A DNA stretch of 64,000 nucleotides from Thermoanaerobaculia bacterium. Lineage in GTDB: Bacteria; Acidobacteriota; Thermoanaerobaculia; Multivoradales; Multivoraceae. The notes below the pieces were generated by a model. That model was not told the origin of the DNA and did no database searches. It worked only from the letters and a program-made list of their open reading frames with translations. The DNA lies in the NCBI GenBank assembly GCA_963666565.1, contig OY762911.1, positions 2,720,001 to 2,784,000 of the forward strand. The letters run 5' to 3'. A program made the position numbers and the translations under genes. Shown piece after piece: positions 1 to 64,000 of the stretch (position 1 is its first letter; every line of letters begins with the position of its first letter).

Positions 1-1
1 C

Positions 2-445
2 GTGAAGACGATCGTCCAGACCGAAGACCACTTCATGATCATGATCGAGTGGATGCACTGGGCCCGGGTCGTCCGCATCGGCGGCGAGCACATGCCGGCC
101 GAGTACACCTCGCTGAGCGGCGACTCGATCGGCTGGTGGGAAGGCGACACCCTGGTCGTCGAGACGACGAACTTCCGCGACATGCCCGATCTCCGCGGCG
201 AAGGCGTCCGCGTCATCGAGAAGTTCAGCCCCATCGACGGCGAGGGCCTGCTTTACAGCTTCACGGTGGAGAACCCGGAGTACGAAGCGCCGTACAGCGG
301 CGAACTGCCGTGGCCGAAGACGGACCAGAAGAGCTACGAGTACGCCTGCCACGAGGGCAACTACGCGATGGGCAACACGCTGCGCGGCGCCCGGCTGCTG
401 GAGGCGGAGTTCGAGAAGGGGCAGGCGAGCTCCGGCCAGGAGTAG
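2..445 (+). CDS. Conserved hypothetical protein, C-terminal part (5' end outside the window)
   Basis: Open frame from the window edge with coding-like codon usage. The motifs GDSIGWWEGDTLVVETTNF and YEYACHEGN recur in an uncharacterised family of exported proteins. Confidence 0.75.
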   Translation: MKTIVQTEDHFMIMIEWMHWARVVRIGGEHMPAEYTSLSGDSIGWWEGDTLVVETTNFRDMPDLRGEGVRVIEKFSPIDGEGLLYSFTVENPEYEAPYSGELPWPKTDQKSYEYACHEGNYAMGNTLRGARLLEAEFEKGQASSGQE

Positions 446-451
446 GCGGCG

Positions 452-1453
452 CTACACCGCCTGGATCTGCCGGCTCACGCGGCCGACGATCCGCGGCAGG
501 GCCTCGTGCGCTTCCGGCGGCACGCGGAATGTCGTCATCCAGGACAGGGCGGCGAGGTCCGCCAGGTCGACGGCGTCCCGACCGGCCAGCAGCGCGGCGC
601 CGCGCAGGATCTTGATCGCCTTGACGAGGAAGGTGCGGTCGGTGAGCAGGGAGTTCGTCTCGTTGCACTCGAACTCGAGCACCAGCGTGCGCAGCACGTC
701 GAGCAGGGCGGCGCGCACGGCCGGGCCGACCTCGACGTCGTACATGCGCCGGTTCAGCGCGTCGAGCGTGGCGCGGTCGGTCACGGGTTCCGGATCGGGC
801 TGTTCGACGACGGAACCAGCGGCGAAGCGGTCGATCAGGGTCTTCGCGTCGTCGACGCCGCTCTGGATCAGGCCGGAGACGCGCAACTGGAGGGCGAACC
901 GGTCGAGGTTCGCGGGGTCGAGGGGTTCGTTGTAGTACTCGTCGTCCATCGGGTTGCCGGTGGCGATGGCGGCCATCAGCGGGATCGGCTCGGCGCCGAA
1001 GCGGCGCTCGTTCAGGATGCGGAGCAGGACGTTCAGCGCTTCGCCGGGGGCGCGGGAGATGTCGTCCAGCACCGCAACCTCGGCGGTGAGCAGGCCGCCG
1101 GGCTCGATCCGCTGGTGGATCCGCTCCGCTTCGCCGGCAGTTCCGGGAGCGTCGCCGTCCGTCCGGACCTTGCGCCGCTCCAGGACGATGTCGCCGACGA
1201 GTTCGGCGAGCCGGGTGTCGCGGTGCAACTGGTAGAAGAAGAAGTCGAGGTCGGAGCCCCTGGCGGCGACTTCGGCGAGCCGGGTCTTGGCGGTACCGGG
1301 CGGGCCCTCGACGTAGATGTGCTCCCGCGTGATCAGGGCGAGGAGCAGGGCCGTCTTCACCTCGTCGTGGCCGACGACGTGGTGGTCGAGCAGATCGCGA
1401 AGGGGGGTCAGGTCGCTCACGGAACGCGGGACTCTATCCGCAAGCGAGGACAT
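452..1453 (-). CDS. MoxR/RavA-like AAA+ ATPase
   Basis: Walker A GPPGTAKT, Walker B region VAVLDDISRA, LNVLLRILNER, and LDRF arginine finger. An alternative GTG start lies at 1420. Confidence 0.85.
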   Translation of the reverse strand: MSSLADRVPRSVSDLTPLRDLLDHHVVGHDEVKTALLLALITREHIYVEGPPGTAKTRLAEVAARGSDLDFFFYQLHRDTRLAELVGDIVLERRKVRTDGDAPGTAGEAERIHQRIEPGGLLTAEVAVLDDISRAPGEALNVLLRILNERRFGAEPIPLMAAIATGNPMDDEYYNEPLDPANLDRFALQLRVSGLIQSGVDDAKTLIDRFAAGSVVEQPDPEPVTDRATLDALNRRMYDVEVGPAVRAALLDVLRTLVLEFECNETNSLLTDRTFLVKAIKILRGAALLAGRDAVDLADLAALSWMTTFRVPPEAHEALPRIVGRVSRQIQAV

Positions 1454-1517
1454 CCGACCGCTCGAAGACGGGCGTCCGGGCTGCGGCGCGGTTGGCCCGG
1501 GGACGCGCCAGCCGGTG

Positions 1518-3548
1518 TCACCGCTCCTCCAGCCGCAGGCCGCCGCCGGCCAGGGGGCGTCCGCAGAAACGCAGCCCGCTGGTTTCCAGCGAGATGTCGT
1601 CCAGGACGGGCGGACAGTCGCCGTTGCCCAGGAACACGGTGTGGAGCGCGACCCCGAGCCGGCGCGCCAGTTGCCGCTCGCGGCGGACGGTCGTGTCGCC
1701 GATGATCGGCAGGCCGTCGGTCAGCAGCACGACGTGGCGGTTGCGGCCGGAGCCGCCCCGCAGGCCCTCCAGCGCCGTGCGGAGCGGCGCTTCGTAGTTC
1801 GTCTGGCCGACCGCCTTGGCCTGCCCCGCCTGCTCGGCGAGGCGTGAGTACGAGCGATGCAACAGCCGGCCGCCGACGTGGTGAGGCAGCGCGCGGTGGT
1901 GGAACTCCACGTAGCCGACGCGCATGCGCCGGCGCGCCGCGACCCGCAGGATGCCGAGCACGACCTGGCTCGACCAGACGGTGAGCCGGCCCGCCATCGA
2001 GGCGGAGATGTCCCGCAGCACGGCGACCGCGCCTCCGGCGCTCCTGCGCTTGCGCTCGAACGTGCGCGGCGCACCGGGCAGCCGGCCTTCGGCGAACAGC
2101 AGGGCCTCGATCGCGTCGGCGTCGATCAGTTCGTCCAGGTCGCGCAGCGGGCGGTAGCCACGGGGCTGGCCGCCGGGGTCCGTGTCCGGGTCGATCCGGC
2201 CGCGCTCGATGCGGCCGACCAGCGCCCGCAGGAGGGGATCGACCTGGGCCGGCGGAGGTGGCTTCCCGAACAGGGTCGGGGGCGCCGGCAGGTCGGCCTG
2301 ATCGTCGATCCAGGAGTCGGAGGCCGGGGAGGCAGCCGCCGCGCCGTCGGAGTCGTCGCCCTGGGACTGCGCGCCCGGCATCTGCGCGCCGGTCTCGGCC
2401 ATCGTCACGTTGGGCGGATCGCCGAGCAGTTCCTCCAGGATGTGGTCGAAGTCCTCCTGCACCTCGTCCGGCAGCCGGTGGGCGACCATGTAGCGGATGG
2501 CGCCGAGATCGCGCGGCGCCGCCGCCGGGGCGCCGCGCAGGAACGCGTGGGCGCGGACGAGCCGGAGGGCGGCGGAGCTGAAGGAGCGATCCGACATCAG
2601 GCGGTCGCCCGAAGCCGACTCGTCGGCGCTGCGCTGGCGGAGGCGGTCCAGCAGGCGGTGGTAGGCGCCGAGGGTGCGCGGTTCGATCTGGAGCGCGGCC
2701 GCGGCGGCCTGCGCGGCCTTGCGCGTGGCGGTGTTCATCACCGCCGGGAGCGGCGTCGCGGGGCTTCCGGGAGCCGCCGGCCCGCCGGTCCCCGGAAACG
2801 CGGACGTCTCGCCCGCGTCGGGCCCGGGCCCGGCCCGATCCGGCCGGTGCGCGGCCCGGTCCGGCCGGTGCGCGGCCCGGTCCGGCCGGTACGCGGCGCC
2901 GTCCGGCTGGTGCGTGGCCCGGTCCGGCCTGCGCGCGGACTCGCGTTCCAGCAGGACGGCGGCTTCGTCGAAGAGTTGGCCGGTGAGCAGGCCGGTCAGG
3001 CGAAGCTGGACGGCGAAACGGTCGAGTTGGCCGGGCTCGAGCGGGTCGATCGGCGCTTCGACCTGCTCCAGCGGCCCGGTGGCCACGGCGGACTCGAGCG
3101 GCAACGCCTGCCCCAGGGCCTGCCGTTCGGCGAGGATCCGCAGCAAGGGGCCGAGGGCCTCGCCAGGGGACCGCGGCAGGTCTTCGAGCAGCGCGACCTC
3201 GGCCTGGAGCAGCGGCCCGGGGATGAGCTCCCGGCGCAGCCGCTCGTGGCTGGGGTGGCGATGGCGGCTCAGCAGCACGTCGCCGAGCAGGTCCGTCTCG
3301 CGGATGTCCCGGTGGAAGACGAGCGTGTGGGTTCGGGCCCCGGACAGCGAAGCCAGCGCGGCGGCCAACTCGGACTTGCCGCAGCCGGGCGGCCCTTCGA
3401 GGTACGCGTGCTGCTCTGCCAGCAACGCCAGCGTCAACCCCGTCGCCGCCTGGTCCTGGCCCACCAGCACCCGTCCCAACGCCGTCCGCAGGTCGACGAA
3501 GGCGCCAGCGAGCTTGGCCGTGCGGCGATCCGGAGCGGGCAGAGTCAC
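1518..3548 (-). CDS. AAA+ (MoxR/RavA-like) - VWA fusion protein
   Basis: N-terminal GPPGCGKS and LDRF; C-terminal MIDAS DISASM...TNY...LLTDG; acidic/Pro-rich linker. The GTG start at 3548 is inferred (the ORF is open to 3626). Confidence 0.8.
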   Translation of the reverse strand: MTLPAPDRRTAKLAGAFVDLRTALGRVLVGQDQAATGLTLALLAEQHAYLEGPPGCGKSELAAALASLSGARTHTLVFHRDIRETDLLGDVLLSRHRHPSHERLRRELIPGPLLQAEVALLEDLPRSPGEALGPLLRILAERQALGQALPLESAVATGPLEQVEAPIDPLEPGQLDRFAVQLRLTGLLTGQLFDEAAVLLERESARRPDRATHQPDGAAYRPDRAAHRPDRAAHRPDRAGPGPDAGETSAFPGTGGPAAPGSPATPLPAVMNTATRKAAQAAAAALQIEPRTLGAYHRLLDRLRQRSADESASGDRLMSDRSFSSAALRLVRAHAFLRGAPAAAPRDLGAIRYMVAHRLPDEVQEDFDHILEELLGDPPNVTMAETGAQMPGAQSQGDDSDGAAAASPASDSWIDDQADLPAPPTLFGKPPPPAQVDPLLRALVGRIERGRIDPDTDPGGQPRGYRPLRDLDELIDADAIEALLFAEGRLPGAPRTFERKRRSAGGAVAVLRDISASMAGRLTVWSSQVVLGILRVAARRRMRVGYVEFHHRALPHHVGGRLLHRSYSRLAEQAGQAKAVGQTNYEAPLRTALEGLRGGSGRNRHVVLLTDGLPIIGDTTVRRERQLARRLGVALHTVFLGNGDCPPVLDDISLETSGLRFCGRPLAGGGLRLEER
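2833..2928. repeat. 21-nt in-frame tandem repeat, about 4 imperfect copies (encodes RPDRAAH)
   Basis: Unit tccggccggtgcgcggcccgg is repeated within the AAA-VWA gene. Confidence 0.85.
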
Positions 3549-3736
3549 GGCGCGGAATGGTACTCGGCGAGTGCGTACCCCGCCTGCCGCCCCGCCGGGA
3601 CCGCAGGATGAGCATCGCGACTTCATGGAAGAACCCCGCGCCCGCCGCGGTTGCTAGGATGGCGGAAGCGTCGCTTTCCCGTGCCGTTGCCGTTTTGCCG
3701 GCGAGTGGCATTCAGGAAACCAGGAGGTCCCCAGGG

Positions 3737-5335
3737 ATGAAGAGAGTTGCGACGGTTGGACGACGGTGGGCGCTTTCGGCCGCGGTGGCCGGTTGTGCCC
3801 TCCTCTTGCCGGCCGGATATGGGTTGGCCGTGGCTGCGGATGCCGCGGTTGGCGTGGAGGCCGCGGTCCAGGACGACGAGAAGAAGAAGCGCAAGGCGGA
3901 GAAGAAGGCGGCGGCAAGAGCGGCGAAGGAGCAGAAGCGCCTGGAGAAGCAGCGCCGGCAGCGGGGCAGGACCGTGCGGGCGGTTGTCGTGCCGTCGGCG
4001 CCTGCCGCGCCAGCGGAACCGCCGGCCGCGAAGACGGCCGAACCGGCTGTGGCTGCCGTGCCGGAGGCCGCGGCGGCGCCCGAGCCTGCCGCGGCGCCCG
4101 AGCCTGCGGCCGCGCCGGAACCTGCGGCCGCGGCGGCGCCCAAGGTCGCGCCGGCACCCGTGGCTGCGCCGAAGGCCGAGCCTGCGAAGGCGGCGGCAGC
4201 GGAATCGGCTCGGACAGCTTCGGCACCGGCGCCGGAGCGAGAGCAGCCGCGCGTCGAACGGCCTGCTCCGCGTCCGGCCAGGACGAGAGATCCCTCGCCT
4301 GCGGCGTCTCCGGCCCGGGACATCGCCCTCAACGAGCGGATCCGTGTCGCCGAAGTGCTGCTGGACGTGCTGGTCACGGATCGCCAGGGCAACGTGATCG
4401 ACGACCTCGCCGCCCAGGACTTCGTCGTTCTCCACGACGGCGAGGAGCAGGAAGTGACGAGCGCCTCCTTCTACGGCGGTCCGAGCGAACTGGCGGCGCC
4501 GGGAGATGCCGGCACGACGCGCACCGACCGCTACTTCATCCTGATGTTCCATGACCAGCGGATGCAGGCGCCGCAGCTCGCGGGGCCGCAGATGGACAAC
4601 GCGCGCTGGCTCAGGCGGTGGATCGAGGACGAGTTGCAGCCGAACGACCAGGTGGCCGTCTTCGCCTACCAGGCGCGGCTCAAGGTCTACCTCGACTTCA
4701 CCCGCGACCGCGACGCGATCCTCGCGGCGGTGGATGCCGCTTCCCGCGGCAAGAAGGACATCGAGCGGTGGGTGACGCGGTCGTCGCCCGAGTTCGACCC
4801 GAACTCGCCGTCTCTCTTCGTCAACCTCCCGGTCGGCAAGGAACTCGCGCGCCGCAGCCGCAAGCTGCAGCAGGGCTTGGAACTGCTCGGCGAGGCGGCG
4901 GCGGGGATCGCGGGCCGCAAGAACCTCGTCATGTTCAGCCTCGGTTTCGGCGAGGTCGGCCGGTTCGGCGCCTACACGCCGGACCCGCGTTACTATCCGC
5001 AGATGCGGGAGGCGCTGAACGCCGGGAACGTCGCGGTCTACACGATCGACACGATGGGCAGCCGCCGCCGGTCGATCGCCTCGGCTTCCCTGAACGATTC
5101 GCTCAGCCTGCTCTCGAACGAGACGGGTGGCCACTACTACGCGAACTTCACGAACATCATGTCGCCGATGCGGCAGGTCGCCGAGGAGAACCAGGGCTAC
5201 TACCTCGTGAGCTTCCGCTCCGAGTACGAAGCCGGCACCCAGGGCTACCGCGACATCAAGGTCAAGGTCCGCGAAGGCAAGTACAAGGTCCGGTCGCGCA
5301 CCGGCTTCCGCTACGGCGAAGCCTCCGGGCCGTAG
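3737..5335 (+). CDS. Exported acidobacterial VWFA-related domain protein with a Lys-rich and Ala/Pro-rich N-terminal linker
   Basis: GGAGG at 3723 before ATG 3737; signal peptide; [45 protein letters not shown] and YRDIKVKV motifs; PEPAAA repeats. Confidence 0.8.
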
Positions 5336-5394
5336 CTGCGGCTGCGCGGGGTTGCAGCCACACCTTTGGACGGAACGAGAGAGGAAGGGCCAGG

Positions 5395-6273
5395 ATGATC
5401 TCCGCCGACCACCGCTACGAGAAGAAACGGATCCAGGTTCACGGCCACGAGATGGCCTACGTCGACTACGGCGAAGGCGATCCGATCGTGTTTCTGCACG
5501 GCAATCCGACGTCGTCCTACCTGTGGCGCAACGTGATGCCGCATCTGGAGGGGAAGGGAAGGCTGGTGGCGCCTGACCTCATCGGGATGGGCGACTCGGC
5601 GAAGCTGCCGGACAGCGGGCCGGACCGGTATCGGTTCGTCGAGCACCGGCGCTACCTCGACGGGCTGCTGGAGGTGATCGGCGTTGCGGAGAACGTCGTG
5701 TTCGTGATCCACGACTGGGGTTCGGCGCTCGGTTTCGACTGGGCCAACCGGCACCGGGACGCGGTGCGGGGGATCGCCTACATGGAGGCGCTCGTCAGCC
5801 CGGTCCCGAGCTGGGACGCCTGGCCCGAGGCGGCGCGGGGCGTCTTCCAGGGGTTCCGATCGCCCGCCGGCGAGGGCATGGTGCTGGCGAAGAACGTCTT
5901 CGTCGAGCGGGTGCTGCCTGGGTCCGTGCTGCGGGGGCTGACGGACGAGGAGATGGCGGTCTACCGGCGCCCCTTCGCGGAGGAGGGCGAGTCGCGCCGG
6001 CCGACGCTGACGTGGCCGCGCCAGATCCCGATCGCCGGGGAGCCGGAGGACGTCGCTGCGATCGTGCAGTCCTACGCCGACTGGCTGACCGGGTCGGACG
6101 TGCCCAAGCTGTTCGTCAACGCGAAGCCCGGCGCCATTCTCACCGGCGCCATGCGGGAGGTCTGCCGCGCCTGGCCCAACCAGACGGAAGTGACGGTCAA
6201 GGGCTCCCACTTCATCCAGGAGGATTCCCCCGACGAGATCGGTTCCGCGATCTCGGAATGGTTGCCGTCCTAG
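5395..6273 (+). CDS. dhaA: Haloalkane dehalogenase (HLD-II, LinB/DhaA type)
   Basis: [14 protein letters not shown], nucleophile motif IHDWGSALG, acid in YMEA, base in GSHFIQED. Confidence 0.9.
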
Positions 6274-7422
6274 GCATCGACGACGGCGAGGTCGTCCTCG
6301 GCGTCATCGGGTCGGGCATCAACACCTGGCGGCTCGACGAGAGCGGCGCCGAACTCCAGGCGGCGCTGGAGGAACCGGCGCCCAGGGTCTTCAACGTCGG
6401 GGGGCGGGAGACTGTCAGCAGCAGCCGGCGTGAAAGGGACTACGGCCGCTTGGCCGTCTCGTCTCGGGGCGTAGCCCTTCGCCGACGACTTCACCGGCCT
6501 CCATCTGGCCAACGAGGACGGAATCGGCGGCCCGACGACCGTGGAGTTCCTGGGCGACCTGGACCGTCGGGGATCGCTTACCGCGGCCGTGGGACTCATC
6601 CGGACGGATGACGACGGCTGGGCGCCGTATGCGGCCTGGCTGATCGAGGATGGCGGCGGCGCGCCCCGCGGCCTCTTGCCGACCAGGGACGGCGGCCGCG
6701 CCCTGGAGGCGTGCAGTGTGGCCGAGCTTTCGGTGGTCCGGTTCGTCTCGGATGACCGCTTGCTGGTGATTCCCGGCGCGGAAGCCGGCGTCTTCGTTTA
6801 CGACCGCGACGGTGCGCTGCGCGACAGTCTGGATGCGGCGACCTTCTTCGCCGAGTCCGGCTGCGACAACGAACTCGACGAGTTCGGGAGTTCGCCGCTC
6901 CACGATGCCTACAGTCGTGCCGACTGGTTGGGTCCGCGCCGCATCGTCGACGAGGTCGTGGCCGACGGCGCCGGCAACGTGTACTTCTTCGTCCGGTACG
7001 GGGCCGAGAGTCGGCGGACGGCGGAGCTGGACGCCGCTGCAGGTTCGCGGTCCGCACTCGTTGGGGCCGGTTTCCAGGGATCGCGGCGGCAGCAGCTGCG
7101 GATGCGAGTCAGCCAGCCTCCGCGGCAGAACGTGAACGGCATTCGGGCCGGGAGCGTCGCGGATCGTGTCGTCGCCTCGGTACCGCCTCCGCGAGGCAGG
7201 GTGTGCTGGGACCTGGTTCACGCCCATGTCGACGATCTGCGGACGGTCACGAGGCAACCGTGCGCCGTCGAATCGGAGTTCGCGGATACCCGGCTGCGCG
7301 CCGACCTGCGGGGCGACCGTCTGGTGATCCTGCTTCGCGGCGGCGCCCTGCGGGGCGGGGACGCGCGGGCGGCGGAGGCCTTCGAAGCGCGTCTGCTCTC
7401 TCCGGCCGGTGCCGAGGGTTAG
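6274..7422 (+). pseudogene. 5'-truncated, frameshifted hypothetical protein
   Basis: A coding-like frame begins right after the dhaA stop (IDDGEVVLGVIGSG...SSRGVA). Removing one C at 6475-6477 joins it to FADDFTGLHL... in the frame of ORF 6541-7422. Confidence 0.6.
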
Positions 7423-7426
7423 GGCG

Positions 7427-10206
7427 GTGCGGTTCTCGATTCTCGTTTCCTTGTTCGCGGCCAGTGCGGTCGCGGTCCCCGGACTGGCTCAGGACGTAGC
7501 GTCGCCGGACGGCCCGTTCCAGTTCGTTTGCCCTCGGGAGAGCGAGCCCGCCTTCTCCGACGGGATCCCCGCGCGGGCCGACAGGACGTGGGAACGGCTG
7601 GACGACCTCCCGCCGGGCGGCGGGGCGCCGGCTGCCTGCTGGGCGTGGAGCGCGTCGTGTCCGCCCCGGCTGCTCGAGCCCGGACAGAACGCGGCCGCCG
7701 CCTGCCGCGCCGGCGTCGATTCGTTCAGGCCCCTGAACGTCCGCCTTGTGGTCCCCGATGCCTCCAAGGCGGACGGCGACCCGGCGGACAGGACGGCGGC
7801 CACGGCCAGCTTCGAGGTCGTCGCGGCGCCCGCCGAGTTCGAGGTGGTCGCGGCGCCGGCGGCGATGTGGCGGGAGGTGCCCTGGAACCTGCTGCCGTCG
7901 ACCGCCGTCGCGTCGGGATCGCTCTCCCTGCTCCGCGACGACGAAACGTGGCGAGTCCAGGCGCTCGCTGACGGCCTCGCCTCGACCTGGCGGGACGTGA
8001 CTCCTGAAGAGGGGGCGGTGGAGCTCGCGCTGCGGGACGCGGTGGAGTTCACGGTGCAGGCGACTGCCGGCGGCGCGCCCCTTGCCGGCGCCCGCTTGTA
8101 CCTGGTGCGACCGGCTTCGGGGCTGATGACCGCCATACCCGAGTTTCTGGGCTTCGGGATCTCGGACGCCGGCGGCAGGGTGAGCCTGACCCTGTCCGAG
8201 CGGGAGCGTGCGGCGGTCCTCGTCTCCCACGTCGCCCGGACCGCGTCGGCCTTCGGGCGTCTCGCCGAGGTGCCGCCGGTCGTCGAACTCGGTCCGGGGT
8301 TCGCCTTGACGGGCCGACCGTGGACGCGGAAGGACGGCCAGTGGCCGGAGTGCGGTTGCTGGGTCTGTCGTGGGTGGCGAGCGAGCTCGCGGTAATGCAG
8401 CGCCACCTGGGCCTGTCCGTATCGTGGCTGGCGGCGCCGGCGCGACGGCCGGAGAGCCGGTCGTGCTGGGGCTGGCGCCGGCCTTTACGGTCGAGGGCGT
8501 CTTCGTGGCGGCCGACGGCGTGACTCCCGCCGCTTCCGGGCGGCTACACGCTGGAACTGACGGCAGCGAACGCCGGCCGGCGGGTGCTGGAGGTCTCGGG
8601 ATCGGCGGGCGAGGCGCGCGACCTGGGGGTTGTCGTGGCCCCGGCGTCGGCCTGGGTGTCCGGGACCGTCGTGAGTCCCGAGTACGCTCCGGTTCCCGGC
8701 GCCAGGATCTCCTACCTGCGTCCGACCGAGTTCGGCGCCTTGTTGGCCAGAGCGATGGGGGGCGTGGTGGAGATCACGGCGAATGCCGATGGCTACTTCG
8801 AGATGCACGGCCTGGAACTCGGCCCGGCGAGCCTCCGCGTGGAGGCGGAGGGATTCGCTCCGCTGGAGTTCGAGGTCGAGGCCGCGGCAATCGAGTGGGT
8901 CGATGCCGGCTTCGTCGAGCTCTCGCGCGGGCGCCGGATCACTGTGCGTTCCGACGTCGACGGCGGCGGGGTGAACCTCGATCCGGGTCCCGAGCACGAT
9001 CCCCTGGGGCCGATGAAGGGCAAGGTGGTCGGCGGCGAGGCCGTGTTCGAGAACGTTCCCGAGGCGCCGCTGCGGGTGCGGGTCATGGACGAGGGCGTGC
9101 CGGTCTGCGAGCGCCGCGAGGAGGCCGGAACCGGCGACGAGGCGATCCGGTGCGACCGGAGCACGGTGACGGTGACCGGTCTGGTGACGGTCGGAGGGCA
9201 GCCTGGAAAGGGGAGGTTGAGTTGGCTGTCGAAGGTGGAGAACCCGCAACCCGAAGGAGTCGGGAGAATCCTCGGCTCGCCGCTTGGACGGACTCTGGGC
9301 GTTTCCAGCAAGCTCGAACTGACGGCGTTCCTCGACGGCGAGGGCCGCTATCGGCTGGAGTCGATGCTCCCGGGCGAGTGGAACGTGACCCTCCGGTCGG
9401 AGACTGACGGAATGCAGGAGCGGCGCGAGATCACGGTGCCGGAGGCTCCAGGCGAGGAGGTAGTCGTCGACTTCCGCTACGGCGGCGTGGCGATCGAGGG
9501 AAGCGTCGTCGATGCCGAGGGACAGCCCGTTGCTCACGCGACGGTCGACGTCTTTCCGGACCGCCAGACAGTGGGGACGGGCCGGAACGGCCGCTACGAG
9601 ATCATGGATCTGGCGCCGGGCGCGTACCAGTTGCGGGCGAGGTTCCAGCACTCCCGCTCCGACTTGGTGGACGTGGAGCTCCGCGACTACAACGACCTGC
9701 AGTCCGTCCAACTGCACCTGCGCGACGATCCCCCGGACGACGAACTCGCGGTCCGGCTCGCCGGCGCCGCCGGCGGCTTCTGCTTCGTCGAGATGGAAGG
9801 CGCCGGGCAGCGGACCGTCCGGATCGATGGCGGCGCGGCGAGCACGAAACTCACTCCGCCTCTCACCGACCGGGTCCGCGTCGCCTGCCAGGCCGACGGA
9901 CGCTGGGTCCTCACCGGCTGGCGGGATCTCGAACCCGCGCTGGAGCGCGGTATCGACCTCGATCCCTTCGAGTCGGATTCCTCGATCGTCCTGACCGGCG
10001 AGCCGTCGACGGCGGCGGTGCAGGTGACCGGCCCGGGCGGCTGGGATCTAGGCTCTCTCCGCATCTGGTTCGGCGGCGCGACGACGTTCCCCGTCGGCGA
10101 GACGATTCCCAACCTGCCGGAGGGCGAGTACACCCTGCGCTGGGGGAACCAGGTGCGGACCGTGTGGACGGAACGGCGGCGGACCGCCGAGGTGGAGATC
10201 GAGTAA
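7427..10206 (+). pseudogene. Carboxypeptidase-regulatory-like (prealbumin-fold) repeat exported protein with multiple frameshifts
   Basis: Signal peptide at 7427. Coding sense switches frame near 8318, 8418 and 8545 (ALTGR / VDAEGRPVAGV / ...FTVEGVFVAADG / YTLELTA...). A downstream intact repeat reads IEGSVVDAEGQPVAHATV. Confidence 0.7.
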
Positions 10207-10243
10207 GAGTGCGGAGCCGGCCTGACGGCCGGCCCGTTTCTTT

Positions 10244-10285
10244 GCCGCCTTCGGCGGCGGCGGGTCAGAAGACCCGCGCACCCAG
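10244..10285 (-). repeat. REP-like double-hairpin repeat, copy 1
   Basis: Minus strand ctgggtgcgcgggtcttctgacccgccgccgccgaaggcggc, between convergent genes. Confidence 0.85.
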
Positions 10286-10292
10286 TAGGCCG

Positions 10293-11111
10293 CTACTTGC
10301 CGCCGGTCACCGGCCACTTGGCCGGGTCGTGGTGCCTCAGGTAGTCCTTGCGGTCGATCCAGCCGAGGATCATCGACCACGTCATCCAGCGCTTTTCGGG
10401 CAGGATGGCGAAGTAGACGTGGGCCACGGTGAGCGTCACCAGCACGACGCCGCCGACGCCGTGGAGGACGTAGACCCAGCCCCAGCCGCCGTCGCCGAAG
10501 AACTTGTAGTCGTCCTGGGCCCAGAGCGGCTGCTCGATCCGCCACATCATCAGGATGCCGGTGACGATCGCGGCCATGCCCGCCAGGGTCGCGGCGTGAT
10601 GGAACATCTTCTGCGCCGCCGGGTACTTGCCGGGCTTGGCGGGCGCCTCGCCGCCGGTAACGGCCTTGCGCATCTCGCGCATCATGTCGCCGAGGTCCGA
10701 GAGCCCGACCCATACGTTCTTCAGGCTCTGGAAGAAGGTCGCGTGGACGATGTGGAAGACGATCGACGCGGTCAGGATCAGGCCGGTGATCCAGTGAATC
10801 TCGAGCCAGGCGAACTGCAGGCCGACCTTGGGCAGGAAGCCCGTGATCAGCAGCAGGATCATCGAGATCCCCATCACGGCATGGAACAGGCGGGACGCCA
10901 GACTGTGCCGCTGGATCTTCTGCGGCAGACCCGGATCGTCGGGGGCGTTGGCGGCTGCCTTCTTCTCCTCGCCGATCCAGCGGCGGCGGAGCGCCAGGTG
11001 GAGGATCAGGAACACGCCGCCGGCGATCAGCGCGATCCAGAACAGACTCCAGTCGATCCCCAGGAGGACGTCCTGTCCCCACGGGTTGGTGGCCCTCTGA
11101 AAGAGATTCAT
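10293..11111 (-). CDS. Cytochrome b/b6 domain membrane subunit (FdnI-like)
   Basis: About 5 transmembrane helices; RHSLASRLFH, EIHWITG, GKYPAAQKMFH, VLHG...AHVY heme-ligand histidines; MILGWI C-terminus. Confidence 0.85.
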   Translation of the reverse strand: MNLFQRATNPWGQDVLLGIDWSLFWIALIAGGVFLILHLALRRRWIGEEKKAAANAPDDPGLPQKIQRHSLASRLFHAVMGISMILLLITGFLPKVGLQFAWLEIHWITGLILTASIVFHIVHATFFQSLKNVWVGLSDLGDMMREMRKAVTGGEAPAKPGKYPAAQKMFHHAATLAGMAAIVTGILMMWRIEQPLWAQDDYKFFGDGGWGWVYVLHGVGGVVLVTLTVAHVYFAILPEKRWMTWSMILGWIDRKDYLRHHDPAKWPVTGGK

Positions 11112-11118
11112 GCGGGCC

Positions 11119-12123
11119 CTAGACCGGCGCCTGTCCGCGGATGGCGCGGCGGATGAGGTTCCTCATCAGCGGCACCTTGTAGCCGTTGTGGCGGAGCGGC
11201 TTGGCGCCGATGACGCCCAGCTCGGCGATCCGGGTGGCGACGTCTTCGCTGATCTTCTGGCCGCGCAGAAGCTCCTCGCAACGGTCCATGCGGAGCGGCA
11301 CCGGCGAGACGGCGCCGACGGAGAGGCGGCAGTCCTGGACGACCCCGTCCTCGACCCGCATCGCGGAGGCGACGTTGACCAGGGGGAAGTCCCAGGCGTT
11401 CCGGTCGCGAACCTTCTCGAAGTAGAAGTCGGCGCCGGCCCAGGTGTCCGGGATGCGGACGGACTGCAGGACCTCGTTGGGCTGCAGGACGGTCATCCGC
11501 GTGATGTCGATCGCGGGGCCGACGAAGAAGTCCTCGGCGGCCACGGTCCGCTCGCCGCGGCGGCCGCGGATGACCATCTCGGCGTCCAGCGCGATCAGCG
11601 CCGGCGCGGTGTCCGACGGCGTGACCGCGACGCAGCGCGAGGCGTCGAAGATGCAGTGCTCGCGGTTCATCGACTCCGGCGTGTCGGCGTAGCAGATGTT
11701 GCCGCCCGCCCGGTAGCAGGGCCAGCCGGCGCGGTAGTACCAGCAGCGGGTGTCCTGCACCAGGTTGCCGCCGAGCGTCCCCTGGTTGCGGATCTGCGGG
11801 GTGGCGACGGTTTCGGCGGCTTCCGCGAGGATGCCGTAGCGCTCCCGGATCAGCTCGTTGTCCACGACCTCGGTGAGCGGGGTCATGGCGCCGATCTCGA
11901 TGCCCCCGTCGGTTTCGCCGATGCCGGACAGTTCCGGGATCGCGCCGAGGTCGACGACCGCTTCGGGCCGCTTCACCCGGTCCTTGAACCAGTCGAAGGT
12001 GTCCATCCCGCCGGCGAGCACCCAAGCGCTCTCGCGGTGACGGTCGAGGACTTCGAGGGCGCCGTCCAGGCTCTCGGGCTGGTACAGCTCGAAGTCGGGG
12101 ATCATGTCGTGGATGACGGCCAT
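11119..12123 (-). CDS. Xanthine dehydrogenase family FAD-binding subunit (PaoB/YagS-like, with 4Fe-4S insert)
   Basis: LAGGMD, IRNQGTLGGNL, RCWYYR...CYRAGGNIC...C, PSDTAPAL, HNGYKV. Confidence 0.9.
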   Translation of the reverse strand: MAVIHDMIPDFELYQPESLDGALEVLDRHRESAWVLAGGMDTFDWFKDRVKRPEAVVDLGAIPELSGIGETDGGIEIGAMTPLTEVVDNELIRERYGILAEAAETVATPQIRNQGTLGGNLVQDTRCWYYRAGWPCYRAGGNICYADTPESMNREHCIFDASRCVAVTPSDTAPALIALDAEMVIRGRRGERTVAAEDFFVGPAIDITRMTVLQPNEVLQSVRIPDTWAGADFYFEKVRDRNAWDFPLVNVASAMRVEDGVVQDCRLSVGAVSPVPLRMDRCEELLRGQKISEDVATRIAELGVIGAKPLRHNGYKVPLMRNLIRRAIRGQAPV

Positions 12124-12168
12124 GCTGTGGTTTCCTCCTTCTGATCCGATCAGGCGTTCCGTGGCCGA

Positions 12169-14619
12169 TCAGGTGTGCGCGGCCAGGAATTCGCCGTCCT
12201 GCTCGCGGCCCTCGAGCTGGTTGATGATGTGGTCGGTCATGAGCGGCAGGTAGGCCACCGTGTCCTGCCCCAGCGCGTCCTGGATGGCGCACAGGAGCGC
12301 GGCGCAGCCGGCGCCCATCGGCGGCTCGCCGATGCCCTTGGAGCCCACCGGGTTGTTCGGGTCCGGCATGTTCACCGCGTCCCACTCCATCTCAAGCGGC
12401 ACGTCGAGGATCGTGGCCGGCCGGGCGGTGTAGAAGCGGTTGGCGAAGGGGATGCCCCACTGCGGGTCGTACACCCACTTCTGGCCGACCGCGCAGCCGA
12501 AGCCCTGGACGGCGCCGCCGTGAAGCTGGCCGCCGAGGCTCCTGGGGTTGAGGACGGTGCCGCAGTCGGTGACCGCCTTGTAGTCCGCGAGTTCGATGAC
12601 GCCGGTTTCCTTGTCCAACTCGATCTCGGCGTAGGCGACGACCCAGGAGTAGACGTCGCCGGCGCGGCCGTAGTTGTCCTTGGCGGCGGCCAGCAGGCCC
12701 TTGCCCTTGAGGACGGCGGCGCCTCCGAGCGTGATCGGGCTCAGGCCCTCGTTCAGCTCGGTGCCGTCGAAGCGGCCCCCGAGTTCGATCGCCTTCCGGG
12801 CGGCCTGGGCGAAGCTCAGGCCCGCCGCGCGGTTGCCGCGCCGGTAGACGCGCTCGCCGGCGACGACGTACTGCGAGGCCGAGCCGCCGTGGACCTGGGC
12901 CGCGATCTCCTGCAGCTTCGTCTTCATGTCGGTGGCGGCGGCGTGAGTGGCGCGGGTGATTGCGTGGGTCGTCTGGCTGCCCGCCTGCACGCAGGTGTGG
13001 GGGACGCCCTTGCCGGTGTCGCCCCAGACCATGTCCACCTTCTCCCACGGCACGTCGAGCAGGTCGGCGGCGACGCGCGCGGTGTCGGAGTAGGAGTGGG
13101 TGCCGAGGTTGCCGATCCCGGTGTGGATCTCGAGCCGGCCTTCCGGCGTGATCAGCATGAGTCCGTCGAAGCCGCTTGAACCGGCGGTGTAGGTCGAACT
13201 CGCGAGGCCGACGCCGGTGATCTTCGAGCCGTTTGCCTGCCCGCTGCGGGCCTTGGCGTCGTCCCAGTCGACCATCTCGGCCAGCCGGTTCCAGGCCTCG
13301 GCAACGTAGGCGGTGGTCACGTTGCGACCTTCCCCGTCGCCGAACTTGGCGCCGTTCTTCGCGATGTTGATCTGGCGGATCGTCAGACGGTCGATCCCCA
13401 GGTGGTCGGCGGCGCGGTCGAGCAGGGGCTCGACCATGGCGGACATCTGCACGCCGCCCGGCGCCCGCTGCGGCGCCCTCGGCGGCGTGTTCGTCGCGAT
13501 GGAGAGGCCGCGGTGGCGCATGTTCTCGGGCTGGTAGGTGAGGGACACCATGTTGCCCGAGGTGCCCATGTCGCTCTGGCGGCCGTACGGGCCGTTGTCC
13601 TGGATCACCGCCCAGTCGAAGGCGGTGATGCGGCCGTCGTTCCTGAATCCGATCTTCGCCCAGCCCTGGAAGCCGGGGCGGGCGCGGCCGATGTAGTTCT
13701 CCTCGTAGCGGGTGACCCGGTGCATGACCGGCTTGCCGGTCTTCTTCGCCAGGTAGACCGGCACCGCCATGTTGCTGGTGCCGACGATCTTGCTGCCGAA
13801 GCCGCCGCCGGTGTACTCGGCATGGACGACCAGGTTCTGGGGCGGCACCCCGACCGTGCCCTGGCCCGCGAGCAGCGTGAAGGCGACGCTCTGGGTCGAG
13901 GGATAGAGGTGGCAGGTTTCGCCTTCCCAGTGGGCCATGCAGCTCCGCGGCTCCATCGGGTGGTGGGTCACGGACTGGAAGAAGAGCGGCTCGTCGATGA
14001 TGTAGTCGGCGTCGGCGAAGCCCTTCTCCAAGTCGCCGTTCGTCCACTCGTCCTGGAACACGCCCTCGGGCATCCTGCCCTTCTCGCCGTCCGAGCCCCT
14101 CCCGGCAGCGAGATCCTCGGCCTTCCACTCGACGCGCTCGACGACGGTCTCCATTCCCGTGTCGGTGCGCCGGCGGACGATGCTGTTGCCGTCCGGCAGC
14201 GAGTTCGCGCCTCCCGGGGCGATCGAATCCAGCGGATCCAGCGCGAACGGGAGCGGCTCGAAGTCGACCTGGATCTTCTCGATCGCGTCGGCGGCGATCT
14301 TCTCGCTGACGGCGGCGACGGCGAGCACGGGCTCGCCCTCGTACTTCGGATGGTTCGTCAGGGAGCGTTCGTCCAGCGGCCCCGCCTCGCCCATGTACTC
14401 GGCGAGGTCGTCCGCGGTGAGAACCGCCTCGACGCCCTCCATCTCCAGGGCGGCGGAGGCGTCGATGTTGCGCACCCGCGCGTGGGGCATCGGCGAGAGC
14501 AACTGCTTGGCGAACAGCATGCCCTCGGCGCGCCAGTCCTCGGCGTACTTGGCGCGGCCGGTGATCTTCTCGATCAGGTCGGGTGGGGCGTAGTCGGTGC
14601 CGACGAGGGTGTTGGCCAT
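12169..14619 (-). CDS. Xanthine dehydrogenase family molybdopterin-binding subunit
   Basis: KITGRAKYAED, HHPMEP, GGGFGSK, QRAPG, GQLHGGAVQG and KGIGEPP motifs; RBS GGAGG precedes ATG 14619. Confidence 0.92.
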   Translation of the reverse strand: MANTLVGTDYAPPDLIEKITGRAKYAEDWRAEGMLFAKQLLSPMPHARVRNIDASAALEMEGVEAVLTADDLAEYMGEAGPLDERSLTNHPKYEGEPVLAVAAVSEKIAADAIEKIQVDFEPLPFALDPLDSIAPGGANSLPDGNSIVRRRTDTGMETVVERVEWKAEDLAAGRGSDGEKGRMPEGVFQDEWTNGDLEKGFADADYIIDEPLFFQSVTHHPMEPRSCMAHWEGETCHLYPSTQSVAFTLLAGQGTVGVPPQNLVVHAEYTGGGFGSKIVGTSNMAVPVYLAKKTGKPVMHRVTRYEENYIGRARPGFQGWAKIGFRNDGRITAFDWAVIQDNGPYGRQSDMGTSGNMVSLTYQPENMRHRGLSIATNTPPRAPQRAPGGVQMSAMVEPLLDRAADHLGIDRLTIRQINIAKNGAKFGDGEGRNVTTAYVAEAWNRLAEMVDWDDAKARSGQANGSKITGVGLASSTYTAGSSGFDGLMLITPEGRLEIHTGIGNLGTHSYSDTARVAADLLDVPWEKVDMVWGDTGKGVPHTCVQAGSQTTHAITRATHAAATDMKTKLQEIAAQVHGGSASQYVVAGERVYRRGNRAAGLSFAQAARKAIELGGRFDGTELNEGLSPITLGGAAVLKGKGLLAAAKDNYGRAGDVYSWVVAYAEIELDKETGVIELADYKAVTDCGTVLNPRSLGGQLHGGAVQGFGCAVGQKWVYDPQWGIPFANRFYTARPATILDVPLEMEWDAVNMPDPNNPVGSKGIGEPPMGAGCAALLCAIQDALGQDTVAYLPLMTDHIINQLEGREQDGEFLAAHT

Positions 14620-14635
14620 GCTCTGGTTCCTCCGC

Positions 14636-15355
14636 TCAGGCGGTGCGCGCGTTCTCAAGCGCGCGTTCGGCCGTGTTCAGGATCTTGTTGTAGTCGCCGC
14701 AGCGGCAGATGTGGCCGGCGAGCCACTTCTGGGCGTCCGCGCGGGTCGCGTTCGGGTTGGCCTTGACCAGGGCCGCCATGCTCATGATGAAGCCCGGAGC
14801 GCAGAAGGCGCACTGGAAGCCCATCTCGTCGATGACCGCCTGCTGGACCGGGTGAAGGACGCCGTCCTGTTCGAGACCTTCCACCGTGGTGACCTCGCGT
14901 CCCCGCACCTGATGCACCAGGATCGAGCAGCCGTAGTGGGGAACGTCGTCGATCAGCACGGTGCAGGCGCCGCACTCGGCGCGGTCGCAGCCGAGCTTGG
15001 TGCCGGTGAGGTCCAGCTTGTAGCGCAGCACCATGGCCAGGGTGTCCATCGGCTCCACATCGAGCTCGTGGCTCTCGCCGTTCACCCGGAGCTCGATCGT
15101 TCGGGCCACCGGCTCGGTCGCCGCGCGCAGCACGTCGGGCTGCAGCAGGTTGCCGCCCGCCATCGAGACGGCGGCGCCGGTGGCGACGGAACCCTGGATG
15201 AAGGTCCGCCGGCTGACGCTCGAGAGGCCGCCGCCGTCGCCCGATTCGCCCTCTTCCAGGTCGAGCCGGGCCTCCGTTTCGAGGTCGGAGTTCTCGTCTC
15301 GCAGATCCTCCAGCAGGTCGTCCTGCAGGAAGACGTCTTCTCTCAGCTCATCCAT
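14636..15355 (-). CDS. (2Fe-2S) subunit with Tat signal (PaoA/YagT-like)
   Basis: SRRTFIQG twin-arginine motif; GTKLGCDRAECGACTV, FQCAFCAPG, ICRCG. Confidence 0.9.
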   Translation of the reverse strand: MDELREDVFLQDDLLEDLRDENSDLETEARLDLEEGESGDGGGLSSVSRRTFIQGSVATGAAVSMAGGNLLQPDVLRAATEPVARTIELRVNGESHELDVEPMDTLAMVLRYKLDLTGTKLGCDRAECGACTVLIDDVPHYGCSILVHQVRGREVTTVEGLEQDGVLHPVQQAVIDEMGFQCAFCAPGFIMSMAALVKANPNATRADAQKWLAGHICRCGDYNKILNTAERALENARTA

Positions 15356-15520
15356 GGTCTCCAACCTCCGTCAGGCGGGCGGTGGTCAAGGGGGCTGCCC
15401 TCTGGTCTGTTACCGGCTTCCGGCGGCGAGCATACAACATGAATCCCGGGCCGCCGAAAGGCGAACTTCCGCGGCGGCCGGGAGGACGGCGGCGCCGGTT
15501 CGCGAACCGAGGCGGCCGGG

Positions 15521-17221
15521 TCAGATCCGGCCTCCGACGATCACGTCGAGCACCCGGGGGCCGCCGGCGGCGAAGGCTTCGCGCACCGCGTCCTCGACTT
15601 CGGCCGGATCCTCGACCTTCCGGCCCGGCACGCCCATGCCCGCGGCCATCTCGACGAAGTCGAGTTCCGGCTCGGTGAGGTTCATGTGGGGGTAGGGCCG
15701 GTCCGCCGGGATGCCGAAGCGTTCCCGGTAGATGTCCATGTTGATCTTCAGGATCTTGTACTCGCGGTTGTGCAGGATCAGGAAGACGATCGGCATGTCG
15801 TAGTGGGCGGCGGTCCAGAGCGCCTGGATCGAGTACATGGCCGAGCCGTCGCCCGAGAACACGATGACCGGCCGCTCGGGGTGGGCCAGCGAGGCGCCGA
15901 TGCCGCCGACGAGTCCCTGGCCGATGCCGCCGCCGCGGGTGCCGCAGTAGCGGTCCGGGTCGTCGACGGGCAGGAAGCCGAGCAGGTCGCCGCCCGCGGT
16001 GATCGACTCGTTGACCACGACGGCGTCGTCCGGCACGGCCTTGGCGACCTCGGACATGAGGCGCGCCGGCGACATGGGCGCGTCGTCGAAGTGGGCCTTG
16101 AGCCGCTTCCGGCGCGCGGCGTGCGCGCCTTCGGCGGCCGCCCGCAGCTTGTCCATGCGCTCCGCGGCGGCCGTCCGGAAACCGGCGTCCGCGGCCGCCT
16201 CAAGCGCCTCCCGCAGCGCCGCGAGCCCGGCCCGCGGGTCGGCGAGCATTCCCGCGTCGACCGCGAAGTTGAAGGCGAGCCGGCTCGGGGCGTCCTCGAT
16301 CTGGAGCACGGCCGTTTCGGCGCCGAACGGGGAGTCCGGGTCGAACCAGACCTCCTCGAAGAAGGAGCCACCGACCAGCAGGACGACGTCGGCACCGCCA
16401 AGCGCGTGCTGGATGCCTGCGTGGTTGAGCGGCATCCGCGGCCGGAAGCAGGGATGGCTCTGCGGGAAGTTCAGGCGCTGCATCAGCCCTTCCGGGTAGA
16501 CCCCCGCGCCGAGGAACTCGGCCAGCGCGACGAGTTCCCGCTGGCCGCCGCTCCTGGCGACGCCGTCGCCGATCACGATCGCCGGCTGACGCGCCCGGCC
16601 CAGCAGCTCGGCCATGCGGGCGACCGCAGCCGCTTCCGGCTGCGGCGCCCGGTAGAGGTCGCCGAGCGGCCGTACCGGCTCCGAGGTCTCTTCCTCCAGG
16701 ACGTTGAGCGGCAGCGCGACGAACACCGGCCCCGCGGGCGGATCGTGCGCCACCTTGAAGGCGCGGTGGAGGATCGGCGCGAACTCGTCGGCGCGCTCGA
16801 CCTGGACGCTCCACTTGACCAGGGGATCGGCCATCGCCACCAGGTCGTGGCCCAGCAGGGGCTCGCGGAGCCGCGATCGGGTGTCCTGCTGGCCGGCCGT
16901 GACGACCATCGGGGTGTTCGCCTCCCAGGCGTTGTAGAGCATGCCGAGGGCGTTGCCGAGCCCCGGCGCCACGTGCAGGTTGACGACCCCGGCGATGCCG
17001 GTCGCCTGCGCGTAGTAGTGCGCCGCGCCGAGCGCCACGGACTCGTGCAGCGCCAGGACGTAGCGCAGGTCCGGGTGGTCGGAGAGCCGGTCCATCAGCG
17101 GACTCTCCGTGGTGCCGGGATTGCCGAACAGGAACGGAATGCCGTACTCGGTCAGGGCGTCGAGCAGGACGTCGCCGCCGCGTTGGGGGCTGCGCTTCGG
17201 ACGGATCGCTGGCAAGCTCAT
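15521..17221 (-). CDS. Thiamine-diphosphate enzyme, benzoylformate decarboxylase (MdlC)-like
   Basis: FGNPGTTE, LALHE, NLHVAPGLGNA and GDGSAMY...HNREY ThDP motif. The true start is ATG 17221, not the long ORF start. Confidence 0.88.
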   Translation of the reverse strand: MSLPAIRPKRSPQRGGDVLLDALTEYGIPFLFGNPGTTESPLMDRLSDHPDLRYVLALHESVALGAAHYYAQATGIAGVVNLHVAPGLGNALGMLYNAWEANTPMVVTAGQQDTRSRLREPLLGHDLVAMADPLVKWSVQVERADEFAPILHRAFKVAHDPPAGPVFVALPLNVLEEETSEPVRPLGDLYRAPQPEAAAVARMAELLGRARQPAIVIGDGVARSGGQRELVALAEFLGAGVYPEGLMQRLNFPQSHPCFRPRMPLNHAGIQHALGGADVVLLVGGSFFEEVWFDPDSPFGAETAVLQIEDAPSRLAFNFAVDAGMLADPRAGLAALREALEAAADAGFRTAAAERMDKLRAAAEGAHAARRKRLKAHFDDAPMSPARLMSEVAKAVPDDAVVVNESITAGGDLLGFLPVDDPDRYCGTRGGGIGQGLVGGIGASLAHPERPVIVFSGDGSAMYSIQALWTAAHYDMPIVFLILHNREYKILKINMDIYRERFGIPADRPYPHMNLTEPELDFVEMAAGMGVPGRKVEDPAEVEDAVREAFAAGGPRVLDVIVGGRI

Positions 17222-17362
17222 GGCGAGCGAGGCTAGCAGGAGCGGCGGGCGGTTCCCCGTCGCCCGTTTGGACGTGGCGGGCGCGGCCCTTCCGGTGCTA
17301 CGGTTAGCGACTTCCGAGCCCTCTCGGGGGCACCCACAACGAGCCGGATGGAGGCGACGGCA

Positions 17363-19675
17363 ATGGCCAGCGGCGAGACAGGCAACGGAGTACTGGACGA
17401 GCAGACGCAAGCGGCGGCGGCGTTCATGGGCGCCGACCGGTTCCAGGGAATCAGGAGGCTTCACACCGCGCGCGAAGTGGCGGCGCAGCGGGGCTCGATT
17501 CCGCAGGACTACACGGTGGCGCGGGACGCCGCGGCGGCCTTCCACGCGCGGCTGAGGGACCTGTTCGACCGGAGGAAGTCGATCACCACGTTCGGCCCGT
17601 ACTCGCCGGGCCAGGCGGTGGCGATGAAGCGGCGAGGGATCGAGGGCATCTACCTCGGTGGCTGGGCGACCTCGGCCAAGGGCTCGATCACCGAGGATCC
17701 GGGGCCGGATCTCGCCAGCTACCCCCTGAGCCAGGTGCCGGACGAGGCGGCGCCGATCGTCCGCGCCCTGCTGACGGCCGACAAGAACCAGACCTTCAAC
17801 CGTTCGCGGATGAGCGAGGCGGAGCGGCGGGCGAACCCGGCGACCGACTTCCGCCCGTTCATCGTCGCCGACGCGGACACCGGCCACGGCGGCGAACAGC
17901 ATGTGCGCAACCTGATCCGCCGGTTCGTCGAGGTGGGCGTGCCCGGCTACCACATCGAGGACCAGAAGCCCGGGGTCAAGAAGTGCGGCCACCAGGCGGG
18001 CAAGGTCCTGGTGCCGCAGGACGAACAGAACAAGCGGCTGAACTCCGCCCGCTTCCAGTTGGACGTGATGGCGGTTGCCGGCCTCATCGTCGCCCGCACG
18101 GACTCGGAGGCCGCGACCTTCCTCGACGGCAACGGCGACGAGCGCGACCAGGCGTTCATTCTCGGCGCCACGAACCTCGATCTGCCGAGCTGCAAGACGG
18201 CGACCCTGGCCATCCTGCGGCGGCTGAACGCCCTGGGCGCGGAAGACGTCCGCGGCCACGAGCTGTACGAGATCTCGGAAGCCGCCTACCGCCGCGCCGA
18301 CCTCTGGCTGGAGGGCGCCGGCGTCTACGAGCGGCTCGAGTCCGCCTACGGCAAGGCGGCCGCGAACGGCGGCGCGGCGGTCGAGGCCGCGCTCGACGAG
18401 ACGATGGCCTCCTTCCTCGACGCCTGGCAGGCGGAGGCCGGGCTCAAGACCTACCCGCAGGCCGTGGCGGAAGTCATCGCCTTCCGGGAAGAGGAAGGCG
18501 CGGTCTTCGATCTCTCGGTGGAGGAGTGGCTGGAGTTCGCCCACTCCGTGCCGGTCGAGGAAGCGGCGGCCCGTGCGCGCAAGATGGGCATCAACCTGGT
18601 CTGGAACGCCGAGATCGCGCGCACCCCCGAGGGCTACTACCAGATCCGGGGCGGCATCGAGTACGCGATCTCGCGTTCCCTGCACGCCGCGCCCTACGCC
18701 GACCTGATCTGGATGGAGACGGCGACCGCCAACCTGAAGGACGCGCGCCGCTTCGCCGAGGCGATCCACGCCGTGTTCCCGGACCAGTTGCTGGCCTACA
18801 ACCTCTCCCCCTCCTTCAACTGGGACACGACCGGCATGTCGGACGAGGAAATGAAGAAGTTCCCGGAGGAACTGGGCAGGCTCGGCTACGTCTTCAACTT
18901 CATTACCTACGGCGGCCACCAGGTCGACGGTCTGGCGGCGGAGGACTTCGCCACCGCCCTGCGCGAGGACGGCATGTTGGCGCTGGCCCGGCTGCAGCGG
19001 AAGCTGCGTCTGGTGGGGTCGCCCTACCGGACGCCGCAGGCCCTCGTCGGCGGCGCCCGGCTCGACGGCGGGCTCTCGGCCGCGACCGGCCACACGGCGA
19101 CGACCAAGGCGATGGGCAAGGGCTCGACCCACGTTCAGCACCTGGCGCAGACCGAGGTGCCGCCGCGGCTGCTCGAGGAGTGGCTCGACCTGTGGCGCGG
19201 CAAGTACGACGTCGACGAGCGCATGCGCGTGGAACTCCGGCCCCACGTCGCCGGTTCCGAGCTCCTGGAGCTCAACGTCCTGGCTCGGAACGGACGCGAC
19301 GAGTCGAAGGCGGCGAACGTCGTCTTCGCGCCCATCCGCGACCGCCGAGAGCGGATGATCCTCTCGGTGCGCGACCAGAACACCTTCGACCTCGACCTGA
19401 GGAGGCGCCGCCTGATGGCGCTGATCCACGTGTTCCTGATCCACCGCTACGGCGCGGCGTGGGTCCACTACGTCAGTCCGACGGACGACAACCAGCACCA
19501 GACCCGGCGCATGATCGAACTCGGGATCTTCGAGACGGCGAACACCGAGGTCGGCGAGATCATCGTCGCGGCGGTCAACCGGGAACGGGTCCGCGAACTT
19601 GCGGGGCGGGATCGCGAGTCGCTGACGGCGCTGATCGAGAAGACCGAACCGGCGCCGGTGCGGGCCGCCTCGTGA
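17363..19675 (+). CDS. aceA: Isocitrate lyase, long ICL2 type (~770 aa)
   Basis: [24 protein letters not shown] catalytic motif, [11 protein letters not shown], plus a C-terminal extension (VRDQNTF...HYVSPTDDN) as in mycobacterial ICL2. Confidence 0.92.
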
Positions 19676-19688
19676 TCCGGGCCGCCCG

Positions 19689-19729
19689 CTGGGTGCGCGG
19701 GTCTTCTGACCCGCTGCCGCCGAAGGCGG
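19689..19729 (+). repeat. REP-like double-hairpin repeat, copy 2
   Basis: ctgggtgcgcgggtcttctgacccgctgccgccgaaggcgg, followed by a gccgcgaagcggc hairpin at 19742-19754. Confidence 0.85.
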
Positions 19730-19785
19730 GCAGGAGCACGCGCCGCGAAGCGGCTCCGCTTGGCGGCCGGTTCCATAGCCGCGTC

Positions 19786-22380
19786 GTGACCGCGATCTGG
19801 GCGCTGGCCTCGGTCCTCTCGATTCAGGGTCTTCAGGCGCAGGACGCCGGGGCGGAGGAGCCCCGGTCGATCTCGGAAGCCACCGGAGGCTTCGAGCATC
19901 TGCCCGGCTTTCTCGACCTGTTCTGGGACAGCCGGGGCGGCAGGCTGTTCCTCGAGATCGACTCCTTCGACGACGACCTGCTGTACATCGAGTCGCTGTC
20001 GGCGGGCCTCGGGTCGAACGACATCGGCCTCGACCGCGGCCAGCTCGGCGGCACCCACCTGGCGCGGTTCGAGCGGGTCGGGCCGAAGGTCCTGCTGGTG
20101 CAGCAGAACACCCGTTATCGCGCGCTGAGCGACAACCCGGACGAGCGGCGCGCGGTCGCCGACGCCTTCGCGCGCTCGGTCCTCTGGGGCTTCCAGGTGG
20201 CGGCCGAGGACGAAGGCGGCGCGGTGCTGGTGGACGCGACGGACTTCGTGCTCCGGGACGCGCACGGCGTCGTGGCGCGGCTCCGGCAACGGGGGCAGGG
20301 GAGCTACCAGTTGGACGCCTCGCGCTCGGCGATTCACCGTCCCGGCGTCGCCGCCTTTCCGCGCAACTCGGAACTCGAGGGCACGCAGACCTTCACCCTG
20401 CGGCCTTCGGAGCGGGGGCCGGGCGCCTGGGTTCGCCAGGTCGCGCCTTCGCCCGAGGCGCTCACGTTGCGCGTCCGCCACTCCTTCGTCGCCCTGCCCG
20501 AACCCGGGTACGAACCCCGGCTCGCCGATCCCCGTGCCGGCTTCAACGTGACCGGTTATCTCGACTACGCGACTCCCATCGACCAGCCGATCGAGACCGT
20601 TTTCATCGACCGGCACCGCCTCGAGAAGCGTGACCCGAACGCGGAGCGAAGCGAACCGGTCGAACCGATCGTCTACTACCTGGACCGGGGCGCGCCGGAG
20701 CCCATCCGTTCGGCGCTGCTCGACGGCGCCCGCTGGTGGAACGAGGCGTTCGAGGCCGCGGGCTACATCGACGCGTTCCGGGTCGAGCTGCTGCCGGAGG
20801 GGGCCGACCTGCTCGACGTGCGCTACAACGTGATCCAGTGGGTGCATCGGTCGACCCGCGGATGGTCCTACGGCGGCGGGGTCACCGACCCGCGCACCGG
20901 CGAGATCCTGAAGGGCCACGTGACGCTCGGTTCCCTGCGGGTGCGGCAGGACTTCCTGATCGCCCAGGGCCTCCTGTCGCCCTACGAGGACGCGGACTCG
21001 TCCACCGAGGCGCTCACCGAGATGGCGCTTGCCCGGCTGCGCCAGCTTTCGGCCCATGAAGTCGGCCACACGATCGGCCTGATGCACAACTTCGCCTCCA
21101 GCGTCGATGGACCGGACGGCCGCGAGTCGGTCATGGACTATCCGCATCCGCTGGCCAGGTTGCGCGAGGACGGCATGATCGACCTGAGCGCGGCCTACGA
21201 CGTGGGCATAGGCGAATGGGACAAGCGGGCGGTCCTCTACGGCTACGCCGACTTCCCCGACGGCGCCGACGAGGCGGCGGAACTCGACGCCATTCTGCGC
21301 GGGACGATCGACGCCGGGCTCCACTTCATCGCCGACGAGGATGCGCGGCCGGTGGGCGGTGCCCATCCGCTGGCCCACCTCTGGGACAACGGCCGTTCGG
21401 CGGCGGAAGAACTGCGGCGCATCCTGTCCGTGCGGCGCGCGGCGCTCGACCGGTTCTCCGAGCGCAGCGTCCGGGTCGGCGATCCGCTGTCCGCGCTGGA
21501 GGACGTCCTGACCCCGCTCTACCTGCTGCATCGCTACCAGATCGAGGCGGCGGCCAAGGCGGTCGGCGGGATCGACTACAGCTACGCCGTCCGCGGCGAC
21601 GGCCAGGCGCCGGTGTCGCTGCTGCCGCCGGCGATGCAGTTCGACGCGCTGGACGCGCTGCTCCGGACGGTCGATCCGGCCGAACTCACGCTGCCCCCGG
21701 AGATCGTCGACCTGATCCCGCCGCCGTCTCCGGGTCGCGGCCGCGGGCGGGAGCAGCTTCCGTCGCGCGCCGGCCCGGCGTTCGACCCGGTGGCCGCGGC
21801 CGAGATGGCGGCCGACCTGACCTTCGGCATGATCTTCGACGGCGCGCGCGCCGCCCGGCTGGTCGATCACCGTTCCCGGGCGGGGGCGCAGCCGGGTCTC
21901 CGCGCCGTGATCGACCGGGTGCTGGCCGCTACCTGGCGCGCCGATCCGCATTCGGGCCTTGCCGGAGAAGTCGGTCGGGCCGTCGACTTCGCGGCCCTGC
22001 GGCGGCTGATGCTTCTGGCGGCCGGCGGGCGGGTCGGCGGCGGCGCGTCGGCCGCCGTTCCGACGAACTTCGACTGGCCGACCGTGCCCGAGCGGAACGG
22101 TTCGTTCCAGGCGCGGGCCGAGGCCCGGGCCGATCTGGCGGCCCTGGAGGGTTGGCTGGAAGCGAATCCGGCCGCCGACGACCCGGCGGAGGAGGCGCAC
22201 CGCGGCTATGCCCGCTGGCTGATCGGGCGTTTTCTCGAGGATCCGGGCTCGGTGGAACTGCCGGCCCCGCTGCGCGCGCCCGACGGTTCGCCGATCGGCT
22301 GCAGCGTCGGCCCGGGCGGTCTGGCGTTCGCTTCGTGGAGCGCCGGGCCCGGGTGGTCTTCGGGGTCGGCGCCGCCGTGA
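19786..22380 (+). CDS. Secreted zinc metalloprotease (metzincin, DUF5117/DUF4953 type)
   Basis: HEVGHTIGLMHN zinc motif, SVMDY Met-turn, DPRTGEILKG. The start is uncertain (in-frame GTG at 19672 or 19786). Confidence 0.88.
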   Translation: MTAIWALASVLSIQGLQAQDAGAEEPRSISEATGGFEHLPGFLDLFWDSRGGRLFLEIDSFDDDLLYIESLSAGLGSNDIGLDRGQLGGTHLARFERVGPKVLLVQQNTRYRALSDNPDERRAVADAFARSVLWGFQVAAEDEGGAVLVDATDFVLRDAHGVVARLRQRGQGSYQLDASRSAIHRPGVAAFPRNSELEGTQTFTLRPSERGPGAWVRQVAPSPEALTLRVRHSFVALPEPGYEPRLADPRAGFNVTGYLDYATPIDQPIETVFIDRHRLEKRDPNAERSEPVEPIVYYLDRGAPEPIRSALLDGARWWNEAFEAAGYIDAFRVELLPEGADLLDVRYNVIQWVHRSTRGWSYGGGVTDPRTGEILKGHVTLGSLRVRQDFLIAQGLLSPYEDADSSTEALTEMALARLRQLSAHEVGHTIGLMHNFASSVDGPDGRESVMDYPHPLARLREDGMIDLSAAYDVGIGEWDKRAVLYGYADFPDGADEAAELDAILRGTIDAGLHFIADEDARPVGGAHPLAHLWDNGRSAAEELRRILSVRRAALDRFSERSVRVGDPLSALEDVLTPLYLLHRYQIEAAAKAVGGIDYSYAVRGDGQAPVSLLPPAMQFDALDALLRTVDPAELTLPPEIVDLIPPPSPGRGRGREQLPSRAGPAFDPVAAAEMAADLTFGMIFDGARAARLVDHRSRAGAQPGLRAVIDRVLAATWRADPHSGLAGEVGRAVDFAALRRLMLLAAGGRVGGGASAAVPTNFDWPTVPERNGSFQARAEARADLAALEGWLEANPAADDPAEEAHRGYARWLIGRFLEDPGSVELPAPLRAPDGSPIGCSVGPGGLAFASWSAGPGWSSGSAPP

Positions 22381-23603
22381 CCGGCGCCGAAGCCGCATCG
22401 CTCCGGCTTCCGGCCGCGGTTGCCGGCATCTACAGCGCCGGCGAGGTCGCCGAACTCGTCGACTTGCGGCGGACGCTTCATGCCGACCCCGAACTCTCGC
22501 TCCAGGAAGAACGCACGGCGGCCCGGCTCGAGCGGACACTCGACGAACTCGGCATCGACGACGTCGTCCGGGTGGCCGGCACCGGCGTCGTCGGACGCAT
22601 CCCCGGCCGCGATCGCGGCGCGCCGCCCGTCGCGGTGCGCGGCGACATCGACGCGCTGCCGATCCAGGAAGACACCGGCCTGCCGTTCGCCTCGCGCAAC
22701 GCAGGCGTCATGCACGCCTGCGGCCACGACGTACACGCCTCGTGGACGGTCGCTGCCGCCCGCCTGCTCCAGGCCGAGCCGGCGGCGGGCGACGTTCTGC
22801 TCGTGCTGCAGCCGGCGGAGGAGACCGGCGAGGGCGCCGCGGCGGTCCTCGCGACCGGCGTCCTGGACGAGGCGGCGGCGATTTTCGGCGCCCATGTCGA
22901 CCTGACGTTCGAGGTCGGGCAGGCGATGATCCAGCCCGGCGCCGTGGGCGCCGCCGCCGACCGCTTCGAGATCGAGCTCCGCGGCAAGGGCGCGCACGGT
23001 GCGAGGCCGCACCAGGGACTCGATCCGATCATCGGCGCCGCCCAGGTCGTTTCCGCTCTGCAGACGGTGGTCTCCCGGCGGGTGCCGCCCGACCAACCGG
23101 CGGTGGTCACCGTCGGCGCCGTCGAGGCGGGCACAGCGCACAACGTGATTCCCGACCGTGCCGTGCTCAAGGGCACCATGCGATCGCTGGCCCCGGCGGT
23201 CCGGAAGCTCCTGGCGGACGAAGTGCGGCACGTCGCCGAATCGGTCGCCGCGGCCTGCCGGCTCGAGGCCCAGGTGCGGATGCTCCAGGGCACGCCGGCC
23301 GTGCTGAACGACGAACGCGCCGCCGGCTGGGCTCGCGACGCCGCGGCTTCGGTGATCGGCGCCGAGGCGGTCAAGCCGCTGCCGGCCGCGAACATGGGCG
23401 GCGAGGACTTCGCCTTCTACCTGGAGCGGATCCCCGGATGCTTCATCCGGGTCGGCGCCCGGCGCCCTGGCGACCCCGTCGTCGGCGCCCACACGCCGTA
23501 CTTCGCGCCGGCGGAGGAGGCGATCTTCGTCGGCGGGGCGTTGCTCGCCGCGGCGGCGCGGCAGGCGTCGCGGGAGCTGGCGGAGCAGGCGGCCGTCTCC
23601 TGA
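22377..23603 (+). CDS. M20D family amidohydrolase
   Basis: RRTLHADPELS, RGDIDALPI, MHACGHD, QPAEE, GKGAHGARPH, GGEDF; GTGA overlap with the upstream stop. Confidence 0.9.
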   Translation: MTGAEAASLRLPAAVAGIYSAGEVAELVDLRRTLHADPELSLQEERTAARLERTLDELGIDDVVRVAGTGVVGRIPGRDRGAPPVAVRGDIDALPIQEDTGLPFASRNAGVMHACGHDVHASWTVAAARLLQAEPAAGDVLLVLQPAEETGEGAAAVLATGVLDEAAAIFGAHVDLTFEVGQAMIQPGAVGAAADRFEIELRGKGAHGARPHQGLDPIIGAAQVVSALQTVVSRRVPPDQPAVVTVGAVEAGTAHNVIPDRAVLKGTMRSLAPAVRKLLADEVRHVAESVAAACRLEAQVRMLQGTPAVLNDERAAGWARDAAASVIGAEAVKPLPAANMGGEDFAFYLERIPGCFIRVGARRPGDPVVGAHTPYFAPAEEAIFVGGALLAAAARQASRELAEQAAVS

Positions 23604-23775
23604 TCGCCGGTCCTCGCCCGTTCCATGCCGGAACCGAGGCCGCGGAAGGGGCGGAGCGACCGGTTCGGTCCACTGGGGAGGTAGTCAGTCGACGTCACGC
23701 GAGGAGGAGCGCGCCGCTCCGCCCCCGACCCGGTTTACGCACCGGCACCGGACAGGGTTTCGGCACCGGAGCCGA

Positions 23776-23960
23776 CCAGCCCAGTCGGGTAAGGAGGGGT
23801 CGGCGCCCAGGTGCCTCTGAACGAGCGACGGCCGACGCCTTCCCGGAAGCCGACCCCGAACCGGAGCGAGTGAAGCGTAGCAAGCGCAACCCTGCCCATC
23901 TCCTCTGGAGCGCGCGCGTCACCTGGGTGCCGACCCCTCCTGACCCAAGACGGGCGGGTG
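23776..23960 (+). ncRNA. Candidate structured repeat element / ncRNA, copy A
   Basis: 27-bp stem 23787-23813 / 23920-23946 enclosing a core similar to copies B and C. Confidence 0.55.
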
Positions 23961-23999
23961 CGTCCGACGCCGCTTCGCCGCGTCTTGCGGTGCCGCCTC

Positions 24000-24863
24000 C
24001 TAACCGCCCGTCGCGTGGCGGTCCGGGTGGCGCATCGCGGTGATGTTGAACCCGGCGTCGACGAAGTGGATGCCGCCGGTGGTTCCGGCGCTCAGATCGG
24101 ACAGCAGGTAGGCGGCGGTCGCGCCGACGTCGTCCACCGTGATGTTGCGGCCGAGCGGGGCCCGCTCCGGCATGACCTTCAGCATGCCGCGCATTCCCGA
24201 GACGCCGGATGCGGCGAGCGTCCTCACCGGGCCGGCGGAGATGCCGTGAACGCGGATGTTCTTCGGACCCAGGTCGACCGCGAGGTAGCGGATCGAGGCC
24301 TCGAGCGCCGCCTTGGCGATGCCCATCACGTTGTAGTTGGGGGTCGCCTTGGTGGCGCCGTAGTAGGTCATCGCGATGATGCTTCCGCCCTCCGTCATCA
24401 GCGGCTCGGCGGCGCGGGCGAGCCCGATCAGCGAGTAGCAACTGATGTCGAGCGCGGTGGCGAAGCCGGCGCGCGACGTGTCGACCGTGCGGCCGAGCAG
24501 GTCCTCCCGGTTGGCGAAGGCCACGGAGTGGACGAGGAAGTCGAGGCGGCCCCAGCGCTCGGCGAGGGTGTCGAACACGGCGTCGATCCGAGCGTCGTCC
24601 GTGACGTCGAGCGGCTCGACGATGGCGGAGCCGATGCTCGCGGCCAGCGGCCGCACGCGACGTTCGAGGGCGTCGCCCTGATACGTGAACGCGAGTTCGG
24701 CGCCTTCCTCGTGGGCGCGCCGGGCGATGCCCCAGGCCAGGGAGCGCTTGTTCGCGACGCCGACGATCAGACCGCGGCGCCCGGCCAGCAGTCCCCGGGA
24801 GGCGGCGCCGGCCGGGGACGGTTCCGACGCGGACTTCCGGGGCGATGAATCGGGCGCGGTCAC
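24000..24863 (-). CDS. fabI: Enoyl-ACP reductase FabI
   Basis: [48 protein letters not shown]. Confidence 0.95.
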
Positions 24864-24962
24864 GAGCGCCGGGATTGTACATGCGGGATCGCTGACGGCC
24901 CGCGCACCGGCACACTTGCCTGCCGGTCGGAGGGCGGTCGGGCCTTAGACTGACCCCGGCTC

Positions 24963-25844
24963 ATGGTCTCGTTGCTCGGCATCGCCCTGGTGGTCGGCGC
25001 GACGCTCTGTTTCGCGCTGCTCAACCTGTTGCGCAAGCTGCTCGCAGGGCGGCTGAACGCGGCTCTTCTGGTCGCGGTTCTGGCCCTGGGGGCCGTGCCG
25101 CTGTACGGCGTGTGGGCGCTGGTCCAGCCGCCCGGGGAAGTGAGCGCGGCGTATCTTTGGCCCGGTCTGGCGTCCGTCGCCTGCAACCTGGTCGCCAACT
25201 ACGGCTTTCTGCGTTCGGTGCGGGTCGCCGGACTCGGCGCCGTAATCCCCCTGCTGTCGTTGACGCCGGTGTTCACCGCGCTGCTGGCGATCCCGCTGCT
25301 CGGCGAGCTTCCCGAACCGCGCGAGTGGTTGGGGATCGCGGTGGTCGTGTGCGCGGCCCTCTCCCTGCAGATCGACCGGGGCGGCGGCGACCAGGCCCGG
25401 CCCTGGCAACTGGGAGCGGGCGCCTGGTGGATGATCCTGGTCGCCCTGCTGTGGGCCACGGCGCTGCCACTCGACAAGCTGGCCACGGAGGCGTCCAACG
25501 TGCCGTTCCACGGCCTGGTCCTTCACCTCGGCGTCGGCCTCTCCGGCGCGATCGTCGCGTCCCGGAGCCTTCGGGGCGCGCTCTGGCGGCGTCGCGCGGC
25601 CGGCGCCGGCCGCGGAACCTGGGTCCTGCTGCTTTCGGCGGTCGCGGTGGGCGCGGCGGCCCAGGCGTTCCAGTTGCTCTCGTTGCAACACGTATGGGTG
25701 GGTTTCGTGGAGACCGTGAAGCAGGGTCTCGGAGCGTCGCTGGCCCTGGTCCTGGGCCGCCTGTTCTTCGCCGAGCCGCTGACGCTGCGAAAGGCGGTGA
25801 CGGTGGCCCTGATCGGGGTCGGCGTCGCGGTGATGCTCTGGTAG
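24963..25844 (+). CDS. EamA/DMT family transporter
   Basis: About 10 hydrophobic helices; PLLSLTPVF...LLGE two-repeat pattern. Confidence 0.85.
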   Translation: MVSLLGIALVVGATLCFALLNLLRKLLAGRLNAALLVAVLALGAVPLYGVWALVQPPGEVSAAYLWPGLASVACNLVANYGFLRSVRVAGLGAVIPLLSLTPVFTALLAIPLLGELPEPREWLGIAVVVCAALSLQIDRGGGDQARPWQLGAGAWWMILVALLWATALPLDKLATEASNVPFHGLVLHLGVGLSGAIVASRSLRGALWRRRAAGAGRGTWVLLLSAVAVGAAAQAFQLLSLQHVWVGFVETVKQGLGASLALVLGRLFFAEPLTLRKAVTVALIGVGVAVMLW

Positions 25845-25855
25845 GTTGACCTGCA

Positions 25856-27448
25856 ATGGCGAGCCGTTTCCCGGCCGGTTCCGGGCGCCTCCTGGCGATC
25901 GTCCTGAGTCTCGTAGCGGTGGGGTCCGGCGCGGTTGGCGCCCAGGTGTTGCGCCTGGACCGGATCGAGCTGCCGGACGGGTTCTCGATCGGCGTCTTCG
26001 CCGACGACGTTCGGGGCGCCCGGTCGCTCGCCCAGAGCCCGGTGGGAACCGTGTTCGTCGGCAGCCGGCCGGAGGGCGTCGTCTACGCGCTGGTCGATTC
26101 GGACGACGACGGCGAGGCGGACGGGACATACCGTCTGGCGTCCGGGCTGAACTCGCCGAACGGCGTCGCCTTCCGCAACGGCGACCTCTACGTGGCCGAG
26201 ATCAGCCGGATACTCCGGTACGACGGCATCGAGAGCCGGCTGGACTCGCCTCCTCGGCCGGTCGTGGTCACCGATCGTCTCCCAAGGGACGAGCATCACG
26301 GCTGGAAGTTCATCCGCTTCGGGCCGGACGGCCGGCTCTACGTGCCGGTCGGCGCTCCCTGCAACGTCTGCGACGAGCCCGACCCCTACAACTCGATCCT
26401 GCGCCTCGCCGCGAACGGCAGCTACGAGATCGTGGCGCGGGGAGTGCGGAACACAGTCGGCTTCGACTGGCATCCGGCGACCCGCCGGCTGTGGTTCACG
26501 GACAACGGCCGCGACTGGCTGGGCGACGACAGTCCGCCGGACGAGTTGAACGTGCTGACGTCCAACGGGCAGCACTTCGGTTACCCGTACTGCCACGGCC
26601 GCGACATCGCCGACCCGGAGTACGGCAACCGGCGTTCCTGTTCGGAGTTCCGGCCGCCGGCCCAGGCGCTCGGGCCGCACGTCGCGGCGCTCGGGATGCG
26701 GTTCTACACGGGGACCGCGTTCCCGGAGCGCTACCGGGGCCAGATCTTCATCGCCGAGCACGGGTCGTGGAACCGGACAGACCCGATCGGCTACCGGGTC
26801 ATGGTGGTCCGGCTGGACGGTAGCGGCCGGGCGGCCGGCTACGAGGAGTTCGCGACCGGCTGGCTCCAGGGGCGAAGCGCGTGGGGCCGGCCGGTGGACG
26901 TGATGGTGCGCGAGGACGGTTCGCTGCTCGTGTCGGACGACCGGCAGGGGGCGATCTACCGCATCGTGCACGAGTCGGCGGCACAACCCGACCCCGACCC
27001 GGATCCCGATCCGCCGGAGCCCGACCCCGATCCTCCGCCCGAACCGGATCCCGATCCGCCGACGGAAGGCCCGTGCGAGCCGGGACCCGACACCCTTTGC
27101 CTGTTGGACGGCCGCTTCGAACTGAAGGTCCGCTGGTGGACGGCGGGCGGCGAGCCGAACCCGGGCTACGTGGCGGAGTACGGCACGGCGGATTCCGGCA
27201 TGTTCTGGTTCCTGGACGCGTCCAACTGGGAGATCCTGGTCAAGGTCCTGGACGGCTGCGCCCTGAACGGCCACGTCTGGGTCTACGGCGCCTCGACGAC
27301 GGACCTGGGCTACTCGATCCATGTGAGGGACACGGCGACCGGCGAGGTGAGCGGCCCGTACCGCAACGAGCCCGGCCGACCCGCCCCGGCGATCACCGAC
27401 AACCGCGCGTTCAGCCAGGCCTGCACGGCGTCCGCGTCGGTCCCGTAA
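25856..27448 (+). CDS. Glucose/sorbosone dehydrogenase family beta-propeller with PD linker and C-terminal Cys-containing module
   Basis: HHGWKFIRFGPDG, GAPCNVC, GVRNTVGFDW, TDNGRD, AEHGSWNR; (PD)n linker; LCLLDGRF...FWF...LVKVLDGC tail. Confidence 0.85.
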   Translation: MASRFPAGSGRLLAIVLSLVAVGSGAVGAQVLRLDRIELPDGFSIGVFADDVRGARSLAQSPVGTVFVGSRPEGVVYALVDSDDDGEADGTYRLASGLNSPNGVAFRNGDLYVAEISRILRYDGIESRLDSPPRPVVVTDRLPRDEHHGWKFIRFGPDGRLYVPVGAPCNVCDEPDPYNSILRLAANGSYEIVARGVRNTVGFDWHPATRRLWFTDNGRDWLGDDSPPDELNVLTSNGQHFGYPYCHGRDIADPEYGNRRSCSEFRPPAQALGPHVAALGMRFYTGTAFPERYRGQIFIAEHGSWNRTDPIGYRVMVVRLDGSGRAAGYEEFATGWLQGRSAWGRPVDVMVREDGSLLVSDDRQGAIYRIVHESAAQPDPDPDPDPPEPDPDPPPEPDPDPPTEGPCEPGPDTLCLLDGRFELKVRWWTAGGEPNPGYVAEYGTADSGMFWFLDASNWEILVKVLDGCALNGHVWVYGASTTDLGYSIHVRDTATGEVSGPYRNEPGRPAPAITDNRAFSQACTASASVP

Positions 27449-27481
27449 GCTCCAGCCACCCAACCCAGAGGAGAATCCGCC

Positions 27482-28651
27482 ATGCCGCGGTCCGCTTTCG
27501 CTCAACGTCTTCGCTTCGCCGCGCCCTGCGCGGCCGGTCTTCTCATCGCGCTCTCGGGGGGCGGCGTCGCTCTCGCCGCCGACGACGAGGTCCGCCTGGA
27601 CCTGATCGAGCTTCCCGCCGGTTTCTCGATCGACGTCTTCGCCGCGGAGATCGACAACGCACGCTCGCTGGCCCAGAGCCCGTCCGGGACCGTCTTCGTC
27701 GGCACCGGACGCAGGGGCGGCGGCGTCGTTCATGCCGTCGTCGATTCGGACGGGGACGGAAGGGCCGACGACCGCTACCGCATCGGCGGCGACCTGAACT
27801 GGCCGAACGGCGTCGCCTTCCACGAAGGCGACCTGTACGTTGCGGAGATCAGCCGCGTACTTCGGTTCGCGGAGATCGAGAGCCGGCTCGACTCACCGCC
27901 CGCGCCGGTCGTGGTCACTGCCGACCTGCCGGAGGAGACTCATCACGGCTGGAAGTTCATCCGTTTCGGTCCCGACGGGCGGCTCTATGTGCCGGTGGGC
28001 GCCCCGTGCAACATCTGCGACGAAGGGGATCCCTTCGCGACGATCCTCCGGCTGGACGAGGCGGGCGGCTACGAGGTCGTCGCCCGCGGCGTGCGCAACA
28101 CGGTCGGCTTCGACTGGCGTCCGAGCACGAGCGAACTGTGGTTCACGGACAACGGCCGGGACATGATGGGCGACGACGTTCCGCCCGACGAACTGAACGT
28201 GCTGACGGAGGACGGCCAGCACTTCGGCTACCCCTACTGCCACGGTCAGGACATTCCCGACCCGGAGTTCGGCGACCGGCGTTCCTGCGGCGAACTCGTG
28301 CCGCCGGCCATCGACCTCGGCCCGCACGTGGCGGCCGTGGGCATGCGCTTCTACCGGGGCGATGCCTTCCCTGAGCGCTACCGCGGGCAGATCTTCATCG
28401 CCGAACACGGTTCCTGGAACCGCAGCAACAAGATCGGCTACCGGGTCATGGTGGTTCACGTCGACCGGGACGGCCAGGCGACGGACTACGAGGAGTTCGC
28501 CACCGGTTGGCTCCAGGGCGAAGACTCGTGGGGCCGCCCGGTCGACGTGATGGAACGCGCCGACGGGTCGCTTCTCGTGTCGGACGACCAGCGCGGCGCG
28601 ATCTACCGCATCGTCCATGACGGGTCCGCGGCCGCGGCCGCCGGAGAGTAG
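27482..28651 (+). CDS. Glucose/sorbosone dehydrogenase family protein (tandem paralog)
   Basis: Same motifs as the upstream gene, with a signal peptide and no C-terminal module. Confidence 0.88.
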   Translation: MPRSAFAQRLRFAAPCAAGLLIALSGGGVALAADDEVRLDLIELPAGFSIDVFAAEIDNARSLAQSPSGTVFVGTGRRGGGVVHAVVDSDGDGRADDRYRIGGDLNWPNGVAFHEGDLYVAEISRVLRFAEIESRLDSPPAPVVVTADLPEETHHGWKFIRFGPDGRLYVPVGAPCNICDEGDPFATILRLDEAGGYEVVARGVRNTVGFDWRPSTSELWFTDNGRDMMGDDVPPDELNVLTEDGQHFGYPYCHGQDIPDPEFGDRRSCGELVPPAIDLGPHVAAVGMRFYRGDAFPERYRGQIFIAEHGSWNRSNKIGYRVMVVHVDRDGQATDYEEFATGWLQGEDSWGRPVDVMERADGSLLVSDDQRGAIYRIVHDGSAAAAAGE

Positions 28652-28655
28652 GCGC

Positions 28656-29915
28656 GTGCCGCCGATCGATCCGACCGTCGTCGAGGCGGCGCGAACTCGC
28701 TACGACGCGGCCCGCGCGGCCGGACTCGACCTCGACATGACCCGCGGCAAGCCGTCGCCGGAGCAGCTCGCCCGCTCTCACGGCCTGCTGCGGGCGGTCG
28801 AACGGGAGGACAGCCCCGCCGGCGACGGCACGGACTGCCGCAACTACGGCGGCGACCCGCGCGGCCTGCCGGAGATGCGGACGATCTTCGGCGAGATCCT
28901 GGAGATCGATCCGGACCTCGTGTTCGTCGGCGGCAACGCGAGCCTGCAGTGGATGCACGACCTGGTCGTGCAGGCGATGCTGGTGGGCGTGCCGGGCGGC
29001 GATCCCTGGGGCGGACCGAGGCGCTCGACGCCGGTGAAGTTCCTCTGCCCCTGTCCCGGCTACGACCGGCACTTTGCCCTGCTCGAGCGCTTCGGCATCG
29101 AGATGCTGCCGATCGCGATGGGCGGCGACGGCCCCGACGTGGACGAGGTCGCGCGGCTGGCCGGCGAGGATCCGAACGTCAAGGGGATGTTCTGCGTGCC
29201 GCGCTACAGCAACCCCACCGGCGTCACGTACTCGGACGACGTCGTCGAGGCGATCGCCGCCATGACGACCGCGGCGCCGGACTTCCGCGTGATTTGGGAC
29301 GACGCCTACGCGCTGCACGCGTTCGAGGGCGAACCGGACCGGCTCGCCAACCTCTACGACCGCTGCGCCGCGCACGGCAACGAGGACCGGCCCTTCCTCG
29401 TCACCTCGTTCTCGAAGGTCACCTTCGGCGGCGCCGGACTGGCCGCCGCGGCGGCGAGCCCCGCGAACGGCGACTGGATCCGGAGCTTCCGGTCGATCCA
29501 GACGATCGGGCCGAACAAGCTGAACCAGCTCGCCCACGCCCGCTTCTTCGACGGTTCCCTCTCCGCGGTGCGGGATCACATGAAGGGGCACGCGGACCTG
29601 ATCCGGCCGAAGTTCGAGACCGTGCTGCGCGTGCTCGACGAGACGCTGGGAGACCTCGGCGTGGCGACCTGGAGTCGGCCCCGGGGCGGCTACTTCGTCA
29701 GCCTGGACACGGAACCGGGCCGCGCGCGCGAAGTGGTCGAGATGGCGGGGGCCGCGGGAGTCAAGCTGACGCCCGCGGGCGCCACCTTCCCGTACGGCGT
29801 CGATCCGCAGGACCGGAACATCCGCATCGCGCCGACGCTGCCGGGCCTCTCCGAGATCGAGACCGCGACCCGGCTGCTCGCCGACTGCATCGTCCTCGCC
29901 AGCGCCAGCGGGTAA
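28656..29915 (+). CDS. PLP-dependent aminotransferase class I (actinobacterial-type aspartate aminotransferase family)
   Basis: LDMTRGKPS, DCRNYGG, PGYDRHF, VPRYSNPTG, WDDAY, SFSKVT, GATFPYGVDP...NIRIAP. Confidence 0.88.
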   Translation: MPPIDPTVVEAARTRYDAARAAGLDLDMTRGKPSPEQLARSHGLLRAVEREDSPAGDGTDCRNYGGDPRGLPEMRTIFGEILEIDPDLVFVGGNASLQWMHDLVVQAMLVGVPGGDPWGGPRRSTPVKFLCPCPGYDRHFALLERFGIEMLPIAMGGDGPDVDEVARLAGEDPNVKGMFCVPRYSNPTGVTYSDDVVEAIAAMTTAAPDFRVIWDDAYALHAFEGEPDRLANLYDRCAAHGNEDRPFLVTSFSKVTFGGAGLAAAAASPANGDWIRSFRSIQTIGPNKLNQLAHARFFDGSLSAVRDHMKGHADLIRPKFETVLRVLDETLGDLGVATWSRPRGGYFVSLDTEPGRAREVVEMAGAAGVKLTPAGATFPYGVDPQDRNIRIAPTLPGLSEIETATRLLADCIVLASASG

Positions 29916-29930
29916 CCCGCTGCCGCCGGG

Positions 29931-29972
29931 CTGGGTGCGCGGGTCTTCCGACCCGCTGCCGCCGAAGGCGGC
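29931..29972 (+). repeat. REP-like double-hairpin repeat, copy 3
   Basis: ctgggtgcgcgggtcttccgacccgctgccgccgaaggcggc, between convergent genes. Confidence 0.85.
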
Positions 29973-30016
29973 CGGGAGAACGCCAGCCGTCGGCTCGGCG
30001 CCGTTTCGCGACGCTC

Positions 30017-31354
30017 CTAGTCGATGTAGCCGAGGCTCTTCAACTGGCGGACGTCCTCCTCGCTGAGGACGGTTCCGCTCTTCGCCTCGTACTTCGGCAG
30101 GTTCCGGTACCAGTTCACCAAGCGCCGGCCGAGCGGCGGCACGAGGTCGACGGGCGGCGCGGGCAGCGGCCGCTGCTCTTCCGGGTCGACCGTGAGGTCG
30201 AAGTACACCGTCCTGCGCTTCGAGAAGTCGTGGAGGACCTTGGCGCCGTCGAGTTCCATGCTGATCTGCAGGGGGTCCTCGTAGGGCGCGCTGCGGCGCG
30301 ACTTCGCCATCAGGGCGCTGTGCTTGTCGCCGACGACGAAGCGGGGCCGCTCCTCGCCGCCGGGTTCTTCGCCGACCGGCGCCAGGCTTCGCCCCTCGAC
30401 GTTGGCGGGGGCCTCCCGTTCGAGCAGGTCGAGGACGGTCGGCAGCACGTCGACCACGCCGACCGCGGCCTCGACGCGCCGGCCCGCGGGAACCCCTGGG
30501 CCCGCGAGGATCATGGGTATGCGCGCGTTGGGCCAGTGGACGTTCTTGCCGTGGCCCCAGTAGCCGTGCTCTCCCATGCTCTCGCCGTGATCGCTCAGGA
30601 ACAGGGTGTAGCGGGGGCCCGAGAGGAGCTCCTCGATCGCCTCGGACAGCCGGCCCAGCCAGTGGTCGACGTAGTTCACCTCCGACTGGTAGCGCCAGCG
30701 GCGCTGCCAACCGCTCGTGCGCTCGGCGCGGGGCGGCGGCGGGGGCGTGAAGCCGGTCCGTTCCAGGTACGGGTCGTGCGGGTCCGAGAAGTGGACCCAG
30801 AGAAAGAGCGGGCGCCCGCTCCGCTCCTCGTCGCCGGCGCGGACGCGCAGCCAGCGCTCCGCTGCCTTGGCGACGCTGTCGGCATGGCGCTCCATCACGC
30901 CGACGGCGTTGCGGGCCCGGTCGAACTCCTCGTCGTAGTGGTCGAAACCGCGGTCGAGGCCGACCAGGTCGGCCCGCAGCGTCCAGTTCGAGATGAAGGC
31001 GGCCGACTCGTAGCCCGCTTCGCCCAGGATCTCGGCCAGGACCGGGACGTCGGTTCGCATCCGCTGGGCGTTTCGCCGCGACCCGTGGGTCGGCGGGTAG
31101 AGCGACGTGAAGATCGAGGCGAAGGCGGGGCCGGTCTTGCCGATCGTCGTGTGCGCGTCCTCGAACAGCACGCCCGCCGCCGCGAGGTCGTCGATCGCGG
31201 GCGTCTCGGCGGTTTCGGCGCCGTAAGCCCCGATGGCGTCGGCGCGCAGGGTGTCCACCGAGAGCAGCACGAAGTGCGGCTCGGCCGCGGAAAGCGGGGC
31301 GCAGAACGCCGCCGCCAGCGCCGTCGCGACGAGCAGGCGTCGTGCGGCGTTCAC
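30017..31354 (-). CDS. Sulfatase-like (alkaline phosphatase superfamily) exported protein
   Basis: SVDTLRAD, TPAID, WVHFSDPHDPY, SDHGE, LKSLGYI; signal peptide; GTGA overlap with the upstream gene. Confidence 0.85.
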   Translation of the reverse strand: MNAARRLLVATALAAAFCAPLSAAEPHFVLLSVDTLRADAIGAYGAETAETPAIDDLAAAGVLFEDAHTTIGKTGPAFASIFTSLYPPTHGSRRNAQRMRTDVPVLAEILGEAGYESAAFISNWTLRADLVGLDRGFDHYDEEFDRARNAVGVMERHADSVAKAAERWLRVRAGDEERSGRPLFLWVHFSDPHDPYLERTGFTPPPPPRAERTSGWQRRWRYQSEVNYVDHWLGRLSEAIEELLSGPRYTLFLSDHGESMGEHGYWGHGKNVHWPNARIPMILAGPGVPAGRRVEAAVGVVDVLPTVLDLLEREAPANVEGRSLAPVGEEPGGEERPRFVVGDKHSALMAKSRRSAPYEDPLQISMELDGAKVLHDFSKRRTVYFDLTVDPEEQRPLPAPPVDLVPPLGRRLVNWYRNLPKYEAKSGTVLSEEDVRQLKSLGYID

Positions 31355-32286
31355 GCCGTGACGGCCCCGAAGGCGACGGCCTCTTCCCGGGTATCGATGT
31401 CCCGTGCCAGCGACATCGCCTCGACGACCGGCATGCGCACCTTGCGCTCCGGGTGCCGGCGCCGGTGCCGGCGCTTGATGAACATGCGGCGCAGCGCCAG
31501 TTCGAGCTCGGACTGCTGGATGACCTTCTCCTTGAGGCGCCGGGCCGCCCGCGTGCCGGACAGCAGCGTGTCCCAGGTGAAGGTGGGCAGCCGGAGGTTC
31601 AGCATGTGAATGAAGTCCTGGACGAGCATGATCCATAGCAGGCGCCGGGCCATGTAGCCGCTGCGGTAGAGGATCGGCCGGTTGCGCGTGCGGTAGCCGA
31701 GGTCCATCAGCCGGTAGATGAACTTCCAGCGGAGCGCCGCGGAGTCGAACATCGCCAGGTGGCCGGGCAGCACGGGGACCGGCGCCCCGCCGCCGTCGGG
31801 CTTGACGTGGTACTGCGGCTTCCACTCCGAGGCGCCGAGATTCTCCGGATCGCGTGGCGCCCGGACCATGGGGAAGAAGAAGTCGACCGGCCCGTTGCCC
31901 CAGTAGTCCTCGACGACCGTCCGGAGTTCGTCCGGTTCGGGCACGATGTCGCAGGTCGTGACCGCCAGCGGCCCGTCGCCGTGCCGGCGGCGGGCCGCCT
32001 CCACGCCGACCTGGATGTTGCGGCCGAAGCCGCCGTCCGTGTCGACCGGGATGCCGTCCCGCAGGGAGCGGTAGGCATGGCCGGGCCCGGCGACGTAGAT
32101 CGGGTCGAAGGCGTCGCTCTGGCGGATCCGCTCGATGACCACCTCGATCAGCGGCCTGCCGCCGATCTTCACGTCCACTCCCTTGATGCCGGCGAGCGGG
32201 TGCTTGGAGCGGCCTCCCGGCGGCATGTAGGCGGGCCGCCGGTCGCTGCCTCCGAGGATGACGAGGGGTACGTTCTTTCGGGTCAT
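31351..32286 (-). CDS. Putative MobA-like NTP transferase (GT-A fold)
   Basis: VILGGS...K...KIGGRPLIEVVIERI, TTCDI and C-terminal DIDT. Confidence 0.6.
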   Translation of the reverse strand: MTRKNVPLVILGGSDRRPAYMPPGGRSKHPLAGIKGVDVKIGGRPLIEVVIERIRQSDAFDPIYVAGPGHAYRSLRDGIPVDTDGGFGRNIQVGVEAARRRHGDGPLAVTTCDIVPEPDELRTVVEDYWGNGPVDFFFPMVRAPRDPENLGASEWKPQYHVKPDGGGAPVPVLPGHLAMFDSAALRWKFIYRLMDLGYRTRNRPILYRSGYMARRLLWIMLVQDFIHMLNLRLPTFTWDTLLSGTRAARRLKEKVIQQSELELALRRMFIKRRHRRRHPERKVRMPVVEAMSLARDIDTREEAVAFGAVTA

Positions 32287-32416
32287 CGGTCGTCCGGTTC
32301 TCTCGCTGTCGCGGGCCGGATTGTACGCCGGAGAATCCCGGCGCCCAAGACCCCGCCGGCAAGGGCGCTAGCATCCTGTTGACGGCGGCCTCGCCCGGCC
32401 GCCGGCGCCCCGCTCG

Positions 32417-33592
32417 ATGACTCTCCCAGCCCCGCCGACGCCAGAGGTCGTGGACCGCGACGACCGGTTGACCGCTCTCGCCGAACGCTGGCTGCGGGAG
32501 ACGGCGGTTGGCCTCGACACGGAGTTCGTGCGCGAGCGGACGTTCTTCGCCCAACTCGGCCTGATTCAGGTCGGCGACAGCCAGGGCTGCTACCTGGTCG
32601 ACATGGTCGCCATCGAGGACCGGTCGCCGCTGCTCGCGGTCGTGCGGGCGCCGAACGTGACGAAGGTGTTCCACTCGCCGAGCGAGGACCTGGAGATCTT
32701 CCACCAGGCCTTCGGCCAGGCGCCGGCGCCCCTGTTCGATTGCCAGGTCGCGGCCACGCTGTGCGGCATGGGCCGTTCGCTGGGCTACGTTCACCTGGTC
32801 TCCCATCTCTTCGACGTCGAACTGGGGAAGGGCGTGCAGCGGTCGAACTGGCTGCGGCGGCCGCTCAGCGAGGAGCAGGTGCGTTACGCCGGTCTCGACG
32901 TGGCCTACCTCCTGCCGGCCCACGAGCGGTTGCAGGCGGCGCTCGTCGAACTCGGTCGCGAAGCCTGGGCCGAGGAGGAGTTCGGGCGGCTGCTCGGTAC
33001 GGCCGAGGCGCGTCTCGACCCGGATTGGCCCTGGCGCCGCCTGCGGCGCCCCTCGATGTCGCGGCGCCAACTGGGAGCGCTCCGCGCGCTCTGCGACTGG
33101 CGCGAGCGCCGGGCCCGCCGCCGGGACTTGCCCAGGGGCTTCGTGCTGAGGGACGAGACCCTGGTCGACCTGGCGCGCCGGCTCCCGCGCTCCGCGGAGG
33201 AACTGGCGGGAGCGAAGAGTCTCGGACCGCGCCAGGCGCGGCGTTTCGGACCGGTGCTGCTCGAGCTGGTTCGCGGCGTCCGCTCGCTCCCGAAGGGCCG
33301 GCTTCCCGAGCGCACGGAACGCGCCGGCAGGGGATCGTCGAGCGGCCTGCTGGACGGATTGCGGAAACTGGTTGCGCGAGTCGCCGCCGATCTCGACGTT
33401 CCGGTCGAGTTCCTCGTGCGCCGGAAGGCGCTCGAAGCCTGGGCCTCGCGGAGCGGCGAGCGGAGAGAGTGGGCGTGGCCGGCGGAGCTGGAGGGCTGGC
33501 GCCGCTCCGTGCTCGAACCGGAGGTCGAGCGTTCCGGCCTGCTCGACACCGGGGTCGCGGGGAAACGGCGGAACGCGTCGCGGCGCCGCTGA
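32417..33592 (+). CDS. rnd: Ribonuclease D
   Basis: GLDTEFVRERTFFAQLGLIQ, FDCQVAA, SNWLRRPLSEEQVRYAGLDV, HRDC region, GWR tail. Confidence 0.92.
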   Translation: MTLPAPPTPEVVDRDDRLTALAERWLRETAVGLDTEFVRERTFFAQLGLIQVGDSQGCYLVDMVAIEDRSPLLAVVRAPNVTKVFHSPSEDLEIFHQAFGQAPAPLFDCQVAATLCGMGRSLGYVHLVSHLFDVELGKGVQRSNWLRRPLSEEQVRYAGLDVAYLLPAHERLQAALVELGREAWAEEEFGRLLGTAEARLDPDWPWRRLRRPSMSRRQLGALRALCDWRERRARRRDLPRGFVLRDETLVDLARRLPRSAEELAGAKSLGPRQARRFGPVLLELVRGVRSLPKGRLPERTERAGRGSSSGLLDGLRKLVARVAADLDVPVEFLVRRKALEAWASRSGERREWAWPAELEGWRRSVLEPEVERSGLLDTGVAGKRRNASRRR

Positions 33593-33646
33593 AGGGAGAC
33601 CGCCTCGCGTTGGGGGGCGCGGCGACTGGCGGTAGAGTCCGCCGCC

Positions 33647-34246
33647 GTGAAAGAGGTGATCGCGCAGGCACACGACATCGGCGACCTGTACGGCCTGTTC
33701 GGCGACCCCGCTCCCGCCGCCGTCGTCGTGCCCGAGGGTGCCGTGCCCCAGCCCCAACGCCGTCTCCTCGCTCACGAGAGCCACATGACCGTAACCCTGG
33801 AGGCGCACCACGGGGGCGCCGTCGAGGTGGAGGTTCTGGACCGGTTCGCGCGCGACGGCCGCTACGCGCGGAAGATCCTCCTGCGGCGCCCTGCCGGCGC
33901 CGGAAGGAGCGTGGGGCCGGGACCGGGCGCGGTGGTTCTGTTCGGGATCGTGCTGATCGACTTTCGGTTCACGACCGAGGCGGCCCGGCGCGAGATCGTG
34001 AGCGAAATGACGCCGCTCGGCCACGTGTTGATTCGCCACAGCCGGTTGCGGCGGATCAGCACCCACTGTCTGCTCGAGATCGAGCCGGACGAGGAACTCC
34101 ACCGGCACTTCGGGCTCGGCGCCCTCGCGTCTCGAAAGGACGACCGGTTGCGGGTCCATGGCCGCCTGGCGACGATCTTCTGCGACGAGCGGCCGGCCGT
34201 CGAACTGCTGGAGGTCGTGCCGCCGGGTCCGACGGCTCAGCCGTAG
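33647..34246 (+). CDS. Hypothetical protein, probable chorismate-lyase-like fold
   Basis: LLAHESHMTVTLE, YARKILL, PLGHVL, GRLATI...ELLE resemble the UbiC/DUF98 pattern. Confidence 0.55.
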   Translation: MKEVIAQAHDIGDLYGLFGDPAPAAVVVPEGAVPQPQRRLLAHESHMTVTLEAHHGGAVEVEVLDRFARDGRYARKILLRRPAGAGRSVGPGPGAVVLFGIVLIDFRFTTEAARREIVSEMTPLGHVLIRHSRLRRISTHCLLEIEPDEELHRHFGLGALASRKDDRLRVHGRLATIFCDERPAVELLEVVPPGPTAQP

Positions 34247-34349
34247 TCGGAGCGGTCGACAACCGACGCGCGACGACCGGTCCGGCCGGGAGCGCGGGGA
34301 AGTCCCCGGTTGGCTGGCGACGTCGACCGCTTGTCCGGTCGGGTCGCGC

Positions 34350-35336
34350 TCAGGCTCGCTCGATCGGGAACGGGACGAGTTCGTCGATGCCGTTCGCATC
34401 CAGTTCGAGTCCCAGCAAGCGGTCGAGGCCCAGGGCGACGCCGGCGCACTCGGGGAGACCGGCTTCGAGGGCGGCGAGGAAACGGTGCGGTATCGGCGGC
34501 AAGGGCCGGCCGAGTTCGCGCCTGCGGGCACGGTCGGACTCGAGTCGCTGACGCTGCTCGCGCGGGTCGACCAGTTCGCCGTAGCCGTTGGCGAGTTCGA
34601 TGCCGCCGACGTAGGCCTCGAATCGCTCCGCCGTGCGCGGGTCGCTCGCGTCGATCCGCGCCATCGCGGCCTGGGAGGCCGGGTAGCCGAAGACGATCGT
34701 GACGCGGTCGGGCGCGAGCCTGGGTTCGACGCGCTCGCCGAACAGCCGCGAGAGCAGGTCGTCCCGGTCGAGGCCGCTGGTTTCGACGGGTGCGCGGGCG
34801 TCCTCGACGGCGCGCCGCAGGTCGCCCGTCGAGGCGCCGTACGGGTCGATCCCGGCGTGCCGCCGCAGGAGATCGGCGTAGCTCACGTACTCCGCCGGCT
34901 CGAGGCGGCGCGAGCCGGAGAGGAGGGTCTCGATCAGGGCCGCGACTTCACGCATCAGCCGGTGGACGTCCCAGCCGACCCGGTACCACTCCAGGATCGT
35001 GAACTCGGGGTTGTGCCAGCGCCCCCGTTCGCCGCCGCGGAACGCCTTGCACACCTGGTAGATCGAGCCGGAACCGGCGGCCAGCAGGCGCTTCATCGCC
35101 AGTTCCGGCGAGGTCTGAAGGTACATCCGCCGGCGCTCGATCCCCGGCGCGTCGACCCTGGAGCTCAGGGGTTCCAGGTGCAGGTCGAGAGTCGTCTCGG
35201 CCGAGAGCAGGGGTGTTTCGACTTCCAGGACGCGCCGTTCCGCGAAGAAGGCGCGCAGCCTGGCGAGCATCGCCGCGCGCCGCTCCAGGGCCGCTGGCCC
35301 GGCGGTGGGCCGCCAGTCCGCGGCGTGGCCGGTCAC
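34350..35336 (-). CDS. epmA: EF-P beta-lysylation ligase EpmA (GenX/PoxA)
   Basis: YLQTSPELAMKRLL, HNPEFTILEWYR, ERFEAY.GGIELANGY, GVALGLDRL; adjacent to efp. Confidence 0.95.
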   Translation of the reverse strand: MTGHAADWRPTAGPAALERRAAMLARLRAFFAERRVLEVETPLLSAETTLDLHLEPLSSRVDAPGIERRRMYLQTSPELAMKRLLAAGSGSIYQVCKAFRGGERGRWHNPEFTILEWYRVGWDVHRLMREVAALIETLLSGSRRLEPAEYVSYADLLRRHAGIDPYGASTGDLRRAVEDARAPVETSGLDRDDLLSRLFGERVEPRLAPDRVTIVFGYPASQAAMARIDASDPRTAERFEAYVGGIELANGYGELVDPREQRQRLESDRARRRELGRPLPPIPHRFLAALEAGLPECAGVALGLDRLLGLELDANGIDELVPFPIERA

Positions 35337-35339
35337 CGC

Positions 35340-35909
35340 TTACGTCTTGCCGCGGGAAACGTACTCGCCGGTGCGGGTGTCGACCCGGATCGACTCGCCG
35401 GTCTGGATGAAGAGCGGCACCTTGACCACCGCGCCGGTTTCGAGCTTCGCCGGCTTGCTGCCGCCGCTCGAGGTGTCTCCCTTCAGCCCGGGGTCCGTCT
35501 CGACGACCTCCCGGACGACGAAGTTCGGCGCCGCGACGAGGATCGGATGGCCGTTCCAGAGCGTCACGCTGCAGACGTCCTCCTCCTTGATCCACTGCTC
35601 GGCGCCGCCCAGGGCCGCGGCGTCGGCCTCGACCTGGTCGTAGGTGTCGGGGTTCATGAAGAACCAGTGCCCGCCGTCCGCGTAGAGGTACTGCATCGAG
35701 GTCTCGATCACGTCGGCGCCCTCGAGCAGGTCGCCCGGCTTGTAGGTCTTCTCGTTGACCCGTCCGTTCAGGAGGTTGCGCATCTTGACCCGGGTGAACG
35801 CCTGACCCTTGCCGGGCTTGATGAAGTCGCACGAGATGATGACGTTCGGCTCGCCGCTCTCGAGCACCTTGAGCCCGGTGCGGACCTGGTTCATGTTGTA
35901 GCTGGCCAT
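35340..35909 (-). CDS. efp: Elongation factor P
   Basis: [36 protein letters not shown]; start at ATG 35909. Confidence 0.96.
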
Positions 35910-36050
35910 CGATCCCGAACGCCCTCCGGCGACGCTGCCGTTGCCGCGAACCCTAGCAGTCGGCGCCGCGGTGAAACTCGCGGCCTTCCTGCTCCGTTGT
36001 AAGGCGACAGGGAGGGAACACCATTCCCCGGAACCCACAGGGAGAACGCG

Positions 36051-37256
36051 ATGACCGACCAACCTTCGATCCCCGCTCCGGCTTCCAACGCTCCGATCCG
36101 CCGCCGCGGACCGCGACTCCCGCGTTGCGGCCTCGCGATCGCGACGCTGGCCGCGGCCGCGTTGCTCGCGGCGCCCGCTTCCGCCGAGTTCGACGAGAGC
36201 CACCGCTTCGACGCCCGTTCGTTGCAGGTCACCAACCTGATCGGCAAGGTGACGATCGGACAGGCGACCGGCGACGAGTTCGAGGTCGCCGTCTCCGTGC
36301 GCGGCGCCGATGGCCTGCCGCGGAACATCGCGATCGAGCAGGAGCGCGGCTCGCGCGCCCGGCTGGACGTCGTCTTCCCGGTCGACGACGAGCGCCGTTT
36401 CGTCTACCCGGAGTTCAGCCGCCGGCGCGCCCAGCTCTGGTTCCGGGAAGGCCGCTCACGCAGCCTGCTGGGGGAGATCCTGCGGTCCGTTTCGGGCCGC
36501 CGGATCCGGGTCGAACGGAGGGGCAGCGGCATGGAAGTCTGGGCCGACGTGACGATCCTCGTGCCCGCCGGCGCGTCGCTGAAGCTCGAGCACGGCGCCG
36601 GCGACGTGGAGATCGAAGGCGTCGCGGCCGACCTCGACGTGGACGTGAAGGCCGGCGCGATGGAGGCGGCCGGGCTGGACGGCCAGGTCGGGCTCAGAGT
36701 CGGCAGCGGCCGGCTGAACGTGAGCGACGCGCGTGGCGAGCTGAATCTCGACACGGGCAGCGGCGGGGTTTCGCTGGACGGCTTCGAGGGCGGCGCGCTC
36801 GAGATCGACACGGGCAGCGGGTCCGTCGAAGTGGCGGAAGCGACCGCGGAGACCGTGGAGATCGACACGGGCAGCGGCGGCGTGAGAGTGAACGGGGCCG
36901 AGGCCGAGATGCTCGCGATCGACACGGGCAGCGGCAGCGTCCGGGTCGCCGCCGCCGCGGTCGACGCCGCGGAGATCGACACCGGGAGCGGCAGTGTCCG
37001 TCTCGCGCTCGACCGGATGGGCGGCGGGAACTTCGACATCGACACCGGCTCGGGCGGCATCTCCGTGCTCGTTCCCGAGGACGTGTCCGCCCGGTTCGAC
37101 ATCGACGTCGGCTCCGGCGGCATCGAGGTCGACGTGCCGATCGCCAGAACGCTGCACAAGAGCCGGGGCGAGATGCGGTTCGTGGCCGGCGATGGCGACG
37201 CGAACGTGGTTCTGGACACCGGCTCCGGCGGCGTCCGGATCGCGACCGTGGACTGA
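36051..37256 (+). CDS. DUF4097-type beta-strand repeat (putative adhesin) exported protein
   Basis: Signal peptide; many DTGSG repeats at roughly 20-aa spacing. Confidence 0.8.
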
Positions 37257-37302
37257 CCGATCCGGCGCGGGCCGTCGGGCCGGGCGCCCGGCCGTGAGCC
37301 TG

Positions 37303-37782
37303 CTACGCGGGCAGGCCGGCCATCGAGCAGACGATGCGCCACTCCCGTTCCGTCACCGGCTGCACGGAGAGCCGCTGGCCCCGGCGGAGCAGGGCCATTC
37401 CCTCCAGGTCGGGCCGCTGCCGCAGTTCGGCCAGGGTGACGGGCTCGTCGAACTTCCGCTCGAACTCGATGTCCACCAGGTACCACCGGGGGTTCTCCGG
37501 GTCCGACTTCGGGTCGTAGTGGGAGTCGTCCGGGTCGAACTGGGTCGGATCCGGGTACGACTCGCTGCACACCCGCGCCAGGCCGACCACCGCCGTCGGC
37601 TTGGCGTTCGAGTGGTAGTAGAGAACCCCGTCGCCGACCCGCATCCGGTCCCGCATCAGATTGCGGGCCTGGTAGTTCCGCACGCCGTCCCAGTACGTCT
37701 TGCCGTCGCGGGCCAGGTCGTCGATCGAGTACTCGCCCGGTTCGCTCTTCATCAGCCAGTACTGGCGGGATTCGTCCGTCAT
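37303..37782 (-). CDS. EVE domain protein
   Basis: YWLMKSEP, WDGVRNYQARN, YYHSN, YDPKS, RLSVQPV. Confidence 0.93.
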   Translation of the reverse strand: MTDESRQYWLMKSEPGEYSIDDLARDGKTYWDGVRNYQARNLMRDRMRVGDGVLYYHSNAKPTAVVGLARVCSESYPDPTQFDPDDSHYDPKSDPENPRWYLVDIEFERKFDEPVTLAELRQRPDLEGMALLRRGQRLSVQPVTEREWRIVCSMAGLPA

Positions 37783-37801
37783 GGGGGCCTCCTTGTCGTG
37801 G

Positions 37802-38712
37802 CTACAGGATGCTCCGTCCGAAGAGGGAGCAGAGCAGATCGAGGGCGAGCTTTGCCGTCCGGTTCCGGGTGTCGAGGATCGGATTCACTTCGACCACGTC
37901 GACCGAGCCGAGACGGCCGTGTTCGGCGATCAGCTCCATCAGCAGGTGGCCCTCGCGGTAGCTCAGGCCGCCGGGCGCCTGGGTGCCGACGCCGGGGGCC
38001 TCGCGCGGATCGATGCAGTCGAGGTCGAGCGAGACGTGGATGCGGTCGACATCGTCGAGACGCTCGAGGGCTTCGGCGGCGAGCGGCGCCAGGCCACGCT
38101 CGTCGATCTGCCGCATCGTGTAGGCGGCGACGCCGGCCGAGTGGATCAGTTCCTGCTCGCCGGGGTCGAGATCCCGCACGCCGAACAGGACGACGTCTTC
38201 GGTTCGCAGCTTGGCGCCGGGCCGGCCCACGTTGACGAGTTGCGGTGCGCCGTGGCCGCAGAGCGCGGCCAGGGGCATGCCGTGGAGGTTGCCGCTCGGC
38301 GAGGTTTCGGGCGTGTTGAAGTCGCCGTGGGCGTCGATCCACAGATCCACAGGACGCCGGTGCGCCGCTCGTGCGTGACGCCGCCGATCGTGCCGACGGC
38401 GATCGAGTGGTCGCCGCCGAGCACGAGCGGCAGGGCGCCGTCGGCCACCGCCTGCCGGCTCGCCTCGTAGATGCGCTCGCAGGCGTCGACGACGGGCGGC
38501 AGGAAGCCCAGGCCCGGTTCTTCGGCCAGCGCGTCCCGCTCGACGGTCTCGATGTTGCCCCGATCCTCGACGCGGTAGCCGAGCCGGGTCAGGGCCGACT
38601 TGAGGCCGGCGTAGCGGAGAGCGGTGGGGCCGAGGTCCACGCCGCGGCGGGACTGCCCGAGGTCCAGCGGCGCGCCGACGACGCGGATCGTGGTCCGGGC
38701 GGGGCTGGGCAT
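37802..38712 (-). pseudogene. rocF: Arginase frameshifted by an 8-bp duplication
   Basis: GGDHSIAVG in one frame; [22 protein letters not shown] and VEVNP in another; tandem gatccaca at 38336-38343 and 38344-38351. Confidence 0.88.
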
Positions 38713-38748
38713 GGGCGGGAAGTTAGCAACTAGGATGCGAAGCCAGAA

Positions 38749-40539
38749 ATGTCCGTTCGCAACTTCTGCATCATCGCCCACATCGACCACGGCAAGTCGA
38801 CGCTGGCCGACCGTCTGATCCAGCACTGCGGGGCGGTCGAGGACCGCCAGTTCCGCGACCAGATCCTCGACTCGATGGACATCGAGCGGGAGCGGGGCAT
38901 CACGATCAAGAGCAACACGGTGACCCTCCGGCACCAGGACGCCGAGGGCCGGCCCTGCCGCCTGAACCTGATCGACACGCCGGGCCACGTCGACTTCTCG
39001 CACGAGGTGCGGCGCTCGCTCATGTCCTGCGAGGGGGCGCTGCTCCTGATCGACGCGTCGCAGGGCGTCGAGGCGCAGACGGTCGCGAACCTCTACCTGG
39101 CGCTGGAGTACGACCTGACGATCATCCCGGTGATCAACAAGATCGACCTGCCGTCGGCCGACGTGGACCGGGTGCGCGAGGAGATCGACAGCGACCTGGG
39201 GCTCGATCCGTTCGAGGCGGTGCTGTGCTCGGCGAAGACGGGCGAGGGCGTCGAGGACGTGCTCGACGCGATCGTGACCCGGTTGCCGGCGCCGGAGGAG
39301 GACTCGTCGGCCCCGCTCCGGGCGCTCGTGTTCGATGCCCAGTACGACCCCTACCGCGGCGTCGTCCTGCTGGTGCGGGTGCGCGAAGGATCGCTCCGGC
39401 CGAAGCAGAAGATCCGCCTGATGCACACGGGCAGCGAGCACGACGTGGAGGAGCTCGGCACTTTGCTGCTCAAGCGCCGGCGGAGCGAGTCGCTCGAGGC
39501 CGGCTCGGTGGGCTACGTGATCGCCGGCATCCGCAACATCTCCGAGATCGACATCGGCGACACGATCACGAGCGCCGCGGGCGGCGCGGCCGAGCCGATC
39601 CCCGGCTACCGCGAGGCCAAGCCGGTCGTCTTCTCGTCGATGTACCCGGTGTCGAGCCACGACTACGAGGACCTGACGCGGGCGCTCGAAAAGCTCGCGT
39701 TGAACGACGCTTCGCTGACCTTCGAGAAGGACTCGTCGTCGGCGCTCGGCTTCGGCTTCCGCTGCGGGTTCCTCGGGCTCCTGCACCTGGACGTGGTGCA
39801 GGAGCGCCTGGAACGTGAGTACGGGCTGTCGCTCGTGCTCTCCGCGCCGTCGGTGCGCTACCGGGTGGAGATGTCGGACGGCGCCGAGAGGCGGATCGAC
39901 AACCCGGCCGCCTACCCGGACCCGTCCGAGATCGAGAGCGTCGCCGAGCCGTACATCAAGGCGGCGATCATGTTGCCGGAGCGCTACCTCGGGGCGGTCA
40001 TGGAACTCTGCCTGGAGCGCCGCGGCGGCAAGACGAACATCCACTACCTGGCGGTGGGCCGGGTCGAACTGACCTGCGAGCTGCCGCTCGCCGAGGTGCT
40101 GTTCGACTTCTACGACCGGCTGAAGACGGTGACCCAGGGCTACGGCTCGTTCGACTACGAGCTGATCGGCCTGCGGCCGACGGATCTCGTCAAGGTCGAC
40201 ATCCTGGTCAACGGCGAGCGGGTCGACGCGCTGTCCCAGCTCGTCCACCGCGAAAAGGCGCGCCCGCGGGCGCTCCGCTACTGCGAGCGGCTCAAGGACA
40301 CGATCCCGCGCCAGCAGTTCAAGATCGCCATCCAGGGCGCCATCGGCGGCCAGATCATCGCCCGCACGACGATCGGCGCCTTCCGCAAGGACGTCACCGC
40401 CAAGTGCTACGGCGGCGACATCACCCGCAAGCGCAAGCTGCTGGAGAAGCAACGCGAGGGCAAGAAGCGGATGAAGCGCGTCGGCTCGGTGGACATCCCG
40501 CAGGAGGCGTTCGTGTCCGTGTTGCGCAGCGACGGGTAG
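38749..40539 (+). CDS. lepA: Elongation factor 4 (LepA)
   Basis: IAHIDHGKSTLADR, DTPGHVDF, GFRCGFLGLLH, KCYGGDITRKRKLLEKQ. Confidence 0.97.
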   Translation: MSVRNFCIIAHIDHGKSTLADRLIQHCGAVEDRQFRDQILDSMDIERERGITIKSNTVTLRHQDAEGRPCRLNLIDTPGHVDFSHEVRRSLMSCEGALLLIDASQGVEAQTVANLYLALEYDLTIIPVINKIDLPSADVDRVREEIDSDLGLDPFEAVLCSAKTGEGVEDVLDAIVTRLPAPEEDSSAPLRALVFDAQYDPYRGVVLLVRVREGSLRPKQKIRLMHTGSEHDVEELGTLLLKRRRSESLEAGSVGYVIAGIRNISEIDIGDTITSAAGGAAEPIPGYREAKPVVFSSMYPVSSHDYEDLTRALEKLALNDASLTFEKDSSSALGFGFRCGFLGLLHLDVVQERLEREYGLSLVLSAPSVRYRVEMSDGAERRIDNPAAYPDPSEIESVAEPYIKAAIMLPERYLGAVMELCLERRGGKTNIHYLAVGRVELTCELPLAEVLFDFYDRLKTVTQGYGSFDYELIGLRPTDLVKVDILVNGERVDALSQLVHREKARPRALRYCERLKDTIPRQQFKIAIQGAIGGQIIARTTIGAFRKDVTAKCYGGDITRKRKLLEKQREGKKRMKRVGSVDIPQEAFVSVLRSDG

Positions 40540-40726
40540 CACCCCCGCAGCCCCGACGGGCTGGACGGCGTCGGTTGGCGGAGACGGGCGCCGACCCAAG
40601 CGGATTGCCGGGTGCGTGGCCCGGTTAGGCGGACTCGCCGGTGTAGAAAGGCGACTGTGCGAAGTGCGGCCTCCGAATCGAGCGGCGCCGACTTCGCGCA
40701 CCGCGCCGCGACGCGATCCGAAGCGC

Positions 40727-42652
40727 CTACTCCGGCGTGTACCAGATCGGCGACGACCAGGCGCGTTCCTGGATCGTCGGCGCCACGTCGTGGCGGGGTT
40801 CGACGCCTTCGCGCAGGGCGTCCCAGGTGGACCAGCGGCAGGTCGGGTTCTCGAGCACGCGCACGTAGTAGAAGGCGCGCTTCGAGGCGTCGAAGTCGGG
40901 GTCGGTCCAGACCGCCTTGAGTTCATCCGCGCCGGAGTCGGCGCTGATCCCGCATGTGGCGAGGTCGACCGTGGCGCCGTTGCCGGGGCAGCGGTTGGTG
41001 GCCGGATCGACCTCGGCGCCGTCGGAGCAGGCGACGTCGTAGACCGTCTCGGCGCCCTCGCCGTCGCTGGACCAGCCCTTGACGACCTGCACGCGGTCGA
41101 GCGGCGCGGCCATCGAGTCGCGCATCGCCCAGACGGCGAAGGTCGGCGCGGCGCCGGCTTCCGCGGGCAGCAGATCGCCGCCCATCGGCACGCCCTCGGC
41201 GTACGCCGTCGTCAGGAAGTCGGGGTCGTCCAGGTCGCCGTCCGCGAAATCGCCGGCGAAGAAGCGGACCTTCATCCGGGGACCGGAGGTGGCGAAGGTC
41301 TCCTTGTTCCGCATGGCGTCGAAGATCGCCTCGCGGGTGTTCTCCTCGGCCCAGACGCCGGCCAGGCCGGAGGCGCCCCAGGTGTAGTAGTAGGTGTCGC
41401 GAAAGGTGCGACCCGAGCCGTCGTCGGTTCGGATCGAGGAGTCCGACTCCTGGGCCGGGTCGCCGGTGCTCTGGTTGACGCCCGTGCCGGGGACCGAGCC
41501 GCGAAGATGCGCTTCGGCGTCGAGAAGGCCGACCTTCGACCAGTAGTCGCTCTCCAGGAAGGCGCCGGCGGAGACGTGCGTGTCGCTGGCGCCGATCAGG
41601 CCGAACTTGTACGGATTCGTCAGGCCGCCGTCGGCGAGCCGGAGGCCCCGGATGAACGCGTCGCGGACGTAGCTTCCTTCCGGTTCGCTGACGATCGTCG
41701 TCGCGATCTTGTAGGGCATGATCTCGAAGTCGGCCCACTCGTCGTTGGGAGAGAGCGCCGGGTGGGTGTCCGAGGTGCCCTTGACCTGGGTCATCTCGAC
41801 GATCGGCTCGTTCCGGGTCCGCACGTCGACGTAGTCCTCGTCGAGGGGATCGCCGTAGAACTTCTCCATCTCGAACATGCGGCCGCCGGAGCCGTTCGGG
41901 TTGTGCGGGATGGCGAGCGCGTCGATGCCCTGCGACCGCCACTCGTCCATCGCGGCCCAGAGGTCCTCGGGGTTCTGGGAGTCGATCCGGCTGAACGGCG
42001 CGTCCGGGGCTTCGGAACCGCGGAAGACCACGTTGCGGTGCAGGTTGTCCCGCTCGTAGCCGGAGGACGTGTACTCGTAGGCGATGAAGGTCGTGAAGTT
42101 GCCGGGGTCGTTGTGCGCCTCGGCCGCCTCGACGATCTTCGACCAGGCGCCCCGCACGACGTCCATGTCGAGGTGTTCGTCCTCGCCCGCGCGGGCGCCC
42201 AGGTAGGGACGCATGCCGACGAAGATGCCGCGGCGCTCGTCCGCCTCCTCGGCGGCGCGCAGGTCGGCGGCGATCGGGTGGTCGTAGGCGGCGGAACCCT
42301 CCTCGGTCATCGCGGGCAGCATGCCGAGGTACATGCCGTGGTCGGTCACGCCCTGGAAGTCGAGCGGCCGGTCGAGTTTCATGTCGAAGCCGGCGGGGTG
42401 CTCGATCGTTCCGCCCTTGGCGAACTCGTAGGCGTCGTTCGGATCGGTCGTCGTGCCGAAGATGAAGGCGTCGAACGAGTAGCGGGTGTGGACGTGCAGG
42501 TCGCCGAAGTAGGCGTTCTTCGTCGGGTTCGGCGCCTCGGCGGTCCCGGCTGCCGGCTCGGCGCCGCCGGGGTCGCCGTCGCCAGGAGCGCAGGCGGCCA
42601 TCGGGAGTACGGAGCACGCGGCCAGCGCCGCGACCGTCGTCAGCTTCTTCAT
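40727..42652 (-). CDS. DUF3604 family (PHP-like metal-binding) lipoprotein
   Basis: YFGDLHVHTRYSFDA, VTDH, NLHRNV, IPHNPNGS, GASDTH, ATSGPR, IQERAWSSPIWY. Confidence 0.88.
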   Translation of the reverse strand: MKKLTTVAALAACSVLPMAACAPGDGDPGGAEPAAGTAEAPNPTKNAYFGDLHVHTRYSFDAFIFGTTTDPNDAYEFAKGGTIEHPAGFDMKLDRPLDFQGVTDHGMYLGMLPAMTEEGSAAYDHPIAADLRAAEEADERRGIFVGMRPYLGARAGEDEHLDMDVVRGAWSKIVEAAEAHNDPGNFTTFIAYEYTSSGYERDNLHRNVVFRGSEAPDAPFSRIDSQNPEDLWAAMDEWRSQGIDALAIPHNPNGSGGRMFEMEKFYGDPLDEDYVDVRTRNEPIVEMTQVKGTSDTHPALSPNDEWADFEIMPYKIATTIVSEPEGSYVRDAFIRGLRLADGGLTNPYKFGLIGASDTHVSAGAFLESDYWSKVGLLDAEAHLRGSVPGTGVNQSTGDPAQESDSSIRTDDGSGRTFRDTYYYTWGASGLAGVWAEENTREAIFDAMRNKETFATSGPRMKVRFFAGDFADGDLDDPDFLTTAYAEGVPMGGDLLPAEAGAAPTFAVWAMRDSMAAPLDRVQVVKGWSSDGEGAETVYDVACSDGAEVDPATNRCPGNGATVDLATCGISADSGADELKAVWTDPDFDASKRAFYYVRVLENPTCRWSTWDALREGVEPRHDVAPTIQERAWSSPIWYTPE

Positions 42653-42767
42653 CGGCTTCTCCTTGAGAGCGTGTCGGGTCAGTCTACTATTGGCCTCTCA
42701 TGGAAGTGGTCGGCAAGAGCGGTATCGGCTTGACGGCGGGCCGGCGCGATGTTCCGGCCGCCCTGTC

Positions 42768-42803
42768 GGTGCGCCGGTCTTCCGACCCGCCGCCGAAGGC
42801 GGC
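42768..42803 (+). repeat. REP-like double-hairpin repeat, copy 4 (degenerate)
   Basis: ggtgcgccggtcttccgacccgccgccgaaggcggc, followed by ccgcgaagcgg. Confidence 0.7.
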
Positions 42804-42845
42804 GAGGACTTCGCACCGCGAAGCGGCGCCCGAGGAGGACTCGTT

Positions 42846-45431
42846 GTGAGGAAACTGACGGACGGACTCGTTCTCGCTGTCGCGGGAGTGCTGGCGGCGG
42901 CGCCGCCGGCCATGGGCTACGAGTTGGAGCCCGCTCTCAGGGCCCGCGTCGACGGCCTGATCGCGGAGGTCGCCGAGTCCCCGACCACCGGCGCCAGCGT
43001 CGCCGAACGGATCCCGGTTCTGTGGGACTGGGCGAACGCCGTTTCGCTGCAGGGCGGGTTCGTGCCGAAGAATCTCCCGCTGGTCGCGTACTTCGTGCCG
43101 TTTCCCCGGCCCGGAGCGGAACCGGCGAGGAACCAGATCGAGGCGGTGGACGACTACGTGCGGCAGCTCGCCTGGCTGGACGAGGACCCGGGCGCGCTCG
43201 GCACGGTGACGCGAACCGGTTCCGATGTCTTCGAGGCCAGGACCTGGGCGACGATCGAGGTCGTCTACACCGTCGGTTCGCTCGGCATGAAGGAGGGCGG
43301 CGGCATCGTCGTTTCCTCGCAGGGCATGGGAGGCTACGGCCGCGCGCAGACGACGGACGCCGCCGCCGACCGGTACGTCTCGGCGCGAGTCAGCCGGCCG
43401 GGCATCCGTCTCGAGCAGGACACGCACCCGATCTGGGGCCCCTACGGCGGCTTCCGCGGACCGGCCGGCTTTCCCATGTTCCGCGTTCGCGGCGGAGATC
43501 TCGAAGCCGGCGACACGATCGCCCTCACCTACGGCGACACGTCGGGCGGCGGGCGCGGTCTCCGGCTCGGCCAGTTCAGCAACGACCGGATCGCGCTGCC
43601 GATTCACGTCGACCCCGGCGATGGCAGGGTCTACGAGATGCCTCCCGCGACGTTCGAGGTCGTGGGCGGCGCGGCGGAGCGGGTCCACGGCTTCGCGCCG
43701 TCGATCGTCGGCACGGGCGAACCGTTCGTCATCTCGGTGCGGGCCGAGGACCGCGCCTACAACCGGGCGACCCGGGGAATTCCGGCCCTCCATGTGCTGC
43801 TCGACGGCGAGCAGGTGGCCGAACTGCCGGCCGGGCAGGCGATCCACCTGGTCGAGCTTGTCGCCGGCGCGGAGGGCGTCCATCGCTACACCTTCCGCAG
43901 CCCGGACGGCGAGGTCACGGGCGCCGCCAATCCAGTCTGGGTGCGGGCGGACCCCGAGCAGCGCCTCTACTGGGGCGAGACGCACGGGCACTCCGGCTTC
44001 GCCGAGGGTCAGGGCACTCCGGAGGGCTACTTCGCGTTCGCCCGCGACGACGCCCGTCTCGACTTCGTCACGATGAGCGAGCACGACATCTGGTTGACGG
44101 ACGGACTCTGGGAAGAGCTGAACGAGGCGGTCCGGAAGTTCCACCGGGAGGGCGAACTGCTGGTCTTCGCCGGCTACGAGTGGACGTCGCCCCGCCAGCG
44201 CGGCGGTCACCACAACGTGTTCTTCCGAAACGTCGGCATGCAGCGGGTGGGCGTGCAGTCGGCGCCGAACCTGTCGGACCTCTATCGCGGCCTGCGCGCC
44301 GAGTACGACACGGACGACGTACTGATCATCCCGCACGCCCATCAGAACGGGGACTGGCGGCAGAACGACTTCCAGATGGAGAACCTGATCGAGATCATGT
44401 CCGGCCACGGCACCTTCGAGTGGTTCGGCAGCCGCTACCTGGAGCAGGGCTTCCGGGTCGGCTTCGTGTCCGCGTCGGACGACCACCTGGGGCACCCGGG
44501 TTACTCGCCGGGTCACCAGGCCGGCGCTTCCGGCCGGCGGTCGAACATCTTCCAGTTCGGCGGTCTGGCGGCCGCCTGGGCGCCGGCGCGCACCACGGAT
44601 GCGGTGTTCGGCGCGCTCAAATCCCGGCACGCCTACGCGACGACCGGCGCACAGCGGATCGTGCTCGACGCTCGCCTGAACGGAGAGCCGATGGGCAGCG
44701 AACTGGACCTGACCGACCGCCGGGCGCTCGAGGGACGGGCGATCGGCACGGGGCCGATCCGGCGGGTCGACCTGATCCGCAGCGGCGAAGTCGCGGCGAC
44801 GTTCGACACGCGCGGCGCCGGCGGGGCGGCGCTGCCGGAGGGCCAGTTCGAGGCCCTGGTCAGCTTCTTCTCGGAAACCTGGGTCGACATCCGGGACAAC
44901 CCGCGCGGGCAGCGGCCGTGGCGGGGCAGCGTGACGGTGGAAGGGGCGAAGCTGGTTGGCGGCCGTCTGACCGGCCCGCCGCTGCCGTCGGATCGCTTCG
45001 CGGTCGACGGCAACGCGGCCAGCTTCGACTTCACGACCCGGGGCTCGCGGCGTTCCTTTGCGCTGGTGCTGGAGGGCGATCCGGCGGCGGTGCGGCTCGA
45101 CCTCGAAATCGAGGCCGCCGTCGAATACGGCACGGCGCCGACCCAGGTGCGCACCCCGCAGCGGTTCGCCGCCGCCGAGTTCACGCTGGCGCTGCCGGCG
45201 GCGCCGGGCACGTCGGCGGGCGCCCGCGGCGGCAACGAGCACGTCTTCCACGAAGGCGACTACCGCGACAGCGTCCGCGCCGACTTCATCGAGGGACTCC
45301 GCGACGACGTGACCTTCCGCTTCACCGACTTCGGCGAAGAGGAGGACTGGTACTACCTCCGCGTCGAGCAGATCGACGGCCACCTCGCCTGGTCGAGCCC
45401 CTGGTGGGTCGGCGGCGAGAAGCCGCGCTAG
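42846..45431 (+). CDS. DUF3604-like / PHP-domain exported protein
   Basis: RBS GAGGAGGA; YWGETHGHS, SEHD, GYEW, GHHNV, IPH, SASDDH, YYLRVEQ...AWSSP. Confidence 0.8.
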   Translation: MRKLTDGLVLAVAGVLAAAPPAMGYELEPALRARVDGLIAEVAESPTTGASVAERIPVLWDWANAVSLQGGFVPKNLPLVAYFVPFPRPGAEPARNQIEAVDDYVRQLAWLDEDPGALGTVTRTGSDVFEARTWATIEVVYTVGSLGMKEGGGIVVSSQGMGGYGRAQTTDAAADRYVSARVSRPGIRLEQDTHPIWGPYGGFRGPAGFPMFRVRGGDLEAGDTIALTYGDTSGGGRGLRLGQFSNDRIALPIHVDPGDGRVYEMPPATFEVVGGAAERVHGFAPSIVGTGEPFVISVRAEDRAYNRATRGIPALHVLLDGEQVAELPAGQAIHLVELVAGAEGVHRYTFRSPDGEVTGAANPVWVRADPEQRLYWGETHGHSGFAEGQGTPEGYFAFARDDARLDFVTMSEHDIWLTDGLWEELNEAVRKFHREGELLVFAGYEWTSPRQRGGHHNVFFRNVGMQRVGVQSAPNLSDLYRGLRAEYDTDDVLIIPHAHQNGDWRQNDFQMENLIEIMSGHGTFEWFGSRYLEQGFRVGFVSASDDHLGHPGYSPGHQAGASGRRSNIFQFGGLAAAWAPARTTDAVFGALKSRHAYATTGAQRIVLDARLNGEPMGSELDLTDRRALEGRAIGTGPIRRVDLIRSGEVAATFDTRGAGGAALPEGQFEALVSFFSETWVDIRDNPRGQRPWRGSVTVEGAKLVGGRLTGPPLPSDRFAVDGNAASFDFTTRGSRRSFALVLEGDPAAVRLDLEIEAAVEYGTAPTQVRTPQRFAAAEFTLALPAAPGTSAGARGGNEHVFHEGDYRDSVRADFIEGLRDDVTFRFTDFGEEEDWYYLRVEQIDGHLAWSSPWWVGGEKPR

Positions 45432-45444
45432 CGCTGGAGGTGGC

Positions 45445-45661
45445 ACCCGCCGGCCCGGGGCCTGAGGGGGAGGGCCCAGCGGACGTTCGCGCTTTCGGAG
45501 TTTGGGGGACGACTGCGCTCACTCCGCTTCACTCGCTCCGGTCGGGCGTCGGTTGGGGGAATGACGTCGGGCGTCGCTCGTTCAGAGGCCGCTGGGACCC
45601 TCCGCCTCAGACCCCGGACCGGCTGCACGTCGTCAGCCCCGGACCGGCTGGACGTCGTCGG
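45445..45661 (-). ncRNA. Candidate structured repeat element / ncRNA, copy B
   Basis: ~34-bp stem 45449-45482 / 45589-45623 around a core nearly matching copy A on the minus strand. Confidence 0.55.
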
Positions 45662-45730
45662 GCGGTCGGACCGAACGCCGGCTGGCACGAACGAGAGGAC
45701 GGAGGTGCTGGTGGGCGATTTGGGACGTTC

Positions 45731-45777
45731 CACACTGGGTGCGCAGGCGTCCTCGCCGGCTGCCGCCGGAGGCGGCC
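45731..45777 (+). repeat. REP-like repeat, copy 5 (left inverted repeat)
   Basis: cacactgggtgcgcaggcgtcctcgccggctgccgccggaggcggcc. Confidence 0.85.
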
Positions 45778-45884
45778 AGTAGACGGGCCGCGAAGCGGCC
45801 ACGATCTCCGCCAGATGGCTCAACGAAACGTGATTCAACCGTAGAGGCTACGTCTTGTCCAAGGAGCCGAGGCGTGGGCAAGGG

Positions 45885-47129
45885 ATGGTTCCGGCGGAGG
45901 CGGCCGGGCTCTACGTCCACATCCCCTTTTGCTCGGCGATCTGTCCCTACTGCGACTTTGCGGTGGCGCGGGGTGGCGAGGCGGATGGGGAGCGGTTTGT
46001 TGATGCCTTGGTTGGAGAGATCGATTCCTTCGGCTGCAGGGGGCGAGAGCGGAATCGGACTGGCGAGGCTGAGAGGTTCGGTACCGGCGGGTTCGACACT
46101 GTGTACTTCGGCGGAGGTACTCCCTCGGCGCTGGGCCTGGAGCAGCTTGGGGCGATTCGGCGGCGATTGGTCGGGACGTTCCTGATCGATCCCGAGGCCG
46201 AGTGGACGATCGAGGTGAACCCGGAGGATGCGTCGCCCGAGGCGCTGTCGGGCTGGCGGGAACTCGGTTTCGACCGGGTCAGTCTGGGCCTGCAGGCGTT
46301 GGACGATCGGGCGTTGCGCTTTCTCGGGCGGCGGCACGATGCGGCGGCGGCGCGTGCGAGCGTCGAAGGGGCACGTGCCGCGGGTTTCCGGTCGGTGTCG
46401 GTCGACCTGATCTACTCGTTGCCCGGATTCGACGGCGGCTGGTGGCTTCGGACGCTGGACGAGGCGGCGGCGCTCGGGCCGGACCACGTCTCCTGCTACG
46501 AACTGACGATCCACGACGGGACGCCGTTCGGCCGGCGGCGGGACGCGGGCAGGCTGCGGGACACCGGCGAAGACGAGCGGGCCGCCAACTTCGTCGCCAC
46601 GCATCGGCGGCTCGCGAAGCTCGGCTACGAGGGCTACGAGGTCTCGAACTTCGCCCGCCGCGTGGCGGACCGGAGCCGCCACAACCGGAAGTACTGGCGG
46701 CACCGGCCCTATCTGGGGCTGGGGCCTTCGTCGCACTCCTTCGCCGGGCGCAGTCGGTGGTGGAACGTGGCTCCGTGGAAGGACTGGAGCGCCGCGGTGG
46801 CGAGCGGTGAATCTCCGGTCGCCGGTCGCGAGGAACTGACCGACGACCAACTGCTGCTGGAAGCGGTGATGATGGGACTCCGCCAGCGATCCGGCATCGA
46901 CTGCGCCGCGCTGGAGCGGCGTTTCGGCATCGATCCGTCCGCCGGCAACGCCGGGCGAATCGAAGCCTGGGAGAAGGCGGGCTGGCTCCGGGTCGTTGGC
47001 CGGCGACTGACGCCGACCCTCGAAGGCATGGCCCGGGCCGATCGCCTTGCGGGGGAGTGGATCCTCCCGGCCGGCGGTAGCCGGCGCCGCCGGAGGCGCG
47101 CGGCCTCGTCGTCGCCCGTGAGCGGGTAG
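45885..47129 (+). CDS. hemW: Radical SAM heme chaperone HemW
   Basis: LYVHIPFCSAICPYCDF, YFGGGTPS, YEVSNFA and the diagnostic HNRKYW. Confidence 0.9.
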   Translation: MVPAEAAGLYVHIPFCSAICPYCDFAVARGGEADGERFVDALVGEIDSFGCRGRERNRTGEAERFGTGGFDTVYFGGGTPSALGLEQLGAIRRRLVGTFLIDPEAEWTIEVNPEDASPEALSGWRELGFDRVSLGLQALDDRALRFLGRRHDAAAARASVEGARAAGFRSVSVDLIYSLPGFDGGWWLRTLDEAAALGPDHVSCYELTIHDGTPFGRRRDAGRLRDTGEDERAANFVATHRRLAKLGYEGYEVSNFARRVADRSRHNRKYWRHRPYLGLGPSSHSFAGRSRWWNVAPWKDWSAAVASGESPVAGREELTDDQLLLEAVMMGLRQRSGIDCAALERRFGIDPSAGNAGRIEAWEKAGWLRVVGRRLTPTLEGMARADRLAGEWILPAGGSRRRRRRAASSSPVSG

Positions 47130-47142
47130 TCTGACCTCGACG

Positions 47143-47676
47143 ATGAGACGCCCGCCCGCAGGAGCGGAGAAGGTGCGCGCCCTGATGCGGCGCCTGGGCG
47201 GTGCGGCCCGCAGTCCCGGGCGGATCTATCTGGTGGGGGGCGCCTCCGCCGTCCTCGTCGGCTGGCGGGAGACGACGATCGATGTCGACCTCAAGCTCGA
47301 TCCGGAGCCGGAGGGCGTCTTCGCCGCGATCGCCGGGGCGAAGGAGGCGCTTCGGGTGAACGTGGAACTCGCGGCGCCCGACGACTTCCTGCCCGCGCTG
47401 CCCGGGTGGCGCGACCGCAGTCCGTTCGTCGCGCGTCACGGGGTTGTCGATTTCTTTCACTACGACTTCCACGCCCAGGCTCTCGCGAAGATCGAACGGG
47501 CCCACGCCCAGGACCTGGCCGACGTGGAGGCGATGCTGGAGCGCGGCCTGGTCACGGCGCCGCGGCTCCTGGATCTGTTTCGACGGATCGAGCCTGAACT
47601 GGAACGCTATCCGGCAGTCGAGCCCAGGTGTCTTCGCCTGAGGGTGCTTCGCTACGCCGGCGAGGACGGGGCATGA
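47143..47676 (+). CDS. DUF6036-like nucleotidyltransferase
   Basis: YLVGGASAVL.GWRETTIDVDL, ALAKIERAHAQDLADV. Confidence 0.75.
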   Translation: MRRPPAGAEKVRALMRRLGGAARSPGRIYLVGGASAVLVGWRETTIDVDLKLDPEPEGVFAAIAGAKEALRVNVELAAPDDFLPALPGWRDRSPFVARHGVVDFFHYDFHAQALAKIERAHAQDLADVEAMLERGLVTAPRLLDLFRRIEPELERYPAVEPRCLRLRVLRYAGEDGA

Positions 47677-48080
47677 CCGGGCCGGAAACGGCTGCGCTCG
47701 ACCGCGTGCCGGCGACGCTCCCGGGCGCGGATCTCGTGGCGGCGGGGATCGAGGCGCTGCGGCGGGGAGAGACGACGGAGGAGGCTCTGCTGGTTCTGAT
47801 CGGCGCCTGGCGGCTCCGCGCCGCCGGTCTGGATGTTCCGGCGGCGCCGGACCTCGAGACGTCGCCCGAGATCGCCCTCTACGGGATGATCGCCGCCAGG
47901 CGCTCGGCCGACGCGCACTCCCGTTACAACGCGCTTGTCCGTCGCCTGGTCAGCTTCGAGCGCGCGTTGGAGAGCCGGCCTTCGGCCGGCGCGTCTTTCC
48001 GGCCGCCTTCGGCGGCAGCCGGCGAGGACGCCGGCGCACCCAGTGTGCGGCCCCGTTCCCCGCGCGACAGCGCAGCCTGA
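47673..48080 (+). CDS. Small hypothetical protein translationally coupled to the nucleotidyltransferase
   Basis: ATGA overlap; LPGADLV..G...AHSRYNALVRRLVSFERAL; the tail runs through a REP copy. Confidence 0.7.
   Translation: MTGPETAALDRVPATLPGADLVAAGIEALRRGETTEEALLVLIGAWRLRAAGLDVPAAPDLETSPEIALYGMIAARRSADAHSRYNALVRRLVSFERALESRPSAGASFRPPSAAAGEDAGAPSVRPRSPRDSAA
48001..48047 (-). repeat. REP-like repeat, copy 6 (right inverted repeat)
   Basis: The reverse complement matches 45731-45777 at 45 of 47 positions. Confidence 0.85.
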
Positions 48081-48095
48081 CGGCTGCGAACACTC

Positions 48096-49757
48096 CTAGC
48101 GGAAGACGGACGCTTCGAGCTCGACGTCGGCGCTCTGCCACGCCTTCGCCAGGCGCTCTTCCACTGCATCCGCTTCCTGCTTCCGGTCCTGCGCGCGCAG
48201 TGCCTCCGCCAGGCCGTACAGGGACCAGCCGTTGTGCGGGTTGTGCTCCAGGTCGCGGCGGTAGGCGGCTTCGGCCTCGGCGGCGCGGCCGGCTTCAAGC
48301 AGGACGGCGCCGAGGGACTGGCGCACGGGGTAGTGGAAGGACGGCGGCTCCGCGTAACGGAGGCTGTCCTGGAGCGCCACGGCCGAGCGCATCTCGGCGA
48401 TCGCCCGCGGCAGCCGGCCCCTGGCCGCCTGGATCTCGCCAGCGAGCAGGTGTTCGGTCAGGCGCACCAGATCGGCGCCTCGGGCGAACGAGATGCGGAG
48501 TTCCGAGAGTTCCGGGCGCCGCCGGAGCTTGCCGAGCGCCTTGAGGTGGCGTCTGGCGCCGCGCGGGTCGCCCGCGGCCGCCGCGGCCAGGCCCTGGGCG
48601 TAGCGCCACATCGCGGTCTGGAAGGTCTGGCCGGCCGGCGGCGCCGGGGTATCGCGGATCTCCTGCCAGCGGCCGAACCGGACGCGGGCGAAAAGCGGCG
48701 TCGCCAGGTAGTTCTGGAGGAAGGCAAGCGTCGAGGCCATCGCGAGCGGTACTTCCGCCGCCAGCCTGTCGGCGGTCTCGATCGCCAGTTCCGAGCGGCC
48801 GCCGAAGGTGGCGGCGGCCCACAGGAAGTGGATGTTGTGGGGGTAGTAGCCGACCGCGTATAGCCCCTGGGCGTTGCATTGCGCGAGGTAGTCGAGGTCG
48901 GCGGCGATCGCGCGCTGGTTCGAGGTCACCGCGTCGTCGTAGCGGCCGACCCGGATGTAGATGTGCGCCGGCATGTGGACCAGGTGGCCGGCGGAGGGCA
49001 TCAGCTTGCCCAGGGCGTCGGCGCTGGGCTCGGCGAGATGGGGTTCGCGCGCCTCCATCAGGTGGATGTAGTAGTGGTGCGCGCCCGGGTGGTCGGGGTG
49101 CGCCGCAATCACCCGCTCCAGCGCTGCCTTCGCCTCGACGGTTCCCGGTTGCGGTTGGCCGCCGCGCCAGTAGTCCCAGGGCATCGTGTTCATGATCGCC
49201 GCGGCGTGCAGCGTCGCCGGTTCCGGGTCGTCCGGGAAGCGCTTCGCGACGGCGGCGATGGCGTCGACCCACGCCGCGTCGAAGGCGGCCCGGTCGGCCT
49301 CTTCTTCGGCGGAGTAGCGGCTCGCGAGCGCCTCGATCAGGGCCTGCTCGCGCTCGTCGCCGTTGGCGCGCCGTTCGCGCGCCAGCTCCAGGCTGGCCAG
49401 CGCCTGCAGCTCGCGCTCCCGCGGCATCGAGTCGTTCAGGTTGCGGCCCAGGGCCAGCGCCTTGCCCCAGTGTGGCATCGGCGCTTCCGGGTCGAGCCGC
49501 GCCGCTTCCTCGAAGGCCCGAATGGCCTCGGCGTGGTTGAACGCGTAGACGAGCCGCAGCCCCTGGTCGAAGAAGCGCTGCGCCGCTTCGGACGAGGTGG
49601 TGATCGGGTAGTGCAGGTCGCCCAGGCCCTCCAGCGTCGGCGCCAGAGGTTGGCCGGCGTCGTTGGCGCTGGCGTCAGCCGGGGAGGCGCTCAGCAGAGC
49701 GGCCGCCCAGGCGGCGGCGAGGATCGCCGGGATGCGTCCCGGTCCGCTGTCTCTCAT
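48096..49757 (-). CDS. Exported TPR-containing protein
   Basis: AQRFFDQGL..YAFNHAEA, HPGAHHYYIHLME, HLVHMPAHIY, NGWSLYGL; signal peptide after ATG 49757. Confidence 0.82.
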   Translation of the reverse strand: MRDSGPGRIPAILAAAWAAALLSASPADASANDAGQPLAPTLEGLGDLHYPITTSSEAAQRFFDQGLRLVYAFNHAEAIRAFEEAARLDPEAPMPHWGKALALGRNLNDSMPRERELQALASLELARERRANGDEREQALIEALASRYSAEEEADRAAFDAAWVDAIAAVAKRFPDDPEPATLHAAAIMNTMPWDYWRGGQPQPGTVEAKAALERVIAAHPDHPGAHHYYIHLMEAREPHLAEPSADALGKLMPSAGHLVHMPAHIYIRVGRYDDAVTSNQRAIAADLDYLAQCNAQGLYAVGYYPHNIHFLWAAATFGGRSELAIETADRLAAEVPLAMASTLAFLQNYLATPLFARVRFGRWQEIRDTPAPPAGQTFQTAMWRYAQGLAAAAAGDPRGARRHLKALGKLRRRPELSELRISFARGADLVRLTEHLLAGEIQAARGRLPRAIAEMRSAVALQDSLRYAEPPSFHYPVRQSLGAVLLEAGRAAEAEAAYRRDLEHNPHNGWSLYGLAEALRAQDRKQEADAVEERLAKAWQSADVELEASVFR

Positions 49758-49893
49758 GCGGTCAGGGTAACAGCGTCGGCGGAGCGGGATTCGCGGCACG
49801 CGCTTGCGGTGCGGCGGGGTCGAGGCCGAACACGGCGCCGGCAATGGTCCGCGAGCGCCGGTCGGCGTTAGCATCGCCCTCGATGGGTGGTCC

Positions 49894-50916
49894 GTGGCGC
49901 GCATAGCGGTCCTGACCGGAGGCTCGACGCCGGAGAGAACGGTCGCCCTGGCCGGAGCGGCCAAGGTGTCGGCCGCGTTGCGGACCCGCGGCCACGAGGT
50001 CGCCGTGTTCGACACAATCGAACCGGGACCCCTGGACGCGGAACAGGAGCGTCGGCGCCTGGGCCGAGCCGTCGGCGCCCGCCCGCCGTCGCTGGCCGAG
50101 CTGCGCGAACTGGAAGCGCGGGAAGACCTGCCCGCCCTGGTCGCGGGCGAACTCGCCGGCCACGACGCCGTCTTCCTCGTCCTCCACGGCCGCCAGGGCG
50201 AGGGCGGGGAAGTGCAGGAGCTGCTGGAGGCCGCCGGCATCGCCTTCACCGGCAGCGACTCCCGCGGCAGCCGTCTGGCGATGGACAAGGACGAGAGCAA
50301 GCGCCGCTTCCGCGATGCCGGTATCCCGACTCCCGACTGGCTGACCTGGCCGGCCCGTCAGTCCGACATCGAAGAGCTCGGCCTGCCCCTGATCGTCAAG
50401 CCGTCACGGGTCGGCTCGACGGTCGGCCTGACCCTCATGCGGGATCTCGACGGCCTCGACTCGGCGGTCGGCAAGGCCTTGACGTTCGACGACCACGTGA
50501 TCCTGGAGCCGTTCCTGCCCGGGCGGGAGTACACCGTGGGAGTCCTCGAGGACTGCGCACTGGGCGTCGGCGAGATCATCTCGCCGGGCACGATCTTCGA
50601 CTTCCACAGCAAGTACACCCCGGGGCGTGCCCGGGAAGTGTTTCCAGCCGACATCGACGAGGACCTCCGGAAGCGTCTCCGCGAACTTGCCCTCGCCGCC
50701 CACGAGGCGCTGGCCCTCCGCGACTTCTCCCGCGTCGACTTCCGTCTCGACGCCGAGGGCGCCCCTCACTGCCTGGAGGTCAACACCCTGCCGGGCATGA
50801 CGCCCACCAGCCTCCTCCCGCAATCCGCCGCGGTCTTCGGCATCTCCTTCGAAGACCTCTGCGACCGCATGATCCGTCTGGCTCTGGGCCGCAACGCTCC
50901 TGACCTCGCTCCGTGA
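49894..50916 (+). CDS. ddl: D-alanine--D-alanine ligase
   Basis: VLTGGSTPER, LHGRQGEGG, MDK, GSTVG, FDFHSKY, RVDF, EVNTLPGMT. Confidence 0.93.
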   Translation: MARIAVLTGGSTPERTVALAGAAKVSAALRTRGHEVAVFDTIEPGPLDAEQERRRLGRAVGARPPSLAELRELEAREDLPALVAGELAGHDAVFLVLHGRQGEGGEVQELLEAAGIAFTGSDSRGSRLAMDKDESKRRFRDAGIPTPDWLTWPARQSDIEELGLPLIVKPSRVGSTVGLTLMRDLDGLDSAVGKALTFDDHVILEPFLPGREYTVGVLEDCALGVGEIISPGTIFDFHSKYTPGRAREVFPADIDEDLRKRLRELALAAHEALALRDFSRVDFRLDAEGAPHCLEVNTLPGMTPTSLLPQSAAVFGISFEDLCDRMIRLALGRNAPDLAP

Positions 50917-50974
50917 ACCCTCCGCACTCCCGTGCGACTCAGTAGCCGGACCAATCCTCGGACCATCGAGCCAG

Positions 50975-51167
50975 ACGACGACGTCCCGCCCGAGCCGGGC
51001 CGGGGGGCGGGGTCCCGGGGGGTCGGAGGCAAGTGACTCCCGGCGCCCTTCCGGCAACCGACGCCGAGCAGGAACGCAGCCGACAACAGCGAGCCCACCC
51101 CTTCCGTCCTCTGCCTTGAGGGCGAGCGTCCCCCGGGACCCTCCCCCCGGCCCGGATCGGGCGGGTT
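50975..51167 (+). ncRNA. Candidate structured repeat element / ncRNA, copy C (more diverged)
   Basis: ~36-bp stem 50985-51021 / 51130-51165 around a core alignable to copies A and B. Confidence 0.5.
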
Positions 51168-51179
51168 CGCGCCCCGGCG

Positions 51180-52361
51180 CTACGCCGTAGCCGACCGCGG
51201 CCGGTTCACCACCCGGTCGAGCGCGCCGCGCAGGTCGGCGACCAGGTCTTCCCCGTTCTCGATTCCGATCGAGAGCCGCAGGAGCCGGTCGCCGATGCCG
51301 GCCGCGGCCCTTGCCTCCGCCGTCATCGAGGCGTGGGACATGGTGGCCGGGTGGGAGATCAGGCTCTCGACGCCGCCAAGGGACTCGGCGAACGAGAAGC
51401 ACGTCAGGTTCGAGACCAGGTGGGCCACGTCGCCGGCGTCGCCCCGGAGGTCGAAGCTCGCCATGGCGCCGAAGCCGTCCTGCTGGCGCCTGGCGATCTC
51501 GTGGCCGGGATGGTCCGGCAGGCTCGGGTGGTAGACCCGTTCGACGGCCGGATGCTCGCGGAGCATCTCGACGACCGCCAGCGCGTTCTCCTCGTGGCAG
51601 CGCAGGCGGCTGTGCAGGGTGCGCAGCCCGCGCAGCGTCAGGTAGCTGTCGAAGGGAGCGCCGGCCACGCCCATCATGTTCGCCCACTCCTCGAAGAACT
51701 CGTGGAGTTCCGGCGTCGCGGCGACGACGGCGCCGCCGACCACGTCGCTGTGGCCGTTCAGGTACTTCGTCGTCGAGTGGATGACCGCGTCGGCCCCCCG
51801 TTCGATGGGCCGCTGAAACGCCGGCGACATGAACGTGTTGTCGGCCACGACCAGCGCGCCGGCCTGCTTCGCGTGTCGGCAGACGGCTTCCAGATCGGTG
51901 ATGCGAAGCAGCGGGTTGCTCGGCGTCTCGACCAGAACCAGCCTCGGTCCCGAGGCGAGAGCCGTCGCCGCGGCCTGCCGGTCCGTCAGGTCGGCGAACT
52001 CGACCTCCAGCAGGCCGCGCTGCCGGAGGCGGTCGAAGAGGCGGAACGTGCCGCCGTAGCAGTCGTGGGCGGCGACGATCCGGTCGCCGGGGTCGACCAG
52101 TTGGCAGACCAGGGTCACCGCCGCCATGCCGGAAGCGGTGACGACGGCGCCGTGGCCGCCCTCGGCCTCGGCCAGCGCTTCGGCGAGGGCGGATCGCGTC
52201 GGGTTGCCGGAGCGCGTGTAGTCGTACGGCCGCTTGCCGTCCAGGCCGGCGAACGTGAAGTTGGCCGAGAGATGCAGCGGCGGAACGACCGCTCCGTGGT
52301 GTTCGTCGGTAGCGAGCGCCGCGCGGACGGCGCGGGTTGCCGGGTCGTGGTTCTTTGTCAT
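51180..52361 (-). CDS. metB: Cystathionine gamma-synthase
   Basis: YDYTRSGNPTR, DCYGGT, ETPSNP, HSTTKYLNGHSD, AESLGGVESL; SAM riboswitch upstream. Confidence 0.9.
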   Translation of the reverse strand: MTKNHDPATRAVRAALATDEHHGAVVPPLHLSANFTFAGLDGKRPYDYTRSGNPTRSALAEALAEAEGGHGAVVTASGMAAVTLVCQLVDPGDRIVAAHDCYGGTFRLFDRLRQRGLLEVEFADLTDRQAAATALASGPRLVLVETPSNPLLRITDLEAVCRHAKQAGALVVADNTFMSPAFQRPIERGADAVIHSTTKYLNGHSDVVGGAVVAATPELHEFFEEWANMMGVAGAPFDSYLTLRGLRTLHSRLRCHEENALAVVEMLREHPAVERVYHPSLPDHPGHEIARRQQDGFGAMASFDLRGDAGDVAHLVSNLTCFSFAESLGGVESLISHPATMSHASMTAEARAAAGIGDRLLRLSIGIENGEDLVADLRGALDRVVNRPRSATA

Positions 52362-52487
52362 GTGAGTCTCCGGTCGAAAGGAGGTTGGGCGGTCCCGCTT
52401 GCGCGGAACGGGTTCAACGCTCTCCCGAGAAGACTTCTACGGAGAGTGACCGGAGGTGGCGTCGAAACCGCGTTCATGCGGCTCTTG

Positions 52488-52615
52488 ACTCATCTCTCGG
52501 CAAGCCCCGTCCGAGGACGGAACTCCCGTAGGAGTTGGCACCTTCCCCAGGGTTGCGAAGCCCCGGTGGTTGCCCCGGCGTCGACGGGCCTGTCCCTCAG
52601 CCGGTCTCGATGAGT
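52488..52615 (-). promoter_or_regulatory. SAM-I (S-box) riboswitch
   Basis: Minus strand ACUCAUC-GAGA...GAGGGACAGGCCC...GCAACC...GGUGCCAACUCC...GAGA-GAUGAGU matches the SAM-I consensus, in the metB leader. Confidence 0.93.
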
Positions 52616-52807
52616 TGCTCCGGCCACGGGGAACCGCGCCGAAGCGGACGGATCGTAGCAGACGGTCGCGCGCCCGGCGGCGAAGCCGCCGGTGCTATGC
52701 TGATCGGCAGTTCCGTTGACCCTCTCCGGGCGACGCGTGTCGTCCTGGTTCGCTTTTCGGTAACGCCGCATCCCGCCGTCGGGATGGGCATTGAAGGGAG
52801 GTCCCTG

Positions 52808-55800
52808 ATGAGGAAGCTGGCTGGTTGGACTCGGGGGACTGCGGTCGGCGCGGTCGCGATCGTGTTCTGTGCGACGGGCGCCTGGGCGCAGGCGACCGGA
52901 CAGTTGAGCGGCTTCGTCACGGACAACGAAGGCGACGCCCTGCCGGGCGTCAGCGTCACGGTGACGAACGTCGCCACGAACCAGTCCCGGCTGGTGATGA
53001 CGGGACAGGACGGCTACTTCGCGGCGCCGCTGCTGGCGCCGGGCGACTACAACGTCACGGCTGCGCTCGATGGCTTCGTCCAGTTGAGCCGCGAAGGCGT
53101 CCGGGTCACGGCGGCGGAGACCGCGAGGATCGCCATGGCGCTCACGGTCGGCGAGTTCTCGGAGACGATGACGGTCACCGGCGAGACGCCCCTGATCGAG
53201 ACATCGAACGCCACCCTGGGCGTGGTCGTCGACGAGGTGCAGATCGTCCAATTGCCGCTCAACGGCCGGAACTTCACCCAGCTGGGCACTCTCATCCCGG
53301 GCGTGGTCGAGCCGCCCGCCCGTCTCGGCGGCGCGCGCGGCGACGCCGACGCCGCCATTCACGGCTTCGGCGCCGCGACCGCGGGCTTCAGCGTCAACGG
53401 CGTGCGCAACCAGTCGAACAACTTCCTGCTCGACGGCGCCGCCAACAACGACACGTTCAACACCGGCTTCGTCGTGCGGCCGCCTCCGGACGCGATCGAG
53501 GAGTTCAAGATCCTGACCCACTCCTACACCGCGGAGTTCGGCCGCAATGCCGGCTCGATCGTCAACGTGGTGACGAAGTCGGGCGGCAACAGCCTGCAGG
53601 GGAGCATCTGGGAGTTCAACCGCGACGATTCGCTGGAGTCCCGGAACTACTTCTCGCCGCCCGACCAGGAGAAGCCGACGCTCGCGCAGGATCAGTTCGG
53701 CGGGACGATCGGCGGCCCGATGATCACCGACCGGCTGTTCGGCTTCGGCTACTACGAGGGCTTCCGCAACACCCGCGGCACGACCCAGAACATCGCGGTG
53801 ATGTCCGCCGCCGAGCGGATGGGCGACTTCTCGGGCGGCGGCACGATCGTCGACCCGATGACCGGCGAGCCCTTCCCGGGCAACGTGATTCCGTCCGACC
53901 GCCTGAGCCCGATAGCGAGCAGGTTGATCGACGAGTTCATGCCGCTCCCGAACGTGGGCGGCCGCTACATCGCGTCGCCCGACGTGACGGACGACCGCGA
54001 CCAGTTCGGGCTGCGCCTGGACTACCGGATCACGGACTCGCAGAACGTGCTGGCGCGCGCTCTCAGAAGCGCGTCCGACCGCTTCGAGCCGCCGACGGTG
54101 CGGCCGATCGGCAACACGGCGGCGTCCACGCTCGAGGACTACATGCTCTCCCACACGGCCACGTTCGGATCGAACGTCTTCAACCAGGTGCGGTACCTGA
54201 GCAGCGCGATCGACGCGGAGCCGGTGGTCACCAGCGGGCTCACCAACTCCGAGTACGGCATCAACCTGCCGAACATCAACGACCTGGCGGTCGGCCTGCC
54301 GCAGTTCTCGATCTCGGGCTTCCCGAGCATGGGCGACCGCAACCAGCCGTTCGTCAAGCGGGAGAACGAAGTCGAGCAGTTCACGGAGGATCTCACCGTT
54401 CTGCGCGGCCGCCACACGATCAAGGCGGGAATCGACTACCGGAACGAGAAGATGTTCATCGGCTTCATCAACCGGCCGAACGGCGACTTCGTGTTCCGGG
54501 GCACCCACACCGGCAGTGCCGCGGCCGACTTCCTGCTGGGGCTGCCCTCGCTCTTCCGCACCGCGGTGCCGGGCGCCGACTCGATCAACGAGGGCGACGG
54601 CTCGCTGTACGCCGCGTACATCCAGGACGAGTTCCGGATCTCGCCGCGGCTGACGTTGAATCTCGGTCTCCGGTACGAGGTGGCCGAGCCCTTCGAGGAT
54701 ACGGGCGATGCGCTGAACAGCTTCCGGCCGGGTCAGCAGTCGACGCGATTCCCCGACGCGCCCACCGGCCTGGTCTATCCGGGAGATGCGGGAGTGCCGG
54801 CGGGGACCTACGACACGGACTCGAACAACTTCGCGCCGCGGCTCGCGATGGTATGGGACCCCGAAGGCGATGGCCGGTCCAGCCTTCGCCTCGGCTGGGG
54901 CCTGTTCCACGACAGCCTGCCGGGCCAGGGCGACTTCTTCCAGAACTCGGTTCTGGCGCCGCCCTTCAACCCGCTGGTCCAGCTCAACGCGCCGCCCACG
55001 GCGATGACGCTTGCCGATCCGCTCGCCAACCTGACGGGCGGGCCGACCAGGTTCCCGCCGGGGATCATCTTCATCGGCTGGGGCAGCGAGTTCACGACGC
55101 CGAACTACCAGCACTACAACCTGACCTACCAGCGTCAGCTCGGCCAGAACATCGGGCTCGAGGTCGGTTGGGTCGGCTCGCGCGGCCGCAACCTGCCGAT
55201 CTTCATGGAGGTCAACCCGCGGGTCGTCGAGCCCGGCCAGACCACGCTGGGGCCGCGCCTGTACCCGGCCTTCAGCCTCGTGCGGCCGACCTTCACGGTG
55301 GCGAAGTCCTGGTACGACGCGTTCCAGGCCAGCGTCCGCATGCGGCCGACGCGCGGGCTCAACTTCCTCTTCTCGTACACCTACGGCGAGGCGGAAGATC
55401 ACGTCTCCGGCCTCAACATCGGCGGCGAGGAGCGGCCGATCGTTCCGGTCGACCTGGCGCGGTTGAGTTCCATCGACAAGGCGCTCGAGCGGGAGCGCGG
55501 TCCGGCGCTCTTCGATGTGGAGCACAGGCTCGTGCTCAGCTTCGGCTACGACCTGCCTTCGCTCGAAGGGCGGAGCGGGTTCGTGCGCGGGGTGTTCGGC
55601 AACTGGCAGTTGAACGGCATCCTGCAGTACCAGACGGGCTATCCGTTCCCGATCCGGGTTCGCGGCGACGACATCCGCGGCCTGACGTCGCGGCCGGACC
55701 AGGTCTGCGACCCGAACAGCGGCGCGCCGAAGACGGTCGAGCAGTGGTTCAACACGGAGTGCTTCGTGTTTCGGACTCTGGCGGAGACCGCCGAGCGGCG

Positions 55801-56047
55801 CGGCAACGCAGGCCGCAACCCGATTCGCGGTCCGGACTTCGAACGGATCGACCTGTCGCTGATCAAGCACATTCCGCTTGGCGGCGGCGACCGCTCGCTG
55901 CAACTCCGGGTCGAGGCGTTCAATGTCTTCGACCGGGTCAACTTCGCCCAGCCGGGCAACCGGATCGGCGACCGCAACTACGGAGTCATCACGGCGACGA
56001 ACGGCGACGGCCGGATCGTGCAGCTCGGAGTCAAGTACAGCTTCTGA
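52808..56047 (+). CDS. TonB-dependent receptor, Oar-like, with N-terminal carboxypeptidase-regulatory domain
   Basis: LPLNGRNF, NFLLDG, EEFKI, VTKSG.N, NNFAPR, LRVEAFN and terminal QLGVKYSF. Confidence 0.92.
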   Translation: MRKLAGWTRGTAVGAVAIVFCATGAWAQATGQLSGFVTDNEGDALPGVSVTVTNVATNQSRLVMTGQDGYFAAPLLAPGDYNVTAALDGFVQLSREGVRVTAAETARIAMALTVGEFSETMTVTGETPLIETSNATLGVVVDEVQIVQLPLNGRNFTQLGTLIPGVVEPPARLGGARGDADAAIHGFGAATAGFSVNGVRNQSNNFLLDGAANNDTFNTGFVVRPPPDAIEEFKILTHSYTAEFGRNAGSIVNVVTKSGGNSLQGSIWEFNRDDSLESRNYFSPPDQEKPTLAQDQFGGTIGGPMITDRLFGFGYYEGFRNTRGTTQNIAVMSAAERMGDFSGGGTIVDPMTGEPFPGNVIPSDRLSPIASRLIDEFMPLPNVGGRYIASPDVTDDRDQFGLRLDYRITDSQNVLARALRSASDRFEPPTVRPIGNTAASTLEDYMLSHTATFGSNVFNQVRYLSSAIDAEPVVTSGLTNSEYGINLPNINDLAVGLPQFSISGFPSMGDRNQPFVKRENEVEQFTEDLTVLRGRHTIKAGIDYRNEKMFIGFINRPNGDFVFRGTHTGSAAADFLLGLPSLFRTAVPGADSINEGDGSLYAAYIQDEFRISPRLTLNLGLRYEVAEPFEDTGDALNSFRPGQQSTRFPDAPTGLVYPGDAGVPAGTYDTDSNNFAPRLAMVWDPEGDGRSSLRLGWGLFHDSLPGQGDFFQNSVLAPPFNPLVQLNAPPTAMTLADPLANLTGGPTRFPPGIIFIGWGSEFTTPNYQHYNLTYQRQLGQNIGLEVGWVGSRGRNLPIFMEVNPRVVEPGQTTLGPRLYPAFSLVRPTFTVAKSWYDAFQASVRMRPTRGLNFLFSYTYGEAEDHVSGLNIGGEERPIVPVDLARLSSIDKALERERGPALFDVEHRLVLSFGYDLPSLEGRSGFVRGVFGNWQLNGILQYQTGYPFPIRVRGDDIRGLTSRPDQVCDPNSGAPKTVEQWFNTECFVFRTLAETAERRGNAGRNPIRGPDFERIDLSLIKHIPLGGGDRSLQLRVEAFNVFDRVNFAQPGNRIGDRNYGVITATNGDGRIVQLGVKYSF

Positions 56048-56089
56048 CGAGTTGCTGTCGGGCCGGCGGTGGCCGCCGTGAGCTTGGGT

Positions 56090-56374
56090 TCAGTCCGTTC
56101 CGGCTGCCCCTTGCCGGTGCACGAACCAGAGGTTGCGGGAGTAGACGAGGATGCCGAAGCTCTGGCCCAGGATGAAGACCGGATCCTGCCGCCACACGGC
56201 GTAGGTGAAGAGAATCAGGCCGCCGCCCAGGCTCAGGTACCAGAACGCGGTTGGAACGACGCTCTGGCGGTGCCGTTCCGTGGCGATCCACTGGACGAGG
56301 AAGCGGCAGGCGAAGAGGGCCTGTCCGCCAAGCCCGAGGGCTATCCAGAGGTGTTCGGGCGCGATTGCTGGCAT
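56090..56374 (-). CDS. Lipid A biosynthesis N-terminal domain (LAB_N) membrane protein
   Basis: GQALF..RFLVQWIATE, SVVP.AFWYLSL.GG, DPVFILGQ, YSRNL. Confidence 0.88.
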   Translation of the reverse strand: MPAIAPEHLWIALGLGGQALFACRFLVQWIATERHRQSVVPTAFWYLSLGGGLILFTYAVWRQDPVFILGQSFGILVYSRNLWFVHRQGAAGTD

Positions 56375-57093
56375 GGTGGGCTCTCCAGGGCATGGGCGGT
56401 GGTGAGGACGGAGCGGCGGCGATACCAGGAGACGCCGAGCAGGTCGAGGACTCCGCGCAGAAAGCGGCCACGGATGTTGTACTTGCTCGTGCCGTGCTTG
56501 CGGGGCCGGTGTCCGACGGGGATCTCCGCATACGCGCCGCCGTGTCTCAGCGCCAGGACCGGCAGGAAACGGTGAAGCCCGTCGAAGGGCGGCAGGTCGT
56601 CGAGGGCGGCGGTTCGGTAGCCCTTGAGCGCGCAGCCGATGTCGGTGCAGGGGTCGCCGAGGACGAGCCGCCGGACGCGGTTCGAGATGCGGCTCGCAAG
56701 CCGTCGCAAGAGCGTGTCGATGCGTTTCGCGCGAACGCCCGAGACGACGTCGTGGTCGTCGAGCAGGGCGACGATGGCCGGAATGTCGGCGGGTTCGTTC
56801 TGCAAGTCGGCGTCCATGGTGACGACCAGGGGCGCCTGGGCGGCGCGGATCCCGGCCAGCAACGCGGCCGACTGGCCGGAGTGGCGTTCGAGACTCAGAG
56901 CGCGCACGGTGGCGTCGCTTGCCGCCAGGGCGGCGAGTTCCTCGCGGCTGCCGTCCGTGCTGCGGTCGTCGACGAGGATGAACTCGTACCTGAAACCGGC
57001 GGCGGCCATCGCCGCGGCGGTCTCGGCGGCCAGTCGTTCCAGGTTGCCCGCCTCGTTGTACACCGGGGCGACGATCGAAAGCTGCGGCGGCAT
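56341..57093 (-). CDS. GT2 polyprenol-phosphate glycosyltransferase (ArnC/DPM1-like)
   Basis: APVYNE, VDDRSTDGS, GQSAAL, MDADLQN, HRFLP, HRPR.HGTSKY. Confidence 0.9.
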   Translation of the reverse strand: MPPQLSIVAPVYNEAGNLERLAAETAAAMAAAGFRYEFILVDDRSTDGSREELAALAASDATVRALSLERHSGQSAALLAGIRAAQAPLVVTMDADLQNEPADIPAIVALLDDHDVVSGVRAKRIDTLLRRLASRISNRVRRLVLGDPCTDIGCALKGYRTAALDDLPPFDGLHRFLPVLALRHGGAYAEIPVGHRPRKHGTSKYNIRGRFLRGVLDLLGVSWYRRRSVLTTAHALESPPCQQSRPNTSG

Positions 57094-57193
57094 GACGGGC
57101 TGTTCGGTCCTCGGGGCTTGCGCCGTGGAACGCTACGGCGTGAGTCTACGGCGCAAGCTCCCGGGTGAGGACGGCGTTGATACCCTCGCCCCC

Positions 57194-57814
57194 GTGCTGC
57201 TCATCGTGCGCCACGGCGAGACCGCCGCGAATGCCGCCCGGATCGTCCAGGTGCCGGAAACGCCGCTCAACGAGCGCGGGACGGCGCAGGCGGAGCGGCT
57301 GGCGGGCCGGCTGGCAAGGCACCATCGGCAGCGCCCGATCGGCTGTGTCGTCGCCAGCGACCTGCGCCGGGCGGAGATGACGGCGGCGCCGGTGGCCGTG
57401 GCAGTCGGACTGCCCGTGCTCGTCGAGCCGCTGCTCGCCGAGCGCAACTTCGGCGACCTGCGCGGACGGGCCTACGCCGACATCGGCCTCGACATCATGG
57501 CGCCCGGCTACTCGCCTCCGGGCGGTGAGGACTGGGATGCGTTCCACCTCCGGGTGGACGAGGCCTGGGCCAGGATCCGGCAACTGGCGGAGGAGACGGC
57601 GGGCGACAGCGTCTTCGTTACCCACGGCCTGGTCTGCCATTCGCTGGCTCACCGACACCTGCGCCTCGGCGACGGCATCGAGCCGCCGGCCCGTTGGGGC
57701 AACACCTCCGTCACGCAGGTGGAGAGCCGGTCGCCCTGGACGGCGACGCTCGTCAACTGTTGCGAGCACCTCGATGCCGCCACCGCGGACGGCGGCCGGA
57801 TGTCCGGCATCTGA
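57194..57814 (+). CDS. Histidine phosphatase family protein
   Basis: RHGET, SDL.RA..TA, L.ERNFG, VTHG. The start is uncertain (GTG at 57140 or 57194). Confidence 0.85.
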   Translation: MLLIVRHGETAANAARIVQVPETPLNERGTAQAERLAGRLARHHRQRPIGCVVASDLRRAEMTAAPVAVAVGLPVLVEPLLAERNFGDLRGRAYADIGLDIMAPGYSPPGGEDWDAFHLRVDEAWARIRQLAEETAGDSVFVTHGLVCHSLAHRHLRLGDGIEPPARWGNTSVTQVESRSPWTATLVNCCEHLDAATADGGRMSGI

Positions 57815-57956
57815 CCCGGCGCGGGGCCGGCCCGCGCTCTCGGGGCGTGGCGGACGGCTCGGATAAAGTCCGGAAGTCCCCGCGGGTCTGCGGGAAGAAC
57901 CCGGGCGGCGTCCGGGTTGTGAGACTTCAGGGAAACGCCCCTGCGGATCGACCGAG

Positions 57957-59024
<1,068 letters not shown>

Positions 59025-59043
59025 AACCGCGCCAGGGGAGCAG

Positions 59044-59976
59044 ATGTTCTTCGCGAGAAGAGAACGGAGCGAGGCCCCCGAGCAGGAGACGGCGACCCTG
59101 TCGCCCGAACTGCTGGCGCGGATCAAGGCCATCCAGATCCGCACCCAGCGCCTGGTGACCGACGCGCTGGCCGGCGAGTACCACAGCGCCTTCAAGGGAC
59201 GCGGCATGGAGTTCGAGCAGGTGCGCGAGTACGCGCCCGGCGACGACATCCGCCACATCGACTGGAACGTAACGGCGCGCATGTCGAGCCCCTTCGTCAA
59301 GGAGCACCGCGAGGAGCGCGAACTGACGGTGATGCTGATCGTCGACGTGAGTTCCTCGGGCGCGTTCGGCACTTCGGGCAAGCAGAAGCGGGAAGTCGTC
59401 GCCGAACTGGCCGCGGTGCTCGCCTACCTCGCGATCCAGAACAACGACCGAGTGGGGACGATCGTCTTCTCCGACCGGATCGAGCGGTTCATTCCCCCGA
59501 AGAAGGGGCGCGCGCACGTCTGGCGCGTCATCCGGGAAGTGCTGAGCTTCCGGCCGGCGGGGCGCGGCACGGACCTGGACGGCGCGCTCGACTACCTGGG
59601 CCGGGTCGTGCGGCGCCGGTCGGTGGGGTTCGTCATCTCGGACTTCCTGGACACGGGCTTCGCGGAGCGCCTGCGGGTGGCGGCGCGGCGTCACGACCTG
59701 ACGGCCATCCGCGTACTCGACCGGCGGGAGGCCGGCCTGCCACGGATGGGGCTCGTCGAGCTCGAGGACGCGGAGACCGGGCGGACGGCGGTGATCGACA
59801 CGGCGAACCGGCGGGTCTCGGAGAGTTTCGCCCGGCTGGCCCGGGAGGATATGGAGCGCCGCACGGAGCAGTTTCGCCAGGCCGGCGTGGGCGAGATCCG
59901 GGTCTGGGCCGACCGGCCGTGGATCGAGCCCCTGGTGCGGTACATGAGGGCGCGCGAGCAGTCGGTGCGGGTGTAG
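59044..59976 (+). CDS. DUF58 protein
   Basis: GEYHSAFKGRGMEFEQVREY.PGDDIRHIDWNV, VDVSSS, ISDF. Confidence 0.93.
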   Translation: MFFARRERSEAPEQETATLSPELLARIKAIQIRTQRLVTDALAGEYHSAFKGRGMEFEQVREYAPGDDIRHIDWNVTARMSSPFVKEHREERELTVMLIVDVSSSGAFGTSGKQKREVVAELAAVLAYLAIQNNDRVGTIVFSDRIERFIPPKKGRAHVWRVIREVLSFRPAGRGTDLDGALDYLGRVVRRRSVGFVISDFLDTGFAERLRVAARRHDLTAIRVLDRREAGLPRMGLVELEDAETGRTAVIDTANRRVSESFARLAREDMERRTEQFRQAGVGEIRVWADRPWIEPLVRYMRAREQSVRV

Positions 59977-59978
59977 GG

Positions 59979-61031
59979 ATGTCGCGTCGGAGCATCGGGC
60001 CCGGGGTCGTCGCGGCGCTTGCCGCTGCGACCCTCGTTCTGGGCTGCGCCGCCGGCCAGCCGCCCGGCGAGGCCGAAGCGGGGCCGCCGGCCGAACTCCG
60101 GGCCTCGGTCGACCGCGCCGTCGCCACCACGGGCGACCTGATCGTCTACACCGTGGAAGTCGAGCGCCACCCGGAGGTGGAAGTGGCGCTGAACGAGCCG
60201 GGCACCGACATCGCCGGCTTCCGCATCGTCGATCTCGGCCGGGCGCCCGCCGAGACCCTGCCTTCCGGCCGGATCCTCGAACGGCGCTGGTACGAGCTCC
60301 GGGCCGACCTCGTCGGCGCCTACGTCCTGCCGTCGCCGACGGCGACGTACGCCGGGCCGTCCGGCGACGGCGGCGACCTGGAGGCGGCGGAGATCTCCGT
60401 CGAGGTCGAGTCCGTTCTGCCGGGCGACGGCAGCGAAGCGACGGACATTCGCGACATCAAGCCGCTCCGCCGACTCGACGCCGCCGCGTCGTGGCTGCTG
60501 TGGACGGGCCTGGCGCTGGCCGTCGCGCTCGTGGCGCTGGCGGCGTGGTGGTGGCGGCGCCGTCGCCGGCAGGATGGCGGCGCGCCGGAAGCGCCGCAGA
60601 TCCCGCCCTGGGACCTGGCGATCCGGGAGCTGGAGCGGTTGCGCCGCACGGATTTCTCCAACCTGCGGGAGCTCCGGCGCTACTACTTCGCCGTGTCGTC
60701 CGTGGTCAGGGCCTACGTCGAGGGCCGCTTCGGGCTGAACGCGACCGACCTGACGACGGAGGAGATCCTGGGCCGTCTGGGAGAGGTGGCGCGGCTCGAG
60801 CCGCCGCAGGCGAAGCGTCTGCAGCGGTTCCTCGTCGCTACCGACCGGGTCAAGTTCGCGGCCCACCTGCCGGCTTCCGAGGAGATCGAACGCACGTACG
60901 AGCAGGCCCTGGGCTTCGTCGAGGCGACCCGGCCCCGGGATGACGCGGAGGACGCGGAAGGAGAAGGCGAGAACGCGGAAGGCGGCGACGGTCCGGCGGC
61001 CGCCGCCGGCCGGACGGGGAAGGCGGCATGA
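59979..61031 (+). CDS. Bat-operon membrane protein (DUF4381-like)
   Basis: Ig-like N-terminus, DIRDIKP plus TM helix, TTEEI, DRVKFA; position in the operon. Confidence 0.75.
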   Translation: MSRRSIGPGVVAALAAATLVLGCAAGQPPGEAEAGPPAELRASVDRAVATTGDLIVYTVEVERHPEVEVALNEPGTDIAGFRIVDLGRAPAETLPSGRILERRWYELRADLVGAYVLPSPTATYAGPSGDGGDLEAAEISVEVESVLPGDGSEATDIRDIKPLRRLDAAASWLLWTGLALAVALVALAAWWWRRRRRQDGGAPEAPQIPPWDLAIRELERLRRTDFSNLRELRRYYFAVSSVVRAYVEGRFGLNATDLTTEEILGRLGEVARLEPPQAKRLQRFLVATDRVKFAAHLPASEEIERTYEQALGFVEATRPRDDAEDAEGEGENAEGGDGPAAAAGRTGKAA

Positions 61032-62104
61032 CGGAACAGCTCGTCTTCGCCGACGCGCGCTGGCTCTGGGCGCTGCTGCCGCTGTACGCGGTCTGGGCGC
61101 TCCTGTGGTGGCTGGGGCCGCGCCTGCGCCGGTTCGTCACGGCGCGGCGGGGCGCCCGCGACGAGCGGGCCGGCGGCGACGCGGCGGCGGTGGCCTACTC
61201 CTCGCTCGCCCATGTCTTGCGGACCCCGCGCTCCGGCGCGCTGACGGCGCGGCGGGTGATCTCGGCCCTGCGGCTCGTCGTCGTCGCCCTCGTCCTGCTC
61301 GCCGCGATGCGGCCGCAGACCGGGCGCGCGTTGACCGAGGTGACCACCGAAGGCATCGACATCGTGCTCGTGATCGACACGTCCGGCTCGATGCGCGCGC
61401 TCGACCTGGACGCGCACGAGCGCTCGCTGAGCCGGCGGCGGGACCGGCTGGAGGTTGCGAAGGGCGTCGTCGAGACGTTCATCGCCGCCCGGCCCAACGA
61501 TCGCATCGGCCTGGTCGTGTTCGGCGAGGAGGCCTTCACCCAGTGTCCGCTGACGCTCGATCACGGGGTCGCGGCCACCTTCCTCGATCAACTGGAGATC
61601 GGCATGGCGGGCGATGCCACGGCGATCGGATCGGCGGTCGGCGTCGCCGCCAAGCGCCTGAAGGACTCGGACGCCGAGTCGAAGGTGGCGATCCTGCTGA
61701 CGGACGGCCGGAGCAACGCCGGCGCCCTCTCGCCGTTGCGCGCGGCGGAAGCGGCGGCGGCGCTGGGGGTCAGGCTCTACGCGATCGGCGTCGGCACGCG
61801 GGGCCAGGCGCCCTTCGTGGTGGAGTCCGCGTTCGGTCCGCGCGTCGTCTACCAGGACGTGGAGATCGACGAGGAGGCGCTGCGCCGGATGGCGGACGTC
61901 ACGGGCGGCGCCTACTACCGCGCCGAGGACGAGGCGGGCCTGGAGCAGATCTACGAGCGGATCGACGAGCTCGAGAAGACGGAGATCAGCCAGGAGTCCT
62001 ACATGGAGTACGAGGAGCGGTTCGCCTGGCTGGTGGCGCCGGCCGTGTTGCTGCTGCTGCTCGAGGTCGTGCTGCTCGATACCCGCCTGAGGAAGCTGCC
62101 GTGA
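61028..62104 (+). CDS. batA: BatA-like VWA membrane protein
   Basis: EGIDIVLVIDTSGSM, DRIGLVVF, QCPLTLDH, TAIGSA, LLTDG. Confidence 0.88.
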   Translation: MTEQLVFADARWLWALLPLYAVWALLWWLGPRLRRFVTARRGARDERAGGDAAAVAYSSLAHVLRTPRSGALTARRVISALRLVVVALVLLAAMRPQTGRALTEVTTEGIDIVLVIDTSGSMRALDLDAHERSLSRRRDRLEVAKGVVETFIAARPNDRIGLVVFGEEAFTQCPLTLDHGVAATFLDQLEIGMAGDATAIGSAVGVAAKRLKDSDAESKVAILLTDGRSNAGALSPLRAAEAAAALGVRLYAIGVGTRGQAPFVVESAFGPRVVYQDVEIDEEALRRMADVTGGAYYRAEDEAGLEQIYERIDELEKTEISQESYMEYEERFAWLVAPAVLLLLLEVVLLDTRLRKLP

Positions 62105-63270
62105 CCGGCTGGCACGCACGCCGGGACGACGGGTCGGGCGGCGCCGGCCCGCGCCGCCGCCGGGAAGTGCTGGCGCTGGTGCCGGTCCTGCTGTTCGTCG
62201 CCGGCTGCGAGGTACGCACGGGCCGGCCGGACGCGCTCTGGCTGCTGTGGCTCGGCCCGGCGCTGCTGCTGTTCTACGTCTACGCCTTTCGCGCCCGCGC
62301 GCGCCTGCTGGGCCGCTTCGCCTCCCGCGAGATGCTGCCGGGGCTGACCGCCGGCGTCAGCCGGCCGAGACGGCGGCTGAAGGCGTTCCTCGTGCTGGTC
62401 GCGGTGCTGGCGCTGGTCGCTTCGCTCGCCCAGCCGCGTTGGGGCTTCGTGTGGGAGGAGATCCACCGCGAGGGCGTCGACATCGTCGTCGCTCTCGACG
62501 TCTCGGACTCCATGCTCGTCCGCGACGCGGAGGCGGGCGGCGAACTGAGCCGTCTCGAACGGGCCAGACGCGAAATCGCCGACCTGCTGCAGCGGCTGGA
62601 GGGCGACCGAATCGCCCTGGTCGCCTTCGCCGGCAGCGCTTTCCTGGAACTGCCCCTGACCCTGGACTACTCGGCCGCTGCGCTGTTTCTGGAGGCGATG
62701 GCGCCGGACCTGATCCCGGTCAAGGGCACGGCGATCGGAGAGGCGCTCCGCGTCTCGCTCGAGGCGTTCGACCGGGTGGCCCGGACGGGATCGCGCAAGT
62801 CGCGGGCGATCATCCTGATTACCGACGGCGAGGATCACCTGGGCGAGGCGCAGGAGGCCGCCGAGGCCGCGGCCGAGGCGGGGGTGCGCATCTTTGCGAT
62901 CGGCATCGGACGGGACGAGGGCGCGCCCATTCCCAGGGAGGGAGGCGGCTTCCGCACCGACCGTCGGGGCGAGATCGTCCTGAGCCGGCTCGACGAAGCG
63001 GCGTTGCAGCGGATCGCCCTGACCTCGGGCGGCCGTTACGTCCGCTCGGTCACCGGCGACGTGGACCTCGAGCAGATCTACGCCCAGGGCATCAAGGCGC
63101 AGTTGGAGGACCAGGAGCTGGGCTCGAGCCGCCAGCAGCGCTGGGAGGAGCGGTTCCAGTGGCTGCTGGTCGTGGCGCTCGCGGCGCTGATGCTGGAGCC
63201 GCTGATCGGCGAGCGCCTGGGCCGCCGTGGCCCCGGCCGGGAGGGAAGGGACCATGCCGCGGCCGCGTGA
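62101..63270 (+). CDS. batB: BatB-like VWA membrane protein
   Basis: LAQPRWG, ALDVSDSM, DRIALVAFAG, PLTLDY, LITDGEDH, ERFQW. Confidence 0.88.
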   Translation: MTGWHARRDDGSGGAGPRRRREVLALVPVLLFVAGCEVRTGRPDALWLLWLGPALLLFYVYAFRARARLLGRFASREMLPGLTAGVSRPRRRLKAFLVLVAVLALVASLAQPRWGFVWEEIHREGVDIVVALDVSDSMLVRDAEAGGELSRLERARREIADLLQRLEGDRIALVAFAGSAFLELPLTLDYSAAALFLEAMAPDLIPVKGTAIGEALRVSLEAFDRVARTGSRKSRAIILITDGEDHLGEAQEAAEAAAEAGVRIFAIGIGRDEGAPIPREGGGFRTDRRGEIVLSRLDEAALQRIALTSGGRYVRSVTGDVDLEQIYAQGIKAQLEDQELGSSRQQRWEERFQWLLVVALAALMLEPLIGERLGRRGPGREGRDHAAAA

Positions 63271-64000
63271 GGCGGCGAGTCGGCGTCGGCGCCGGGGCCC
63301 TGGCGCAGCCTGGCTGCCGGGACTTGGGTTGCTCCTCCTTCCGGTTGCCGTTGCGTCGCAGGCGCCGGAGGAGGCGCCGCCTCCTGGCTCCGCGAACGGC
63401 GAGGCGGATGCCGGCCAGAGAGCCGGCGCACCGACAGGCGAGGCGGAAACTCCGGAGAGTCCCCCGGTCGAGTACTCGTCCCCCTACGCCGCCTGGGACG
63501 CCGGCGCCTACGACCAGGCCCTGCGGGGATTCGCGGACCGGCAGACCCGGCGGCCGGACGACCCGGAACTGAACCTGAACGTCGGCGCGGCCCACTACAA
63601 GCTGGAGGACTTCGAGGCGGCGGCCGGCGAGTTCTACCGGGCGGCGGCGATCGGCGACGACGAGCTGCGCGCCCAGGCGCTCTACAACCTGGGGAACAGC
63701 GCCTACCGTCAGGGCAAGCTGAAAGACGCAGTCGACTTCTACAGGTCGTCCCTCGAGGCGAACCCCGACGATCTCGACGCGAAGTTCAACCTGGAGTTCG
63801 TGCGGGAGGAGATGACGCAGCGCCAGCAGCAGAACCAGGGCGGCCAGGACCAGGAGCAGAACCAGGACCAGCAGCAGGACCAGGGCCAGGAACAGGGAGA
63901 GAGCGGGCAGCAGCAGGACGATGCCGATCGGGGGCAGGCAGAGCAGCCCTCCGACGAGCAGCAGGAGCAGGGCGACCAGGGCCGGGACGAACAGCCGCAA
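63254..64000 (+). CDS. batC: BatC-like TPR protein (3' end outside the window)
   Basis: Translated from ATG 63254 (absent from the ORF track): NVGAAHYK, ALYNLGNSAYRQG, PDDLDAKFNLE, then a Q/E-rich tract. Confidence 0.82.
   Translation, partial: MPRPREAASRRRRRGPGAAWLPGLGLLLLPVAVASQAPEEAPPPGSANGEADAGQRAGAPTGEAETPESPPVEYSSPYAAWDAGAYDQALRGFADRQTRRPDDPELNLNVGAAHYKLEDFEAAAGEFYRAAAIGDDELRAQALYNLGNSAYRQGKLKDAVDFYRSSLEANPDDLDAKFNLEFVREEMTQRQQQNQGGQDQEQNQDQQQDQGQEQGESGQQQDDADRGQAEQPSDEQQEQGDQGRDEQPQ

Follow-up and report, generated by a model that had tools for sequence, protein, structure and literature searches.

Three intergenic segments of the window (the whole 64,000-nt stretch of DNA analysed here), which we refer to as copies A, B and C (Table 1), belong to one repeat family that is previously unnamed and that is probably a REPIN/MITE-like, non-autonomous, mobile-derived DNA repeat of Thermoanaerobaculia-type Acidobacteriota. 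The most likely account of these sequences is a small mobile DNA element, either parasitic or tamed, and not a new RNA gene. Built on 70 copies from other genomes and on no row from the window, an nhmmer profile found A, B and C with E values of 1.1e-55, 1.8e-41 and 8e-12, respectively, and no further full-length match in the window, and the covariance model R1 recovered them at 204.5, 159.6 and 100.1 bits. Searching the whole window with Rfam 15 at gathering score matched a SAM riboswitch (52487-52616) alone and no element; nothing sensible was found around A at E ≤ 10, and nothing in five copy-bearing loci at E ≤ 0.01. A preliminary description of this DNA had proposed a multi-copy family that does not match a known one, and this is upheld, as a profile lacking window rows finds all three copies and Rfam finds none. 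The sequence features that it had listed (blocks shared by A and B, cores ending in gcg..cgtc, GGCGGGT at the 3′ ends and long closing stems) are all present. A likeness to tRNA or tmRNA was rejected, as ARAGORN reports none at the elements, and blastn in distant mode, with A and a consensus-like copy as queries, gave no matches in plasmid and phage collections.

Scanning genomes with a pattern of 20 fixed core bases yielded at least 112 loci, for 80 of which we obtained 2-kb flanks; the conservation of those 20 bases in the fetched copies is forced, because the scan pattern fixed them. Among the matches listed, R1 at E ≤ 1e-19 identified 100 copies, 3 in the window and 97 in the fetched loci, the latter from 33 Thermoanaerobaculia-type MAG assemblies that are each labelled as an Acidobacteriota lineage. 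Eighteen pattern loci of other groups had no R1 match (14 searched at E ≤ 0.001 and 4 at E ≤ 1e-19 only). The family is dispersed and comprises stem subfamilies, truncated copies and deletion remnants, and some copies carry insertions of other repeats or islands. Three copies fall within the 64 kb of the window, and elsewhere second copies occur less than 2 kb from others, for example at loci L057, L020 and L047. A barely studied, MAG-only clade thereby gains a well-defined repeat family, described by a covariance model, an alignment of 100 copies and a structure.

Table 1 Repeat copies, their parts and adjoining genes in the window
Feature	Position	Strand	Basis or remark
Copy A, full length	23771..23965	+	Sequence, fold, R1, nhmmer
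A, 5′ tail and outer helix	23771-23782		
A, main stem 5′ arm	23787-23813		
A, core	23814-23919		
A, internal hairpin	23880-23887 paired with 23910-23917		Within the core
A, main stem 3′ arm	23920-23946		
A, outer helix 3′ strand and tail	23952-23965		
Copy B	45441..45660	-	Stem subfamily unlike that of A; element proper 45441-45634
B, tandem duplicate	45635-45660		25-nt duplicate of the 5′ end of B
Copy C	50977..51171	+	Diverged member: core motifs decayed, stems intact
Copy remnant right behind lepA stop	40540..40585	-	Keeps ~30 nt at the 5′ end and a few nt at the 3′ end; interior deleted
M20 peptidase gene, 5′ of A	22422..23603	+	Pfam PF01546, GC3 frame plot; stop ~167 nt from A
Short-chain dehydrogenase / enoyl-ACP reductase gene, convergent with A	24000..24863	-	Pfam PF13561; stop ~35 nt from 3′ end of A
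DUF3604-related gene, convergent with B	42663..45431	+	Pfam PF12228, sequence; stop ~10 nt from 3′ end of B
Cys/Met-metabolism PLP enzyme gene, convergent with C	51180..52361	-	Pfam PF01053, sequence; stop ~9 nt from 3′ end of C

The element is about 205 nt long and consists of two inverted arms of about 45 nt, which form an imperfect hairpin, enclosing an asymmetric core of about 105 nt. Within the core lies a second, internal hairpin of 8 bp, whose C/T-rich loop spans about 23 nt and is pyrimidine-rich throughout the stem subfamilies. The closing stem had been put at 27-36 bp; a long stem is real, but that length is too short, as the stem reaches about 45 bp with the outer helix. The internal hairpin, the polar placement by stop codons and the remnant after lepA (see below) were absent from that account. 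As RNA, all three window copies fold more stably than their shuffled counterparts (z scores of -4.85, -3.75 and -4.57 for A, B and C), with 0 of 200 shuffles equally stable. The duplicated 5′ end of B is single in its orthologues at L018, L043, L049 and L022. A coding reading, considered in view of a short reverse-strand ORF seen by eye across the core of consensus-like copies, was rejected; the spacing within the core is 53 nt in 80 of 120 matches, 52 nt in 21 and 54 nt in 5, and such variation by single bases excludes a coding core. In its terminal inverted repeats, small size and lack of a coding gene, the element resembles a MITE.

We examined how well pairing is kept in an alignment of the 100 copies. 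Of 4474 stem cells, 91% are paired (97% in the main stem), compared with 35-57% in slid controls, and both sides change in 33 of 46 pairs, a number reached by 0 of 500 shuffles, which confirms the earlier report of covarying closing stems. The same behaviour is seen in place, among orthologous copies. Across 10 orthologous groups and 1512 pair comparisons, restricted to the smaller clean groups, 93 double changes preserve pairing and 9 break it, with about 23 doubles expected if the arms were independent. Conservation profiles of the two largest flank clusters were discarded, because single-linkage clustering had merged non-orthologous loci. The stems are kept paired while drifting: divergence in place is 12.4% in paired and 13.0% in unpaired columns, and the element at the B locus has diverged by about 18-20%, close to the 20-24% seen at third codon positions in the adjacent gene. 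The arms also carry compensated insertions.

Because pairing is retained at a near-synonymous rate of drift, template switching that homogenises the arms is a live rival to selection. Inverted repeats homogenised in this way are predicted to have covarying arms (PMC8604942, PMC7202029), and the family resembles the template-switched quasipalindromes of these two reports, in that the arms covary, compensated insertions included, with no clear sequence constraint. The preliminary description had inferred that selection acts on a single-stranded structure; covariation by itself does not prove this, since compensated insertions and drift at about the synonymous rate fit template switching. More generally, these stems covary in place at roughly synonymous drift, which shows that the argument for an RNA gene can be overstated when it is built on covariation only, and the family could help to tell selection apart from homogenisation by template switching. 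Such homogenisation is a mutational process and not a class of element, and it leaves the spread, the conserved core and the placement unexplained. In the reading we favour, that of a mobile-derived DNA repeat, hairpins of single-stranded DNA would let template switching or mismatch correction transfer changes from arm to arm, and selection for foldability may contribute to the matching of the arms.

Most sampled copies are old, because the 71 copies with long flanks form just 26 orthology clusters, and many copies occupy orthologous sites in several species. Copies have also been lost. The remnant behind lepA gave a weak R1 match (40526-40589, minus strand, E 0.73), and L060 has a full copy at the orthologous site; a similar deletion remnant occurs in L058, with full copies at the orthologous L075 and L009. 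The comparison of orthologous loci proposed in the preliminary description thus produced two remnants left by deletion and, at L064, a single diverged site that appears to be empty, but no readable target-site duplication and no clean empty site. Old orthologous copies count against a mobile element, and any recent transposition would be conjectural.

Among known systems, the closest parallels are with REPINs, which are inverted REP doublets that form hairpins, commonly show compensatory changes and persist vertically (PMC3116915 and 10.1101/2022.05.22.493013). Like REPINs, the elements are extragenic, multi-copy and built of two inverted arms in a long hairpin, with compensatory arm changes, long vertical persistence and no internal transposase. 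REPs lie mostly downstream of genes (PMC3733652). The family departs from REPINs in several respects: its arms, at about 45 nt, are not self-palindromic short REPs; the loop, at about 105 nt, is asymmetric and conserved and has its own hairpin, whereas REPIN spacers are short and less conserved; the GTAG tag is absent; and no RAYT was found in the window or among the 112 flank representatives. Long inverted repeats, moderately abundant families and dimers also recall the TIR repeats of TIRtrons and TIRYT genes (PMC3733652, PMC6006769), and a sharply defined group of TIRYT-type Y1 transposases occurs in Acidobacteria (PMC3733652). In 46 of the 100 copies the 5′ arm agrees with the TIR motif GGGGWSAS, a partial match that may be due to chance in 71% G+C DNA. 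The CGTC tag, which 77 of the 100 copies carry where the core ends, 56 in their 5′ tail and 44 in their 3′ tail, may likewise be due to chance at that composition. The elements differ from TIRtrons in that no TIRYT gene adjoins any copy (112 flank representatives), and in scale from the CGTC REPs of the same two papers, with their stems of 8-9 bp and loops of 4-5 nt. The asymmetric palindrome layout of the family is shared with MITE-like repeats such as ERIC and Correia elements, to which it has no sequence relation; the host phylum is different and no target duplication is readable here. ERIC and Correia elements are 100-200 nt of transcribed intergenic DNA, polar inside and bounded by long inverted ends that match imperfectly, and Correia elements have defined target duplications.

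The earlier suggestion, that a non-autonomous element is mobilised in trans, is still the reading that fits best. By this mechanism the element would have spread as a folded single strand, served by an unlinked transposase, for which a Y1/HUH enzyme of RAYT/TIRYT type is the leading, if tentative, candidate. If a dedicated single-copy transposase exists, REPIN-like biology would extend to Acidobacteriota. That the window holds no mobilising gene, as had been stated, was borne out by the absence of a transposase, integrase or reverse transcriptase among its scanned ORFs. We also surveyed the flanks of 63 loci (219 ORFs, clustered to 112 representatives and scanned with Pfam) and found no Y1/HUH or reverse-transcriptase mobiliser among the 112 representative proteins. 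The sole transposase among them, of the IS110 family at L078, was rejected as a mobiliser or source of bridge RNA; it sits inside a copy of another, smaller repeat, some 120 nt away from the element. No parent insertion sequence with the same ends was found in the sampled loci. Several other identities were considered and rejected: a retron msr-msd RNA, given that neither the window ORFs nor the 112 flank representatives include a reverse transcriptase; an IS200/IS605-derived guide RNA (ωRNA or reRNA), given no adjacent TnpB or IscB and no Rfam HEARO match; and an integron attC site, given that copies are dispersed in both orientations between housekeeping genes.

Copies are extragenic, with longer non-coding DNA on the 5′ side, and their placement is polar. 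The gene on the 3′ side faces the element in 51 copies and faces away in 7; by orthology cluster the counts are 20 and 4 (p 0.0015), and an ORF-based count gave 47 and 14. In most copies the 3′ end lies from a few to about 70 nt from an opposite-strand stop codon. Of 26 clusters, 24 have coding sequence within 340 nt on the 3′ side, compared with 10 on the 5′ side. Orientation linked to the replichore was rejected, because nearby copies on chromosome OZ245033.1 have opposite strands. In L009, L026, L028, L074 and L075, copies flank ruvB on both sides; the possibility that these inverted copies, about 1.3 kb apart, are transposon ends was rejected, as ruvB lies between them and ruvA upstream, and they are two separate intergenic copies. 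The strict polarity towards stop codons is one of two leads that are out of the ordinary; the other is the use of one core position by integrase islands, described below. Simple transposition does not predict this polarity, which fits a selected cis function and so counts against a mobile element.

The polarity raises the alternative that the family is primarily a cis-acting 3′-UTR RNA, whose reverse complement is co-transcribed with the gene whose stop codon adjoins it and which ends or protects the mRNA by acting as a terminator that lacks a U-tract, as a barrier to exonucleases or as a site for RNase III; duplication of a useful module would then account for its repetition. The convergent stop codons, the retention of copies at orthologous sites across many species, for example around ruvB, and the pairing preserved in place are all consistent with this, although we consider it unlikely. 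The co-transcribed strand folds less well, because the G.U pairs of the core strand (23 cells) become A.C there and the tandem G.A pairs become C.U; the opposite orientation occurs in 7 of 58 copies and 4 of 24 clusters; one of the ruvB-flanking copies is upstream of a gene; remnants represent copies lost without replacement; and a barrier hairpin has no need of a conserved asymmetric 105-nt core. Nor are there T-run terminators at A, B and C, where promoter and terminator scans gave no sites and an intrinsic terminator was rejected, as no hairpin followed by a T-run was found on either strand. For a mobile-derived repeat, read-through of the adjacent gene would place the reverse complement of the element in that gene's 3′ UTR, where its hairpin could act in a REP-like manner as an exonuclease barrier or terminator-like structure. 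Such a role would explain the survival of copies behind stop codons.

The strand on which the element might fold bears on two further alternatives. The preliminary description had argued from G.U pairs on the core strand for selection on a single-stranded structure; placeable main-stem transitions, one each in A, B and C, agree with the pairs it described, but the family-wide excess is not significant. Over the 100 copies there are 28 G.U and 14 A.C cells, or 23 and 14 without the island-truncated copy L061 (p 0.19), and as distinct events 16 and 9 (p about 0.2). Tandem G.A/A.G pairs occur in the internal hairpin of about 45 of the 100 copies (89 cells, compared with 3 C.T cells), and as they are stable solely on the core strand, they hint at a strand-specific fold, a point against the mobile-DNA reading. 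These tandem G.A pairs, the pyrimidine-rich loop and the in-place pairing are why we weigh, as a quite improbable reading, a lineage-wide population of vertically kept structured elements that are selected for a core-strand fold and have a fixed polarity at gene ends, where they serve as convergent antisense RNA or as a 3′-end module, conserved enough for integrase islands to use for attachment.

It is very unlikely that the core strand of the copies specifies small RNAs that are transcribed on their own and convergent to the adjacent gene, with the C/U-rich, anti-Shine-Dalgarno-like loop as the functional part. The G.U counts (23 against 14) and the tandem G.A pairs would agree with such RNAs, as would a loop that is pyrimidine-rich in every stem subfamily, the longer non-coding DNA on the 5′ side, which leaves room for a promoter, and the use of the core as an attachment site by P4-type integrases, which usually target RNA genes. 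However, scans of A, B and C gave neither promoter-like nor terminator-like sites, 5′ flanks are unconserved among non-orthologous copies, the G.U excess is non-significant, the unpaired core drifts in place at about the neutral rate, Rfam searches gave no relative and, at three copies in 64 kb, a small RNA would have to be encoded very many times.

The second lead concerns the core itself. Five copies (L036, L037, L061, L083 and L084) are interrupted at the identical core nucleotide by related tyrosine-integrase islands; the island DNA in them is homologous (68-88% identical), the chromosomal flanks are unrelated, and the island DNA starts about 215 nt ahead of an integrase gene of 378-387 aa. 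In the sampled loci, all five copies that lack the 3′ part and run into foreign DNA enter such an island, not a transposase. One exact core position thus serves as the attachment site of integrase islands at five unrelated loci. That the family is part of the life cycle of these islands, as a miniature derivative or as a dedicated landing pad in many copies that the integrase moves, would account for this shared nucleotide but is extremely unlikely: where an orthologue exists the uninterrupted element is the older state (L083 compared with L054 and L009), island DNA does not rebuild the rest of the element, the 3′ half is absent within 2 kb and 95 of 100 copies have no island. The picture is that of an ordinary attB and not of a mobilised substrate. 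Several copies, for example at L083, L105 and L112, sit at contig ends; repeats of this type break assemblies and confuse annotation.

A, B and C, the three copies in the window of a hairpin-forming repeat of about 205 nt (the large element), are genuine members of a previously undescribed family. The three regions read in the window as the preliminary description had read them, each being a single long hairpin that encloses a core without self-complementarity. As the window is 71% G+C, chance similarity needed to be excluded. A sequence-only profile of 70 copies from other genomes, with no rows from the window, matched A (E 1.1e-55), B (E 1.8e-41) and C (E 8e-12) and found no further full-length match in the 64 kb. 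Under R1, our covariance model of the large element, the core strands scored 204.5 (A), 159.6 (B) and 100.1 (C) bits; the reverse strand of A reached only 35.4 bits, and the core therefore confers polarity on the element. None of 200 dinucleotide shuffles was as stable as the fold of any copy (z -4.85 for A, -3.75 for B and -4.57 for C).

We derived the anatomy from a 74-row alignment and the fold of one consensus-like copy. On the core strand, the 5' end is a tail terminating in CGACGTCC, followed by an outer helix, a bulge of 4-5 nt and a main stem of 26-27 bp. The core opens with CCTCTGAACGAGCGAC and runs through about 30 variable bases to GGAGCGAGTGAAGCG, after which comes an internal hairpin (8 bp, loop of about 23 nt, pyrimidine-rich); two bases later the return strands begin, terminating in GGGCGGGTG and a short tail. 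Many copies in other genomes have an extra small hairpin immediately upstream of the 5' tail, and B repeats its own 5' end in tandem (25 nt, reaching 45660), a duplication absent from its orthologs.

Repeat copies and related features in the window; bounds of A, B and C are based on alignment and fold
Feature	Position	Strand	Neighbours and remarks
Copy A	23771-23965	+	M20 peptidase gene; convergent short-chain dehydrogenase gene
Copy B	45441-45634	-	DUF3604-related gene; HemN-like radical SAM gene; B antisense to both
Copy C	50977-51171	+	D-Ala-D-Ala ligase gene; convergent Cys/Met PLP enzyme gene
Remnant of large element	40540-40585	-	46 nt, immediately after lepA stop codon; full copy at this site in locus L060
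SAM riboswitch RF00162	52487-52616	-	72.2 bits; upstream of Cys/Met PLP enzyme gene 51180-52361 (-)
Small second repeat	10244-10293		
Small second repeat	19681-19729		
Small second repeat	29931-29983		
Small second repeat	42757-42804		
Small second repeat	45731-45787		
Small second repeat	48001-48051		

Scanning a collection of species-representative genomes with a pattern of two core blocks retrieved at least 112 loci. At E<=1e-19, R1 had at least 100 matches, comprising the three in the window and 97 spread, among the loci listed, over 33 assemblies. All 33 are MAGs, labelled Thermoanaerobaculia, Candidatus Multivorans, 'Holophagales', Acidobacteria or Acidobacteriota, with one 'Vicinamibacteraceae'. 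The remaining 18 pattern loci had no R1 match (14 at E<=0.001, four searched only at E<=1e-19) and carry labels such as Chloroflexia, Actinomycetota and Proteobacteria, with four Acidobacteriota records outside Thermoanaerobaculia (L011, L044, L053 and L104). Additional copies missed by the pattern were found within 2 kb of other copies. The window's own genome is absent among the loci listed, where its closest relatives show about 88-89% identity across flanking genes. Rfam 15 holds no similar sequence and no relevant family; similar sequence was likewise absent from plasmid and phage collections, and we did not find the family described in the literature on palindromic or miniature inverted repeats of Candidatus Multivorans, Thermoanaerobaculia or Acidobacteria.

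The covarying stems proposed at the outset were borne out. In a 100-row model alignment, standard pairs filled 91.0% of 4474 cells and 33 of 46 pairs had changed on both sides. The main stem was 97% paired, with all four Watson-Crick types at several positions. None of 500 shuffles reached any of the five measures, and sliding the partners lowered pairing to 35-57%. Cells in this alignment cannot be counted as independent events, given that its rows were fitted to the model and share ancestry; for this reason we set copies occupying one chromosomal site in different species against each other (10 groups, 1512 pair comparisons). Double changes kept pairing in 93 cases and broke it in 9; had the arms changed independently, the expected total, both kinds together, would be about 23. 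Complementarity is thus upheld in place, beyond inheritance from master copies. Several copies (for example, those in L025, L074, L082 and L038) have an extra base in one arm along with a matching one in the opposite arm.

Selection on a single strand had been inferred at the outset; we consider it unproven given the balance of wobble pairs, neutral-like drift and an alternative in template switching. The main stems of the 100 copies included 28 G.U-type and 14 A.C-type cells; without the island-truncated copy in L061 these became 23 and 14 (16 and 9 distinct events; p about 0.2), so that the G.U strand bias reported for A, B and C is not a property of the family. Orthologous copies diverged by 12.4% in paired and 13.0% in unpaired columns. 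At the B locus the element diverges by about 18-20% between orthologs; the neighbouring gene diverges by 4% at codon positions 1+2 and by 20-24% at position 3. The real rate is, if anything, higher, since ascertainment forced identity at twenty core bases. The element sequence is barely constrained in place. A polymerase that switches templates within an imperfect inverted repeat is known to homogenise the two arms (PMC8604942, PMC7202029), and the resulting coupled changes, multi-base ones and indels included, look like 'compensation' although no selection is needed. The one clearly strand-specific signal is a tandem G.A/A.G in the internal hairpin of about 45 of the 100 copies, where others have two Watson-Crick pairs. 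The helix tolerates this tandem on the core strand only (89 G.A/A.G cells versus 3 pyrimidine-pyrimidine cells), a subfamily trait for which the 89 cells need not equal independent events.

Housekeeping genes flank each of the three window copies, and the distance from the element's 3' end to the stop codon of an opposite-strand gene is 9-35 nt. We examined this placement in 71 copies with long flanks, calling coding sequence by GC3 periodicity. Of the 71, 58 had coding sequence no more than 340 nt beyond the 3' end (51 pointing toward the element, 7 pointing away); only 21 had it nearby on the 5' side (13 toward, 8 away). After collapse to 26 orthology clusters, the 3' side showed 20 toward, 4 away and 2 without a direction call (p 0.0015), and coding was close by in 24 of 26 clusters on the 3' side versus 10 of 26 on the 5' side (Fisher p 8e-5). 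Counting by ORFs instead, we obtained 47 versus 14. Neighbouring copies on one chromosome lie on opposite strands; polarity therefore tracks the neighbouring gene and not the direction of replication. In five genomes, ruvB is flanked by two copies in inverted orientation, one between ruvA and ruvB and the other downstream of ruvB (L026, 1161-3231; L009, L028, L074 and L075). C adjoins the stop codon of the very gene that lies downstream of the SAM riboswitch. Read-through from the neighbouring gene would yield the reverse complement of the element. Of the two main rival readings, we regard a selected 3'-UTR structure as unlikely and an independently transcribed small RNA as less probable still. 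Neither a sigma-70-like promoter nor a T-run terminator was found at A, B or C. Either role could also have been taken on later by an element of mobile origin.

On the grounds of anatomy, copy behaviour and location, we lean towards placing the family with the REPIN/MITE-like palindromic repeats, which are non-autonomous mobile sequences. Unlike their textbook forms, it has a long, conserved and asymmetric core, is strictly polar beside stop codons, persists for long with pairing preserved in place, and appears to be used as an integrase attachment site. A remnant like that in the window lies downstream of ruvB in L058, where L075 and L009 have copies and L064 is apparently empty. Each remnant retains a 5'-end piece of about 30 nt, and no target duplication was readable at these sites (window versus L060; L058 and L064 versus L075 and L009). 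In three copies, those of L009 (3280-3574), L014 (-) and L019 (-), a 68-nt double-hairpin repeat is nested at one shared position, past the internal hairpin and ahead of the 3' arm. An additional solo 3' arm is present in L009.

As first described, the window holds no mobilising gene: transposase, integrase and reverse transcriptase were absent among the ORFs scanned. Flanking proteins (219 ORFs from 63 loci, reduced to 112 cluster representatives; Pfam at E<=1e-8) included an integrase-cluster representative (L061) and one IS110-family transposase (L078) as mobile-element proteins, and neither they nor the window ORFs included Y1/HUH, TnpB/IscB or RT genes. The IS110-family element (L078, about 420-1900, -; DEDD_Tnp_IS110 and Transposase_20, 381 aa) is inserted in a copy of a small second repeat, about 120 nt from the large element, with the same short sequence at both junctions. 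RAYT-like 'TIRYT' genes flanked by long inverted repeats with a GGGGWSAS motif have been described, including a sharply defined group in Acidobacteria (PMC3733652, PMC6006769), as have REP superfamilies with a CGTC tag (PMC3733652). GGGGWSAS fits the element arms in 46 of 100 copies; 77 copies have CGTC at the core end, 56 have it in the 5' tail and 44 in the 3' tail. Both are resemblances only.

Five copies (L036, L037, L061, L083 and L084), with chromosomal flanks from unrelated loci, are interrupted at the identical core nucleotide, which belongs to the internal hairpin's 5' strand. The DNA beyond is homologous among them (68-88% identity) and, about 215 nt past the interruption, carries a P4-type tyrosine integrase gene (378-387 aa; Arm-DNA-bind_3, Phage_int_M and Phage_integrase). 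In L036 the island begins at 2063 and the integrase reading frame is interrupted. Where an ortholog exists, the intact element is the older state (L083 versus L054). The shared interruption point, homologous islands and intact older state indicate that the core serves as a multi-copy attachment site for integrase islands.

The small second repeat, unrelated to the large element, is about 50 nt long, with two short G+C-rich hairpins, and terminates in GCGCACCCAG; its six window copies lie mostly immediately behind genes. For 19 of 71 copies of the large element (9 of 26 clusters), the signature of the small repeat occurs within 300 nt on the 5' side and is oriented alike. About 1 kb of the window (47062-48095), holding a DUF6036 nucleotidyltransferase-like ORF (47143-47676), one more, unassigned ORF and one small-repeat copy, is missing from the orthologous L043 and L022. 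An ARAGORN tRNA-Arg (CCG) call at 46629-46710 (-) is probably false, lying within the HemN-like coding region with no Rfam tRNA. Tandem paralogues of glucose/sorbosone dehydrogenase / DUF7133 type (25850-27445 and 27449-28648) share a 300-nt stretch (77% identity; the two occurrences are 1647 nt apart). At 2810-2935, a 21-nt tandem repeat of about six units (four overlapping 63-nt windows at 21-nt spacing) lies within an opposite-strand ORF that has a MoxR-type AAA domain.
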